Shown here: positions 1-64,000 of the stretch, piece by piece | How the letters are laid out: each line of letters starts with the position of its first letter | How positions within the stretch are numbered: position 1 is the first letter of the stretch | Assembly: GCF_006345805.1 (NCBI RefSeq) | Contig: NC_043019.1 | Location: 30,627,360 to 30,691,359, forward strand | Direction: 5' to 3' | DNA from: Octopus sinensis | Taxonomy: Eukaryota | DNA: 64,000 nt | Position numbers and translations under genes: made by a program | Notes under the pieces: generated by a model | The model's database searches: none | Told to the model about the DNA's origin: nothing | Seen by the model: the letters and a program-made list of their open reading frames with translations, nothing else

Positions 1-299
1 CAAAATTAATTAAAACACACAGGTAATGTATTTTGTTAGAACTTGGGTTAAGATAATATAATCCACACATGACTTGTTTTATGATTTTACTTTTTTAAAG
101 AAAGTTCTTTTTACATTGTGCAGGCAGAGCTGTGTAGTAAGAAGTTTGCTTCCCAACCACATGGTTCCGGGTTCAGTCCCACAGCATGGCACCTTGGGCA
201 AGTGTCTTCTACCATAGCTTTGGACCGACCAAAGTCCCGTGAGTGAATTTGCTAAGATGGACACTGAAAGAAACCAGTTGTATAAACATACACACACAC

Positions 300-343
<44 letters not shown>

Positions 344-424
344 GTGTGTACTCTTTGCAACACCTGTCTGTGTTCAGATTGTCCTTGCACAGGAGCCATC
401 CGGCTAAAGATAATCTCAACTTAC

Positions 425-580
425 TTGTTTCATTGGTGAACATCTCTGTTCCGTTATTTTCCTTTTTGTACTTGGCTGAGATCCTCACTAAGGCGCCAAT
501 AGACATCACTTGCTTAAGAGCTGCCTCGTTTAGAAAGTCAGAGAGTTCAACAACTCGCTCTAGTGAAATATCCGTCATAC
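425..580 (-). CDS. ENPP: ENPP exon 17 (last in window; gene continues leftwards)
   Basis: atttccag|...|gtaagt; (G)[51 protein letters not shown] completes ADHGM. Confidence 0.9.
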
Positions 581-3500
581 CTGGAAATAATGAGAATTAA
601 ATAAAAAAAACATGGTAAAGGTTAGCATCCAGGAAATGACAGGCACCCTCAACTATACCCTGTTGTGTGTATGTGTGTACATGTGTGTGTGAGTGTGTGT
701 AAGTGTGTGTGTGTGAGTGTGTAGGAGTGTGTGTGTATGAATCAAATAGGATTTGACTACATCTCCATTTAGAGCATAGTTGAAGCTATCTTTTCGTGGA
801 AGAAGGTTTATGTTCCTATAACCTGTGTTAATTCTGTAATCCTTTAAAATGGAAGATAAGAAAGTTCATTTTCGGCACTTGATGCTTTGGGATCCAGACA
901 AAAATTGCTGCAGCTTGGCTGGGATGTGTTACCCCGCCCTCCATATTCATCAGATATTGCTACATCTGATTTCCACTTATTCATGTCTCTGCAGAATAGT
1001 CTTAATGGTAAAAATTTCAATTCCTTGGATGACGTAAAAAGATACCTTGATGAATTCTTTGCCATGAAACCACCTCAATTCTGGGAAGAGGGTATTTTCA
1101 AGTTAAAGGAAAGATGGAGACACATTGTGAAACAAAATTATTCATATTTGGTTGATTAAAAATGTCATGGCAAGTATTTATTGGCCTTTTTCTTTCCTTT
1201 AAAAATTGGCACAAACTTTCCAGACAACCCAATATTTGCATGATAATAATCAGTTAAGAAATAATTTCAGATGCTTTTGATAATTGGGAAAACTCACCAT
1301 GATCTGCTACAATGACGATGTCAATACAGTTCTCAAGTCTTTCTTCATATAATTCATCCATCAGTACTCCAATGATACTATCAATTGTTTGTAGAGCCTT
1401 AACAACCTGAGAAGTTAAAAATATATATTTTTGGGGTTTATAAATATTTGTTTAGGAATTTGATTTCATAGGAGTGGCTGTGTGGTAAGTAGCTTGCTAA
1501 CCAACCACATGGTTCCGGGTTCAGTCCCACTGCGTGGCATCTTGGGCAAGTGTCTTCTACTATAGCCTCGGGCCGACCAAAGCCTTGTGAGTGGATTTGG
1601 TAGACAGAAACTGAAAGAAGCCTGTCGTATGTATATATATATATGTATGTGTGTGTGTGTCTGTGTTTGTCCCCCTAGCATTGCTTGACAACCGATGCTG
1701 GTGTGTTTACGTCCCCGTCACTTAGCGGTTCGGCAAAAAGAGACTGATAGAATAAGTACTGGGCTTACAAAGAATAAGTCCCGGGGTCGATTTGCTCGAC
1801 TAAAGGCGGTGCTCCAGCATGGCCGCAGTCAAATGACTGAAACAAGTAAAAGTAAAAGTAAAAGTAAAAGTATAGATATATATATATGCAAGAGAGAAAG
1901 CTGACAAAAGTTATAATGGAGCAACAAGTGCTACATTCAAAGCCAGATGTGGAGCACATGTTCACTTTCTTATAAACAACACAACATTTTTATTGAGGCA
2001 CATTTGGGATCTAAATGAGAAAAATGTGCTGGTGGCACGTAAAAAGCACCATCCGAACGTGGCCGATGGCAGCGCTGCCTTGACTAGCTTCTGTGCTGGT
2101 GGCACGTAAAAAGCACCAACCGATCGTGGCCGCTGCCAGCCTCCCCTGGCACCTGTGCTGGTGGCACGTAAAAAGCACCCACTACACTCTCGGAGTGGTT
2201 GGCGTTAGGAAGGGCATCAAGCTGTAGAAACACTGCCAGATCAGACTGGAGCTTGGTGCAGCCTCCTGGCTTCCCAGACCCCGGTTGAACCGTCCAACCC
2301 ATGCTAGCACGGAAAACAGATGTTAAACGATGATGATGATATAAAGTGGGCAATGAAAGCTAGAATAACCAATTGCATTAATGATCCCAAGACATATTCC
2401 TGTCTATTGCTGAAAAGCATAGCATAATCACAGAACAAATATCTTACTTGACAGGAGAAATATGGTGATATTCATTTTTAAAAACAGTTCTCAAATGCAT
2501 ACATTGTAAACATCTGATGGTGTAATAACAACAAGAAATACATCATAAATATACAATGTTATAACCAATGGAATAAGGGATAAGACATTGCTCTGAGATG
2601 AAAACCTAAGAACCAACAAACTGTCTTCTGAAAATAAGAGTTTAACAACATTCCATCAGAAGGATATATTTAGCAACATATGATAAAACACAGACACAGT
2701 CAAGCCTGGCTTCAACGGAATAATTTAGAGAAACTAGATACAGCTCAAACTGAAAAACAGCATGACACCAAAGTAATAATATTTAGTGACATGAGAAAGA
2801 CTTGTCACAAAGTCCAAGTTGACACCAACAGAATAATAATTCAGACAAATTAGAAACAATAATGAAATCAACCGGTGAAAGCGAAATGACAAATGAAAAT
2901 GATTAACAATTTAACGAAACCGGATCTAACAATGAAATCTATCAGTAAAAACAAAGTGACCAACAAATTAACAAAGGAAAGCAACCTGACATTAAACAAT
3001 GAGATAGCACTCTAGCAGAATATTATCTAATGACTAACGAAGGAAAATGATAGCCATATGCAAAAATGAATCTGCTTGATTATATGAAATATTCAAATAC
3101 AATCTCTTGAACTGTCACCAAACGAACTGAAGTCATGACAAAATTAATTTACTTCAAATAAGCAATGTATCTTTTTAATCTTTTATCTTTTACTTGTTGC
3201 TGTCAGTAGACTATGGCCATGCTGGAGCATTGCTTTGAAGGGTTGTAGTGAAATGAATGCTTTGTGTTTTTTCCTTATGAAGGTCAATCTTTCATTAAGC
3301 TTTAAACTGTAGAAGTTATTTATATTTCTTGTTTCCACATCAAAAGCACCTGTGCTGGTGCCACATGAAAGCAACTGTGTTAGTGCCACATGAGAGCACC
3401 TGTGCTGGTGCCACATGAAAGCACTCAACCTGATTCTACATGAGAGCACCCATGTAGGTTCCACATAAAAGCAGCTGTGTTAGTGCCACATGAAAGCATC

Positions 3501-5345
3501 CATGCAGGTGCCACATGAAAGCACTCAATCTGATTCCTCATGAAAGCACCCATGTTGATGCCACATGAAAACAGCTCTGTTAGTGCCATATGAAAGCACC
3601 TATGCTGGTGCCACATGAAAGCACTCAACCTGATTCCACATGAGAGCACCCATGCTGGTGCCACATGAAAGCACTCAACCTGATTCCACATGAGAGCACC
3701 CATGCTGGTGCCACATGAAGGCAGCTGTGTTAGTACCACATGAAAGCACCAGTGCTGGTGTCACATAAAGGTGCCTGTACTGGTGCCACATGAAAGCACC
3801 TGTTCTGGTGCCATGTAAAAAGAATCCAGTACACTCTGCAAAGTGGTTGCTATTAAGGAAGAGTATCCAGCCATAGAAACCTTTTCAAAACAGACGACTG
3901 GAGCCTGGTACAGCTCTCTGGCTTGTCAGCTCCTGTCAAGCCATCCAACTCATACCAGCATGGAAAATAGATGTATGATGAAGATGATGATGATGATGAT
4001 GTAATCAACAGAGCCTAAATTTACAAAGAAAAATCTGACTGCATACAGGGACTCTTAAGGCAGACAACTGACCTGCTAAAAATACCAACCAAATTCCTCT
4101 CAAACCACATTGTATTTATTTATCAAAAAATGGAAAATACTCAGAAACCCGGGACTGTCTGAATCACATCAGGTTGACGATGGGAAGGATGGCTTCCCTT
4201 TGCAAATACTGATAGGGCACAGAAAGTGTGTCAATAGCCAGTTGGAGGAGGTGACCTCCTGGGGCTACAAGCTACAGTAGCATCCACCCTTAAGGGTTAG
4301 CCACATTTAAGTGGCAAATATACTTCACATTGTCGTGCAGCTACTGTTTATACCTCGTTCAGCAATTTATTATTGTAAATAAAGATATGAGTGGCTGTGT
4401 AGTAAGTAGCTTGTTTACCTGCCACATGGTTCTGGGTTCAGTCCTACTGCGTGGCACCTTGGGCAAGTGTCATCTACTATAGCCTCGGACTGACCAAAGC
4501 CTTGTGAGTGGATTTGGTAGACGGAAACTGAAAGAAGCCCGTCGTATATATGTATATAATATGTATGTGTGTGTGTTTGTGTGTCTGTGTTTGTCTCCCT
4601 AGCATTGCTTGACAACCGATGCTGGTGTGTTTATGTCCCCATCACTTAGCAGTTCGGCAAAAGAGACCGATAGAATAAGTACTGGGCTTACAAAGAATAA
4701 GTCCTGGGGTCGATTTGCTCGATTAAAGGCGGTGCTCCAGCATGGCCGCAGTCAAATGACTGAAACAAGTTAAAGAGTAAAAGAGTAAAAGAGTAACTGG
4801 TCAAAATTGTCTTTGTTATACAAAACATAAAGTATAATCGTAAACTAAAATGCTTTTCTCCAGAGTTTGGCTCAAACACAAAATTTGAAAATTCACGATG
4901 GAAATATGACAAAAAAAAAAAAAATTAATGAAAAAAAAAATCTCTTAAAAAACCTGTTTCAACAAACCTTTGCTGAATTAGGTCCACGTCTATGACCTGA
5001 TTCATCTGGTTGTTCAAAATAAAGGGCAACAAATCTCACTCCATTTTTAATCCATGCAACAGCTTTATCCATATTATCTTCAAAAGATTTCACCCTGGAA
5101 ACAGAAACAAGAAGTTTTCATTGAATTTTGGTTGAATTTCTGAAACGAGTAAATATCAGTATTATGTACATTATTTACATTATTTACATTATTTACATTT
5201 GACGGATATTTGTCCTCATCTTGTTTCTTGTTAACACAACATTTCAGCTGATGTACCCTCCAGCCTTCATCAGGTGTCTTGGGGAAATTTCGAACCTGGG
5301 TTCTCATTTCTAAGGTATTTTTCGATGTTATTATTGTTATTATTA

Positions 5346-5411
<66 letters not shown>

Positions 5412-5548
5412 TCACTGCCTGGAATCGAACTCGGGATCTTGGGGTTAATAGCCCGTGCTCTTAACCACTATCCCATATACCCGTGTGTGTTGTGGTTAAG
5501 AGCACGGGCTACTAACCCTAACATTTCAAGTTCAATTCCAGGCAGTGA

Positions 5549-5625
<77 letters not shown>

Positions 5626-7236
5626 TCGAAAAATATGTTAGGAATGAGAACCCAGGTTCGAAATTTCCCCAAGACATCTGAAGAAGGTTGGAGAGTATAT
5701 CAGCCGAAACATTGTGTTAACAACAAACAAGATGAAGACAAATATCTGTCAAATGTAAATAATGTAAATAATGTACATAATTCCCCAGCTCTTAAATATA
5801 GAACTGTATCAGTATTATGGCATGATGTCTTATCCTTCTGGGTGTTAATAAAACAAGGAAAACAAGGGAAACTATGATGTTTGTTTCCATGTAACATAGA
5901 TGCAAGAGTGGCTGTATGGTAAGAAATAGGGGCTTGTAATGCTGCTAAAATGACCCAGGACAATAACATGATTCATAATGAAAACATCAGGATTCTAAGG
6001 GATAGCATAGGATTCATAGGGGTAACAAATACATAGGACAAAAATGCAACAAACATACAAAAAAAAAGTACTCACGGAGTATATTTCTCATAATTATCTG
6101 GGTGATATTCTGCAAGAAAATAAAGGTGAAAAGTAAGTAGTATGTGTTTAACCCTTTCGTTACTGTATTCATTTTCAGGTGCTCTGTGTTCCTTTCAATT
6201 ACTTTAAATATAACAAAGAATTTAGTAAAATAACTTAGTTATCATTCAGCTAGTGTTAGGAACATAAATTGTGACTAAGGTTTGGTGGAAGATTTTAATT
6301 CAAAACTTTTGGAAACAAGACATTTGTACTCAGAGCCAGGTTAGTAATGAAAGAGTTAAGTTTATATGAGGTGTGTGTGTGTGTGTGCGTGTGGCGGGGG
6401 AGGGCTGAAATGTTACTGGTTTTGGGCAAAAGAAAATACAGGAGGATCAGTTATTTATGATTTTATTCAACATATTCCCCTCTCAGATTCACACACTTCT
6501 AGCAGCAGACCTTCAGTTTTTCTAAGTCCTGTAAAGGAACTTGGAATGTTGAGCCTCCAACCAGGCCTTTCTCAATACCCTTAAAGCCAGGAACTTTTCA
6601 GACCCACTTCATACACCCCCCCCCCACACAATCACACATAGAAACACACATGCACACACACACACACACACACCACACACACACACTACAGGTGCTGAAA
6701 AGTTCGTCAGTTAATTATGATTTTATTAAACATATTCCTCTCTCAGATTCACGCACTTATTGCAGTGGCCTTTTAGTTTTTCTAGGCCCTGTAAAAGAAC
6801 TCAAAAGATTGGGCCTCCAGTCAGGTCTTTCATGATACCCTTAAAGCCAGGAACTTTTGAGCACCCCCTCGTATGTATGTATATATATCAATCTATTTTT
6901 ATATATATATAAATATATGCATAGAAGCATGGCTGTGTGGCAAGAAGAATGTGACAAGGCTGGCCCTTTGAAATACAGGTACAACAGAAACAGGAAGAAA
7001 GAGTGAGAAAAAGTTGTGGTGAAAGAGTACAGCAGGGTTCACCACCACCCCCTGCCAGAGCTTTGTGGAGCTCTAGATGCTTTCACTCAATAAACACCCA
7101 CAATGCCCAGTCTGGTAATCGAAACCGTGATCCTATGACTGCAAGTCCACTGCCCTAACCACTGGGCAATTGCACTTCCACACACATACGCACATCCACA
7201 TATACACACATAAATATACATACATACATACATACA

Positions 7237-7271
<35 letters not shown>

Positions 7272-7272
7272 T

Positions 7273-7322
<50 letters not shown>

Positions 7323-8316
7323 AAGGATGAAAAGGAACACATGAGTTGATATATATGTAAAAAACAAGTCAGGATAGAAAATGCTAAAATAATTTTATAA
7401 AGAACATTTCAGTACCGGTTTCGGTCATTGAGACCTTTTCAACTGTAACAATTAAATAATTAAATTTAGAAAAATTAAAAGAAAAATTTTTTTAAAAGAA
7501 TATTTGTACAGTGTTCAAATATAAGTGGCATTCTCCTTGTTTCTGCCTTTCTCTGTCTCTCTTGTTTACTCTTGTGGGGTTCGAGGTCATATATTATATA
7601 TTCATATTGTTTTTGTGCATGCATGTATGTATGTATGAATGAATGAATAAGGAACTTACTCAGTACAGTACTTCCAGGATAGAGAGCTGCTGTTTTTATT
7701 CCATTGTCTGAAAATCGTTTCCAAATCTACAGAATAAACAGAGAAATTATTACTGAAGGATCCCTTCCCAAAGGAACAACAAAAACAACAGAACAGAATT
7801 AAACAAAACAACACAGTCTAAAATTCATCTTGATTTAGATTTAAAAAGTTTGATACTTATTCTATTGGCCATTTTTGCTGAGCTGCTTAGTTACAAGGAC
7901 GTGAACAAACCAGCACCAGTTGTCAAGTAATGTGTGTGTTTATGTTTGTGTACTAACACAGATTCAAAGACACACATGTATATGAATGTGCACATACATA
8001 CATATGTAATTACATATGTGTGTGTGTGTGTGGGAAACTAATTAGTAACTTGAATTTAAACGATGATGATGATGATGATGTATATGAAATGATATATATA
8101 TATATATATATATTCTGTGCCGGTGGCACATAAAAAGCTCCCACTACACTCTCGGAGTGGTTGGCATTAGGAAGGGCATCCAGCTGTAGAAACTCTGCCA
8201 GATCAAGATTGGAGCCTGGTGCAGCCATTTGGTTTGCCAGCCCTCAGTCAAAATCGTCCAACCCATGCTAGCATGGAAAGTGGACATTAAACGATGATGA
8301 TGATGATGATGATATA

Positions 8317-8356
<40 letters not shown>

Positions 8357-8740
8357 CAGAGTACATTTAAATACATAAGAGGCATCCATCATAGGACACC
8401 TTGCATTCTAGAAAGAACAGTTACATTCCAAACCAGCATTAGGGATAAAACTTTGAAGGGAATGAAAAATAAAAACATTTACCATCTAACTCCTGGACTT
8501 ATTTTAGCAAATAAAATAATTTGCTAGGGGAAATCTTCTTCTGCAGGTACACCCTAGATTAAACATATATGTACGAGGCAATCCAGTATATACCCCATGT
8601 ATTTAAATGTACACTGTATTTATATGAATAATATATAGTCTATTGACTAAATTTTTTATATGCTAGGCCACTGGTAGAAGAAATTTCTAATATTTCTTAT
8701 TACCCTTGATATTATTAATTATATATATATACATACATAT

Positions 8741-8786
<46 letters not shown>

Positions 8787-10400
8787 GTATACGTACACAC
8801 ATGCACACATGTATATGTTTTTATGTTCAGTTATAATACACACAATTTTACATTAATCTGATGGGTTACTCTATACTTTTGTAGAGTACAAATTTCTTCT
8901 TCTTAAACAAATATATTATGAAGAGTGACTGATGTCCAGTCGACCAGTTGAGCCATCATTGGACTGTAGTCTGATGGTATTTCAACTAACTAGAACTTCG
9001 AAGTCACTCTCAATAATATTCTTGTTTAAAAATAACACACACACACACACGCATGATAAGCTTCCACACAGTTTCTGTCTATCAAATCCATTCACAAGGC
9101 ATTGTTTGATCTAGGTTTATAGTAGAGGACACTTGTCTATAGTGACATGCAATGGGACTGAAACTGGAACCTCGTTGCTACAAGGCAAGCTTCGGAAAAC
9201 ATATAAGCAAAACATATTTTTTGAGTTGTGTCTGGGAAGAGTCATTTTCTTTTTGTGCCTTATAATGTAACACACTCACTGGTAATATCTGATATGGTCC
9301 CAAATAGGGACCATCGATATTAAACTGATTTTTAGAATGAGGCGAAGAGTTAGGGGCTTGCTCCGCCTTTGCCATGGGTTGGTCTGGTATAGCAATATTT
9401 CCAGGATTCAGCCCATTATTAGAGAGATGGTCAAGACTATTGAAAAGGTTGCAAGGCGCAACAAAAATTTTAGGAAAATATAAATAAGAAATAAGTGGAA
9501 ATTTTACCAGTGAGAGTGTGTTACATTATAAGGCACAAAAAGAAAATGACTCTCCCCAGACACAACAGAATATGCTTCAACACACAAACTCATATAAAGA
9601 ATCTTGCAAGCCAAATCCAAAAACGAAATTATTTTTTGAGGTTTAACCCTTTCGTTACTGTATTTATTTTGAGATGCTCTGTGTTCCTTTCAATTACTTT
9701 AAATATAACACAGAATTTAGTAAAATAACTTGGTTATCATTAAGCTAGTGTTAGGAACATAAATTGTGACTAAGGTTTGTTGGAAGATTTTAATTTAGAA
9801 CATATGAAAACAAGATATTTGTACTCAGAACCAGAGCTGGTTTCAGCCGGGTTGGTAACAAAAGGGTTAAAGTGAAAAAAAAATTTTTTAATAAATTTTC
9901 TATATTTAACCGAGTTATTTGCAGAATATTTAAATATCTAAGGAAGGTCAAACACCAATTGTTATAAGATATGGAATAAGAATTCTTCCTTACCGGTTCT
10001 GCATTCCACCACTTGCTATCAATATTACCTGTCTTGAAAGAGTCGTTATACTTGATATCAAACATGCGGTTGGCAATAATTCCATGAGTTTCTGGATAGA
10101 GTCCCTGTTAATTAACAAATGGCAATTAATAAGCTTCTAGAATTATTACGTCTTCTTTTGTTAATATTCTTTTATTCTTTTTATTGTTTTATTCATTTCA
10201 GCCATGCGGCTGCGGTCATGCTGGAGCACCATCTTCAAGAAATTTTAATCGAATGTATTGAGCCTAGTACTTATTCTATTGATCTCTTTTGCTGAGCTGC
10301 TAGTTGATGGGGATGTAAACATAACAACACCAATTGTCAAGTGGCAGCGTGGGGATGACAAGCACAGACACACACAGGTATGTATACACACACACACATA

Positions 10401-10448
<48 letters not shown>

Positions 10449-13400
10449 ATATATATATATATATATATACATATGTATATGTATGTATCTGTGTAGAGAT
10501 AGATATGTATGTATGGATGTATATATATATATGTTTATACACACACATACATACACACACACACACATATTTATTAACACATGCATACATATTTATATAA
10601 TGGGCTTCTTTCAGTTTCTGTCTACCAAATCCACTCACAAAGCTTTGTTTGGCCTGAGGCTATGGTAGAGTACACTTGTCCAAGGTGCCATACAGTGTGA
10701 CTGAACCCGGAACCATGTGGTTGGAAAGCAAGCTTCTTACCACACAGCCACATCTGCACTTTAAAAACAGATAATGGCTGTATTTGCATATTCCAAGAGT
10801 TCTCTCTCCTTCTTCAGTGCCTTGTACCTGGATGTGTCTTTGTTATCATTCCCAAGGTTCCTTTTATTTAAGGGTTTGCTTAACCTTTTAGCATTCAAAT
10901 TACTGTATTAAATGTAATGTTTATTTATTCATGTTGTTTGGAAGTAATCATATACAGGGTGTTCAAAAAGTCTCTCCACAGTGAATTTTATTTTCTCCAA
11001 GATGTATTTCAAAACAGGTGTAGAAGAGTCAACTTATGTATTGAAAATGAAGGACGACACTTTCAACACCTCTTATAAAGTTTTTAAAATCTTGTAAAGT
11101 CTAATATATTCTTTTGTAGTCTTATACCATCTTATAAATATTTATTTTGCAATAAAATACTTACTGTGGAGAGACTTTTTGAACACCCTTTTTTACCTTG
11201 TAGCCTTGAAATTTTAATGATGTGACTGTATATTCATTTGTCTAATATTGTAGGGTAGGTGTGAGAGGCTGGATCTGGCCAGTTTGTGCATAAAATCAGG
11301 AAGAATATCTTGCCTGGATAGGGCTGCTTTAAATGCTAAGAGGTTAATGTCTTCAGTCCTCACATTCTGGTTATCTCTATTTTCAGATCTTTATATTTAT
11401 ATGATTAATTACTCCATTGTCATGTCAAAACCTGAATCTTTGGACTCAGTTGTGTTCCAGTATTTTTAAAAAATTTATTTTTTGCCTCTGTGATCTTATG
11501 TATCATCATCACAATCATCATCACCTTTTTAATGTCCATTTTCCATGCTTGTATGGGACAGACAGAATTTATTGGGAGGTGTAGGAGTGGCTGTGTGGTA
11601 AGTAGCTTGCTTACCAGCCACATGGTTCTGGGTTCAGTCCCACTGCGTGGCACCTTGGGCAAGTGTCTTCTACTATAGCCTCAGGCAGACCAAAGCCTTG
11701 TGAGTTGATTTGGTGGATGGAAACTGAAAGAAGCCTGTCGTATATATGTATATATGTATCTCTCTCTCTCTCGCTTGACAACCGATGCTGGTGTGTTCAG
11801 CAAAAGAGACTGATACAATAAGTACTAGGCTTACAAAGAATAAGTCCTGGTGTCAATTTGCTCGACTAAAAGGTGGTGCTCCAGCATGGTCACAGTCAAA
11901 TGACTGAAGCAAGTAAAAGAATAAAAGAGTAGGTTTTCTACAGCTGGATGCTCTTCCTGTCACCAACCCTCACCTGTTTCCAAGTAAGGTGATATTCCCT
12001 ATGACCAGAAAATGCTTTTATGGAAGACTGGATATAAATGACACTGCTAACATAACAGTGGCACTTGTTTACAGCTATCACATTAAGTCAAGGCGAGGAG
12101 ACAGTAAAACACACACACATTTTTGGTACCTTACTGTACTGGTGCCTTGCTGTACTCAAGAAGACCTGTACTCTGCTGCAGAAGTGTTATGACTGGTCTC
12201 TCTGGTGGCGCAAAGTGCCCATGTGGTGTCATGTAAAAGTGCCTGTGTGATTTCACATAAACGTGCCAATGCAGCACCACATAAAAGTGCCTTGTGCAGT
12301 GCCACGAAAAAGTACCCTGCACGCTCTGCAAAGTGGTTGGCATCAGGAAGGGCATCCAGCCATAGAAACCAAGCCAAAACAGACCGGAGTTTGGTGCAGC
12401 TCCCTAGCTGGCCAGCTCTGGTCAAACCGTCCAACCCATGCCAGCATGGACAACAACCATTAAACGATGATGACGACGATGATGATGATACATATATGAT
12501 AGGCTTCTTTCAATTTCTATCTACCAAATCCACTCACAAGGCTTTGATAGGCCTGAAGCTGTGTGTAATAAAAGTCATTTGCCCAAGGTGCCACATGGTA
12601 GGACTGAACCCTGAACCATGTGGTTGGTAAGCAAATTTTCCATCACACAACCACACCTTTTCCTATAAGTAATTACATTAATACAAAAAATAGGTCTTGT
12701 TTTGTCTCATGAAAAATACTCACAGTGGCCATACTGAAATGATTTGGGAAAGTTTTTGATGGAAACGCTGGTTTCATGTAAGGGCTATGGACTCCACATT
12801 CTCTGAGACGACTGATTACAGGTGTAACATGTCTGTTGAGATAACTCACTCGGAATCCATCCAATGAGATGAATATTAAAGTTGGACCACTGTAATAAAG
12901 AAAATACATTTTAAATATTTTAAAAATCAACATTTATCTTTTATCTTTTACTTCTTCCAGTCATTGGATAACAGCCTTGCTGGATTACTAGCACTGAAGG
13001 GCTGAGTTGAACAAATTGACCCTGAAGGAGGCGAGCTGGCAGAATCATTAGCACACTGGGTGAAATGCTTAGCGGTATTTCATCTGCCGCTACGTTCTGA
13101 GTTCAGATTCTGCTGAAGTCCACTTTGCCTTTCATCCTTTCGGGGTCGATTAAATAAGTACCACTTATTCACTGGGGTTGATGTAATCGACTTAATTCCT
13201 TTGTGTGTCCTTGTTTGTCTCTTCTATGTTTAGCCCTTTGTGGGCAATAAAGAATTAAATTGACACTAGTATTATTTCAGCAGTCTCTTTTTTACCAAAC
13301 TTTTAAGTTACAGGGATGCAAACAAACCAAAACCAGCTGTAAAGTGGTGATGGAGTACAAACACACACACACACACAATGGGATTCTTTCAGTTTCTAAT

Positions 13401-13856
13401 TTCTTTATTGCCCACAAGGGGCTAAAGATAGAGGGGACAAACAAGGACAGACAAAGGGATTAAGTCGATTACATCGACCCCAGTGTGTAACTGGTATTTA
13501 ATTTATCGACCCCGAAAGGATGAAAGGCAAAGTCGACCTCGGTGGAATTTGAACTCAGAACATAATGGCAGATGAAATACCGCTAAGCATTTTACCTGGC
13601 ATGCTAACATTCCTGCCAGCTCGCCGCCTCTTCTTTCAGTTTCTGCCTATCAAATCCATTTACAAGTATTTGTTTGGCCAAGGAACCATGATAAAAGAAA
13701 CTTGCCCAAGATGCTATGCAATGGATCTGATGTAACAACTGGTGTGTTTACGTCCAAATAACTTAGTGGTTCGGCAAAAGAGACCGATAGAATAAGTACT
13801 AGGCTTACAAAAAATACAAATGACTGAAACAAGTAAAAGTGTAAAAAGTAAAAGTG

Positions 13857-13888
<32 letters not shown>

Positions 13889-14425
13889 GTGAATTGAAGA
13901 AATGGAGCTGAACGAAGATTGAACAGAAATCATTTTATTTCATTCTACACGTGTTTCGAAAGGCACAATTTACCAAAATCCGATTGAATAATGAGACCAT
14001 ATTGTGTCTTTCTCTTCAGGAAGAAATAGGAAATCCGTTGGAAAAAACAAAAACAGAACAGAGGCGGAGCAAAAACAGAACATTTTTTGTTTTTTGTTTT
14101 TGTTTTTGTTTTTTCCAACGGATTTCCTATTTCTTTCTGAAGAGAAAGACACAATATGGTCTCATTATTCAATCGGATTTTGGTAAATTGTGCCTTTCGA
14201 AACACGTGTAGAATGAAATAAAACGATTTCTGTTCAATCTTCATTCAGCTCCATTTCTTCAATTCACCAATAATATTAAAATTCAATTATCCGCACCAAC
14301 GCACGGTTGCAACACCATATGGTTGTACCTCCAACCGTGCTGTCTTCTGCTGTGATTTTTGCTACCAAGGTATCGGTTAAACTTTTGATTAATCTGCTAC
14401 AAGATTATTCATCTTTCTATTTCAC

Positions 14426-14463
<38 letters not shown>

Positions 14464-15382
14464 CACAACATGACAACAGATGTTGGTTTATGTCTCCACA
14501 ACTTCGTGGTTCAGCAGAAGAGACCAACAGAATAAAGTTACAAAAGCACCAAGCTTTTGAAAAATAAGTACTGGATTCAATTGGTTTGACTAACACCCTT
14601 CAAGAAGGTACCCCCAGCATGGTCGCAGCCCAGTGACTGAAACAAGTAAAAAGACAAAAGACCTGAATGTACCAGTAATTATTGGGTGTGACCTTCAATG
14701 CATTTCTAAATCCAGAATATTGAGAACCATTGGCCGATGCCAGCCACGCCTGGCACCAGTGCAGGTGGCACGTAAAAAGCACCCACTACACTCATGGAGT
14801 GGTTGGCGTTAGGAAGGGTATCCAGCTGTAGAAACATTGCCAGATAAGACCGGAGCCTGGTGCAGCCTTCTGGCTTCCCAGATCCCCGGTCGAACCGTCC
14901 AACCCATGCTAGCATGGAGAACGGACGTTAAACGATGATGATGATGATGATGATGATTGCTCTGGATATTTAGATTTTCTTGGGAAGTTAAGTAACGGTA
15001 GATAAAGCAGTAAGATAATCATAGAAGCAGAAGGGGGATGTTGCTAGGAACATCTGCTAAGTCTTTAGCAAATAACAGTAAACTATTTATCAAAATTGGA
15101 AAATACATTATATGATATATTCTTAGATGTACTATGTCTGAAAAAAAAAAAAAAAAAAGGTAAACGAAAGAGATGATCGTGACTGCAATGCTTTTGATCA
15201 TATATCTGCTTGACAACAGGAAGTTTTGGTTAAGGACAATACGAAGCTAAACAATATTGGCTAACAGCATGTTGTCATGATTACTATAACATTAAACAAA
15301 CTATGAATTACATTTCTTACAGCTGCTTATAGTCCAGGGTATTTAATAATAATGTGTATTTAATAAAAGTAGTAATAGTAGC

Positions 15383-15421
<39 letters not shown>

Positions 15422-16062
15422 CATCATCATCATCATCATCATTTAGCATCTGCTTTCCATGCTAGCATAGGTTGGACGGTTCAACTGGGGTCTGGGAAGC
15501 CAGAAGGCTGCACCAGGCCCAGTCTGATCTGGCAATGTTTCTACAGCTGGATGCCCTTCCTAACACCAAGATGTCCTTCCTAAATAATAATAATAATAAT
15601 CATCATCGTTTAATGTCCGCTTTCCATGCTAGCATGGGTTGGATGATTTGATTGAGGACTGGCGAACCAGATGGCTGCACCAGGCTCCAATCTGATCTGG
15701 CAGAGTTTCTACAGCTGGATGCCCTTCCTAACGCAAACCACTCCAAGAGTGTAGTGGGTGCTTTTATGTGCCACTGGCACGAGGGTCAGTCAGGTGGTAC
15801 TGGTAATGGCCACGCTCAAATGGTGCTTTTTACATGCCACCTGCACAGGAGCCAGTCCAACGGCACTGGCAACAACCTCGCTCGAATGTTTTTCACGTGC
15901 TACCAGTACAAGTGCTAGTAAGGTGACACTAGTAATGATCATGTTGAATGGTGCTTTCTATGTGCCACTGGTATGGAAGCCAGTCAGCTGTAGCAGCGAT
16001 CATGCTTGGATGGTGCTCTTAGTGCTCCACTGGCATGGGTGCCAGTCAATAATAATAATAAC

Positions 16063-16097
<35 letters not shown>

Positions 16098-16382
16098 TAA
16101 TAATAATAATAATAATAATAATGGTTACAAATTTTGCTACAAGGGCAGCAATTTTTGGGGAGAGTGATAGTCAATTACATCGACCTCAGTGTTCAACTGG
16201 TACTTATTTTATCAACCCCAATATGATGAAAGGCAAAGTCAACCCCAACGGAACTTGAAATCAGATCAGAATAACAGGCAAAATACTGCTAAGCATATTG
16301 TCCAGCATGCTAATAATTCTGCCAGCTCACCACCTCAATAATAATAATAATAACAATAATAATAATAATAATAATAATAATG

Positions 16383-16418
<36 letters not shown>

Positions 16419-16877
16419 GTTTCAAATATTGCTACGAGGGCAAAAATTTTGGGGGAGGGGGCTAGTCGATTACATCAACCCCAGTGTTCAATTGGTACAT
16501 ATTTTATTGACCCCGAAAGATGAAAGGCCAAGTCAACCATGGCAGAATTTGAACTCAGAACATAGTGATGGGTGAAATAGAGCTAAACTTTTTGTCCAGT
16601 ACACTAATGGTTCTGCCAGTTTGCTACCTTAATAATAATAATGTCATCGTGCTGGTGACATATAAAAAGCACCAACCAATCGTGGCCGTTTGCCAGCCTC
16701 CTCTGGCCCCTAGAGGAATAAATAAATGTAGTTAAATGCAGGTGCTATTCAAATCTTTATACTTCTTATACTTCTGGAATAATACCAATGTCTTCTTTGA
16801 AACATATGTTGGAAGTATAAAGATTTGAATAACACCTGCGTTTAACTCCATTTACATATATATAAATATATTAAACA

Positions 16878-16958
<81 letters not shown>

Positions 16959-19847
16959 TTAATTAATTAAAAAAAGCAGAGGAAAAGACAAGAAAAAACA
17001 AGAATGTCAGGATGTAGTATTAATAAGATGCTCGAAGAAGGAAAAGAGTAGTTGGTTTACTTTCGAGTATAGCTCTTCTTCAGAAACAGGAAAAATAGGA
17101 AAGTCCAAAGGAAAAGGAGGGAGAAAAAAATCGCCAGTAGTCAACATGTAGTTACATTTTGAAGTGACCAAAAGTAGGACAAAGAGAAAGTGCTTTCTGG
17201 GACAGGAGAGTGTGAAGATGCTGTGTATGTTTGTGTGTGTGTATGTGTGGTGGCATGTGTGTGTGTGTGTGATAATGTGTGTGTGTGTGTGTGTGATAAT
17301 GTGTGTATATATGGTAGTGTCTATGTGGAAGTAACTGTGTGTGCTTGGTAACATGTGTGTATGGTAGCGTGTGTGCATGGTAGTCTGTGTGCATGTGGTG
17401 GTAACTGTGTGTGTGTGTGGTATTAACTGCATGTCTGTGTGGTATTAGCTGTTTGTATGTGTTAGTATTTGTGTGAGTAGTCTGTGTGTGTTTTTGTGCT
17501 TGTGTGAGTAGGCTGTGTGCGTTAATGTCCCTCTGAGATGTCAGCAGCTATATTAACAAGTGTGTGTGGCAGTGTGCATCTGTGTATGTGTGTTTTTGCA
17601 TGTGTGTGTGCGTAGATAGAATGATCAATAGTGAGTCAGGGCAGTCTGAAGTTGTCTGAAGAGTGTGTGAATGGGTGGGTGTGGCTGTATGTATGTGTGT
17701 GTGTTGTTGGCATGTGTACGTAGATGGAGTGGGAATGTGTGTGTGTGTGAACATGTGTATGAGTGCATGTGTATGTCCTCTCTCTCTCTCTCTCTCTCTC
17801 TCTGTATATGTGTGTGTGTGTGTACGTGTATGGGGGGTTGTGTGTGTGTCTATGTGCATGTGAGTGAGTGTGGAAGTGTATGTATGTGTGTATATATGTG
17901 TACATGTGTGTGTGTTGTGTGTTTGTTGTGTGTGTGGAGGTATATGTGCTTTCATGTGTGTGCATGTGTGTGTGTGTGCGTGTGCATGGGCTTCTTTCAG
18001 TTACTGTCTACCGAATCCACTCACAAGGCTTTGGTCAACCCAGGGCTGTAGTAGATGACACCTGCCTAAGGAGCCGCGCAATAAGACTGAACCCAGAACC
18101 AAGTGTTTCGGAAGCAAGCTTCTTACCACACAGCCATGCCTACACCTATAAACATACATACAATAAAAGTTTCAACACAACATGGCTATGAATAAATGAT
18201 GTTCATTGTTAGTTATCAAAACAGCTATGGTTTATGCCTAGTTTATGTTTTCACAGCAAGACTAAAAAGTCATTGCTAATAAACTTCAGAAATAACACAA
18301 AAACATCACGTTCTCTTGAGAAAGACACATTTTAAAATTTGGCATAGAAACCTTTTTTTGTTTTTGTTTTTATGTTTAGCTTCTCTGTAATACAAAACTA
18401 TGCTAATTTATCTGTACGATGAGTGTCACATATAAAGCTTTCAAAGAAAGAAACTGGAGAACTTAGATATCAACTGTACATAACCAATAGACCTATGACT
18501 TTTTAAGGAAGTATGACTGTTCAATTTATTAACACAATAATGGAGATTCCAGTTCACTCAGCTGTAGAAATGAGTTGTGATGACACTGGTGCCAAGCTGT
18601 ATTGGCCTTTGCCTTTCTCTTGGATAACATCGGTGGCATAGAGATGGGAGGCTGGTATGCAGGGGCAACTGCTGGTCTTCCATAAACAAACTTACCTGGA
18701 CTTGTGCCTCAGAGTGTAACTCTCGAGGTGCAATCCTGTGACTGAAGGGGGTCTTTACCCATTTTTGAATATCTATATGCCATTTTGCAGAATACTGAAA
18801 GCACAAGCTCTACTGGGTTGGACATGTTACAAGGTTTACAGACACCAGATGGACCCATGCAGTTGCTGTGCGGTATCCAAGAGACTGAAAAAGGCCACTT
18901 GGAAGGTCAGCAATATGACGGAAGATGATTTGGTCAAGCAATTTGAGGAAAGATGGCAAAGAATGGTGCAGTCAAGACAGAACTGGAAGTGCATTGTAAC
19001 CAGGGGTGTATAACAGCATCTAGTCTGGTCGGTGCTGTGATACTGTGATATCCATATACCATATTTTCCAGCATACAAACTGAATTATTCAATAAAATTT
19101 ACAGCCCCAAAAAGGTAGGTTAGCTTATATGCCAAAACAACTTTTTGGAGGAACAAAAATTCCATCTGAAATGCAACAGGATTTGGGAAGATAGCAACAA
19201 TGTTTCAATATTTACCACTAAGAAAGGAATGTTCTCAAGAAAATTTAGCAAATGCCAGAACGTAAGTGAACAAGACAAATGGAAAGATACAAAATATAAA
19301 TTAATTTCATTTGTCTTGCTCGCTTACGTTCTGGCGTTTGCTAAATTTTCTTGAGAACATTCCTTTCTTAGTGGTAAGCCCATAGCGGATCTTCTAGCAT
19401 AATGGATGTCCACTTACAGGTTATCCCCCTTATATATATTGCATTAAGAGATGTATGTGTATGTCACAAAGGAGAGTAATCCACAATAAGTTGAGTAGTA
19501 GTAGTGATGCTGGTGGTGGTGATGGTGGCCGTCGTCACTGTCATCATTATTGTTGTAGTAGTAGTAGTGGTAGGCATGGCTTAGTGGTGAGGATATTGCA
19601 CTTATGATCGCGAGATCATGGTTTTAGTTCCTAGACTGGCTGGTGCATTGTGTTCTTGAGCAAAACACTTCATCTCACTTTGCTCTGCTATCACATTGAC
19701 CCCTGACATGGGACCCACTGTGCACCTCTGCAGGGCAATGTCAATTCGAATGTGGGAGGGAGCTAATATATGGCACATACATTTGATCACTCTAAACAAA
19801 TCATTTGTGCAGGTCGTTCAGCAAAAGCTGAACACTCACACATAAGT

Positions 19848-19915
<68 letters not shown>

Positions 19916-21210
19916 CAGCAGTAGTAGTAGTAACTGTGATAGTATACGACAAGCAAGGGATGCTAGCATGAGATAGAAATGAGTGTTAAAATAATAATGA
20001 TAAATATACTGTAATATTATAGGTGCAGGTGAGGCTGTGTGGTAAGAAGTTTGCTTCTCAATCACTTGGTTCCAAGTTCAGTCCCATTGCACAGCACCTT
20101 GGGCAAGTGTCTTCTACTATGGCCCTGGCGAACTAAAATCTTATGAGTGGACTTGGTAGTCAGAAAGTGAAAGAAGCCCATCGTACACTGTGTGTGTGTG
20201 TGTGTGTTTGTGTTTGTCTTGCCCCTTTCACAGTAGTAGTTTGCTTGTGTCACTACCACTTAGTGGTTCAGCAAAAGAGACTAATAGAACAAGCACCAGT
20301 GTCTAAGAAGACTAAGTACTGGAGTCAATTCATTCGATGAAAAATATTCGAGGACAGTGCCCCAGTATGGCCACAGTCCAATAACTAAAAGCAAGTAAAA
20401 GATGAAAGATAAAAGATAAATTTTATCGACTATAAAATCGTTAAGACTACATGCAAAATATTTTGATTAACAATGATTTATCAGGCATCTCTTTAAATCT
20501 TTTTGAAAGAAATTGGCAATGATAAAATATTGCACTAAACTCTATCTTGAAAGAAAATTAGTCAAAAACGGACATCAAAATTTTCTTTATGTCTTTCCAT
20601 TGTATTTACTTTATGTTCAATAAGGATTATAGACATTAAAAAAAAAAAATTCTTTTAAATTTCATTTCTAGTCCTTTTCGGTTTTTTTTTTTTTTTTTTT
20701 TTTTGCTAGAAAGAGATTTTAATATCTAAACTGCTGTTGATGATAATCGAGAACTGTTTCATTTATTTGTAGATTAAAACTATCATTCTCCCTCAACTCA
20801 CACCTTTTGCTTTACATTTTCAAGAATTATGCTTCATTAACTTCCATCAAGTTAGTTTTTCTTTTCAGATCCAAAACTGGCTGTCACTGACCCCACCCTA
20901 CAACCACCACTGTCACCACCATTATTATTTTTATTATCATCATTATTATTCCCAGTTAGGATATTCTATACTCCTCAATCATTTATAAATATTTTGCTAT
21001 TACTATGGCAGTCACATATAGTATTTTTATGTTGTTCTATTGTTGAGCCCATTTTATCATTATTATTATTATTATTCAGTAGTTTTATTTTTATAGCGTG
21101 CTTTCACTTCACTTCACACAGAGTGCAGCTCTGTGTGCCTTGGGTATGTGCTGTGATTTGTTGTGATGCTCTGATTGTTACTGTATTGAAAGTGTTTATT
21201 ATTATTATTA

Positions 21211-21268
<58 letters not shown>

Positions 21269-21448
21269 CATCATCAGGCATAGGAGTGGCTGTGTGGTAA
21301 GTAGCTTGCTTACGAATCACAATGGTTTTGGGTTCAGTCCCACTGTGTGGCACCTTGGGCAAGTGTTTTCTACTATAGCCTCGAGCCGACCAAAGCCTTG
21401 TGAGTGGATTTGGTAGACGGAAACTGAAAGAAGCCTGTCGTAAATATG

Positions 21449-21501
<53 letters not shown>

Positions 21502-24500
21502 GTGTGTGTATATGTTTGTATCTGTGTTTGTCCCCCCCAACATCGCTTGACAACTGATGCTGGTGTATTTACATCCCCATAACTTAGTGATTCAGCAAAA
21601 AAAGACCGATAGAATAAGAACTAGGCTTATAAAGAATAAGTACTCGAGTAAAGGCAGTGCTCCAGCATGGCCACAGTCAAATGACTGAAACAAGGAAAGA
21701 GTATTATCATCATCATCATCATTATTTTTTTGTTTTGTTTCAGGTAGTTATTTTAATCAGCTTGAGATCTTGTATTAGAATGATGATAAAAGATGTCCAT
21801 TTAGATATCTTCTATAAGGTGCTAAACTAAGAGAAAAGAAAAAGACGAACTTCATAATTCTTCTATAGCAAATGAAAGTTGCGATGTATCATTAAAACAT
21901 GATTGCAAAGCAGATAACTTATTTAGAAAGCAAACTGCTTTGGCGCTGCTCTACAAATCACCCATACCCAGATAAAACTGGTTATTTAAGTGATAGAGTG
22001 TTTTATTATTCAAGGAATGACACCACCTGAACAGCAACACCAGTGGAGGCACAATGGCCCAATGGTTAGGGCAGCGGACTCATGGTCGGAGGATCATGGT
22101 TTCGATTCCCAGACTGGGCATTGTGTGTGTTTATTGAGCAAAAACACCTAAAAGTCCATGAGGCTCCAGCAGGGGGTGGTGGCGACTCCTGTTGTACTCT
22201 TTCTTCCTGTTTCTCGTCCCCGACTTCCTACGCAACCGCTGAGCCTGGATGCGCATTCATCCATCTGTCGATGCTCTCGGTGTCGGGGGTTGACCTGCTT
22301 TCTCTTCTGCGAGTCTTATGAATAGCAAAAGACCACGTTTTGGACTTCTCCCATCTTGCGAGCTCTGGGATGAAGACCGTTCACTCAACAGCTACAGCAA
22401 CAGCAACACCATACAAGTGATGTAGTTTGTTTGCAATCTTCTGCGAAAATTGTGCCAGGCAATTGGGAAATATTACCCAACTTGGAAACAAGTGTGGGTT
22501 GGCAACAAGAAGGACATCTGACCATAAAGCAATCTGCCTCAAAAATATTCTCTCTGGCCCATGTAAGTATGAAAAAATGGGTGTTAACTGATGATAAACA
22601 TATGGTGTGAAACCTGGACACTTTTTGGAAATATATAAAATGGTTGCAATACTTCCATTAGACAAAGCTGAAAAGAAGAAGAAGGAGGAGGAGGTGGAGA
22701 AGAAGAAGAAGAAGAAGGAGAGGAGGAGGAGGGAGGAGGAGGGAGGAGGTAGAGAAGAAGGGGGAGGAGGAGGTGGTGGTGGAGGGGGAGGAGGTGGAGA
22801 AGAAGAAGAAGAAGAAGAAGAAGAAGAAGAAGAAGGAGAAGGAGGTGCAGAAGTAGAAGAAGAAGAAGAAGGAGAAGGAGGTGCAGAAGAAGAAGAAGAA
22901 GAAGAAGAAGGGGGATGTGGCAGCATAAGCAATGAGTACATTGGAGATAAAGTACTTACTTTGACATATTTTTGCATTGACTTGTATCAATTTTTTCACA
23001 GAATGGCCGATTCATCCAAGAGGATGCACGTTTTCCTTCCCAAAGTTTTGATGGCAAAAATGTTCTGAGCCTGACAGAATCAGATTTTGAGAGATTTGTC
23101 AAAAATTCAGTACCAGTCAAAATTTCGACATCTCTTATTCGAGAACGATATTCTTCAATATATTTCCTGGGCCTCTAAAACAGAAATATTTTGGGAGCAG
23201 AAAGAGAAATATTTAAAGGTTTTAATACATAATAAATGAATAAAGAATTTTTAAAATGCTGTATTAATGACCAAAAGAGTACAATTACAAATGTCACTGG
23301 CCAAAATGGGGTTTCTCCAAAGAGTCACTGGAGTAACGTTCCTCAACAGGGTATGAAGCTTGGAAATCAAGGAATCTCTCTATGCTGAGCCATCACTTCT
23401 TCGTATAAAGAGATCACAGCTCTTGTACATCCACATGTGATTAAAATGTTATAAGAAAGAATTACAGAATGGAATCTTGAAGCTGAGCCAGTTGGCAAGA
23501 GACCCAGGAGGCGAGCTGGCAGAAACATTAGCACGCCGGGCGAAATGCTTAGTGATGTTTTGTCTGTCTTTATGTTCTGAGTTCAAATTCTGTGAAGGTC
23601 GACTTTGCCTTTCATCCTTTTGGAGTTGATAAATTAAGTACCAGTCATGCTCTGGTGTCGATGTAATTGATTTAATCCCTTTGTTTGTCCCCTCTGTGTT
23701 TAGCCCTTTGTGGGCAATAAAGAAATAAGAGACCCAGGAGTAAACCAAAAATGAAACGGTTGGATAATATCCATAGCTTCAGTTGGTCACACTTAGAAGC
23801 AACTGTGTAGAAGCTTTTTCAATCATCATCATCATCCAGTGTTTTAAATCTGGGTTTTGTCCCCATCAACTGGGGTGGCTGGATCTACCTCAATGCCAAA
23901 GCAACTGAGGTAGGCAGGTGCAGCCCACCCCAACCATTCGGCTGGCTGGTGCCCATTCTCCTTTGCTATCATGAGGCTTTTTTGGAGCTGGATTTCCTAC
24001 AGAGAGCATGCCCTTGCCTACCCCAAACCTCAGTTTCTAGACATGAGTGGTTCCGAGACCAAAGCCTCTACCATGAGTTTTAAGAAATATGGTGGAAAAC
24101 TAGCTCAGGAAGGCAGGAACGCTATTCCCTAAGACCCCTTTCAGAACACCCTACCTAATAGTTAATACAATATTTAGTACAACACAGTACTATGAGTTGT
24201 TGATGGTGCCTGTATGTGGTTGCTCACACTTCAAGTAAAAGCAGTTAAATCTCTTTCATATTACATACCATATCTCCAAAAGGAAAATAAGGTTAGTTAA
24301 GTTAAGGTTGATTTGAGGATAAACAATAATAACTTTATGGTATCACAATGCAGAAATTGTTGTAAGCTGCTTTTGTTTCATCCATTGTTTGCCCTGTTTG
24401 AGCAAACCTAGAATCAAAGTTGTTCCATTCTTGACCATCTTGTCCTTTTTCAGGTATTGCTTTGTATGACTCCATAGTATAATGTGCCCAAATTTACTTT

Positions 24501-26751
24501 TTAAGACAGTTGGGTATAATATGAAGGACATTCAGTTGATATTTCTTGCAGATCAAGCAACTGCATAGAGGCATTCTTAGTGGTTGCTAGAATATAGAAA
24601 TTTTTTTATCTCTTAGTCAGGAGGGAAAGATATACCCATGACCCCTTTCAGTGCCTATGAAGGTAGTGAGCAGGAGAGAAGGAGGAAGTGATCCCCAAAC
24701 CAGAGAGGAAGCCTGAATGCTTGCTTATATCAGAGTGGACTCCACTAAAGGCACCCAAAGAGCCAGTTGGTGGTGTTAAACTGGGCAATGGATTAATTAT
24801 ATTATCCCCAAATCCAGTGATTATTGCAAATATTTCATAAATTAAATTCTCATGCAAATAACGAGGTGCAGGCATGGTTATGTGGTAAGAAGTTTGCTTC
24901 CCAACCACATGATTCCAGGTTCAGTCCCACTGTGTGACACCTTGGGCAAGTATTTTCTACTATAGGATTGGGTTGACCAGAGCCTTGTGAGTGGATTTGG
25001 TAGAAATGAGTGCATTGTATACATGTGTGTGTGTGTGTGTGTGCGCGTTCGTGTGTCTGTCATTGTTCCCCACCACTGCTTGACAACCGGTGTTGGTGTG
25101 TTTATGTCTCTGTAACTTAGCAGTTCAACCAATGAGTCTGATAGAATAAGTACCATGTTTTAAAAATAATAAAGTCTACTAGGGTTGACTCATCTAACTA
25201 AAGATTTTTCAAGGCAGTGCCCCAGCATGGCCACAGTCTAATGACTAAAATAAGAAAAAGAATAAAAGATAATTGCAGTGGTGGGATATGATAACAGTGA
25301 GAGATACATATTGTTTTTAACAATTCCAGAATCGAATAAATATGATAGCCTTCAGCACCTACCTTACAACTGGCAGTTTCTTGGGTGTGAGGAAGAATGA
25401 CTGACATTATTTCAGTATGGTTTCGGCAGTCTTGGAAGTCGCCATCTGATTGGCATTTGCCCAAAATAAGATAAAAATGGCTTGGAACAGAAAAAGTAGT
25501 TCTGTTTTCTTCCGATCTGAAATTAGAAAATACATATATATTTTTCTTGAGCCCTATTACTCAAAGCTGTTACCTGGTTTCCATGGCATGTATGCGACTG
25601 AGATAATATCATTCCCCTTGAACAGGATGCCATTCTGTTGTAGTGTTGAGGGGAGGGAACAAGTTAACCCTTTTGATATCAACCCGGCTGAAACCAGCTC
25701 TGGCTCTGAGTACAAATGTCTTGTTTTCATAAATTTTGAATTAGAATCTTCCACCAAACCTTAGTCACAATTTATGTTCCTAACACAAGCTTAATGATAA
25801 CTAAGTTATTTTACTAAATCCTTTTGTTATATTTAAAATTAATTGAAAGAAACACAGAGCATCTCAAAATAAATGCAGTAATGAAAGGGTTAATTACATC
25901 GACTGGTATTTTATTTTATCAACCCAGCCATAGAAACATTGCCAGATCAGACTGGGCCTGGTGAAGCCTTCTGGCTTCCCAGACCCCAGTTGCACAGTCC
26001 AACCCATGCCAGCATGGAAAGCGGACGCTAAACGATGATGATGATGATGATGATGAACCCTGAAGGGATGAAAGACAAAATTGATCTTGGTGGGATTTGA
26101 ACTAAGAACATAAAGACCCAGAAGAAATACTGCATAGCATTTTGTCTGAGGTGTTAATGATAGCCTCCAACCAGATCACTGCTTATATACATAAAAATAA
26201 CCAAGATTTCTTCCAGAAGAAGTTGACTGAGATAAAGTCTAGAAATTAACGACCTGTAGGGACATTGTATTTTGTTATGCAACCACAATATGCTACAAAG
26301 TATATTAAACGTTTTTATAAGTCAATACCATGTTCTACTGTGTTAGCAGTGCTATTAAATCATGTATTATGGTCATCTCTTCAGATTTTCTTCTATAATG
26401 ATAGCCAACACCTGATTTTATTAACTTTTGTTGCCAAGATCTCATTATTGTTTACATCAGGCATCGTGGATATGAAATATAATAAAATCAGTACTGGCTA
26501 TAATTTTTACAGAAAATCTGTAGAGATAATCTGAATAATAAAGTATAAAAACTGTCAATTTTCTACTCTCTTTAATCTCTTTTACTCTTTTACTTGTTTC
26601 AGTCATGTGATTGTGGCGATGCTGGAGCACTGCCTTTAGTCGAGCAAATTGACCCCAGGTCTTATTCGTTGTAATCTTAGTACTTATTCTATCGGTCACT
26701 TTTGCCGAACTGCTAGGTTACCGGGACGTAAACACACTAGCATATATATAT

Positions 26752-26782
<31 letters not shown>

Positions 26783-26790
26783 ATATATAT

Positions 26791-26861
<71 letters not shown>

Positions 26862-27849
26862 CAGTTAGTTATATACAAACACACTCACATATTTTATATA
26901 TAAGTATTAAAGGAAAGTATACTGCATATGGCTAATGAAATAATAACACACTGCAGAGAAAAGCTGACTCCTTACATTTGTCTCGTGGTTGCAACAGTAG
27001 CATCATCAACATCTTCACCAACTGTTATGTTCTCAAAAATCGGACCAGCTACAGCATTTATTAATGAATATTTTGTCCTATACTCATTAATTAAATTGTG
27101 AATTTCTTTCCAAATTCCTTCAATTGGAGGAAAAAAAAAACAGTGAAAGATTAAATAAAAAGCAACAAGATATTGAAAGCAGTCATTTCAATATCAAAAA
27201 TAATTAAATTATAAAAGTTTTTACATTGAATTAGTTATATGTAATAAGGGTGTGGGGGTATTAGGAAAACTTCTAATGGCCTGTGGCATTATTTAAGCTC
27301 CACATATATGACTGTACCACACTGAAGAGATCTAATGAGACTGAAACAAGCCTGGGGCTGTCACTGTACCTGCCAAATATCTGATTTACTTATTCAAAAG
27401 TTTAGCATTTAAACGTGGATGCGCATAGCTTAGTGGTTAGGGTGTCAGCATCATGATCATAAGATTGCGGTTTCGATTCCTGGATCGGGCGACGCATTGT
27501 GTTCTTGAGCAAAACACTTAATTTCATGTTGTTCCAGTCCACTCAGCTGGTAAAAGTGAGTAATGCTGTGATGGACTGGTGTTCAGCTGGGGAACACATA
27601 CGCCATTGAAACCAGGAAACTGGGCCCATGAGCCTGGCTAGGCTTTATAAAGGGCACAGTGGAGGCGCATGGCTTAGTGGTTAGGGCGTCAGCATCATGA
27701 TCATAAGATTGTGGTTTCGATTCCTGGATCGGGCGACGCGTTGTGCTCTTGAACTTGAATTTGGAATGTAAAACTGGAAGAAACAATTCTGAGCATTTTG
27801 TCCAGCAGAGTAACAATTCTGCCAGCTTGTTACAACAATAAAAACAGCG

Positions 27850-27880
<31 letters not shown>

Positions 27881-29906
27881 CAACAACAACAACAGCACCA
27901 GGAGCAACAACTTCAAATTTTGGCATAAGGCTAGCAATTTTTAGAGGAAGAAAGCATTAGTTGATTACAGTGACTGTAAAAGGATTGAAGATATTTCCTC
28001 ACCATTTTTGAATCCTTCAAACATAGGAACAGCAGTCTTCATATAATGTTCATCTACAAAATGGCCAAAGGGATATTTAAGTTAATTACAGCATGGAAAA
28101 CTCCTGATAATCATTTAAAGACATACACATACTATTACATTAATCTTTAATTCTTTGTTAGTATAACAATCAATTCAACCATTTCATTTTTATTACTATA
28201 ATCACACATCACTTGTCATGTGACACATGTACTTTAAAACATGCTTTCTTCACTCTAAATATACAGGGTGTCCCAGAAGTTGTGCACCACCCTGGATTTT
28301 TAAAAGAATACACCCTTATTGATTTCAGAAACACTTTAGTGAAATTAATCATAATAAATGCTCAAATTGAGAATCCTCTACAATAAAACATGCCGAGAAA
28401 ATATAATAAAATAAAATGCTTTAATTATTTTAAATGAAAACCAGAATGGTGCGGGACTTCTGGGATACCCTGTATATAATTTGTGGTGCAAGTGTAGCAC
28501 AGAAACCTTTACATATGTAATGTTATCTAGGAATGCTATCATGTGATAGGACCAAATTGTTGTTTCCACCAAAATGTAGACCAGCTTAGTAAAAACCAAG
28601 GAAGCTCAACTCGCCAATCACTAACTGTTTTCTTCTGGGCCTCTTCTGCAGTTAAAAAGCAGAGCAGACAAGAGCTGGCTTTGGCTTGTGGCCTGGTAAC
28701 ATTCTGAATGTACATTAGCATTCTCTCCCTTTGAAGCAACACACACAGACCCCCCCCCCACCAGATACATATACATGTTATCATATAAGTGCAGGTGTGG
28801 TTGAATGGTAGGTAAGTTGCTTGCTTTACAAAGCAGCGAACTGGCAGAATTGTTAGCATGCCAGGCGAAATGCTTAGTGGTATTTCGTCTACCGTTACGT
28901 TCTGAGTTCAAATTCCGCCAAGGTTGACTTTGCCTTTCATGCTTTCAGGGTCGATAAATTAAGTACCAGTTATGCACTGGGGTCGATGTAATCGAATTAA
29001 TCCCTTTGTCTGTTCTTGTTTATCCCCTCTATGTTTAGCCCCTTGTGGGCAATAAAGAAATAAGAAGTTTGCTTCCGAACCACATGGTTCTGGGTTCAGT
29101 CCCACTGCATTGCACACTGGGCAAGTATCTTCTATTGTAGCCCCATGCCCACCAAACCTTGTGAGTGGATTTGGTAGATGGAAATCGAAAGAAAGCCATT
29201 GCATATATCATCATCACCATTATCATTATCATCATAATTTAATGTCTGTTTTTCCATGCAGACATGGGTTGGACTACTGGCATTTGAATAGAATGTCTCA
29301 GGAAAGAATTGCAAACTGGCAGTTGATCATGCTTGGAAATCCAATTAGAATGTCTAATGACTGCTGCTTCAAATAGAACCCTATGGAGAAGGTGCCTGAG
29401 GACTTTATTCCCATAACCCTCCCAGAAATAATGGGCAAAGAAGACGAGTGATTTATGGATGGATTTTAGCAGGGTTTATTAATTCTCACTATATCCAGAA
29501 TCTGGCTGAGTGTCAAGTCTGAAATTTCCAGTAAAGTGAGAATATGATCTGAGCAAGTTAATGACTATATGTGAGATCAGAAGATGAATGAGTATTGATG
29601 ATGTTAGAAGTAGAACTGGGAGTATTACATGTAAGCACTAAGTGGAAGAATGTCCTGTATTCTTATTCTTATTGGAAAGTAGAGGAAGTGGTGAGATTTT
29701 AACTGAGGAAATAAGGTCTTACTGACAAGATGATGGAGAATGGCTGAGTGCATCCAACTTGCCACTCTCAGACACATCCAACAAGAAACAGATGTTATAA
29801 TTGATGGTAATGATGATAACTGCGGTTGCAGTGAAAATGGTGATGGTGGGGATAATGATGACGAAGACAACAGTGATGATGAAAATGACGGTGGTAGTAG
29901 TGATAG

Positions 29907-29939
<33 letters not shown>

Positions 29940-30314
29940 CGACGACGACAGCAGAGGTGTTAACAATGATAAGGAGGATGACAATGAAAAGAATTTTCTG
30001 AAATTAAAAATAAAAATTAATCACTCACCATCAACGTAAGGTAGAAGGTATCCTGTAGAGATATTTGAAGTATTGCTGTTATATTTGAAGCAATTAGTTG
30101 ATGAGATGTCTGACTGGGAGAGTGGATGAGGTGGCTTTGTTGTGCTTCTAACCTTTAAAATTTTAATTGTCAAGAAGGAATGAAAATAATATTATTAATA
30201 AATAATTATAATTAATGTATAATAATAATAAAAAAGAAAGAAAAATAACAATAATAATAATAATAACAATAAAAAAGAAAGAAAGAAAAAATAATAATAA
30301 TATTGATGATAATG

Positions 30315-30358
<44 letters not shown>

Positions 30359-31298
30359 CATAATAATACATTATACTAAAAGACTTCAGACAAAAATCAT
30401 ACCTCCTCATTGATATCACTGTCCCAATCGATGTATCTGTCAAGACCTACCAAAAACTGAGCATGTATAAAGATCTTGAAATAGAATTTGGCAAAATATG
30501 GAACCTCAAAGCTAAAACAATACCTATTGTTATAGGTAACCTAGGACTGATAGCAAAAGGGGCTGACTGCTATCTAGCTCAGATACCAGGAAATTCCAAA
30601 ATGGTAGAAATTCAAAGGGTAGTGCTCATGGGAACTGCCCATATCCTACGTAAAATACTGTCTATGTAATCTCAAATTTTAAAACAAACTCATTATTTTC
30701 TTATGTTTCCTTAAACATTCTCTTGAATAATTTGTGTTAAACCAAATATATGACACCCTAGGTATAACACCAACATGAACTTCTAACTTGTTGTCTCTTG
30801 AGGTCTCTGGGTGAGACTTGGAGTCAACTTGTACGAATACAAAGGAAAAGTCAAACAAAATAATAATAATAATTCTTTCTATTATTGGCACAAAATCTGA
30901 AATTTTTTTGGGAGGTGGGAGTGGCTAGTCGAGTACATTGGCCTCAGTACTCAATTAGTATTTATTTTATTGACCCCACCACAACTAAACTCTTCAAGGT
31001 GGTGCCCCAGACTGGCCACAATCTATTGACTGAAACAAGTAAAAGATAAACAATACAAACATAACATTAGTTAACTTTGAGAAAACATATGTTGATATGA
31101 ATTACAGTTATAATTCTTTTATTATTATTTTTCTTGAAATATAAGATACAAAACCATTTTTCTTTGAAGTTCTTACATCACATATAAAACTACACGGACC
31201 AAATATCTTTCAATCAACATCAAAATATATATAAATGTGTGTGTGTGTGGTGTGTATACTTACATATATACCACACACACCTACATACATACATACAT

Positions 31299-31334
<36 letters not shown>

Positions 31335-32719
31335 TATAGATATATATATAAATATATAAATACATATAAATATATATATATATATACACTCTTATATAAA
31401 TATATATATGTATATATATATATATATAAGAATGAATGTTTTTATATATAATGAACGTGAAATACAGGAAGGGACGAACACGGAACACAGACAAATCATT
31501 CGAAGCCTTCAATCTTCAGTCAGACACCGAATCATCATAGCAAATTTCGGCTGTTCAATTCTGATATTTGCTCCAACTCGGCCAGCCCCAAGAAAAAAAA
31601 CTAAGCTGTAAGCATTAGATTTCTTGGTAGAAGACAGGAATGTGAACGCGCAAGACGGATGTGAATACAAGAGACGAAAACGAAATTGAAAACAGTAATG
31701 AAAAAACAAAATATATATAACGGTGGTTGTCATACGACTTTAGACCAAATGAGACAAAACAACAACAACATAGCAGCTGGCGTAGAAATAATTACCGTTT
31801 CGGTAGCGGGGACACATGTTGGTCGAGATACGAAGGCCAACAGAATGGTTGAAGAAGCAGCAGGTCGCAGGAGAGAGAGAAAGAGAGACAGAGAGAGAGG
31901 GAATCAAAGAGGGTGGAAGGCAGGGGACAGAATCAGTGACCAGAGAGAAGGGAAAGAAGGAAAGAAGGGATTAAGGAGGATGGGAGGAAGAGAGGGGAAG
32001 AATCGGAGGCGCAAAAAGTTTTGGTGAAGAAGCAATGGCGGGTAGTAAAAGACAGTGTGTATAGAAGTCGTTGCAGGGTTTAAAATTGGACAACACCGGG
32101 GGGGGTGCACGTAACGCCGCAATAATATAGAAATGAATTTTTATATATAATGAACGTGAAATACAGGAAGGGAGGAACACGGAACACAGACAAATCATTC
32201 GAAGCCTTCATACTCTTTTACTCTTTTACTTGTTTCAGTCATTTGAATGCGGCCATGCTGGAGCACCGCCTTTAATCGAGCAACTTGACCCCGGAACGTA
32301 TTCTTTTTTGTAAGCCCAGTACTTATTCTATCGGTCTCTTTTGCCGAACCGCTAAGTAACGGGGACATAGACACACCACCATCGGTTGTCAAGCAATGCT
32401 AGGGGGACAAACACAAACACACAAACATACACACGCATATATATATATATATACATATATACGACGGGCTTCTTTCAGTTTCCGTCTACCAAATCCACTG
32501 ACAAGGCTTTGGTCAGCTCGAGGCTATAGTAGAAGACACTTGCCCAAGGTGCCACGCAGTGGGACTGAACCCGGAACCATGTGGTTGGTAAACAAGCTAC
32601 TTACCACACAGCCACTCCTGCGCCTATATATAAAATATAAATAAAATCACAATAGATAAATAAATAGATATACATATATATATATAAATAAATATAAATA
32701 AATCAATAAATATATATAG

Positions 32720-32752
<33 letters not shown>

Positions 32753-33018
32753 AATATATATTTATATAAATAAATAAATAAATAAATATGTATATATATA
32801 TATAATTATATATATATGTATAGAGCAAGTATAGTTTCTGAGAAAGATAGTTCCATTCTAAATATATTTTTAAAGAATTTCCGACTGTTCATTATTTTTT
32901 TTTATAAATATATGAATAAATAAAAAAAAGAAAAGAAATAAATTCCAGAACTATGTCTGATAAAAGGACATCTAAACGATAAAAATGATTTAACGCTATA
33001 TTTTAGAATCTGAAATGT

Positions 33019-33052
<34 letters not shown>

Positions 33053-33358
33053 GCACACACACATACGCACACACACATGAGTGTACACATTTTGGCTCAT
33101 GTGTTGTTACGTGATTATGATGCTCTCTTCCTAACTACTTGATGTCAGGTTCAATCTCACTGATTAGTACCTTGGGCAAGTGTCTACTATCACCTTGGGG
33201 TAACCAATGCCACATGAATCGATTTGGTAGATGGAAACTGAAAGAAGTCTGTGTGTGTACTTATAAGTATGTATGTATGTGTGTCTGTGAGAGAGAGAAA
33301 TATAGAGAGTGTGTGTGTGTGTGTGAGAGAGAGAGCGAGAGTGTGTGAGTGAGTGTGT

Positions 33359-33396
<38 letters not shown>

Positions 33397-34493
33397 CCAC
33401 CATGACATCACAAGACAATTGTAAATGAGTGTCCCTGTCATACCAGAGGTGTAATTATGTTTCTAATCTTCTGTAAAATTATGTCTGGTCATGAAGAAAT
33501 ATTGGCTTCAAGTTATGACACAAGGCCAACAACTTCAAGGGTGGGGTGGGGTCAAGTTGATTACATCGACCCCAGTGCTCAACTAGTACCTAATTTTTTG
33601 ACCCTGAAAGGATGAAAGGCAAAGTCAACCTCGACAGAATTTGAACTCAGAACGTAAAGACAGAGAAAATCCTGCTAAGCATTTTACCTGGCATGGTAAT
33701 GGTTCTGCCATCTTGCCACCTTAGAGGTCATGAAGAAATATTAGCTTGCGAGGCAGTGAGCTGACAGAAACGTTAGCACGCCGGATGAAATGCTTAGCGG
33801 TATTTCGTCTGTCTCTACGTTCTGAGTTCAAATTCTACTGAGGTTGACTTTGCCTTTCATCCTTTCAGGGTCGATAAATTAAGTACCAGTTACGCTACTG
33901 GGGTCGATCTAATCGACTTAATCCCTTTGTCTGTCCTTGTTTGTCCCCTCTGTGTTTAGCCCCTTGTGGGCTATAAAGAAATATGAAATATTAGTTTGCA
34001 GGAGTGGCTGTGTGGTAAGTAGCTTGCTTACCAGCCACATGGTTCCGGGTTCAGTCCCACTGCATGGCACCTTGGGCAAGTGTCTTCTACAATAGCCTTG
34101 GGCCGACCAAAGCCTTGTGAGTGGATTTGGTAGACGGAAACTGAAAGAAGCCTGTCGTATATATGTATATATATGTATGTATGTGTATATCTTTGTGTGT
34201 CTGTGTTTGACCCCGCAACATCGCTTGACAACTGATGCTGGTGTGTTTACATCTCCGTAACTTAGCAGTTTGGCAAGAGAGAACGATAGAATAAGTACTA
34301 GGTTTACAAAGAATAAGTCCTGGTGTCGATTTGTTTGACTGAAGGTGGTGCTCCAGCATGGCCACAGTCAAATGACTGAAACTAATAAAAGAGTTAGAAA
34401 TGGGTGAGAAAATTGGTGACAGCATGGGCATCTGACCATAAGAATGCTACTTCAACAAATTCCATCTGATGGACGGGAAGCATGATGATGGCA

Positions 34494-34525
<32 letters not shown>

Positions 34526-35977
34526 TCATGTACAAATTTGGGTCAAGTAGAGAAATCGGAATATTGGTGCCTTTGCATAAAAACAGCAAATCTGGCTATG
34601 GCTTACAAAAGAATAAAATGCAAAGAGACAAGATGAATCAACTGATCTGCTTTATGTTGTAGAAGCTCTATTTATGCATGTGTGCTTGTGTGTGTATGTT
34701 TATGTGTGTATGTGTGTGTGTATGTGTGTGTGTGTGTGTGTGTGTAAAAGCATGTGTGTATAATGTGAGACACCGTTGCTTACCAAATTATAATCAGCAT
34801 TATGGAATGGATCCACTGATAAGGATGACAGAGATTATTGAGGATTCTGCATGTTGGAATGGCTTCGTGTTATCTTTTGCAGTTCTATAGGAACAGACTT
34901 ATTGGCAGCAAATTAACAGAGTCGTTAGAATGTTGGATAGAATGTCTTGCAATATTCATACCAACCCTCAGCACTCCGAGTTCAAATCCCACCAAAGTCA
35001 GCTTTGCTACTTGTCCTTTTGGGGGTCAAGTACTATGTATGGGTCAAGTACTACAGTGTATCATGGCATGGCTGTGTGATTGAGAAGCTTGCTTTCCAAC
35101 CACATGGTTCTGGGTTCAATCCCACTGTATGGATGGCATCTTAAATGAATGTCTTCTACTGTAGCTCTGGGCCAACCAAAGCCTTTTCAGTGGATGTGGC
35201 AGAAGGAAACTGGACGAAACCCATTGTGTGTGTGTGTGTGTATGAGTGAGTGTGTGTGAGTGTGTGTGTGTGTGTGAGTGTGTGTGTGTGTGTGTGTGTG
35301 AGTGTGTGTGTGTGTGTGGTGTGTGTGTGTGTGTGTTGGTGTGTTGGTGTCTCCTTGTTTTGACATTGCATGATTGTTCTGAGTTTTACCATCAAATAAG
35401 TGGCATCCTTAGTTTCCAGTCTTCCACAAAAACATGTCCAGCCAAAGGAGAAATATTACCTTGCTTGGAAACAGGTGAGAGTTGGTGGGATGAAGAGCAA
35501 CAGGCTCCAGAAAATCTGCCTCAACAAATTCTGTGTGACCCATGCAAGCATGCAAAAGAGGACATTAAATTATGAGGATGATGATGATGATGATGATGTA
35601 TACAGACTTGAGTATATAAAGAAAAAGGGGAAGAAAAAAAGAAACAATGTAAAACATACCTTTTTCATTGTAGAAGAGACCCACTTTGGCATTTGCAATT
35701 CAGAATCAAATGCAAAGACAAAAGATTTGGAAAATTGAAGGCAATTTTTTCCAGAATGTTCTTCTAAATATGGGAGACCAAACGGTAAATGCTCATTGAA
35801 AGTATCCACATAAATCTGTGGTTCATTTGAAAGTAACTGTAAAAAAAGGAAACTCAAAGTAATCAAACATAAAAAGCAATTCAAATTAAGGTGTGTTTGC
35901 TTTGTAAAATGTTTTAGTATGATCTACTTGCCTAAGGGTGTGTCATGCTGATGATTTCAAACAGGGACAAATGGTGC

Positions 35978-36024
<47 letters not shown>

Positions 36025-38552
36025 GGTCCCGGGTTGAGTCGGGGTTAACCACAGTAAATAGGTACTCAATACATAGCAGAGTAAATAATTTATTTTATAG
36101 AAGGAGCTTCTACAGGACTAAGAACTATATTATATATATATATCACCATTCACCCCGTTACTGACCAGGCTATCAGATGTGCTACACATTGCTTGTCACA
36201 ATGTGCTTCACATTGTTTTAAGCCTTCAATGACGCCCCCCACCCCTGGCTAAGTGAGCAGGCCACAGAAAAAGAGTGAGAAAAAGTTGTCACGAAAGAGT
36301 ACAGCAGGGATCGCCACCATCCAAAGCGTTGTGGAACTTTAGGTGTCGCTCATAAACCTCACACTCACAACGCCTGGTCTGGAGATCGAAAACCACGAAC
36401 CTACGACTGCGAGTCCGCTGACCTAACCATTGGGCCGTTGCACCTCCATAAATATATATATATATATACACATATATATATATATATATACTATATATAT
36501 ATATTAATATATAACATATATATATTATATTAATACATATATAATATATATATATATATACAATATATATATTAATATATAATATATATATAATATACAT
36601 ATATAATATATATACATATATATATATATAACATATGTATATATATATATATATATATATAATACAATATATATATATATATATCCATATTATACATATA
36701 TATAATATACATATATATATCATCATCATCATCATCATCGTTTAACGTCCGTTCTCCATGCTAGCATGGTTGGACGGTTCGACCGGGATCTGGGGAAGCC
36801 AAAGGCTGCACCAGGCTCCAGTCCTTATCTGGCAGTGTTTCTACAGCTGGATGCCCTTCCTAACCGCCAACCACTTCTCCGTAGTGTAGTGGGTGCTTTT
36901 TACGTCCACCTGCACAGGTGCCAGGCGAGGCTGGTAACGGCCACGGTCAGATTGGTGTATTTTATGTGCCACCGGCACGGAAGCCAGACGAGGCGGTGCT
37001 GGCATCGGCCACGAGTCGGATGGTGCTTTTTACGTACCACCCAGACCAGGGATCCTGGCTGGTTCAATTCGATTTCGATTTTGCTTGCCCCAACATGTCT
37101 TCGCAAGCAAGGGGTTTGGCATGGGTGCCTGTTGTATGGTCAGATTGGTGCATTTTACGTGCCACCGGCACGGAAGCCAGTGGAGGCGGCACTGGCATCG
37201 GCCACGAGTCGGATAGTGCTTTTTTACGTACCACCATACCAGGGAACCTGGCTGGTTCGATTCGATTTCGCTTGCCCCAACATGTCCTTCGCAAGCAAGG
37301 GGGTTGGCATGGGTGCCTGTCGTACGGTCAGATTGGTGTATTTTACGTGCCACCGGCACAGAAGCCAGTGGAGGCGGCGCTGGCATCGGCCATGAGTCGG
37401 ATAGTGCGTTTTACGTACCACCAGACCAGGGATCCTGGCTGGTTCAATTCGATTTGACTTCGATTTCGATTTCGCTTGCCCCAACATGTCTTCGCAAGCA
37501 AAGGGGAGTTGGCATGGGTGCCTGTCGTCGGATGAGGTTCTATATACGACTTTCGCTTGCCTCAACAGGTCTTTGTGTCCAAGGGAGGAAAGCATTCATA
37601 AGTGGGCTGGGCTCACTTGTCCTGCCTGGTCTTCTCACGTACAGAATATTTCCAAAGGTCTCGGTCGCTGGTCATTTCCTCAGTGAGGCCTAAAGTTCGA
37701 AGGTCGTGCTTCACCCACCTCGTCCCAGGTTTTCCTGGGTCTAACTCTTCCACGGGTTCCCTCAACTGCTAAGTATGTGGCACTTTCTCACACACCTGCT
37801 TTCAATCCTTTCTCGCCACATGACCATACCGCGCGCAATCGTCTCTCTTGCACACCACAACTGATGCCTCTTAGTACAACATTTCTCTCAAGGTGCTAAC
37901 GCTCTGTCGAGTATGTACACTGACATTACACATCCATCGGAGCATACTGGCTTCATTCCTCACGAGCTTACGCATGTCCTCGGGGCAGTCACGGCCCATG
38001 TTTCACTGCCATGTAGCATGCTGTTCGTACACACGCATCATACAGTCTGCCTTTTACTCTGAGCGAGAGGCCTTTAGTCACCAGCAGAGGTAAGAGCTCC
38101 CTAAACTTTGCCCAGGCTATTCTTATTCTAGCAGTTACACTTTCAGCTTCATCAGCGCACCCACCCCCACTACTGACTTGGTCACCTAGTAACGGAAGCT
38201 ATCAACTACTCCTAGTTTTTTTCCCTTGGAAAGTGACTGAAGTTAGTTTCTGCAGATTTTCGGAGGTTAATGCTCCTGAGCATCTGCCACATACAAAAAC
38301 TATCTTCCCAGTTAGCCTACCTTTGACATTGCTGCACCCTATTGTCCATAGCTTACACTGGTACATCTTATAGAGTTTCTACCTACACCTTTTCTACAGA
38401 TCGAGCAGGGCCATATATATATATATATACATATATATACATATATATACATATATATACATATATTATATATATATATACATATTATATATATAATATA
38501 CATATATATATATATATATATCTTATATATATTATAGCATATATCTAATATA

Positions 38553-38624
<72 letters not shown>

Positions 38625-38666
38625 TATATAATATCCATATATATATATTATTATATATTATATATA

Positions 38667-38757
<91 letters not shown>

Positions 38758-40279
38758 TATATATATATAGTTAATCCAAACAAGAAAACACAGAAAAACA
38801 CACACCACACGACCGACGCGAGGACATGGAACAATAAAAGTATTATTTGACGCTCAGAAGAAGGGAGCTCTTCATCGGAAACAAAGGAGAAGGAAAGATC
38901 CCAAGAAGGGAAGACAGAGGAAAAAAATTTTTTTGCTGGTGGTGCTCAAGAGATATATATATATATATATATAGAGTTACCTGTAACTAACGAATACTTA
39001 AGATCTTTGGCACAGGTAATAAAATATATTGAATATGCAATTCTGTGCACCTCCTTTGTTACTCTTTGATCTAAAATTAAAATCTCTAACTGCACCATGA
39101 TTTATCTAGAACTTCTGCTAAGGCATCATGTTTATACCTGTCTAATTTAAAATCAGTAGTTCAGATTTCAGTTGTTTTTTGTAATTCCTTCAAGTTAAAT
39201 GAAATTAATACCAGAGCACACGAAAGGGAGGGGGAGAAGTAAAAGGGGGGGGAAGAAGAAAGAGTGATTTTAGTGCAACAGTACTGAGTTGTGTAGATGC
39301 TGTCTCATAGTGATCTTATATTTAAGTTGCAGTTGACAAACGATAGTGTCTCTGGATGCCGGCTTTCAATGGGCAACTGGTTCACAGCATTTCTGACAGC
39401 AAGAACGACATTAGAGTGCCTATAATTCATTGTTGAATAAATAACTTGAGGAACTTCAAGTTATTTTGCCAAAATGTATATCTTTCATCGCTGAGTATTT
39501 TCAAAAAATATATGCACATACATACACACAACACACACACACACACTCTCTCTCTTTTACATGCATGCATCACTGAAACCTTTATCATTCTTCATCTGTT
39601 TATTTTCTCTTATTCCTTTCTGCTGAAGAGCATAGGCTTGAAATGTAAAAGATTTTCTCATTTTCCCAAATGTCAAACTATTATACTTGCTTGTTGTTCA
39701 CACACCTGTCCTCGTCTTTTGTTTTTCTACATATATATGTATATAATTTAGAGAAAAACCACTATTAAACAATTCAATAAAGAAAGATGTTATTCACACC
39801 ATATAGAAAACATATACTATAAAAAAACCTTATTTTAAATCAATAAAGTACAATAAACAGTAAATAGTAGTAAAAGACTACGCATGTTTCATGGCTATAT
39901 TTTCAAATAGATAATAATAATAATAATATTAAAATCAATTCGATTCAAAATTAAATGTATATATACATATATATAAATATAATATATATAAATATATATA
40001 TATATTATGTATGTATGTATGTAGTTGAAAACAGTTAAGAATCCTTACAAATCAAAGTTACAGGTAAAAAGTGAAAGTGGAAGCATTTCAGCTGATATAC
40101 CCTCTAGCCTTCATCAGGTATCTCAGGGTAATTTCGAACCTGGTTCTCATTCCTGAGTATTTTTCGATGTTGTTATTATTATTATTCAGGCTACTGCCTG
40201 GAATCAACCTCAGAATCTTGGGGTTAGTAGCCCATGCTCTTAACCATTACGCCATATGCCCGTGGGCATATGTGTAATG

Positions 40280-40368
<89 letters not shown>

Positions 40369-40670
40369 ATATGTATGTATGTATGTCTTTGTTATAGTGC
40401 AAGATTTTACTGTGATCTCATAATACTCTGGTTTTATGTGTAGCATTATTTCTAGTGTTTCCCTTGGAAATACTTACTTGGGGGCAAATGTTTGTTTTAG
40501 TCACATTGGACCATTGGCACAAAGTATAGTTAGCTTGTTTTGGTGTCTCCTGTGGAAGTGAAGCATTCTTTAGTAATATGGCATTTAGTGCACCCTCAGT
40601 ACCATTATTTGGAGCTGGTTCAATTTTCAAGAGGTCTGGTAAAAGAAATAATAATAATAATAATAATATA

Positions 40671-40728
<58 letters not shown>

Positions 40729-41592
40729 TAATAATAAAAATTCTACTATTTGTTTCTAATATATGCACAAGGCCTGAAATTTGGGAGAGACAGTCAGCCA
40801 ATTACATTGGCCTCAGTACCGGACTAGTATTTTGTTTTATCAGGTCAGAAGGACAAAAGACAAAGTTGACTGCAGCAAGATTTGAACTCAGAAAATAATG
40901 GTACTTGTAGGCTTTTATTTTCCAGTATTCTAATGATTCTGCCAGCCCTGTGCCTTATATTTTCTGCTATAGACAGAAAGCCTGAAATTATGTGGGCATT
41001 TGATTACATCGACTCCAGGGCTCAACTGATGCTTTATTTTATCGACTCTGAAAGGATAAAAGACTAAGATGACCTCGGCAGAATTTGAACTCAGAACATA
41101 AACAGTCAGAAAGAAATACTGCTAATCATTTTTTGTCTACCATGCTAATGATTCTGTCACCTTGTTGGCTTAATAATAATGATAATAATAATAATAACAA
41201 TCAGAGATCATGAAGAAAAAAAATGCTTTCTAATTGATGTATTAATACCGGCAGATGACAACGTGTCTCTAAAAGAAATGGAGAAACTCTCAAAATACAA
41301 AGACCTGGAAATAGAGGTAACTAGAATGTGGAACCTGAAAACAGAAACAATTCCTATCATAGTAGGTGCATTAGGCATGATAAAAAAATATTCAGACAAT
41401 ACATACAAAACACCAGGACTTACAACACATATAACATACAGAAAATTGCACTACTAGGCACTGCACACATCCTACGCAAAACACTTTCCATACAATAACC
41501 ATCAGAGCATCACAACAAATCACAGCACATACCCAAGGCACACAGAGCTGCGCTCGGTAGTGAAGTGAAAGCACGCTATAAAAATAAAACTA

Positions 41593-41642
<50 letters not shown>

Positions 41643-44010
41643 CCTTTTACTTGTTTCAGTCATTTGACTGCTGCCATGCTGGAGCACCACCTTTAGTTGA
41701 CCAAATCGACCCCAGGACTTATTCTTTGTAAGCCTAGTACTTATTCTATCGGTCGCTTTTGCCACACCAGCGATGTTGGAGCGATAGATACAGACACACA
41801 AACACACGCACACACACATATATACATATAGATATATATGACAGGCTTCTTTCTCTCAAGGCTTTGGTCGGCCCGAGGCTATAGTAGAAGAAACTTGCCC
41901 AAGGTGCCACACAGTGGGACTGAACCCGGAACGATGTGGTTGGTAAGCAAGCTACTAACCACACAGCCACTCCTGCACAGTAATAACAACAACAACAACA
42001 ACAACAATAATAATAATAATTCTTTCTACTATAGAGATAGGGGCCTGAAAGTTTGAGGAATACCTTTGATGGACATGTTAAATGGAAGTTTATGCAGATA
42101 CAAATGCTGTGGTACAACAATAAACCAGATTTTGTGGGTGGATGACCTCATGTTGTGCACTTCACTGCAGATAATAAGCAACTATAAACATGACTGCAGA
42201 CAACACATGGATTTACTTGAGAAATTGATAGGAGATTTGGATTAGAAAAATGCACCATGGCAACCTTGGTGAAGGGAAAATTAAGAACATTAATATTGTG
42301 ATAGATAAAGAAACTGAGATAAGAAAATTATTGCAAACATTGACCTACAAAAATCAATGAATTAGACAATGCAAAACACACACACATACACAACAATGAG
42401 AGAGATTAAGGAGGAATTATTTTAGACGTATTAGGTTAATACCTAAAACAGAGCTAAATGTATGTAAGAAATAAGGTATTGGGTATCAATACCCTGCCTG
42501 TCTCAATAACAAGTCAGTTATAATTACCTCAATTGGACACTAAATTAATTAGCAGGATGAGACAGAGAAACATGAGAAATAATGGTTTCTTACATGAGTA
42601 CAAGACAGGCCATTTTGAAGGGAGGGATTAAGTGACATCATTGACCCCACTGTTTGATTGCTGTCTTGTTTTATTGGTCCCAGAAGGATAAAAGAGAAAG
42701 TTGTCCATGGTAGGATTTGAACCCGGAATGTGAACAGTCAGAAGAACAAATACTGTGAAGCATTTAAAAAAAATTTCTTATTTCTTTACTGCACACAAGG
42801 GGCTAAACACAGAGTGGACAAACAAGGACAGACAAACGGATTAAGTCGATTATATCAACCCCAGTGTGTAACTGGTACTTATTTAATCAACCCCGAAAGG
42901 ATGAAAGGCAAAGTCAACCTTGGCAGAATTTGAACTCAAAATGTAGTAGCAGACAAAATACTGCTAAGCATTTTGCCCGGCGTGCTAAAATTTCTTCCAG
43001 TTCACCACATTATTTTTATGTTATTTCTGATGTTCTAATGGTCCTGACAGCTCACTGCCTAGGCAAACATTTAGAAAAATAACGATGGCATTTGGAATAT
43101 ACAACACAAAATCTGACAGAGAAAGATTGCATTTATTTATCGCAATGCAACTAGAAGACGTTCTTTAAAAGACCAAAAAAACGTCTAGAGAATAATAATA
43201 GAAAACTGATATAAATAGCTAAAGAGCATAAAAACGAAACGAAACACAGACTGAAATGACAGATGTCATCGTCGTCGTCGTCATCATCATCATCATCATC
43301 ATCCTCAATCATCATCATCAATCATCATCATCATCGTTTTAATGTTTACTTTTCCTTGCTTGCCTGGGTTGGATGAATTTATTGAGGCAGGTTTTGCAGG
43401 TTTTCTACAGCTGGATGCCCTTCCTGTTGGACGGTTTGACTGGGCACTGGCAAGCCAGAAGGCTGCACCAGGCTTCAATCTGACCTAGCAATATTTCTAC
43501 AGCTGGATGCCCTTCCTGATGCCAACCACTCTGAGAGTGCAGTGGGTGCTTAAACACTGCACAAGGCTGATACCAAAGTAGTTTTGTCTTGAACCATAAT
43601 GCAAAACTGTTAATGAATTATCACCAGCAGATTTTTTGGCCAGAGTCCACTACTGAGTTTAGTATCTAAAAAATCTCACAAGAGGAATTAATATAAAATT
43701 TGATTGGTGATGAGGACCAGGGAGAAGTATTAACAAAATAATTTCTGTATCTACTTATGTAGACATCACAGCACTAATTTTGCATTAAATCAGTTGTGGC
43801 GGATGCCCTCAGGTGAGAAATGGGTTGGTCCACTATTAATAAATAGGTTCTAGAGTGGTTGTGTGGTAAGTAGCTTGCTCACCAACCACATGGTTCTGGG
43901 TTCAGTCCCACTGCGTGGCACCTTGGGCAAGTGTCTTCTACTATAGCCTCGGGCTGACCAAAGTCTTGTGAGTGGATTCGGTAGACAGAAACTGAAAGAA
44001 GCTCATTGTA

Positions 44011-44074
<64 letters not shown>

Positions 44075-44101
44075 ATGTATAAGTATGTAGGTGTGTGGGT
44101 G

Positions 44102-44133
<32 letters not shown>

Positions 44134-46362
44134 TTGTGTGTCTGTGTTTGTCCCCACAACTTTGCTTGACAACTGATGCTGCTGTGTTTATGTCCCTGTA
44201 ACTTAGTGGTTCGGCAAAAGAGACCGATAGAATAGGTACTAGGCTTACAAAGAATAAGTCCTGGGGTTGATTTGCTCGACTAAAGGCGGTGCTCCAGCAT
44301 GGCCACAGTCAAATAACTGAAACAAGTAAAAGAGTAAAAGAGTAAAGAGTCAGTTGGCAAAGGTACACCATTCAGACCAGTCCCGTAGAGATGAGAAAAT
44401 TCGTCATCATCATGGGACATATCAGTGGTGACAAGGGTTTGGACGATATTACCAATGGGGCATACCAAAATCTTAGTACGAAATATTTTCTTTTCATAGT
44501 TTTAGCTTTGCCTCATGTATAAGTTGAAACTCCAGTTTCTGCAGTTAAAATCAAGAATAAAATTGAGTGATTTGTAAATGTGTAAATACAGCATTCATTT
44601 ATTGAAAGGCTGTGATTATTTTCTGTGTCTACATGAATGAAATGATAAAAAATACAAGCCAAGAAACATACCTGCCATCATATTGTATAATTCAATATTA
44701 TCAAATGGTTCGGTGAGAGTGCTATTCACAAAACTTGGTCCAGAAGCCAGGAAAAAGGCCTGAAAAATTAGAAAAGTAAAAATGAAAAATTTTTGATAAG
44801 AAAAAATATGAAATATCTTTCTTGAAAATATATACACATATTCATACGAGTTAATTTAGCAAAGACCAAAGTATTGGTAAGTAGGAAACAGACAAATCAC
44901 AAATCCCTTCAGGGAGATAGCTCTGCTCAGTATGTAGGAAAGGTGTTGGGAGAAACTCCATAAAGTGTACCCAGTGCAAGCTATGGACACATAAGAGGTG
45001 CAGCAGTGTTACAAGAAAACTAACAGAGAGAGTAGTATCTACATGTGGCAGATGTGCAGGTACATTAAACACCAGGAATGTACAAAAAATAGACCTCCTC
45101 CAATGTTAATGGGGGATCCTTAGAAGTAGTAGACAGTTCCCTTTACTTAGGGGATGAAGTTGGTAGCGGGGAAAGTCATTTGACTGTGGCCATGCTGGGG
45201 CACTGCCTCGAAAAGTTTTAGTTGAACAAATCAACCCCAGGACAAGATTTTTTAAATCCTAGTACTTACTCTATTGGTTTCTTTTGCCAAACTATTAAGT
45301 TATGGGGACATAAACACACCAACACTGGTTGTCGAGTAGTGGTGAAGGACAAACACAAACACAAAGACACACACAAACACACACACACACATGACGGGCT
45401 TTTAGTTTCTGTATACCAAAACCTCTCATAAGGCTTTGGTTGGCTCGAGGCTATAAGTAGAAGACACTTGCCCAAGGTGCCACGAAGTGGGACTGAATCC
45501 GAAACCATGTGATTGGGAAGCAAGCTTCTTACCACAGAGCTATGCCTTTGCTTGTATGCTGGAAAATACAGTAAATTTTTCTAACCATAACTGAAGCCAG
45601 CTCAAGCAGTTTTGTTTGCTTGTTCCTTCTCAAGCCATGCCTGGCTCATAAGGGCCAGTTTCCCAGTTTCCTTGGCATATAGGTTCCCCACCTGCAACGG
45701 ACTGGCGTTCTATCCAGGTAGAACGCCAGTCCGTTGCAGGTGAGCTGCAAGATGCAGAAGGAAGGAGTGAGAGAAAGTTGTGGCGAAAGAATCAGTAGAA
45801 GTTCACCATTACCTTCTGCCGGAGCCACATGGAGACTAGGTGTTTCACTCATAAACACACATCGCCTGGTCTGAGATTCGAACCTGCGATCCTTCGACCG
45901 TGAGTCCGCTGCTCTAACCACTAGGCCATGTGCCTCCACCAAGCAGCTTTAATCCTGTCCAAAAACAAGTCCAAACAATGTAGGATTGCAATGTGTGTCA
46001 TTAAAGGGGCAAGAGAGGGTTATACTGTTGCAAATTAACCGTTAAGTAATTATAAAATTATATGACTTGTGAAGATCATTATAAGAAATTGACTCTACTT
46101 GAAATGCAGGATACAACTAGTCATAAATAATGTCTTAAAGTATTGTATTAAACAGCATCTCATTTAAATAGCGACAAATTGTATTGAAATTTATTGAAAG
46201 ATGGACAAATAAAAAAAAAGAAGAAAAACTATTTTAAAAAAGCGGAAAAGAAAAGAACAAAAAAAATTTCTATTTTCATTATTATTAATATTATTATTAT
46301 GGTGGACTGAGTTTTATTGGCCTTGGATACATATTTATATATATATATATATATATATACAT

Positions 46363-46400
<38 letters not shown>

Positions 46401-46446
46401 TATCTATATCTATATGTATATGTATTATATATATATGTATCTATAT

Positions 46447-46497
<51 letters not shown>

Positions 46498-48551
46498 TAT
46501 CCGCATATACACATATATATTGCTTTTTTTTGTTTTTGTCCTCATCATACCCCCAACCCTACCCCCCCACCTCCCCTCGACCCCCACCCTCCCAGTCGAC
46601 CCCCCCCCATCTCACCCCACCACCATCATCATCATCATGAGCATCATGCATTATTATCATTATTACTAATTTCAATTATTTATTTTTTTTCTTTTCTTTT
46701 CCCCCCCTCGATTTCTTTTTCACACACGTCTAAAAACCAATAATATATGATTTGTACTGCTTCCAGTTTTCACAGTTTGTTCTCTGTTAATTTCCTTTCC
46801 GGAAATGAACAATTTTTTCCCCCCTTCCCCCTTAACTTCCTCTCCGCCGTCCTTGCACAAATCTTCTTCAAATGCCTCTTATTGTTGCTCTTCTGCCATT
46901 CAGACCAATCACGCTTCAAACAGGAGACTGTCAACAAGTGACAATGGTTGTACATCTCTTGGCATTAAAACTACATCCTCATTCATTAGAATTAAAGCTC
47001 ATGGTGAAGGTTGGTGCCGGAATTATCTCCAAAATGTCCAAGTTTCATAAACTAGATTCTGCATTCAATGAGTATTTATATTTAATATTTAACCCTTTCA
47101 AGGCGGCGAGCTGGCAGAATCGTTAGCACATCAGACAAAAAGCGCAGCAGTATTTCGTTTGTCGCTGCATTCTGAGTTCAAATTCCACCAAGGTCGACTT
47201 TGCTTTTCATCCTTTCGGGGTTAATAAATTAAATACCAGTTATGCACTGGGGTCGATGTAATTGATTTATCCATTTGTCTGTCCTTGTTTGTCCCTTCTA
47301 TGTTTAGCCCCTTGTGGGCGATTAAGAAATAAGAATCGTTAGCATGCCGGGTGAAATGCTTATCAGTATTTTGTCTGCCGTTACGTTCTGAGTTCAAATT
47401 CTGCCGAGGTTGACTTTGCCTTTCATCCTTTCAGGGTCGATAAATTAAGTATCAGTTATGCACTGGGGTCGATGTAATCGACTTAATCCATTTGTCTGTC
47501 CTTGTTTGTCCTCTCTGTGTTTAGCCCCTTGTGGGTAGTAAAGAAATAAGTATTTTGTCTGCCGTTATGTTCTGAGTTCAAATTCCACCGAGGTCGACTT
47601 TGCCTTTCATCCTTTCGGGGTTAATAAATTAAGTATCAGTTATGCACTGGGGTTGATGTAATTGACTTAATCCGTTTGTCTGTCCTTGTTTGTGTCTCTA
47701 TGTTTAGCCCCTTGTGGGCAATAAAGAAATAAGAAACGTTAGCATGCCAGGCGAAATGCTTAGCAGTATTTCGTCTGCCATTACGTTCTGAGTTCAAATT
47801 CTGCCAAAGTTGAGTTCTGCCCAGTTACGCACTGGGGTAGATGTAATCGACTTAATTTCCTTGTCTTTCCTTGTTTGTCCCCTCTATGTTTAGCCCCTTG
47901 TGCACAATAAAGAAACAAGAACGTTAGCACACTGAGCAAAATGCTTATTGGTATTTTGTCCATCTGAGTTCAAATTCCACCAAGGTCAGCTTTGCCTTTT
48001 ATTCTTTCAGGGTCGATAAATTAAGTACCAGTTGTGTACTGGGGTCAATCTAATCGACTGGACCCCTTCCCAAAAATTTCGGGTCTTGTGCCTAGAGTAG
48101 AAAAGAATATTTAACCCTTTAGCATCTAAATTACTCTGTCAAATTGTTTTGAATTAATTATACATTATCTTTTAGCATCGAGGTATTTGATGATGTGATT
48201 GTTTATTTCTGGAATAACATTGTAGGATTGGTATGAGAGGATGGATCTGGCCAGTTTGAACATGAAATAGGTAGAATATTTGAGCTGGATATGGCCTGTT
48301 TAAATGCATTTAGTTTGCTCTATCTAATGTTATATTTATTTATTCAAATTGGAGTGGATGTGTGGTAAGTAGCTTGCTTACCAACCACATGACTCCAAGT
48401 TCAGTCCCACTGCATGGCACCTTGGGCAACTGTCTTCTACTATAGCCTCGGGCCTACCAAAGTCTTGTGAGTGGATTTGGTAGACAAAAACTGAAAGAAG
48501 CCCATCGTATATATATTTATATATATATATATTTTTTTTATATATATATAC

Positions 48552-48584
<33 letters not shown>

Positions 48585-51444
48585 ATATCTATATAATATA
48601 TATAACATATGTATGTATTTTCTTCACTTAGCCATAGGAGTGGCTAAGTTACAGGGACGTAAACGCACCACCATCGGTTGTCAAGCGATGTTGGAGCGAC
48701 AAACACAGACACACAAACATATACACATATATATATATATACATATACACACACACACACACATATGTATATATATATATATACACATAGACATATATAC
48801 GACGGGCTTCTTTCAGTTTCCGTCTACCAAATCCACTCACAAGGCTTTGGTCGGCCCGAAGCTATAGTAGAAGACACTTACCCAAGGTGCCATGCAGTGG
48901 GACTGAACCTGGAACCATGTGGTTGGTAAGCAAGCTAGTTACCACACAGCCACTCCTGCACCTTAAAAGTTATCAGATTTTCACTTCTTGATTTCAAGAG
49001 GTTAGTACACAATCATTTTTGATTCATTATGACTATGCTTCCAAAGACTGTGATGACGTGTAACTTAGTGGCTTGGGAGCTTGGCTCTACATCGTAGGGT
49101 TGTGGGTTTGATACTTAGACTGAGCAGCCTGTTAATTTCATGTTGCTTCAATCCATTCAGCTGAAAATGAGTGCCAATGAGTACAATAACAGCTGTGGGT
49201 GGGGTGAATAAGGTTTAAACTCATGACAGACTAATGTCCTGCTAAGCAGGAGGTTTTATATCCTCAGTTACTCAAATGTCATGAAAACTTTACAAATATT
49301 AAATCCTGTCCAGAGGTATTAAATCTACAGGTTCTACTGAGCCTGTAGATCCAAGACAGACATTAATTCTTGCAACTGCAACAGAATATTTCTTCTTGAT
49401 CAGTGAGACTCAGAAACTATGATCACACTGGTTCCCTGTTTGAGAATGACTTCCTCCCTTCCATCCACCAATCTCTAAGAACCTGAAGAAATATTGCCCT
49501 TTCTCCCCAGAATAAGTGATATGAAAAATAAAAGTAAAGGCCACAGAAACTAGATCCTTTATTAACCCTTTAGTATTTAAACTGACCATACCAGGCCAAA
49601 ATGTTCTACCCCTTTTATGCTCAAATTGGCCAGATCAGGTCACCAACATGTACCCTGTAATGTCATTGTAAAAATAAAGGAGAGCACTCAGAGAGAGCAA
49701 ACCTCTGCCAAGACAACACCAATGTCCTTTCGACAATTAGCCAGAGATGATTTTAAAAGGAGAATATCTGAAATAAACTCAACTGCTCTCATGAATGAGA
49801 ATACTAAAAACGAACCTGACTGCTCTCAAAAATTAAGCAAAAATAGAAAAAAAAAACGAAAAAAATAATCCAGAATCCTTGTCCGGTGCTGGATCAATCC
49901 CAAGATCTAATCAATTTGTGCCAGTCATGAGGTGAAACATCCTTGAAAGTTTCATCCGAATCCATCCAGCGGTTCTTGAGATATCTTGTCCATGGACAAA
50001 CAAACAAACACAGCTGAAAACAATACTTCAGCCTTCGCAAAGGCGGAGGTAATGATCACATCAACAAAATCTTGAACACATGAGATAAAGCATGATTAAT
50101 GCAAAAACAAAGGGAATAAGAAATATGCATTGCATTTGACAGAGTAACCTGTATGCTAAACTGTTAATGTTTTGGGTAATAGAAACTCTGAGGTAAGTCT
50201 ACTTACTTGTTTGCTGTTGTCAAGATCATAATTGAGTTTTTTGCATTCGGTTTCGGATGACCTGTCGGAAAAACATAATAGAAAAATCTTGAGAAATATT
50301 CTTTTAGTCTTTTATTCTTTGATTTGTTTCAGTCATTTGACTGCGGCCATGCTGGAGCACTGCCTTTGAAACTGAACATGGTGGTATTGTCAATGATGAT
50401 GATGATGTAAACAACAAAAATAGTGATTCAATACTGTTGCTGCTATGATGATGATGGTGATACATATGTGGTTTGGATATCTTTTATCTTTTACTTGTGG
50501 TCAGTCATTGGACTGCAGTCATGTTAGGGCACAACCTCGAAGGGTTTTAGTCAAATGACTTTTATATTTATATTTCTAAAAGCGGTGCCCCAGCATGACC
50601 ACAGTCAAATGAATGGAACAAGTAGAAGAATTAAAGAATATATATATATTCTTTTATTCTTTTTTTATTCTTTTATATATATACTAGCAGTATAACCCGG
50701 CCTTGTCCGGGATTAAGTTACGATTATTAAGCTAATCAAGTTCTTTATTTCAAACCAAACTAAGTAATATAGATGTTAAATTTGGGCGAAATCTGTTGAA
50801 ATTAGTTATATTATATATATATATATTATATATATTATATATATATATATGTATATATATAATAAAATATAAATATATATGGACAACAGACACGAACACA
50901 CATACACACACATACGTACGTACACCTATTGCATGTTTTGTGCACGCATACATGTTCATAAAAAGAAATGAATGGAAAAAAATGTTGTTAAATGTTGAGT
51001 TTAAAACTCGCACGATTTTCACTAAAGTATATATACCATGATTATAAAATATAGTCTCTTTCAAAAACAGAAAACAAAACATTTTACATTTTCTTTTTTA
51101 TGAACGTCATAACTTACTCTCTCTGTCTCTCCCTCTCTCACTTTCCTTTCCCGTGAAACTCTCAGCCTCCTCCTTCCACTTTTCTTTATCTTTTTTTGTT
51201 TTTTGTTAGACGCCATCAAAAAAGCCAAGGCTGATATTTTTCGTGGCTAAAAACTATGTCTGAAAATATATATTTACACTACCCATGGGTGCCTCGGGGG
51301 AAAAAAATAAGTTGACAAAACCCAGATAGGATGTTGACAATTGTCCTAAAATTGGAGCTACATGCGTGCTAATTTGTGGACGTGCATAAATTACAATCAC
51401 GTACACGCACACACACACGCACACCCATGCTCCCTTTGTAGATA

Positions 51445-51481
<37 letters not shown>

Positions 51482-53962
51482 GAGAGAGAGAAGTATATAT
51501 ATATGCATATATATATATGCATATATATGTATATATATATATATATATACTAGCAGTATCGCCCGGCGTGGCTCGGGTTGTAAGGGAAATAACTATATAA
51601 GCATTTTTAGAGAGTTATAGCCAAAAAATAGCAAAAAAATGCATCAAAAATTGAAAAAAAAAATTAAGGTAAATTTTTTTTAAATCGTTGACACATCGTA
51701 GATATTTTTAGAGAGTTACTTCCCTTATATAAAAGCGAAAAAAATGCATTAAAATGGAAAAATATGATGGAAAAATTTTTTTAAATCGTAGACTCACCGT
51801 AGACGCGCGCTAATACCCAGAAGGGCTCGATATGAATCACGACTATAAGATACCCGCTTTTGGTTAAACTGCACCGCAAAATGTGGGAGTAGTTACGAAT
51901 CTAAATCGTAGGAGACAGACACACAACTTCACTCTTATATAAAGATGCTTTTTTTTTTCAGTCATAGAGTTAGATTTATGAAGGTCTTCAGTAGAAAATC
52001 CTTCGAATTCTGACTCGCTGCTTGATATAATGAAATTCGTATCCATTTTTTGTCAGAATTACAAATTTTGAAAACACAATAGGAACAAATTTCGGAAAAA
52101 AATCTCCCATAATTCACGGAATTAAAATTACACTTCGATTTTTGTACAAAACTGTATTTGAAGTGTTTACGAAGCATAATACGTGTTTTCACGAATGTAC
52201 TAAAGAGATTTACTCTGATATTCTCATTTAAATATGAATAGGTAAATTCGGGCGGTTTGGTAACGAAAGGGTTAAACGGATGCATACATTTATTAATCTC
52301 TTATTATAATAACTATATATAAGTGTCGTCTGTTTATACATAAACACTGTTTCATACTGCAATTATATATACATATATCTATATATAATATTATATAATA
52401 AAATATATACAGAGTAAAATAAAAACCAATTTACCTTTTCTGTATTGTTATAGCAATTCCACCGTCCGTGTGTCTTTGCAAATGTGTTGGAATGATAAGT
52501 GAGTTGTGTTTTGGCGCCTTTTTTACTAATAACAAACACACACGTGTTTGTATGTAGTTGTTTGAAACGTTTGTGTTTGCCACTCTCATATATGTATGTA
52601 TATGCGTGTGTGTGAGGAATGACACACACACACTCACGCACGCACACATGTACATCAATGCTTTCGGAGTGAAATGTTAAAATATTGAGTTTTCTCGAAT
52701 TTTGTCTTAATTGGTGGTAAAATTGAAAGAAATTTTTTATGGCATCACCCACTGAAGTACTCTGAAAAATCATAGGTACACTCTAATTGAAGAAATTGTG
52801 TGAGGAGTAAATCGTTATGTATTTATTTGTTTCTGTTTGCTGTGTTTTTTTATTTTTTGAGTAGTGGTTTAAATACTTTCAGTTTAGTCTTCCTCAAATC
52901 ACTCTGTCGCTATTTACTTTCATTTTATTCGTTGCACACTGTGTGTGTGCGTGTGCGTGTGCTGTAAACCAGACTAAGAAAAGCATTTGACATACACACC
53001 AGAATGTGAGTTTTCTGTAAATTTTGCTTAATTGGAGTTTAAATTTTAAAAACTGGACCTGGCATGACCCGATGCATTCTACTCTTAAAAATGCTAGGTA
53101 AATTGTAATTGAAGAAATCCTATATTGTAGATTTCTATAAGTTACAAAGGGAGGCAGATAAAATCTGCCTTTTATAATAAGAGATATACACACACACAAA
53201 CACACACATACACACATATATATGCACACATATATAGAGATGGGCTTCTTTCAGTTTCCATCTGCCTAATTGACTCATACAGCTTCACAGGGGGACCTGA
53301 AACTATGATAGAAAGCATTTATCCAAGGTGCCATACTGTGGAACTGAACCCCAAACCATATAGTCCATAAGCAAATTTCTTACACACACACACACACACA
53401 CACCCACACCCACACCTACACACACACACACAGACACACAGCCGCATCATCACCTAATATAGATGCATATCCTGAATCTAATTAATATTTAAACAGCTTG
53501 CAGCAATTACATACACACACACACACACACACACACATACATACATACACATACACATATACACACACTGAGGCTTGTACTTAGTCACATATACACGCAT
53601 ACATCATACCCCTAAGGAGATAAAAGTAATGACATGGAAACAACAAAAAAATCCCCAAATGACGAACATCCTTCTCTCACAGACACACACATAGCACGCA
53701 CATGGTTCTACTAATACATGTTCTTATAGCCATGTGTACGGTGCCATACCAAAGTAGGGAAAAAATAGAGAACCACTACAGCAAAATACAAAAACAAAAA
53801 AAAAAGAGAAAAAAGGTAAAAAGGAGTCAAACTATTTGCAATGTAATCTCTATATTAATATTGCAAAATATCAATAAATTCTGGACATAACTTTCTCCAT
53901 TTCCCATGAAACAAATTACGTTTCATCAAATTTAGTTTTATTGGTAGAAAGAAAGAATAATA

Positions 53963-53994
<32 letters not shown>

Positions 53995-54106
53995 TAATAG
54001 TAATAGTAATAATAATATATAATAATAATAATAATATAATAATAATAATAATAATATAATAATAATGATAATAATAATAATAGTAATAGTAATAATAATA
54101 ATAATA

Positions 54107-54137
<31 letters not shown>

Positions 54138-54155
54138 GTAATAGTAATAATAATA

Positions 54156-54191
<36 letters not shown>

Positions 54192-54204
54192 ATTAATAAT
54201 AATG

Positions 54205-54256
<52 letters not shown>

Positions 54257-54985
54257 TAATAATAATGATGATGATGATGATGATGATGATATTAATGATA
54301 ATGATTTCTAAAATGCAACAGATTTATAAGGTTGAACGATATAAGCACGCGTGCGCATGTGCCCCTCCCCACAAGCACACACACACACACACAGATACAG
54401 ATACAGGCACAGACACACAGACACAGACACACAAACACCTTCACACATGTACATGGACGCCTACACACATTCACATGTGCACACACACACTCTCGGAGAA
54501 GCACCTGCACACACACATACACAAACACATAGACACACAATCTCATGTACATACATACATACATACATACACACACACAAGCTCTCTTCTCTCTCTTTCT
54601 CTTTCTCTCTCTCTCATACACCCACACACACAGGCACATGTACACACAGACACTCAAACATACGCACAAACACAAATACACACACACACGCACACACACA
54701 AACGCACACACACAAACACACACATACACACACACACACACAAACAAACAAACACCCACACACAAATGCACACACATACACAAACACACACACACACACA
54801 CACACAAACACACACGCACACAAACTCACACACACACATACACACACACAAACACACACATACAAATACAAACTCACACACAAACACACACACAAACGCA
54901 CACACAGACACACACACACAATCCATCTCTGCCAAGTGTTATATCCTCATATGCTTCTATATGCCTATATGAACGTGTTTATGTA

Positions 54986-55036
<51 letters not shown>

Positions 55037-58000
55037 AAATTCCAACGGATTGCCAACAATTAATAAGGTTGAACAAAACACACACAAACACACACATACA
55101 CACACACAAACACACACACACATACACTCTCTGTATTGTATGTTTGTATGCCTCTGTATATCTGCGTGTGTGTGTTTTTGTTTATGCGTGAGTGTGCAAT
55201 TATGTGCATTTATATTTATGTATGTGCTTGCATAAAGTGCATGCATTTGTGTGTGAGTGTGTGTATGTGTGTATGTGTCCGTGTGTGTAATTGCCAGAGT
55301 GTTTCTGTATTTGCGTTTTGTGTACGTGTGTGCTCATGTAATTTGATTTTGTGTGTATGTGTATGTGTGTATGTGTCTGTGTGTGTAATTGCCAGAGTGT
55401 TTCTGTATTTGCGTTTTGTGTACGTGTGTGCTCATGTAATTTGATTTTGTGTGTATGTGTATGTGTGTATGTGTGTGTGTGTGTGCATGCATGTAAGTGT
55501 AGTTGTGTGTATGTACATGCATAATTTCCAGTGTGTTTCTGTTTTCACATTTTGTATAAGTGTGTATGTGTGTGTGTGTGTATGTGTGTGTGTGTGTGTG
55601 TGTATGTATGTGTGTATGTGTGTATGTGTATGTGTGTATGTGTGTGTGTGTGTGTATGTGTGTATGTACGTGTGTGTGTGTGTGTGTGTGTGTACAATTA
55701 CCAGTGAGTTTCTCTGTTCGCATTTTGTATAAGTGTGTGCATGCAACAGTATTTGTATGAGTTTATGTAACTCTGTGTGTGTGTGTGTGAGAGTGTTTAT
55801 GTAATTGGATATGTGAGTGGGCACAATCGTTGCATGTGTGTAAGTGTGTGTGTGTGTGTACAATTACCAGTGAGTTTCTCTGTTCGCATTTTGTATAAGT
55901 GTGTGCATGCAACAGTATTTGTATGAGTTTATGTAACTCTGTGTGTGTGTGTGTGAGAGTGTTTATGTAATTGGATATGTGAGTGGGCACAATCGTTGCA
56001 TGTGTGTAAGTGTGTGTGTGTGTGTGCGTGTATCTTCCAGTCAAATACGATTTCCTTCTCCTAACGGACCAATCAACATAGAACAAAGGAATAATTGAAT
56101 TACTGGTAAAATATATGTCATGTGTGTGTGTATATGTGTGTATGTGTGTGTATATGTGTGTGTGAGGGGCATGTCAGAATGCGAATAAACTTAGGTGCAT
56201 CTGTACACACACACACACACACACAGAGTATTCTATTGGGTTGGTGCATAATTATCGTGGCTTTTTTCAACAAAAATAACAACATGCAACAAAATCATCT
56301 TTAAATTATTATTCCGGAGCATATTCACCATCTACTTCAATTACTGCTTCCAATTTGCTTGGCAGACGGTCAGATCGTCATTTCTTGTTAAATATTGTTA
56401 TTGTTTTTATTGAATAAAATTTTTTGAAAAAAAGCCACAATAATTATGCACCAATGCAGACAAATCTGTTGACCAACAAATCTTTCTGTGGTATATCTTT
56501 TAGTTTTATCGTTTAATTGTTTCAGTCATTAGACTCTGGCCATGCTGGGGCACCACTTTGAAGCAGGTTTAGTCAAATGAATCAGCCTCTGTAATTACAT
56601 TTTTTTAAAAGCCTGGTGCTTATTCTATCAGTCTCTTTTGCTGAACTACTAAGTTACAGGGATGTAAACACACCAACACCAGTTGTCAAGCAGTGGTGGG
56701 GTAAACACACACATACACTCACACACACACACACACACACATACATATAAATAAATAAATGGAGTTAAATGCAGGTGTAAAAGAATTTGAATTCTTTTAC
56801 TTCCGACACATGTTTCAAAGATATCACTGGTATTATTCCAAAGGAATAAAATGGTGTAAAACAATGTAATCTTCTCTTCAGGGAAATGAAGAAATGAAAC
56901 TTGTCAATAAGACATTTTAACAGAATATGATGGATACGTATAGTGATTAACTGAACGCTATTAAGTTTGTTTTAAAAAAAATGTTAGAGGATATAATGTT
57001 AAAGGTAGTCTATAGAAAGAGGAGGGATAAAGGAAAGAAAAAAAAACAAATAAATGAGAAGTATGTATATATATATATATATATCATCATCATCATCGTT
57101 TAACGTCCGTTTTCCATGCTAGCATGGGTTGGACGGTTCGACTGGGGTCTGGGAAGCCAGGAGGCTGCACTAGGCTCCAGTCTGATCAGGCAGTGTTTCT
57201 ACAGCTGGATGCCCTTCCTAACACCAACCACACCGTGAGTGTAGTGGGTGCTTTTTACGTGCCACTGGCACAGGTGCCAGGGGAGGCTGGCAACGGCCAC
57301 AAACGGTTGGTGGTTTTTACATGCCACCAGCATGAAAGCCAGTTAAAGCGGCGCTGGCATCATACGCACACACATAATGGGCTTCTTTCAGTTTCCATCT
57401 ACCAAATCCACTCACAAGGCTTTAGTCAACATGAGGTGATGGTATAAGATACTTGTTCGAGGTGCCACATTGTTGGACTGAACCCAGAACCATGTGGCTG
57501 GGAAGCTATGCCTGCACCAATGTAAGTACACAGCGGAGCATATGTTGATAGACAAATGAATAGCACCTTTGTACATATGCAGAAGTAAATAAAGGCACTA
57601 TATATACAAAGACCACTTTCAGCCCTGAAGGGCCAAGGGATTGTGTGTATATGTGTATGTGTGTGTTCCTGTCTCCTTGCTTTGACTTCCCATGAGAGTT
57701 GTGTCCTTCATTTTCATTCTTCTGTGAAAACATGTCTGGCCTTGGGGAAATAATAACCTACTTGGGAAACAGGTAAGGGTTGGAAAAAGGAAAGGCATCC
57801 AGCCGTAGAAAACCTGCATTCACCAAATTCAGTCTGACCCAAGTAAATAGGGGGAAAATGGATGTTAAAATTGATGGTGATTAGGAAGATGAAACAAGGA
57901 CTACTATTATCAAATGTGTCCTTCCTTTTTCAGTGAAACAGTAGAGTGTTATTTAAGGGAGATTTGCTGCTATTTCTTGTAAGTCAAGAGACCATGAAGA

Positions 58001-58296
58001 GATTCCCATTTTGGCTGACTCTAATAAAGAAGTTTTGTTTTATAGAATTATTACTTTATTTTTTTTGTGAATGAAGGACATTATTGGTATTTATTTCACT
58101 GACATCAGAGAGATAAAATCCAAAATCAACTCTGCCAGGAATTGAACTCAGATCACAAAGTGAAATAACTAAATTGTGCAATGATATTTTATTTTTCTCT
58201 CCAACACTTTGACTAACTCAACCAAATAACATTTACAAGAATAAAACCTCAAACTAGACTGATGATTATTGGTGTGTCTGTGTGTAGAGAGAGAGA

Positions 58297-58342
<46 letters not shown>

Positions 58343-61300
58343 CAGAGACAGACAGACAGACAGAGAGGAAGAGAGATTCTTTATTTACATAACCTTCTAA
58401 CATTCAGATTACTCTATCAAATGTAATACTTATTTATCTACCTCTGTCTGGCCCCATGTCGGTGGCGCGTAAAAGCACCATCCGTTCGTGTTCGTTGTCA
58501 GCCTCGGCTGGCCCCCGTGCCAGTGACACGTAAAAGCACCATCCGTTCGTGTCCGTTGCCAGCTCTGTCTGGCCCCGTGCCGGTGACACGTAAAAGCACC
58601 ATCCGTTCGTGACCGTTCGCCAGCTCTGTCTGGCACCTGTGCAGGTGGCATGTAAAAAACACCCACTACACTCGCGGAGTGGTTGGCGTTAGGAAGGGCA
58701 TCCAGCCGTAGAAACACTGCCAGATCTGACTGGGCCTGACGAAGCCTTCCAGCTTCACAGACCCCAGTTGACCCGTCCAACCCATGCTAGCATGGAAAGC
58801 GGACGCTAAATGATGATGATGATGTTTTGAATTAATCATGCATAATCTTGTGGATCCAAGATTTTGATGATCCTATTTTTTATATTCAGAATGACAATGT
58901 AGGGTAGGTGTGAAAGACTGGATCTAACCAGTTTGAACATATAGCTGATAGACTATTCATACTGTAAAATCCCCCAGCTTAAATGTTAAATGGTTAAAAA
59001 GAGAACTATTCAAATCATAACAGAACTACTTTGACATGAAGTATTTGAGATTTAAAGAATTTCAGAACAATTTTAATAATATAATTTACTGAAAATGTAA
59101 TATAATTTGCCAACAACTACAACAAAAGACAAAAAAATAGTTTAAACATAAGCTAGGTGTAACAATAGCAATGTTGTATTCCTGTGTAATATGAAATAAG
59201 AAGAAATGGATTATTGCTTTTGAGGGTTGTTTATGTTTGAGAAAATTTGCTAAACCAACCATTGTATTGTCTAATAAAACAAAAACAAAAAAGAAACCAA
59301 AAAACAAAACAAAACACTGTATTGACAGCACAGTATGATATAAAATTATTTCAGAGTCAGGCTTGAGGAATAATATCATGTATAGAATTTAGTAAATAAA
59401 TAAATTAATGAGCTCAGTGGGTTGTCATATAATTCCTTTTTCATATGTAGATTCTGTCAGTACTGGCTTGGCTGTTTGGGTAGGAAGTTTGCTTCTCAAC
59501 CACATGGGTTCAGGTTCAGTCCCACTGTGTGATACATTGGGCAAGTGTCTTCTGCTATAACCCCAGGCCAACCAAAACCTTAGAGGTGTATCTGTCATAC
59601 ATTGTGTGTATGTATGTGTTTATATATACATATATGTGGAGGTGCAACAGTCCAATAGTTAGGGCCGTGGACTCACGGTCGTGGGATTGCAGTTTCGATT
59701 CCCAGACTGGGTATTGAGTGAAAACACCTAAAGCTCCACGAAGCTCTGGCAGGGGGTGGTGGTGAACCCTGCTGAACTCTTTCACCACAACTTTCTCTCA
59801 CTCTTTCTTCCTGTTTCTGTTACACCTGTTTTTCAAAGGGCCAGCCTTGTCACGCACTATGTATTGTAGCTACATAAACCCTTAAAAACAATTAGTGAAA
59901 GGCTGCTACATGTTACAAAGTGAGGCTTGCTTGTGAGTAACGGCTGTAATAATACACAAGCATCACACAAGTTGCCTTTAACTAAGACTGAGAAACTCTT
60001 TGTTGCTGGCAGAAGTAGTTACTCCATCCAGTTGTTAATCTGACCGATGCCTTCAGAACACTCACCTCTACTGCTAATTAATTAATTTGTATTAGTCATT
60101 TACTAATACGATTTTTCCTCTGGGTTATCTAAGACTCCGCTGGTTATGACGACGAGGGTCCCAGCTGATACGATCAACGGAACAGCTTGCTCATGAAATT
60201 AACGTGCAAATGGCTGAGCATTCCACAGACACATGTACCCTTAACGTAGTTCTCGGGGATAATCAGCGTGACACAGAGTGACAAGGCTGACCCTTTGAAA
60301 TACAAGTACAACTCATTTTTGCCAGCTGAGTGGACTGGAGCAACGTGAAATAAAGTGTCTTGCTCAAGGACACAACGCGTCGCCAGGAATCGAACTCACA
60401 ACCTTATGATCATGAGCCGAATGCCCTAACCACTAAGCCACGCGCCCTCACCCTCTGGGTTATACATACTTCTAGTTAGTTAATGGTCCATTCATGAAAT
60501 ATATTAACACCAACTTAATAATTTATTTAACGGGGATAACATAAACAATATAACTGAGTCACATGCCACTGATTGGTTACTATAGCAACACTCTCCTGCA
60601 TATGCAAAGCAACTTTTCATATACAAACTCGACAGAACAAAGAAGTGAGCTCACAAAACCATTTCTATGAAGATTTCCTGAAGAAGAGGTTTTAACCCCA
60701 AAATATTGAAATACAAGGTAAAAGTACAAACCTTTGATTTGCCTTATTTCGTATAACTTGCATTGTTTTGACATAAACACAGAGGGGACAAACAAGGACA
60801 GACACATGGATTAAGTCGATTACATCGACCCCAGTGCATAACTGGTACTTAATTTATCGACCCCGAAAGGATGAAAGGCAAAGTCGACCTCGGCAGAATT
60901 TGAGCTCAGAACGTAACGGCAGACGAAATACCACTATGCATTTCGCCTGGCGTGCTAACGATTCTGCCAGCTCACTGCCTTCAAAGTGGATGGTGGTCTC
61001 TCCCCACCACCATCCACTTGATAACTGGTGTTGGCATGTTTATGTACCTGTAACTTAGTTGTTTGGCAAAATATTCTGATAACATAACTACCAGGCCTAA
61101 AAGAAAATACAGGGCTTGTGCTCCAGAATGTCTGCAGTCAAATGACTGAAACAAGGAAAAGGACAGAACGTGTCTAAGAACTTGACTGGGAAACACATTA
61201 CATTCTACACTTAGAGGGATTCGGCTGAGAGCCCAGGGAAAAAATAAATATGAAAAATAAAGTATAAGTAGAAAGGTATATCTTTCAACGTGTAAATACT

Positions 61301-61799
61301 GATAGAACAGCTTATATAGGATAAAATCCTTTTAGAACAGAAAAAAGTGTCAGCAACCAGCTTTCTACTTTAAAAGGGTTTTTCTACTTTAAAAGGATTT
61401 TATCCTCTCTATGCTGTTCTATCAGTTATTTACACGTTGAAATATATATCTTTCTGCTTATACTAAAATATATTTCAAGGCTTCAAAACCAAACTTTATG
61501 TTTGTTTACATATGATGTAGTAAAAAATAAAGTTACTAGTTACAAGCTTTTTAAGGCCACAAACTACCTTAACATCTCAACATTTAGCCTCATACCTCAT
61601 CTACCTAGTTACTAGTTTCTATTCACTTCATGATCTGGATGTATTTTCTAAAGTAAATATTCAAAATAATTGTAGTTAGAAACAAAAATATTGTTGTTAT
61701 ATCTGCAACAACCACTAAGTTGTTTGACTAAACCTAGCTTTTCCCTTTGGTATAATAATAATAATAATGATAATAATAATAATAATGATAATAATGATG

Positions 61800-61848
<49 letters not shown>

Positions 61849-63937
61849 TAATAATAATAATAATAATAATGATAATCAGAGATCATGAAGAAAAAAATGC
61901 TTTCTAATTGATGTATCAATACCAGCAGATGACAACGTGGCTCTAAAAGAAATGGAGAAACTTTCAAAATACAAAAACCTGGAAATAGAGGTAACTCGAA
62001 TGTGGAATCTAATAATAATAATGGAGCACCGCCTTTAGTCGAGCAAATCGACCCCAGGACTTATTCTTTGTAAGCCTAGTACTTATTCTGTCGGTCTCTT
62101 TTGCTGAACCGCTCAAACATTGAATGGCTTTGAAGATCCATCTGAGTAAGATAGGTATCAAAATGGGTCCATAAGGGAAAAAATGGTTAAGAAAAGTGAA
62201 TTCACATGAAGATAAATATACATCAGGTAATAAAGGGCTGCAATTACTACCAGTCGAACACCCTTAATTTGTTTAAGTATCCTCTCCTCTTGAGCAATAC
62301 CTTATTAATGATATAACTAACCATCACCTTTAATCTACTTATACTTAAACATGTAAAGCCATTATATCTACATTGGGTAAAAAAAAAAAATACAACTTTC
62401 ATATTTCCTAATGGAAGTATATTTATGGTCTTTACTAAACACTATATCAATAACTTTATGCATACATTTTCTACCCTTCTCAGATCAAATTTAATATAAA
62501 ATGCAGAGAAATCATATGCATATATCATCTGAACTACTTTAATCTTTTGTGGCTTGTTTAAAATACATTACTAGGTCTAATATTCCAAAATATGCAAACA
62601 CCAAAGTCGTAAAATATTCCTTAGCAATATCTCATGAAAGATTTCCTAACAGCATTTAATGCACCATTAAGTAGTATAGTTATCTGCTTATTGGCACACA
62701 TTCTGGTATCTGCAGTAAATCTACTCTTGTAGACCTTATGCAATTTTGGAACCTCCAAAATATATTTGGAATAATTGTCCTTTTCTTCTATACTGAAATC
62801 ACTCAACATTTCCATCTATGTAATTTGAAGTAATTATGTGGTTAGGAAGCAATGACATTTTCTCAATGGCTAATACTATTTTATTTATTTCAATATGTAT
62901 GGGAGACAATTCTGAACATGTTTCATTATTATTAAACCTCTTCAAGATGGCAAGCTGACTGAATCATAAGCAAGTTTAATTTTGCTTTGTGTTCTGAATC
63001 CAAATTTTCACTGAGGTAGACTTTGTCTTTCATCTTCCCAGTATTGATAAAATAAGTACCTGTTGAGCTCTGGAGTTGATGTCATCAACTTGCCTCCTCC
63101 CTTAAATTTTAGGCCTTGGGCTATTTAAAAAAAAATTCTTTTTGTTTTTACTGGCACTCCATCAGTTACAACAACAGGGGTTCCAGTTGATCCAATCAAC
63201 AGAACAGCTTGCTCATGAAATTAACATGCAAATGGCTGAGCACTCCACAGACACATTTATCCTTAATGTAGTTTTCAGGAAGATTCAGTGTGACAGAGTG
63301 TGACAAGGCTGGCCCTTTGAAATACAGGTACTACTCACTTTTGCCAGCTGAGTGGACTGGAGCAAAGTGAAATAAAGTGTCTTGCTCAAGGACACAATGT
63401 GTCACTGGGAATTGAACTCATGTCCTTGTGATCACGAGCTGCTTACCCTAACCACTAAGCTATGCACCTTGGGCCTATAGTAAGAAGGATATTATATGAT
63501 GGTTGTAAACTAGCTTCATCATAATACAAACATTGTTGCTTGTTTCCTATGTCCAGTGAAATCATTTTCAGCTATGGGAAACTATTACATTGTTTGGAAA
63601 CAGATAAACGAACAGGAGCAATGTGAAATAAGTGTCTTGCTCAAGAACACAACACAGCCTGGTCTGCGATTCGAACTCACTACCTCATGATTGTAAGCCT
63701 GACACTCTAAACGCTGAGCCATGCTGTTATATAATATAAGCTGTTATGATGTTAAAAAGATAAAATTTCAACAGACTTACTGAGCAACGATCCAACCAGC
63801 ATCAGTGACAAGGATGAAATCGCCAATGCGTTGGTTGTGAGTATAGTGGAAGTGGCGTGGCAGAGTTGAAGGATTATAAAGGGAAACGTGTCTATTTCCA
63901 CAGTTGATCTTTGTTGAAATATTAAGGTTTTCTGAAC
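425..63937 (-). CDS. ENPP: Partial multi-exon gene (17 exons in window): tandem ENPP1-3-like phosphodiesterase, PDE(C-term)-NUC-PDE(N-term); both ends outside the window
   Basis: Hand-spliced exons all have AG/GT boundaries and matching phases, giving one open frame of 2091 nt. Motifs: [88 protein letters not shown]. Exact paralogue not assignable. Confidence 0.93.
790..1232 (+). mobile_element. Internally deleted mariner element (transposase N-terminal stub joined to C-terminus, 3' TIR)
   Basis: ORF 887-1159 has [15 protein letters not shown]...[13 protein letters not shown] (mariner PPYSPDLAPSDF motif); [13 protein letters not shown] at 849; TIR-like end ...gacaacccaa followed by TA. Confidence 0.85.
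1298..1406 (-). CDS. ENPP: ENPP exon 16
   Basis: ttctcag|...|gtgagt; [36 protein letters not shown](G) (DHG Zn ligands). Confidence 0.96.
1471..1872 (+). mobile_element. tRNA-derived composite SINE family A (head, internal TA/TG microsatellite, body, gtaaaa tail)
   Basis: A-box tggctgtgtggtaa and B-box ggttcagtccc. Other full or partial copies at about 121, 4389, 10185(-), 11583, 12500(-), 17985(-), 20027, 21282, 24871, 26570(-), 32211(-), 34000, 35050, 41642(-), 43853, 45176(-), 48352, 48631(-), 56510(-), 57375(-), 59460. Confidence 0.9.
2025..2340 (+). mobile_element. Short 3' end of the RTE LINE (family C)
   Basis: aaaagcacc repeats, catgctagcatgg and gttaaacgatgatgat tail match the 3' end of 36720-38412; also at 8115, 12135, 14740, 15421(-), 15600(-), 25930, 43310(-), 57085(-), 58441. 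Confidence 0.85.
3340..4001 (+). repeat. RTE 3'UTR with expanded 20-40 bp minisatellite
   Basis: Many gtgccacatgaaagcac units over 3340-3820, then the family-C tail and (gat)n. Confidence 0.85.
4389..4796 (+). mobile_element. SINE family A copy
   Basis: Same head, body and tail as 1471-1872. Confidence 0.9.
4968..5094 (-). CDS. ENPP: ENPP exon 15
   Basis: tttccag|...|gtttgt; [42 protein letters not shown] (DxxGH Zn ligands). Confidence 0.95.
5160..5782. repeat. Head-to-head inverted pair of tRNA-head/(AAT)n/hammerhead-tail elements
   Basis: Arms 5160-5470 (-) and 5490-5782 (+), spacer about 20 bp; a further partial copy at 40080-40265 (-). Confidence 0.85.
6076..6109 (-). CDS. ENPP: ENPP exon 14 (34 nt)
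   Basis: ttttcttgcag|...|gtgagt; (K)[10 protein letters not shown](P); needed to convert phase 1 to phase 2 between exons 13 and 15. Confidence 0.85.
6951..7180 (-). mobile_element. tRNA-derived SINE family F
   Basis: ggaggcgcaatggcccagtggttagggcagcggactc-type head; copies at 22045(+), 36130-36447(-), 45630-45940(-), 59638-59853(+). Confidence 0.8.
7660..7726 (-). CDS. ENPP: ENPP exon 13
   Basis: ttctgtag|...|gtaagt; [22 protein letters not shown], homologous to IWxTAxxQG...WPGS. Confidence 0.88.
9225..9566. repeat. Fold-back/MITE-like element with about 62-bp inverted arms
   Basis: 9225-9285 vs 9504-9566 are reverse complements with one mismatch and a 2-nt indel. Confidence 0.8.
9647..9866. 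mobile_element. piggyBac-like MITE family 1
   Basis: TTAA|CCCTTTCGTTAC ... GTAACAAAAGGG|TTAA; other copies at 6152-6355 and 25668-25889 (opposite orientation). Confidence 0.8.
9994..10104 (-). CDS. ENPP: ENPP exon 12
   Basis: ttaacag|...|gtaagg; [37 protein letters not shown]. Confidence 0.96.
10884..11343. mobile_element. piggyBac-like MITE family 2 hosting the Tc1 MITE
   Basis: TTAA|CCTTTTAGCATT ... AATGCTAAGAGG|TTAA; related copies at about 48112-48310, 49563 and 58390-58997 (the last hosts an RTE 3' end). Confidence 0.65.
10955..11190. mobile_element. Tc1/mariner MITE
   Basis: TIRs cagggtgttcaaaaagtctctccacagt / actgtggagagactttttgaacaccct; TA on the left; internal [11 protein letters not shown] transposase-end remnant. 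Confidence 0.85.
12724..12889 (-). CDS. ENPP: ENPP exon 11 (PDE B, nucleophile Thr)
   Basis: attacag|...|gtgagt; [55 protein letters not shown]. Confidence 0.97.
13030..13260 (+). mobile_element. tRNA-derived SINE family D (about 230 bp, Meta-domain-like core)
   Basis: ggcgagctggcagaa head; core gcctttcatcctttcggggtcgataaattaagtaccag resembles the MetaSINE core as I recall it; tail aataaagaaataag. Other copies at about 13398(-), 16140(-), 16430(-), 23505, 28835, 33510(-), 33750, 40990(-), 42775(-), 60770(-), 62950. Confidence 0.85.
13937..14027 (-). ncRNA. Minimal type-I hammerhead ribozyme (Penelope-type), sense to the ENPP pre-mRNA
   Basis: AUUUCUUC-CUGAAGA-stem II (GAAAGACACAAU/AUUGUGCCUUUC)-GAAA-C-ACGU-G-UA-GAAUGAAAU; 1-bp stem III with a palindromic tetraloop. 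Confidence 0.75.
14129..14219 (+). ncRNA. Minimal type-I hammerhead ribozyme, inverted twin of 13937-14027
   Basis: CTGAAGA at 14137-14143, GAAA at 14199-14202, ACGT loop at 14204-14207, GTA triplet at 14208-14210; stem I has a G-U at the core-proximal pair. Confidence 0.72.
18800..19010 (+). mobile_element. Old RTE-type LINE C-terminal remnant
   Basis: ...[24 protein letters not shown] resembles RWxDDL...WxRxAQxRxxW; similar remnants at about 21770-21960, 23280-23450, 29330-29790. Confidence 0.55.
19213..19376. repeat. Hairpin: 69-bp inverted arms, 26-nt loop
   Basis: 19213-19281 vs 19308-19376, three transitions. Confidence 0.9.
22670..22914. repeat. Polypurine (GAA/GGA)n tract
   Basis: About 245 bp, almost entirely A/G on the plus strand. 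Confidence 0.95.
22960..23174 (-). CDS. ENPP: ENPP exon 10: junction exon (end of NUC A plus Cys-linker of PDE B)
   Basis: tgttttag|...|gtaagt; [71 protein letters not shown]; no stop; phase 2 out matches exon 11. Confidence 0.93.
25363..25516 (-). CDS. ENPP: ENPP exon 9
   Basis: tttcag|...|gtaggt; [51 protein letters not shown] matches VPTHFF...C...C...FILPH...SC. Confidence 0.95.
26976..27117 (-). CDS. ENPP: ENPP exon 8
   Basis: ttgaag|...|gtaagg; (G)[46 protein letters not shown]. Confidence 0.93.
27417..27753 (+). mobile_element. tRNA-derived SINE family E: one unit followed by a second head
   Basis: gcgcatggcttagtggttaggg...gtttcgattcc head at 27417 and again at 27661; related copies at 19572, 49060, 60128-60451(-), 63155-63470(-), 63620-63725(-). 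Confidence 0.8.
28003..28053 (-). CDS. ENPP: ENPP exon 7
   Basis: ttttgtag|...|gtgagg; (D)[16 protein letters not shown] matches the xxVPMYxxF motif; phase 1 in and out. Confidence 0.88.
28264..28472. mobile_element. Tc1/mariner MITE
   Basis: Imperfect TIRs cagggtgtcccagaag / cttctgggataccctg; TA on both sides. Confidence 0.8.
30029..30152 (-). CDS. ENPP: ENPP exon 6
   Basis: ttttaaag|...|gtgagt; [41 protein letters not shown]; phase 0 in, phase 1 out. Confidence 0.85.
31441..32210. mobile_element. Element bounded by 71-bp direct repeats (pseudo-LTR-like)
   Basis: 31441-31511 and 32140-32210 differ at one base; CpG-rich interior; class not established. Confidence 0.5.
32211..32618 (-). mobile_element. 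SINE family A copy
   Basis: Reverse complement of 1471-1872, near-consensus. Confidence 0.9.
35660..35836 (-). CDS. ENPP: ENPP exon 5 (start of nuclease-like domain)
   Basis: ttttacag|...|gtatgt; ...HLPFGLP...[17 protein letters not shown], homologous to HLPYGRP...MPLWxSYT. Confidence 0.93.
36720..38412 (-). mobile_element. 5'-truncated RTE-clade LINE (degenerate ORF C-terminus, minisatellite 3'UTR, (GAT)n tail)
   Basis: Frameshifted translation [17 protein letters not shown]...[16 protein letters not shown]...[12 protein letters not shown]...GSETWAV...RPRKTWDEV; (cat)n at 36721. Confidence 0.9.
40478..40635 (-). CDS. ENPP: ENPP exon 4 (end of PDE A, linker)
   Basis: ttaccag|...|gtaagt; (D)[52 protein letters not shown]. 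Confidence 0.95.
41200..41640 (+). mobile_element. 5'-truncated R4/Dong-like non-LTR element (restriction-like endonuclease, 3' end) in (AAT)n
   Basis: [58 protein letters not shown] (PD-D/ExK type); flanked by AAT repeats; related pieces at 21040-21190(-), 30365-30870, 61876-62015. Confidence 0.8.
43853..44348 (+). mobile_element. SINE family A copy with expanded internal microsatellite
   Basis: Same head, body and tail; long internal (TA)n(TG)n. Confidence 0.9.
44672..44759 (-). CDS. ENPP: ENPP exon 3
   Basis: tttcag|...|gtatgt; [29 protein letters not shown] matches AxFxAxGPxF...FxNIELYNxM. Confidence 0.95.
44850..45172 (+). mobile_element. RTE LINE internal fragment
   Basis: [22 protein letters not shown]...YLGDEVGSG, homologous to 38180-38412. 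Confidence 0.8.
47101..48110 (+). repeat. Head-to-tail array of five family-D SINE units
   Basis: Units at about 47101, 47334, 47551, 47734 and 47920, each following the previous aagaaataag tail. Confidence 0.9.
49770..50054 (+). mobile_element. Probable Helentron/HINE-like non-autonomous element
   Basis: Ends in aacaatac followed by a degenerate cttcagcc-ttcgcaaa-ggcggagg hairpin and taat. Confidence 0.4.
50207..50261 (-). CDS. ENPP: ENPP exon 2 (module A; position of the HGYDN motif)
   Basis: tttttccgacag|...|gtaagt; phase 2 in, phase 0 out, bridging exons 1 and 3; [18 protein letters not shown]. Confidence 0.82.
50684..53184 (-). mobile_element. Non-autonomous Helitron (about 2.5 kb) carrying nested insertions
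   Basis: Minus-strand 5' TCTCTTATTATAAAAGG at 53184; CTAG end at 50684-50687 preceded by the hairpin ccgg-acaagg-ccgg; A|T insertion site. That the two ends belong to one element is inferred. Confidence 0.6.
51550..51945 (-). mobile_element. Small non-autonomous Helitron nested in the larger one
   Basis: 5' TCTTTATATAAG at 51945; 3' hairpin cccg-agccacgc-cggg then CTAG at 51550-51553; inserted between A and T. Confidence 0.8.
53955..56225. repeat. Microsatellite block: (AAT)n, then CA-rich, then GT-rich with higher-order duplications
   Basis: Direct inspection; 166-bp unit at 55695/55861 and roughly 100-bp unit near 55284/55384. Confidence 0.9.
56236..56454 (-). mobile_element. Mariner-derived MITE
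   Basis: TIRs ttgggttggtgcataattatcgtggc / gccacaataattatgcaccaa; internal minus-strand [20 protein letters not shown] transposase C-terminus. Confidence 0.75.
61261..61464. repeat. Degenerate inverted repeat (about 74-bp arms)
   Basis: 61261-61334 vs 61391-61464, about 8 differences. Confidence 0.8.
62125..62830 (-). mobile_element. Degenerate Penelope-like reverse transcriptase fragment
   Basis: [11 protein letters not shown]...[11 protein letters not shown] and [19 protein letters not shown] (PLE-type PKLHK and GxNCAPLLADLFL motifs). Confidence 0.7.
63781..63937 (-). CDS. ENPP: ENPP exon 1 in window (module A PDE)
   Basis: ttttccag|...|gtaagt; phase 1 in, phase 2 out; [51 protein letters not shown] matches the LPKRxHYxxNxRI...GW segment. 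Confidence 0.93.
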
Positions 63938-64000
63938 CTGGAAAAATGAATTGTTAAAAGAAAAAGGATAAATAAATAAAATTTTTAAAATAATAAAAAT

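What the first reader, a model, noticed from the sequence alone, without database searches (positions are those of the whole stretch)
12724..25516. Tandem ENPP polyprotein: the nuclease-like domain reads straight into a second phosphodiesterase domain
Seen: exon 22960-23174 encodes the usual ENPP C-terminus ([10 protein letters not shown]...RLRTFLP), then continues without a stop into [15 protein letters not shown]. It splices (GTAAGT, phase 2) onto the exon beginning [13 protein letters not shown]. Known: ENPP1-3 are SMB-SMB-PDE-NUC and end just after the LKTxLP motif, and the WVEEPCESINEPQC linker normally follows SMB2. In human ENPP1, as I recall it, that linker's two Cys pair with Cys in the KKCG and HRCLN segments; both partners are present here (RECG, ENCID). 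Inference: one chain carries at least two PDE modules (PDE-NUC-PDE...) with no SMB between them. I cannot tell from here whether this architecture has been described or how many modules the full gene has.
Basis: partly seen in the sequence, partly recalled or inferred. Interest (0 to 1): 0.9.

Follow-up and report, generated by a model that had tools for sequence, protein, structure and literature searches.

The report
Three-unit octopus ENPP ectoenzyme gene
The window holds the middle of one octopus gene whose protein strings three complete ENPP-type phosphodiesterase units head to tail, of which only the last looks catalytically alive. The same build is widespread in molluscs and already sits unnamed in public protein databases.

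Summary
Minus-strand exon 23174-22960 encodes the normal ENPP C-terminus, runs on without a stop into a Cys-bearing linker, and splices (GTAAGT, phase 2) onto exon 12889-12724, which starts a new phosphodiesterase domain.

My 17-exon model for the window (696 aa, all AG/GT) is 696/696 identical to residues 1035-1730 of Octopus sinensis XP_029649912.1, an "uncharacterized protein" of 2163 aa. That protein has a type II membrane anchor, a Thr-rich stalk and three linker-PDE-lasso-NUC units, with no SMB domains. The window spans unit 2 into unit 3.

Chiton, abalone, oyster, mussel, clam and scallop proteins have three or four such units. Two annelids and a priapulid have at least two. Cuttlefish and oyster assemblies carry the whole protein as one uninterrupted 6.4-6.9 kb ORF.

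In octopus and cuttlefish, units 1 and 2 have lost the metal ligands and the Thr nucleophile, yet remain well conserved. Only unit 3 is intact.

There is no evidence for cleavage into separate enzymes. I found no paper describing the architecture. Verdict: a real feature, already annotated but uncharacterised, and a new variant of a known family.

The parts
63781..63937 (-). Exon a: C-terminal part of the PDE domain of unit 2 ([16 protein letters not shown]...DAGWIVA). The gene continues upstream beyond the window edge.
   Evidence: Acceptor ttccag, donor GTAAGT, phase 2. Matches O. sinensis XP_029649912.1 from residue 1035.
50207..50261 (-). Exon b: the degenerate counterpart of the GxHGxDN exon of unit 2 ([18 protein letters not shown]). 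The zinc-binding His is replaced by Tyr.
   Evidence: Not found by motif or HMM. Located with the O. bimaculoides protein. Acceptor cgacag, donor GTAAGT. The H3 column reads Y.
44672..44759 (-). Exon c: end of PDE unit 2 ([10 protein letters not shown]...ELYNMMA).
40478..40635 (-). Exon d: lasso loop of unit 2, with the conserved interface sequon PAPNNGT.
35660..35836 (-). Exon e: start of the nuclease-like domain of unit 2 (LPFGLPYL...[11 protein letters not shown]).
30029..30152 (-). Exon f: NUC unit 2.
28003..28053 (-). Exon g: NUC unit 2 ([17 protein letters not shown]).
26976..27117 (-). Exon h: NUC unit 2. The EF-hand-like Ca site (DxNxDGxxD in relatives) is disrupted here ([12 protein letters not shown]).
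   Evidence: The motif is defined in PMC6052110.
25363..25516 (-). Exon i: NUC unit 2 ([12 protein letters not shown]...HTQETASCK).
23040..23174 (-). Exon j, first part: last helix and C-terminal tail of NUC unit 2 ([21 protein letters not shown]...[11 protein letters not shown]). This is where single-unit ENPPs end.
   Evidence: (ENPP3 chain ends at the aligned LKTYLPT).
23019..23039 (-). Exon j, spacer EGKRASS between units 2 and 3.
   Evidence: In the AlphaFold2 model the residue blocks covering the spacer and linker have pLDDT 58-67, so they are not predicted as long disorder.
22960..23018 (-). Exon j, last part: linker of unit 3 ([19 protein letters not shown]) with the two linker Cys. 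Donor AA|GTAAGT, phase 2. The TAA inside the donor is in frame, so an unspliced RNA would stop at once.
   Evidence: (aligns to the ENPP3 86-106 linker).
12890..22959 (-). Intron j-k, 10,070 bases. It contains only repeats and low-complexity ORFs, with no ENPP-like or signal-peptide-like exon.
   Evidence: (ORFs of at least 70 aa on both strands).
12724..12889 (-). Exon k: start of PDE unit 3. Includes SLDGFR (zinc Asp, codon 12861-12859), RECG (Cys partner) and SKTFPNH (Thr nucleophile, codon 12753-12751).
9994..10104 (-). Exon l: PDE unit 3 ([10 protein letters not shown]...WWNAEP).
7660..7726 (-). Exon m: PDE unit 3 ([22 protein letters not shown]). This exon is skipped in the O. bimaculoides models.
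   Evidence: (Argonauta).
6076..6109 (-). Exon m2: 34-base mini-exon ([10 protein letters not shown]).
4968..5094 (-). Exon n: PDE unit 3, [10 protein letters not shown] (zinc Asp codon 5006-5004, His codon 4994-4992).
1298..1406 (-). Exon o: PDE unit 3, [14 protein letters not shown] (second Cys partner; zinc Asp codon 1304-1302, His codon 1301-1299).
425..580 (-). Exon p: PDE unit 3 ([10 protein letters not shown]...FTNET). The gene continues downstream beyond the window edge.

Best explanation
The window is the middle third of one gene, the Octopus sinensis locus LOC115223464 or a near-identical genome. The gene encodes a single-pass type II membrane protein of about 2160 residues.

Architecture: the extracellular part is a Thr-rich stalk followed by three complete ENPP1/3-type units in one chain. 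Each unit is a Cys linker, a phosphodiesterase domain, a lasso loop and a nuclease-like domain. There are no somatomedin-B domains.

The junction: exon 23174-22960 is a hybrid exon. It encodes the end of the nuclease-like domain of unit 2, a 7-residue spacer, and the linker whose two Cys are stapled to the phosphodiesterase domain of unit 3.

Catalysis (inferred): each intact unit should work like ENPP1/3, with two zinc ions held by Asp/His ligands and a Thr nucleophile that cleaves phosphodiester or pyrophosphate bonds of extracellular nucleotides. In octopus and cuttlefish, units 1 and 2 have lost these residues but are kept under constraint. I therefore read the protein as one membrane-distal active site carried on two glycosylated pseudo-enzyme units. 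In most other molluscs all three or four units look active, giving a multivalent ecto-phosphodiesterase.

What is shown and what is inferred: the architecture, the conservation and the residue states are shown. Enzyme activity, substrate, topology and the role of the dead units are inferred.
For: Gene model: 17 exons, all AG/GT, 696 aa, 696/696 identical to XP_029649912.1 residues 1035-1730.

Units:
- My own unit HMM (734 positions) gives 90-755, 772-1447 and 1460-2154.
- Pfam gives three Phosphodiest stretches, two Endonuclease_NS stretches and no Somatomedin_B at E<=0.01.
- The only strongly hydrophobic 19-residue stretch is at 34-52.

Same build elsewhere:
- Three units: O. bimaculoides, cuttlefish, chiton, Mytilus, Mercenaria, Potamilus, Mizuhopecten, Dreissena, Crassostrea.
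- Four units: Haliotis, Mya.
- At least two units: Owenia, Helobdella, Priapulus, Patella.

Single mRNA:
- Logan contigs L001 (6719 nt, ORF 129-6536) and L002 (8202 nt, ORF 62-6937) encode the whole 2135-aa and 2291-aa proteins without interruption.
- Eleven further members of the cuttlefish cluster encode a protein of 2129 or 2135 aa on contigs of 6.7-7.1 kb.

Junction: the key residues are invariant, and the junction is 98% identical between the two Octopus species against 89-94% for the units.

Catalytic residues: with the motifs.

Constraint on the dead units: unit 1 is 92.6% and unit 2 is 93.9% identical between the Octopus species. The interface sequon NNGT is kept in all units.

Unit tree: the units of Octopus and cuttlefish pair one to one (SH-aLRT 99-100). 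The terminal units of gastropods and bivalves form a clade (98).
Against: - No reads, cDNA or peptides from this octopus were examined. The junction in this species rests on a RefSeq model and on my splice-site model.
- The newer O. bimaculoides annotation splits the gene in two inside PDE unit 2. Both pieces still contain a NUC-to-PDE junction.
- A short-query search for transcript fragments across the junction found none.
- The AlphaFold2 model is only moderate (mean pLDDT 67, pTM 0.60, 13 sequences). It gives no disulfide geometry.
- Activity and substrate are inferred from residue conservation only.
Confidence: 0.88

Rival explanations
1. Precursor that is cut. The chain is made as one piece, but proteases cleave it in the spacers so that the units act as separate enzymes. 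In octopus, cutting at the KR of EGKRASS would release the only active unit from the membrane.
For: A dibasic KR lies in the octopus 2-to-3 spacer. Some other spacers contain RR, RK or KRK (Nucella, Patella). From general knowledge, vertebrate ENPP2 is processed by a furin-type protease and ENPP1/3 can be shed.
Against: - The KR is absent at the same junction in cuttlefish (ESLRPSS) and in most other junctions.
- There is no R-x-[KR]-R motif.
- The spacers are only 5-16 residues at 10 of the 12 junctions (about 33-35 in Helobdella and Priapulus).
- The octopus spacer is not predicted as disordered.
- No protein data were available.
Confidence: 0.08
2. Two or three neighbouring ENPP genes wrongly merged, either by gene prediction or by mis-assembly. 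Unit 3 would be made from its own promoter and first exon hidden in the 10-kb intron.
For: Merged neighbours do occur. The Anisakis model P0060 has a Met and a hydrophobic signal-like stretch between its units. The O. bimaculoides annotations disagree with each other.
Against: - The linker of unit 3 is in the same exon and frame as the end of NUC unit 2.
- There is no Met plus hydrophobic segment at any of the 12 junctions examined.
- There is no candidate exon in the intron.
- The same arrangement occurs in two Octopus assemblies and many other molluscs.
- Full-length uninterrupted ORFs exist on RNA-like contigs.
- A unit 3 starting at exon k would lack the two linker Cys whose partners it retains.
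Confidence: 0.03
3. Decaying duplicate. Units 1-2 are dead relics of a tandem duplication on their way to loss, and the read-through is incidental.
For: Units 1 and 2 have lost most catalytic residues. Unit 2 has also lost the Ca-site motif of its NUC domain.
Against: - All exons of unit 2 in the window are open with canonical splice sites.
- Units 1 and 2 are at least as conserved between O. sinensis and O. bimaculoides as unit 3.
- The same dead state is shared unit by unit with cuttlefish, so it has been kept since before octopods and decapodiforms split.
- Structural Cys and the interface sequon are retained.
Confidence: 0.01

Closest known systems
Vertebrate ENPP1 / ENPP3 (type II membrane nucleotide pyrophosphatase/phosphodiesterases; solved structures 6C01, 6WET, 4GTW)
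   Same: Each unit has the same order of parts: Cys linker, PDE domain with a two-zinc site and Thr nucleophile, lasso loop with the NNGT sequon, and a nuclease-like domain ending at (L/R)(K/R)T.LP. The best solved-structure matches are ENPP3, then ENPP1 and ENPP2. The protein has an N-terminal membrane anchor. The loop between WPGS and the EEPD motif is present, as in ENPP1/3. From my own knowledge it is shortened in ENPP2, so a nucleotide-type pocket is expected.
   Different: - There are no SMB domains; a Thr-rich stalk takes their place.
- Three units sit in one chain instead of one.
- Two of the three PDE domains are catalytically dead in cephalopods.
Single-unit lophotrochozoan ENPPs without SMB domains (for example Ridgeia piscesae P0121)
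   Same: Type II anchor, then the W..C...C linker, then PDE directly. This is the likely ancestral unit.
   Different: One unit only.
Other ectoenzymes built by internal tandem duplication of a catalytic domain: carboxypeptidase D (three domains, the third inactive), somatic ACE (two), lactase-phlorizin hydrolase (four homologous regions), receptor tyrosine phosphatases (active D1 plus inactive D2). These are cited from general knowledge, not tested here.
   Same: Head-to-tail repeats of a whole enzyme fold in one membrane-anchored chain, with some repeats converted to conserved pseudo-enzymes.
   Different: Unrelated folds and chemistry. This is an analogy of architecture only.

Membership tests
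ENPP1-3 subfamily (NPP with nuclease-like domain) | Type I phosphodiesterase / nucleotide pyrophosphatase domain (Pfam PF01663) | tested here: met
   The spliced window model scores 118.9 bits at 374-462. The whole O. sinensis protein has three stretches and scores 690 bits.
ENPP1-3 subfamily (NPP with nuclease-like domain) | Complete catalytic set: Asp, Thr nucleophile, Asp, His, Asp, His, His | tested here: met
   Met for unit 3. D, T, D, H, D, H are visible in window exons k, n and o, and the last His lies outside the window but is present in XP_029649912.1. Not met for units 1 and 2: G,S,V,E,D,H,S and H,S,N,H,D,H,Y.
ENPP1-3 subfamily (NPP with nuclease-like domain) | C-terminal nuclease-like domain after a lasso loop | tested here: met
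   Endonuclease_NS scores 24.9 bits against a cutoff of 23 at 175-328. Residues 1-340 align to ENPP3 443-819.
ENPP1-3 subfamily (NPP with nuclease-like domain) | Two N-terminal somatomedin-B domains | tested here: not met
   There is no PF01033 hit at E<=0.01 in XP_029649912.1 or in the cuttlefish, chiton or abalone proteins. A Thr-rich stalk precedes unit 1. The protein is therefore not an orthologue-type member of vertebrate ENPP1/2/3, although each unit is ENPP1/3-like.
ENPP1-3 subfamily (NPP with nuclease-like domain) | Linker Cys disulfide-bonded to the PDE domain | tested here: inconclusive
   All four Cys are present in units 2 and 3, and the co-loss pattern across units fits the pairings. 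No coordinates were available to measure S-S distances.
ENPP1-3 subfamily (NPP with nuclease-like domain) | Secretory or type II membrane topology | tested here: inconclusive
   The single hydrophobic stretch is at residues 34-52 (KD19 2.33), outside the window. The window model has 16 N-x-S/T sequons. No dedicated topology predictor was run.
ENPP1-3 subfamily (NPP with nuclease-like domain) | Phosphodiesterase / pyrophosphatase activity | not testable with these tools
   This needs a recombinant protein assay.
Multi-unit (concatenated) ENPP of molluscs, annelids and a priapulid (a grouping defined here) | Two or more full linker-PDE-lasso-NUC units in one ORF, joined by short spacers with no signal or TM segment between them | tested here: met
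Multi-unit (concatenated) ENPP of molluscs, annelids and a priapulid (a grouping defined here) | Junction signature RT.LP..LW - spacer - W...C...C - DGF | tested here: met

The most novel reading that the evidence does not exclude
An old family of membrane-anchored ENPP concatemers with 2-4 complete units has gone undescribed in the literature. At least two units already existed before gastropods and bivalves split. Similar two-unit proteins are predicted in annelids and a priapulid, though the unit tree does not show that they share that origin. In cephalopods the two membrane-proximal units were converted into conserved pseudo-enzymes. These may act as a rigid glycosylated spacer or as non-hydrolysing nucleotide-binding modules that present or regulate the single distal active site.
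Probability: 0.5. Interest if true: 0.6.

Novelty: new variant of a known kind. Interest (0 to 1): 0.45.

Why it matters
ENPP1-3 are treated as single-unit enzymes in reviews of the family (PMC8808174). They regulate extracellular ATP and pyrophosphate, lysophospholipid signalling and cyclic-dinucleotide signalling.

A chain with three or four complete units, all apparently active in chitons, abalone and most bivalves, would be a multivalent ecto-nucleotidase. In cephalopods only one unit is active, which gives a natural series for asking two questions. [quoted passage not shown] And why are whole units concatenated?

There is also a practical lesson for annotation. These long models are real, not merged neighbours. 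The split or intron-retaining O. bimaculoides models should be corrected.

It is not a new kind of system. It is a known enzyme fold in an unreported arrangement that is already present, unnamed, in databases.

Tried and rejected
- An all-against-all BLAST of window ORFs, meant to find paralogous exons, was swamped by interspersed repeats.
- Regex and HMM searches for the GxHGxDN exon of unit 2 found nothing. The exon has lost the motif. It was found only with the O. bimaculoides protein.
- A 263-aa junction query, meant to catch short transcript-derived fragments, returned only bacterial NPPs and PDE N-terminal matches.
- The long Anisakis model (P0060) was rejected as an example because a Met plus a signal-like segment sits between its units. 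The C. auriculariae, Armadillidium and other long hits have large gaps between units and were not counted.
- Retroelement-like ORFs at 37.6-38.4 kb gave no Pfam hit.
- Literature searches on tandem or multi-domain ENPP, octopus and mollusc ENPP, pseudo-enzyme ENPP, and the locus and accession names found no description.
- The NPP3 structure paper did not list the linker disulfides.
- The AlphaFold2 model of unit 2 plus PDE unit 3 was only moderate.


Full report
**1. The observation**

On the minus strand, frame 3 of 23198-22938 reads [72 protein letters not shown] followed by a stop. The DNA shows acceptor ttttag|AGG at 23174 and donor AA|GTAAGT after 22960, phase 2. The TAA of that donor is the stop seen in the unspliced reading.

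At 12889 there is an acceptor ttacag|T. AA+T makes Asn, and the exon continues [32 protein letters not shown]...[12 protein letters not shown] to a GTGAGT donor after 12724.

**2. Gene model in the window**

I built the model from stop-to-stop ORFs and splice sites. Two pieces were added later:
- A 34-base mini-exon at 6109-6076.
- A 55-base exon at 50261-50207, which could not be found by motif because it has lost the motif.

The result is 17 exons, all AG/GT, giving 696 residues with no stop.

In the spliced ORF, Pfam places Endonuclease_NS at 175-328 and the start of Phosphodiest at 374-462. Against solved structures, residues 1-340 align to human ENPP3 443-819, where the chain ends at 820. 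Residues 349-462 align to ENPP3 86-203, which is the linker after SMB2 plus the start of the PDE domain. So a complete ENPP C-terminus is followed, after about eight residues, by the N-terminal linker of another ENPP catalytic domain.

**3. What the gene is**

The first protein search returned two overlapping Owenia fusiformis (annelid) proteins that cover 91-98% of the query colinearly. It also returned a partial Argonauta protein that starts at ASSW...; ordinary ENPPs covered only about 35% of the query.

A full scan with the Owenia protein found proteins of 1400-2240 residues with several matched stretches. Their names came from the cluster look-up:
- Mizuhopecten XP_021341604.1
- Dreissena XP_052277761.1
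- Nucella KAL8580376.1
- Patella KAK6178834.1
- Helobdella XP_009015219.1
- Priapulus XP_014666537.1
- Octopus bimaculoides XP_014771948.1 (2111 aa, 'uncharacterized protein LOC106870407')

The third search, with XP_014771948.1 as query, returned Octopus sinensis XP_029649912.1 (2163 aa, 'uncharacterized protein LOC115223464'). My 696-residue model is 696/696 identical and ungapped to its residues 1035-1730. The window is therefore this locus, or a near-identical genome of the O. vulgaris complex, and the junction is already part of a RefSeq model.

**4. Architecture**

I built an HMM of one linker-to-C-terminus ENPP unit (734 positions) from 60 single-unit proteins.
- O. sinensis has three full units at 90-755, 772-1447 and 1460-2154.
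- O. bimaculoides, the cuttlefish, the chiton, the scallop and the other bivalves examined apart from Mya also have three.
- Nucella has two complete units plus an N-terminally truncated first one.
- Mya arenaria (2960 aa) and Haliotis cracherodii (2947 aa) have four.

Pfam agrees: three Phosphodiest stretches in octopus, cuttlefish and chiton, four in abalone, and no Somatomedin_B anywhere.

The N-terminus has a short tail, one hydrophobic stretch (residues 34-52 in O. sinensis) and a Thr-rich segment. This is the layout of a type II membrane protein with a mucin-like stalk. The window runs from the last third of PDE unit 2, through NUC unit 2 and the junction, into the first two thirds of PDE unit 3.

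**5. One chain or several genes**

Twelve junctions in eight species have the same form. The NUC domain ends ...RT.LP..LW, then comes a spacer, then W...C...C and the DGF(R) strand. The spacer is 5-16 residues at ten junctions and about 33-35 in Helobdella and Priapulus. No junction has a Met plus hydrophobic segment.

In an alignment of 13 multi-unit proteins, T, L, P, W, W, C, C, D, G and F of the window's junction are invariant. Between the two Octopus species the junction is 98% identical, against 89-94% for the units.

Transcript-level support comes from two Logan contigs that carry the entire protein as one uninterrupted ORF:
- SRR29271465_61852: 6719 nt, ORF 129-6536, 2135 aa.
- SRR18452399_21473: 8202 nt, ORF 62-6937, 2291 aa.

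In animals whose orthologous gene spreads 700 codons over more than 63 kb, such contigs are most simply assembled transcripts. They carry no poly(A) tail. The first clusters at 90% or more with a Sepia (Acanthosepion) pharaonis protein and has eleven sibling proteins of 2129 or 2135 aa on contigs of 6.7-7.1 kb. The second clusters with Crassostrea (Magallana) gigas and C. angulata LOC105325428, including UniProt K1P2W3.

The 10-kb intron between the junction exon and the next exon contains only repeats and low-complexity ORFs. I did not examine reads from this octopus.

**6. State of the units**

I aligned all units to the HMM and read the seven catalytic positions and four Cys.
- Fully intact in every unit: the chiton, abalone, Mya, Mercenaria, Mytilus, Potamilus, Mizuhopecten and Owenia. 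In the oyster-like Logan protein all catalytic positions are intact, but one linker Cys of unit 1 reads Asn.
- Partly changed: Dreissena unit 2 has D to E and H to L.
- Dead: Patella unit 1.
- In both Octopus species, unit 1 reads G,S,V,E,D,H,S and unit 2 reads H,S,N,H,D,H,Y/K. Unit 3 has the full D,T,D,H,D,H,H.
- The cuttlefish protein shows the same pattern.

In the window this is visible as exon b (LNYDLDN where relatives have GSHGYDN). It is also visible in the intact [21 protein letters not shown] and ADHG of exons k, n and o. Unit 2 of octopus and cuttlefish has also lost the EF-hand-like DxNxDGxxD motif of the NUC domain (the motif is defined in PMC6052110).

The dead units are not decaying:
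- Units 1 and 2 are 92.6% and 93.9% identical between the two Octopus species. Unit 3 is 88.6%, lowered partly by a faulty stretch in the O. bimaculoides model.
- All units keep the interface sequon NNGT.
- Unit 2 keeps all four linker and partner Cys.

**7. The disulfide claim**

Unit 3 has all four (FCEK, SQCK, RECG, ENCID). Across units the losses are coupled:
- Octopus unit 1 and Patella unit 1 lack all four.
- Cuttlefish unit 1 and two single-unit references lack the first linker Cys together with the KxCG Cys, but keep the second pair.

This supports the pairing. There are two apparent exceptions, Haliotis unit 2 and oyster unit 1. I had no coordinates to measure. The AlphaFold2 model of unit 2 plus PDE unit 3 was moderate (mean pLDDT 67, pTM 0.60). 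It shows only that the spacer and linker are not predicted as long disorder (residue blocks 681-710, pLDDT 58-67).

**8. History**

In a quick maximum-likelihood tree of 50 units, the mollusc units form a clade that also includes Helobdella unit 2 (SH-aLRT 94). The terminal units of gastropods and bivalves form a clade (98). Bivalve units 1 and 2 each form clades (80 and 98). Octopus and cuttlefish units pair one to one (99-100).

Mya units 1 and 2, and chiton units 1 and 2, are recent duplicates or have been homogenised. So at least a two-unit protein predates the gastropod-bivalve split, with later gains. The deeper branches are unresolved and the search was short.

The hybrid exon fits an origin by unequal recombination between the last coding exon and the linker exon of a single-unit ancestor. 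Terminal units of several species end a few residues after the same LW. This last point is inference.

**9. Mechanism**

Shown:
- One ORF with three ENPP units.
- A conserved junction.
- Only unit 3 with a complete active site in cephalopods.

Inferred:
- Unit 3 hydrolyses extracellular nucleotide phosphodiester or pyrophosphate bonds by the two-zinc, Thr-nucleophile mechanism of ENPP1/3.
- Units 1-2 serve as a conserved, glycosylated, non-catalytic support or binding module.
- In other molluscs the protein is multivalent.

'Polyprotein' in the sense of a cleaved precursor is not supported, because the KR of the octopus spacer is not conserved in cuttlefish or elsewhere. It is not excluded either.

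**10. Novelty**

The family and fold are known. The concatenated architecture is present in RefSeq and UniProt as 'uncharacterized protein' or under automatic ENPP3 or venom-phosphodiesterase-like names. These names are homology labels, not evidence of a venom role.

I found no paper describing the architecture in the open-access library. The ENPP review describes only single-unit proteins. The subscription literature was not searchable. I rate it a new variant of a known kind, of moderate interest.

Noticed in passing
window 9991-9940 and 7726-7660, compared with O. bimaculoides XP_014771948.1 / XP_052831915.1: Both O. bimaculoides models read through the donor of exon l into the intron (…[24 protein letters not shown]…) and skip exon m ([22 protein letters not shown]). 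That exon is present in the O. sinensis and Argonauta proteins. The newer O. bimaculoides annotation also splits the gene into two proteins (1005 and 1172 aa) inside PDE unit 2.
   Followed up: partly
window 22954-22962 (minus strand): The GTAAGT donor of the junction exon contains an in-frame TAA. An RNA that keeps the 10-kb intron would therefore end at …SQCKNMSK, giving a protein with only the two dead units plus the orphan linker. I do not know whether such an isoform exists.
   Followed up: no
many sites, e.g. 85-243, 1493-1900, 4294-4770, 10303-10842, 11436-11904, 20023-20156, 21305-21827, 24821-25117, 29038-29373, 32198-32646, 33921-34446, 41523-42147, 43853-44087, 45269-45580, 48314-48969: One family of short interspersed repeats occurs about twenty times in both orientations, all inside introns of this gene. 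Translated matches are 60-100% identical over 20-60 codons. It made self-comparison of the window useless for finding paralogous exons.
   Followed up: no
window 13912-14244 and 5083-5874: Near-palindromic stretches. ORFs on opposite strands at 13912-14208 (+) and 13948-14244 (-) are 87% identical over 98 codons. A similar pair occurs at 5203-5310 (+) and 5641-5748 (-). They look like inverted-repeat elements inside introns.
   Followed up: no
window 36943-37455, 47365-47733, 55670-56025, 3333-3813, 53956-54302, 54618-54921: Tandem arrays inside introns:
- 188-base unit x2.7
- 184-base unit x2
- 166-base unit x2.1
- 25/100-base unit x19/4.8
- (AAT) x116
- an (AC)-rich tract of about 300 bases
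The G-rich skew peaks at 16-18 kb and 34-36 kb coincide with TG/CA-rich microsatellite DNA.
   Followed up: no
window 37616-38378 (minus strand): A G+C-richer stretch (0.45) has several open frames of 40-70 codons that read like fragments of a mobile-element protein. Pfam gave no hit.
   Followed up: partly
related proteins P0400 (Mya arenaria) and P0401 (Haliotis cracherodii): These two species have four units rather than three. In Mya the extra unit is a recent copy of unit 1 (units 1 and 2 are sisters in the unit tree). The chiton's units 1 and 2 are also near-identical to each other, which suggests recent duplication or gene conversion.
   Followed up: partly

What the first reader, a model, noticed from the sequence alone, without database searches (positions are those of the whole stretch)
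44672..63937. Upstream PDE module appears to lack a Zn-ligand histidine: active plus pseudo-enzyme pairing
Seen: exons 1-3 splice to [32 protein letters not shown]. Known: the homologous segment in ENPPs is C-G-x-G-x-H-G-[YS]-D-N-x4-MQA, and its His (H535 in human ENPP1) binds the leaving-group Zn. Here the Cys and YD/DN remain, but there is no His anywhere in the exon and the segment is 1-3 residues shorter. Module B keeps its visible ligands. Inference: module A may be catalytically dead or altered and act as a binding, regulatory or spacer module, with the frame and Cys pattern still conserved.
Basis: partly seen in the sequence, partly recalled or inferred. Interest (0 to 1): 0.72.

Follow-up and report, generated by a model that had tools for sequence, protein, structure and literature searches.

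The report
Dead enzyme module in giant octopus ENPP
The window holds part of one very large octopus gene for a cell-surface nucleotide-cleaving enzyme made of three enzyme-like modules in a row. The upstream module in the window has lost its zinc-binding histidine, and most other catalytic residues in a sister species, so it is a conserved but almost certainly inactive module beside an intact one.

Summary
On the minus strand, exons 63937-63781, 50261-50207 and 44759-44672 have canonical AG/GT sites and matching phases. They splice to ...[32 protein letters not shown].... HMMER and MAFFT align [10 protein letters not shown] to ENPP3 [10 protein letters not shown], so the Zn-ligand His (ENPP1 H535, ENPP3 H483) is Tyr (TAT, 50230-50228). 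Three residues are deleted just after it.

The same exon, splice sites and Tyr occur in Octopus bimaculoides. I found no alternative His-containing exon in the introns.

The gene encodes a three-module type II membrane ENPP (PDE-NUC x3; O. bimaculoides XP_014771948.1, 2111 aa). The window's "module A" is the middle module and "module B" is the third.

In O. bimaculoides, module 2 has 5 of 8 catalytic positions changed (D→H, T→S, N→E, D→N, H→Y) and lacks an exon-sized segment of about 55 aa. Module 1 is also degenerate. Module 3 keeps all eight.

Module A is nevertheless under purifying selection (dN/dS 0.22). Scallop and Nucella orthologues keep every visible catalytic position.

The gene is machine-annotated in RefSeq. 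Five literature searches found no description of it.

The parts
63781..63937 (-). It is the first exon of the gene visible in the window. It enters in phase 1 (x+GT), which is compatible with a direct splice from the upstream ...VSDH-G exon seen in O. bimaculoides.
50207..50261 (-). 55-nt exon [18 protein letters not shown], the former Zn1-ligand loop. Tyr codon TAT at 50230-50228 replaces the His of ENPP1 H535 / ENPP3 H483. Cys codon TGC at 50245-50243. A 3-residue deletion follows DN.
44672..44759 (-). Module 2 PDE exon [29 protein letters not shown]
40478..40635 (-). End of PDE2 and L2 'lasso' linker: [18 protein letters not shown]...TNICPQ
35660..35836 (-). Start of the nuclease-like domain of module 2 (NUC2): LLSNEPQ...LPFGLPY...[12 protein letters not shown]
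30029..30152 (-). NUC2 exon VRSTTKPP...[22 protein letters not shown]
28003..28053 (-). NUC2 exon [17 protein letters not shown] (100% nucleotide identity to O. bimaculoides)
26976..27117 (-). NUC2 exon [13 protein letters not shown]...[15 protein letters not shown].... The EF-hand-like DxDxDG motif of ENPP1/3 is lost (27034-27002).
25363..25516 (-). NUC2 exon ...[21 protein letters not shown]...[12 protein letters not shown]
22960..23174 (-). Junction exon. The end of NUC2 (...[10 protein letters not shown]...RLRTFLPS, 23072-23049) runs without a stop into an L1-like pre-PDE linker ([16 protein letters not shown], 23021-22974; compare Owenia SWVEEPCMEEMKCPAGF). The donor is AA|GTAAGT. If left unspliced, the frame reads AAG TAA (stop at 22958-22956).
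12724..12889 (-). It holds the Zn2 Asp (within 12867-12850) and the nucleophile Thr (within 12756-12739).
9994..10104 (-). Module 3 exon [16 protein letters not shown]...WWNAEP (Asn of IIAN retained)
7660..7726 (-). Module 3 exon [22 protein letters not shown]. It has no counterpart in the O. bimaculoides assembly interval but matches Argonauta [21 protein letters not shown].
6076..6109 (-). 34-nt module 3 exon (K)[10 protein letters not shown](P)
4968..5094 (-). Module 3 exon [16 protein letters not shown]...[18 protein letters not shown] (Zn1 Asp and His, 5009-4992)
1298..1406 (-). Module 3 exon [10 protein letters not shown]...[10 protein letters not shown](G) (Zn2 Asp-His, 1307-1299)
425..580 (-). 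Module 3 exon (G)[23 protein letters not shown]...TNET. This is the segment whose counterpart is missing from module 2. The gene continues beyond position 1.

Best explanation
The window covers 17 exons (696 codons, all open, all AG/GT, all phases compatible) of one minus-strand gene. The gene encodes a giant, type II membrane-anchored ectonucleotide pyrophosphatase/phosphodiesterase made of three tandem PDE + nuclease-like (NUC) modules.

'Module B' is the N-terminal two thirds of PDE3.

PDE2 is a pseudo-enzyme module:
- The His that, with D376 and H380 (ENPP1 numbering), holds Zn1 is Tyr. This is shown in the window.
- In the orthologue, the Zn2 Asp, the nucleophile Thr, the phosphate-contacting Asn and the Zn1 Asp are also replaced, and an exon-sized piece after DHG is gone. 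This is shown in O. bimaculoides and inferred for the window species.

Only the membrane-distal PDE3 keeps the full two-zinc site, so it is the only module expected to hydrolyse nucleotides.

The dead modules keep the NPP fold and are held by purifying selection. The most likely role, which is inferred and not shown, is structural: a rigid glycosylated stalk or scaffold that projects and orients the active module. They may also serve as a non-catalytic ligand- or partner-binding surface. This would take the place of the SMB domains that this protein lacks.

The architecture arose by internal tandem duplication that fused the last NUC exon to the pre-PDE linker. It is old, being shared with bivalves, gastropods and annelids. 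Loss of catalysis in modules 1 and 2 is specific to certain lineages.
For: Gene model.

Family assignment: Pfam PF01663 at 2.4e-79 with 2 stretches, plus PF01223.

His→Tyr. The identity of the ENPP1 catalytic centre (D218, T256, N277, D376, H380, D423, H424, H535) is taken from PMC10761680.

Orthologue:
- L001 is collinear with the window.
- 15 of 15 tested exons are ungapped with conserved AG/GT.
- XP_014771948.1 (P0276, 2111 aa) joins ...VIVSDHG|[12 protein letters not shown]....
- Pfam finds 4 Phosphodiest stretches in P0276 (PDE2 split in two) plus Endonuclease_NS. hmmsearch gives PDE hits at 86-464, 781-988 and 986-1104; blastp places the third module at 1423-1804.

Catalytic table, positions D167, T205, N226, D325, H329, D372, H373, H483 of ENPP3:
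- O. bimaculoides module 1: G,S,D,V,E,D,H,S
- O. bimaculoides module 2: H,S,E,N,H,D,H,Y
- O. bimaculoides module 3: D,T,N,D,H,D,H,H
- Window A: Y at the only visible position
- Window B: D,T,N,D,H,D,H

Missing segment after DHG: for the alignment. No candidate exon was found in L001 3385-10487.

Selection: dN/dS is 0.22 over the 409 module-A codons, 0.33 for the PDE2 fragment, 0.20 for NUC2 and 0.39 for PDE3. Binomial tests against neutrality give 6e-9, 0.037, 1e-5 and 0.005.

Fold: an AF2 model of O. bimaculoides PDE2 built with a 34-sequence alignment has pLDDT 81.7 and pTM 0.82. Only the deletion junction (residues 206-215) and the former His loop (258-268, KTEGKKINYDL) fall below 50. Foldseek gives TM 0.8 to ENPP3 and ENPP1.

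Fusion junction: NUC end and linker lie in one exon. The TFLP..LW...C...C...LDGFR pattern is shared with Owenia, Mytilus, Batillaria, Mizuhopecten and Dreissena.
Against: - The N-terminal two thirds of PDE2 lie outside the window. Four of the five substitutions are seen only in O. bimaculoides (about 92% amino-acid identity over orthologous exons).
- No transcript data were available. The three-module join rests on a Gnomon model, frame logic and conservation, and current RefSeq splits the gene at an assembly gap.
- The Zn2-side residues of PDE2 (His, Ser, Asp, His) could in principle still bind one metal, so residual or altered chemistry is not excluded.
- dN/dS comes from one species pair with small counts (PDE2 fragment: 9 nonsynonymous and 7 synonymous changes).
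- The AF2 model is biased towards the family fold by its alignment.
- The proposed scaffold or binding role is inference only.
Confidence: 0.78

Rival explanations
1. Module A is not dead but has gained a new function. The altered ligand set (His/Ser/Asp/His on the Zn2 side, Asn/His/Tyr on the Zn1 side) would form a different metal site, for example mononuclear or Tyr-ligated, with a new substrate. Alternatively it would bind nucleotides tightly without cleaving them.
For: Three of the eight positions are retained (H329, D372, H373 equivalents). Two replacements are themselves potential ligands or nucleophiles (D→H, T→S). The Tyr is conserved in both octopuses. The module is under purifying selection.
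Against: The exon carrying the Tyr is the fastest-changing piece: 4 amino-acid changes in 18 codons with no synonymous change, including loss of the Cys. The loop has pLDDT below 50 in the model. An exon-sized segment and part of the insertion loop are deleted. The nucleotide-stacking Phe next to the nucleophile is Leu (the role of this Phe is from my own knowledge of ENPP structures).
Confidence: 0.1
2. A and B are two separate tandem genes, an ENPP-like gene followed by its duplicate, rather than modules of one protein. The 'pairing' would then be an annotation artefact.
For: An in-frame TAA lies directly after the junction-exon donor. Current RefSeq represents the O. bimaculoides locus as two proteins. 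The Argonauta model begins inside the junction exon.
Against: The RefSeq split is elsewhere, inside PDE2 at an N-gap, and not at the A/B junction. Both Gnomon versions read through KNMS-N-GPTLIF exactly as the phases predict. NUC2's end and the pre-PDE linker share one exon with no stop. No signal-peptide, TM or SMB exon for B was seen between 22960 and 12889. The same fused junction occurs in annelid, bivalve and gastropod proteins.
Confidence: 0.07
3. Module A is a decaying relic, with exons that are no longer used or are drifting neutrally, inside the 5' part of a gene whose functional product is only module 3.
For: Many catalytic residues are lost. The EF-hand-like motif of NUC2 is lost. 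An exon-sized segment is deleted.
Against: All 10 module-A exons are open, phase-compatible and ungapped between the two species, with conserved splice sites. dN/dS of 0.22 differs significantly from 1. Exons are 94.4% identical against 88.7% for introns. Without modules 1 and 2, module 3 would have no membrane anchor or signal sequence.
Confidence: 0.05

Closest known systems
Vertebrate ENPP1 / ENPP3 (NPP1, NPP3/CD203c) and snake-venom phosphodiesterase
   Same: Same PDE (PF01663) + L2 lasso + nuclease-like (PF01223) module. Best PDB sequence matches are ENPP3 at 1.4e-13. Fold TM is 0.8. The topology is type II membrane. Module 3 has the identical eight-residue catalytic set.
   Different: This protein has three modules in one chain instead of one. 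It has no SMB domains (no PF01033). Two of the three PDE domains lack the zinc-site residues.
Machine-annotated multi-module ENPPs of other protostomes: Mizuhopecten yessoensis XP_021341604/OWF35917 (about 2200 aa), Dreissena polymorpha XP_052277761 (2238 aa), Nucella lapillus KAL8580376, Owenia fusiformis, Mytilus, Batillaria, Patella, Helobdella, Priapulus
   Same: Same PDE-NUC repeat. Mizuhopecten, Dreissena and Nucella show three modules; the other models show two and several are partial. They share the same fused NUC-end/L1-linker junction and the same N-terminal TM plus Ser/Thr-rich stalk.
   Different: Scallop keeps all eight catalytic residues in all three modules; in Nucella modules 2 and 3 keep all eight, and module 1, which is N-terminally truncated, keeps the three visible. 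Dreissena has lost only three in module 2 (N→E, D→E, H→L) and keeps the His. Patella's first module is degenerate. Octopus has the most extensive loss (modules 1 and 2) and is the only one of these with Tyr at the His position.
Carboxypeptidase D and receptor protein-tyrosine phosphatases with D1/D2 domains (from established knowledge, not tested here)
   Same: Membrane proteins built of tandem copies of one catalytic domain, in which one copy has lost catalytic residues yet is conserved and serves binding or regulatory roles.
   Different: Unrelated folds and chemistry. In this octopus protein two of the three copies are inactive and each copy carries its own nuclease-like partner domain.
Other degenerate single-module ENPP-like proteins in the hit set: echinoderm 'venom phosphodiesterase 2-like' (Anneissia, Amphiura, Acanthaster), avipoxvirus CNPV048-type alkaline phosphodiesterase-like proteins, XP_055354591
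   Same: ENPP fold with several of the eight catalytic positions replaced. XP_055354591 has the pattern G,S,D,S,R,D,H,Y, which also carries Tyr at the His column.
   Different: They are single modules, and the losses are independent with different patterns.

Membership tests
ENPP / NPP family (alkaline-phosphatase superfamily, Pfam PF01663 Phosphodiest) | Significant match to the PF01663 phosphodiesterase domain | tested here: met
   window model scores 2.4e-79, 267.9 bits (cut-off 23), with 2 stretches. Module B matches profile positions 1-259. Module A's fragment is the second stretch. In hmmsearch the same fragment of the orthologue is hit at P0001 residues 9-128.
ENPP1-3 subfamily | C-terminal nuclease-like domain (PF01223) after an L2 linker with the PAPNNGT motif | tested here: met
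   PF01223 scores 23.7 bits against a cut-off of 23 for the window model (borderline), and 53.7 bits for the orthologue P0001. [10 protein letters not shown] is present.
ENPP1-3 subfamily | Two N-terminal somatomedin-B domains (PF01033) | tested here: not met
   no PF01033 hit in the full-length orthologue P0276, nor in the scallop and zebra-mussel proteins. The N-terminus is a cytoplasmic tail, a TM segment and a Ser/Thr-rich stalk (TM and stalk read by eye from the sequence).
Catalytically competent NPP (two-zinc phosphodiesterase), module A / PDE2 | His equivalent to ENPP1 H535 / ENPP3 H483 (Zn1 ligand) | tested here: not met
   Tyr (TAT, 50230-50228) in the window and in O. bimaculoides.
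Catalytically competent NPP, module A / PDE2 | Remaining catalytic set: D218, T256, N277, D376, H380, D423, H424 (ENPP1 numbering, PMC10761680) | tested here: not met
   This part lies outside the window. In the O. bimaculoides orthologue the residues are H, S, E, N, H, D, H, so 4 of 7 are changed. Not testable for the window species itself.
Catalytically competent NPP, module B / PDE3 | D, T, N, D, H, D, H in the window, and the final His beyond position 1 | tested here: met
   All seven visible positions are retained in the window. The eighth (GSHGYDN) is retained in O. bimaculoides and Argonauta.
Pseudo-enzyme domain (conserved inactive homologue of an enzyme) | Loss of essential catalytic residues together with evidence of purifying selection and a retained fold | tested here: met
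   Residue loss. dN/dS 0.22, P=6e-9. AF2 pLDDT 81.7 with TM 0.8 to ENPP3. Lack of activity itself was not tested; that needs an enzyme assay.
Single fused multi-module gene (versus tandem genes) | Continuous reading frame across module boundaries in a transcript | tested here: inconclusive
   The genomic frame, phases and one-exon junction support the fusion. The Gnomon models and the orthologues in other phyla agree.

The most novel reading that the evidence does not exclude
Octopus (and, to varying degrees, other spiralians) carry a roughly 2100-residue surface ENPP in which serial duplication produced three PDE-NUC modules, and the two membrane-proximal ones were converted into non-catalytic nucleotide- or cyclic-dinucleotide-binding or partner-binding modules. 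Module 2 keeps a remodelled His/Ser/Asp/His + Asn/His/Tyr pocket. These modules would capture or present substrate to, or allosterically gate, the single active distal module. This would be a built-in 'sensor plus enzyme' for extracellular purinergic or cGAMP-type signals.
Probability: 0.12. Interest if true: 0.75.

Novelty: new variant of a known kind. Interest (0 to 1): 0.55.

Why it matters
ENPPs control extracellular ATP, pyrophosphate, lysophospholipid and cGAMP signalling. All seven vertebrate members are single-module active enzymes (from my own knowledge).

This locus shows that spiralian animals build two- and three-module ENPPs. In octopus, two of the three modules have become conserved pseudo-enzymes. 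That provides a natural series for asking what an NPP fold does once catalysis is gone: all three modules intact in scallop, one partly degraded in zebra mussel, two dead in octopus.

The work also corrects the current RefSeq annotation of O. bimaculoides. That annotation splits one gene into two 'venom phosphodiesterase 2(-like)' proteins, one of which would lack any signal or anchor.

Tried and rejected
- A protein search with the 99-aa three-exon peptide found nothing. The word index was too sparse for a short query.
- The third protein search, using O. bimaculoides module 2, returned no further cephalopod orthologues. The age of the His→Tyr change within cephalopods therefore could not be set.
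- A search for the missing post-DHG exon of module 2 in L001 3385-10487, by tblastn and by enumerating all phase-compatible AG...GT exons, gave only noise (best local score 27).
- Single-sequence AlphaFold of PDE2 was uninformative (pLDDT 36.5). It was replaced by an alignment-based run.
Every exon found this way was then re-checked against tool-derived homologues.
- A regex scan for an alternative His exon in the window was negative.
- ARAGORN found no tRNA genes. No long ORF outside the ENPP gene looked like a gene.
- Five literature searches found no description of multi-module or pseudo-enzyme ENPPs in molluscs. The nearest item was a Dreissena plasma ENPP with a nuclease domain induced 4.6-fold by poly I:C (PMC7148315).
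- A sequencing error (TAT versus CAT) was rejected because two independent assemblies agree.
Full report
**1. Checking the observation**

The feature lies on the minus strand. Exons 63937-63781, 50261-50207 and 44759-44672 each have an AG acceptor behind a pyrimidine tract and a GT donor (GTAAGT, GTAAGT, GTATGT). Their phases fit: the first exon leaves two bases, the 55-nt exon supplies one and ends in phase 0, and the third starts in phase 0. The spliced translation is ...[60 protein letters not shown].

phmmer against all PDB chains returns ENPP3 (E=1.4e-13), then ENPP2, snake-venom PDE, ENPP5, ENPP4, ENPP1 and ENPP7. The printed alignment puts window '[10 protein letters not shown]...SKQAFFLA' on ENPP3 '[21 protein letters not shown]'. 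Tyr therefore sits where ENPP3 has H483 and ENPP1 has H535. PMC10761680 lists H535 in the human ENPP1 catalytic centre together with D218, T256, N277, D376, H380, D423 and H424.

A MAFFT alignment with nine other PDE modules shows H-G in every other row. Only the window and Octopus bimaculoides have Y-D, followed by a three-residue gap. Two of those three Tyr rows are the O. bimaculoides copies of this very module.

Scanning all three minus-strand frames of the two flanking introns for C..H[GAS], G.HG, HG..DN or DN...MQA contexts found no plausible alternative exon.

**2. The gene in the window**

I then checked splice sites and phases exon by exon. This gave a 17-exon, 696-codon model with no stop, all AG/GT sites and all phases compatible.

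- After the three exons of the finding come the PAPNNGT/L2-linker exon (40635-40478) and six exons of a nuclease-like domain (35836 down to 22960).
- The last of these, 23174-22960, is remarkable. It encodes the normal end of an ENPP1/3 NUC domain (...[10 protein letters not shown]...RLRTFLPS) and then continues without a stop into [20 protein letters not shown]. That sequence resembles the linker that precedes the PDE domain in ENPPs (Owenia: SWVEEPCMEEMKCPAGF).
- Its donor AA|GTAAGT is phase-matched to the acceptor of exon 12889-12724, giving ...[19 protein letters not shown]....
- Seven exons of a second PDE domain follow, down to position 425.

Pfam calls Phosphodiest (2.4e-79, two stretches) and Endonuclease_NS on this model. 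Nothing else in the window looks like a gene. The rest is microsatellite and SINE-like repeat.

**3. Relatives**

A protein search with the model found O. bimaculoides 'venom phosphodiesterase 2-like' XP_052831915.1 (P0001, 1172 aa) covering 100% of the query. It also found proteins from the annelid Owenia, the bivalve Mytilus and the gastropod Batillaria that cover 87-98% of the query. Their sequences show the same PDE-NUC-PDE organisation.

The O. bimaculoides locus (L001) is collinear with the window. Long intron blocks are about 89% identical and exons 94.4%. All 15 tested exons align without gaps and keep AG and GT. The window is therefore from a close relative of O. bimaculoides. It is about 2.4 times longer over the same interval because of repeat insertions.

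**4. Three modules, not two**

The locus listing showed an upstream gene whose product has PDE, NUC and PDE hits and which ends just before P0001. The cluster look-up gave that protein (XP_052832021.1, P0275, 1005 aa). It also gave an older model, XP_014771948.1 (P0276, 2111 aa), that joins the two as ...NCINLVIVSDHG|[12 protein letters not shown]....

- The DHG exon is visible at L001 3274-3384.
- It ends in phase 1, as does its module-3 counterpart (window 1406-1298), and the SENLNIS exon starts with two bases (GT). The join is therefore in frame and makes the Gly codon.
- The current RefSeq split coincides with a run of N in the assembly.
- P0276 has an N-terminal cytoplasmic tail, a hydrophobic TM segment, a Thr-rich stalk and then PDE1-NUC1-PDE2-NUC2-PDE3-NUC3.

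An exhaustive HMMER search found similar proteins of about 2200 aa. The cluster look-up names them as scallop (Mizuhopecten, 2199 and 2243 aa), zebra mussel (Dreissena, 2234-2238 aa) and Nucella (1950 aa, partial). There are also two-module or partial models in Patella, Helobdella, Priapulus and others.

**5. Catalytic residues module by module**

I aligned every module to human ENPP3 and read positions D167, T205, N226, D325, H329, D372, H373 and H483.

| Module | Residues at the eight positions |
|---|---|
| O. bimaculoides module 1 | G,S,D,V,E,D,H,S |
| O. bimaculoides module 2 | H,S,E,N,H,D,H,Y |
| O. bimaculoides module 3 | D,T,N,D,H,D,H,H |
| Window module A | Y at the one visible position |
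| Window module B | D,T,N,D,H,D,H at the seven visible positions |
| Scallop modules 1-3; Nucella modules 2 and 3; both Owenia modules | all eight retained |
| Nucella module 1 (N-terminally truncated) | D,H,H at the three visible positions |
| Dreissena module 2 | D,T,E,E,L,D,H,H |
| Patella first module | G,Q,D,-,-,D,H,S |

Module 2 of octopus also lacks about 55 residues between DHG and the NISTKINC strand, equal to one exon of module 3 (window 580-425). It has a shortened insertion loop as well. I could not find a candidate for that exon in the O. bimaculoides intron.

NUC2 has lost the EF-hand-like DxDxDG motif: the window reads [11 protein letters not shown], against DYNFDGRADD in module 3.

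**6. Relic or maintained module?**

Nei-Gojobori dN/dS between the window and O. bimaculoides:

| Region | dN/dS | Nonsynonymous / synonymous changes | Binomial P against neutrality |
|---|---|---|---|
| All 409 module-A codons | 0.22 | 31 / 36 | 6e-9 |
| PDE2 fragment | 0.33 | 9 / 7 | 0.037 |
| NUC2 | 0.20 | 15 / 19 | 1e-5 |
| PDE3 part | 0.39 | 26 / 17 | 0.005 |

Module A is thus at least as constrained as the active module.

Within it, the 18-codon Tyr exon is the exception. It has four amino-acid changes and no synonymous change (E→K, C→G, L→I, K→R). This is what one expects of a former active-site loop released from its metal.

An AlphaFold model of O. bimaculoides PDE2, built with a 34-sequence alignment, has pLDDT 81.7 and pTM 0.82. 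Only two segments fall below 50: the deletion junction and the KTEGKKINYDL loop. Foldseek gives TM 0.8 to ENPP3 and ENPP1 structures. The alignment biases this model towards the family fold, so I treat it as consistency only.

**7. Mechanism**

Shown:
- The His→Tyr change.
- The intact site in module B.
- The fused reading frame.
- The three-module orthologue with two degenerate PDE domains.
- Purifying selection.

Inferred:
- The window species shares the other four substitutions.
- PDE2, having lost two of three Zn1 ligands, one Zn2 ligand, the Thr nucleophile (now Ser) and the Asn, cannot run the two-zinc in-line displacement of NPPs.
- Modules 1 and 2 serve as a folded, glycosylated stalk, scaffold or binding surface that carries the single active module away from the membrane.

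A remodelled metal or ligand-binding pocket is not excluded. I give it about 0.1.

**8. Comparison, novelty and verdict**

The protein is an ENPP1/3-type enzyme by domain content and by the catalytic set of module 3. It fails the subfamily's SMB-domain criterion, and its modules 1 and 2 fail the catalytic-residue criteria.

Multi-module ENPPs exist in public machine annotations under names such as 'uncharacterized protein' or 'venom phosphodiesterase 2-like'. My five literature searches found no description of them or of ENPP pseudo-enzyme modules.

I rate this a new variant of a known kind, of moderate interest (0.55).

Noticed in passing
window 22956-22961 (minus strand): The donor of the NUC2/linker junction exon overlaps an in-frame stop: ...TCA AA|G TAA GT. 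Intron retention or polyadenylation here would give a protein ending after NUC2 (...KNMSK*) without the only active PDE module. This could be a non-catalytic isoform.
   Followed up: partly
window 27002-27034 (minus strand); P0276 module 3: The nuclease-like domain of module 2 has lost the EF-hand-like DxDxDG motif. The window reads [15 protein letters not shown] and O. bimaculoides reads GPIFKNTTIGGDVDD, so the motif also varies between the two species. Module 3 keeps GPIFDYNFDGRADD.
   Followed up: partly
L001 1-10500 (O. bimaculoides CM046623.1:31440128-31450600): Current RefSeq splits one three-module gene into XP_052832021.1 and XP_052831915.1 at an assembly gap (N-run at about L001 2740-3090). 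The second protein is given a dubious 5' exon 'MLLK' and no signal or anchor. The older model XP_014771948.1 joins them in frame.
   Followed up: yes
window 7660-7726; L001 30179-32816: Exon [22 protein letters not shown] of module 3 has no counterpart in the O. bimaculoides assembly interval. Both Gnomon models instead read into the intron after ...WWNAEP (VRKNSYSKYYNN...). Argonauta has the exon, so the O. bimaculoides models are probably wrong there.
   Followed up: partly
window 1457-1671, 4374-4588, 11570-11784, 21270-21484, 24857-25071, 33987-34201, 43838-44052, 48337-48551 (family D7/D8), with further families D9-D17: Dispersed SINE-like repeat families of about 140-250 bp fill the introns and recur many times in the O. 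bimaculoides locus. Together with (TA)n, (CA)n and (CAT)n-type arrays, they make the window about 2.4 times longer than the orthologous interval.
   Followed up: partly
proteins P0122 (Dreissena), P0124 (Patella), P0212/P0213/P0223 (echinoderms), P0174 (canarypox CNPV048), P0191 (XP_055354591): Other ENPP-like PDE domains with several catalytic positions replaced: Dreissena module 2 D,T,E,E,L,D,H,H; Patella first module G,Q,D,-,-,D,H,S; echinoderms such as D,T,D,G,K,T,S,D; avipoxvirus D,T,N,G,L,D,H,H; XP_055354591 G,S,D,S,R,D,H,Y. Loss of catalysis in this fold has happened repeatedly.
   Followed up: partly
PMC7148315 (Dreissena polymorpha proteomics): An ENPP with a DNA/RNA nuclease domain rises 4.6-fold in zebra-mussel plasma after poly I:C challenge. 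This hints at an immune or nucleotide-signalling role for molluscan ENPPs. It is not known whether that protein is the three-module one.
   Followed up: no
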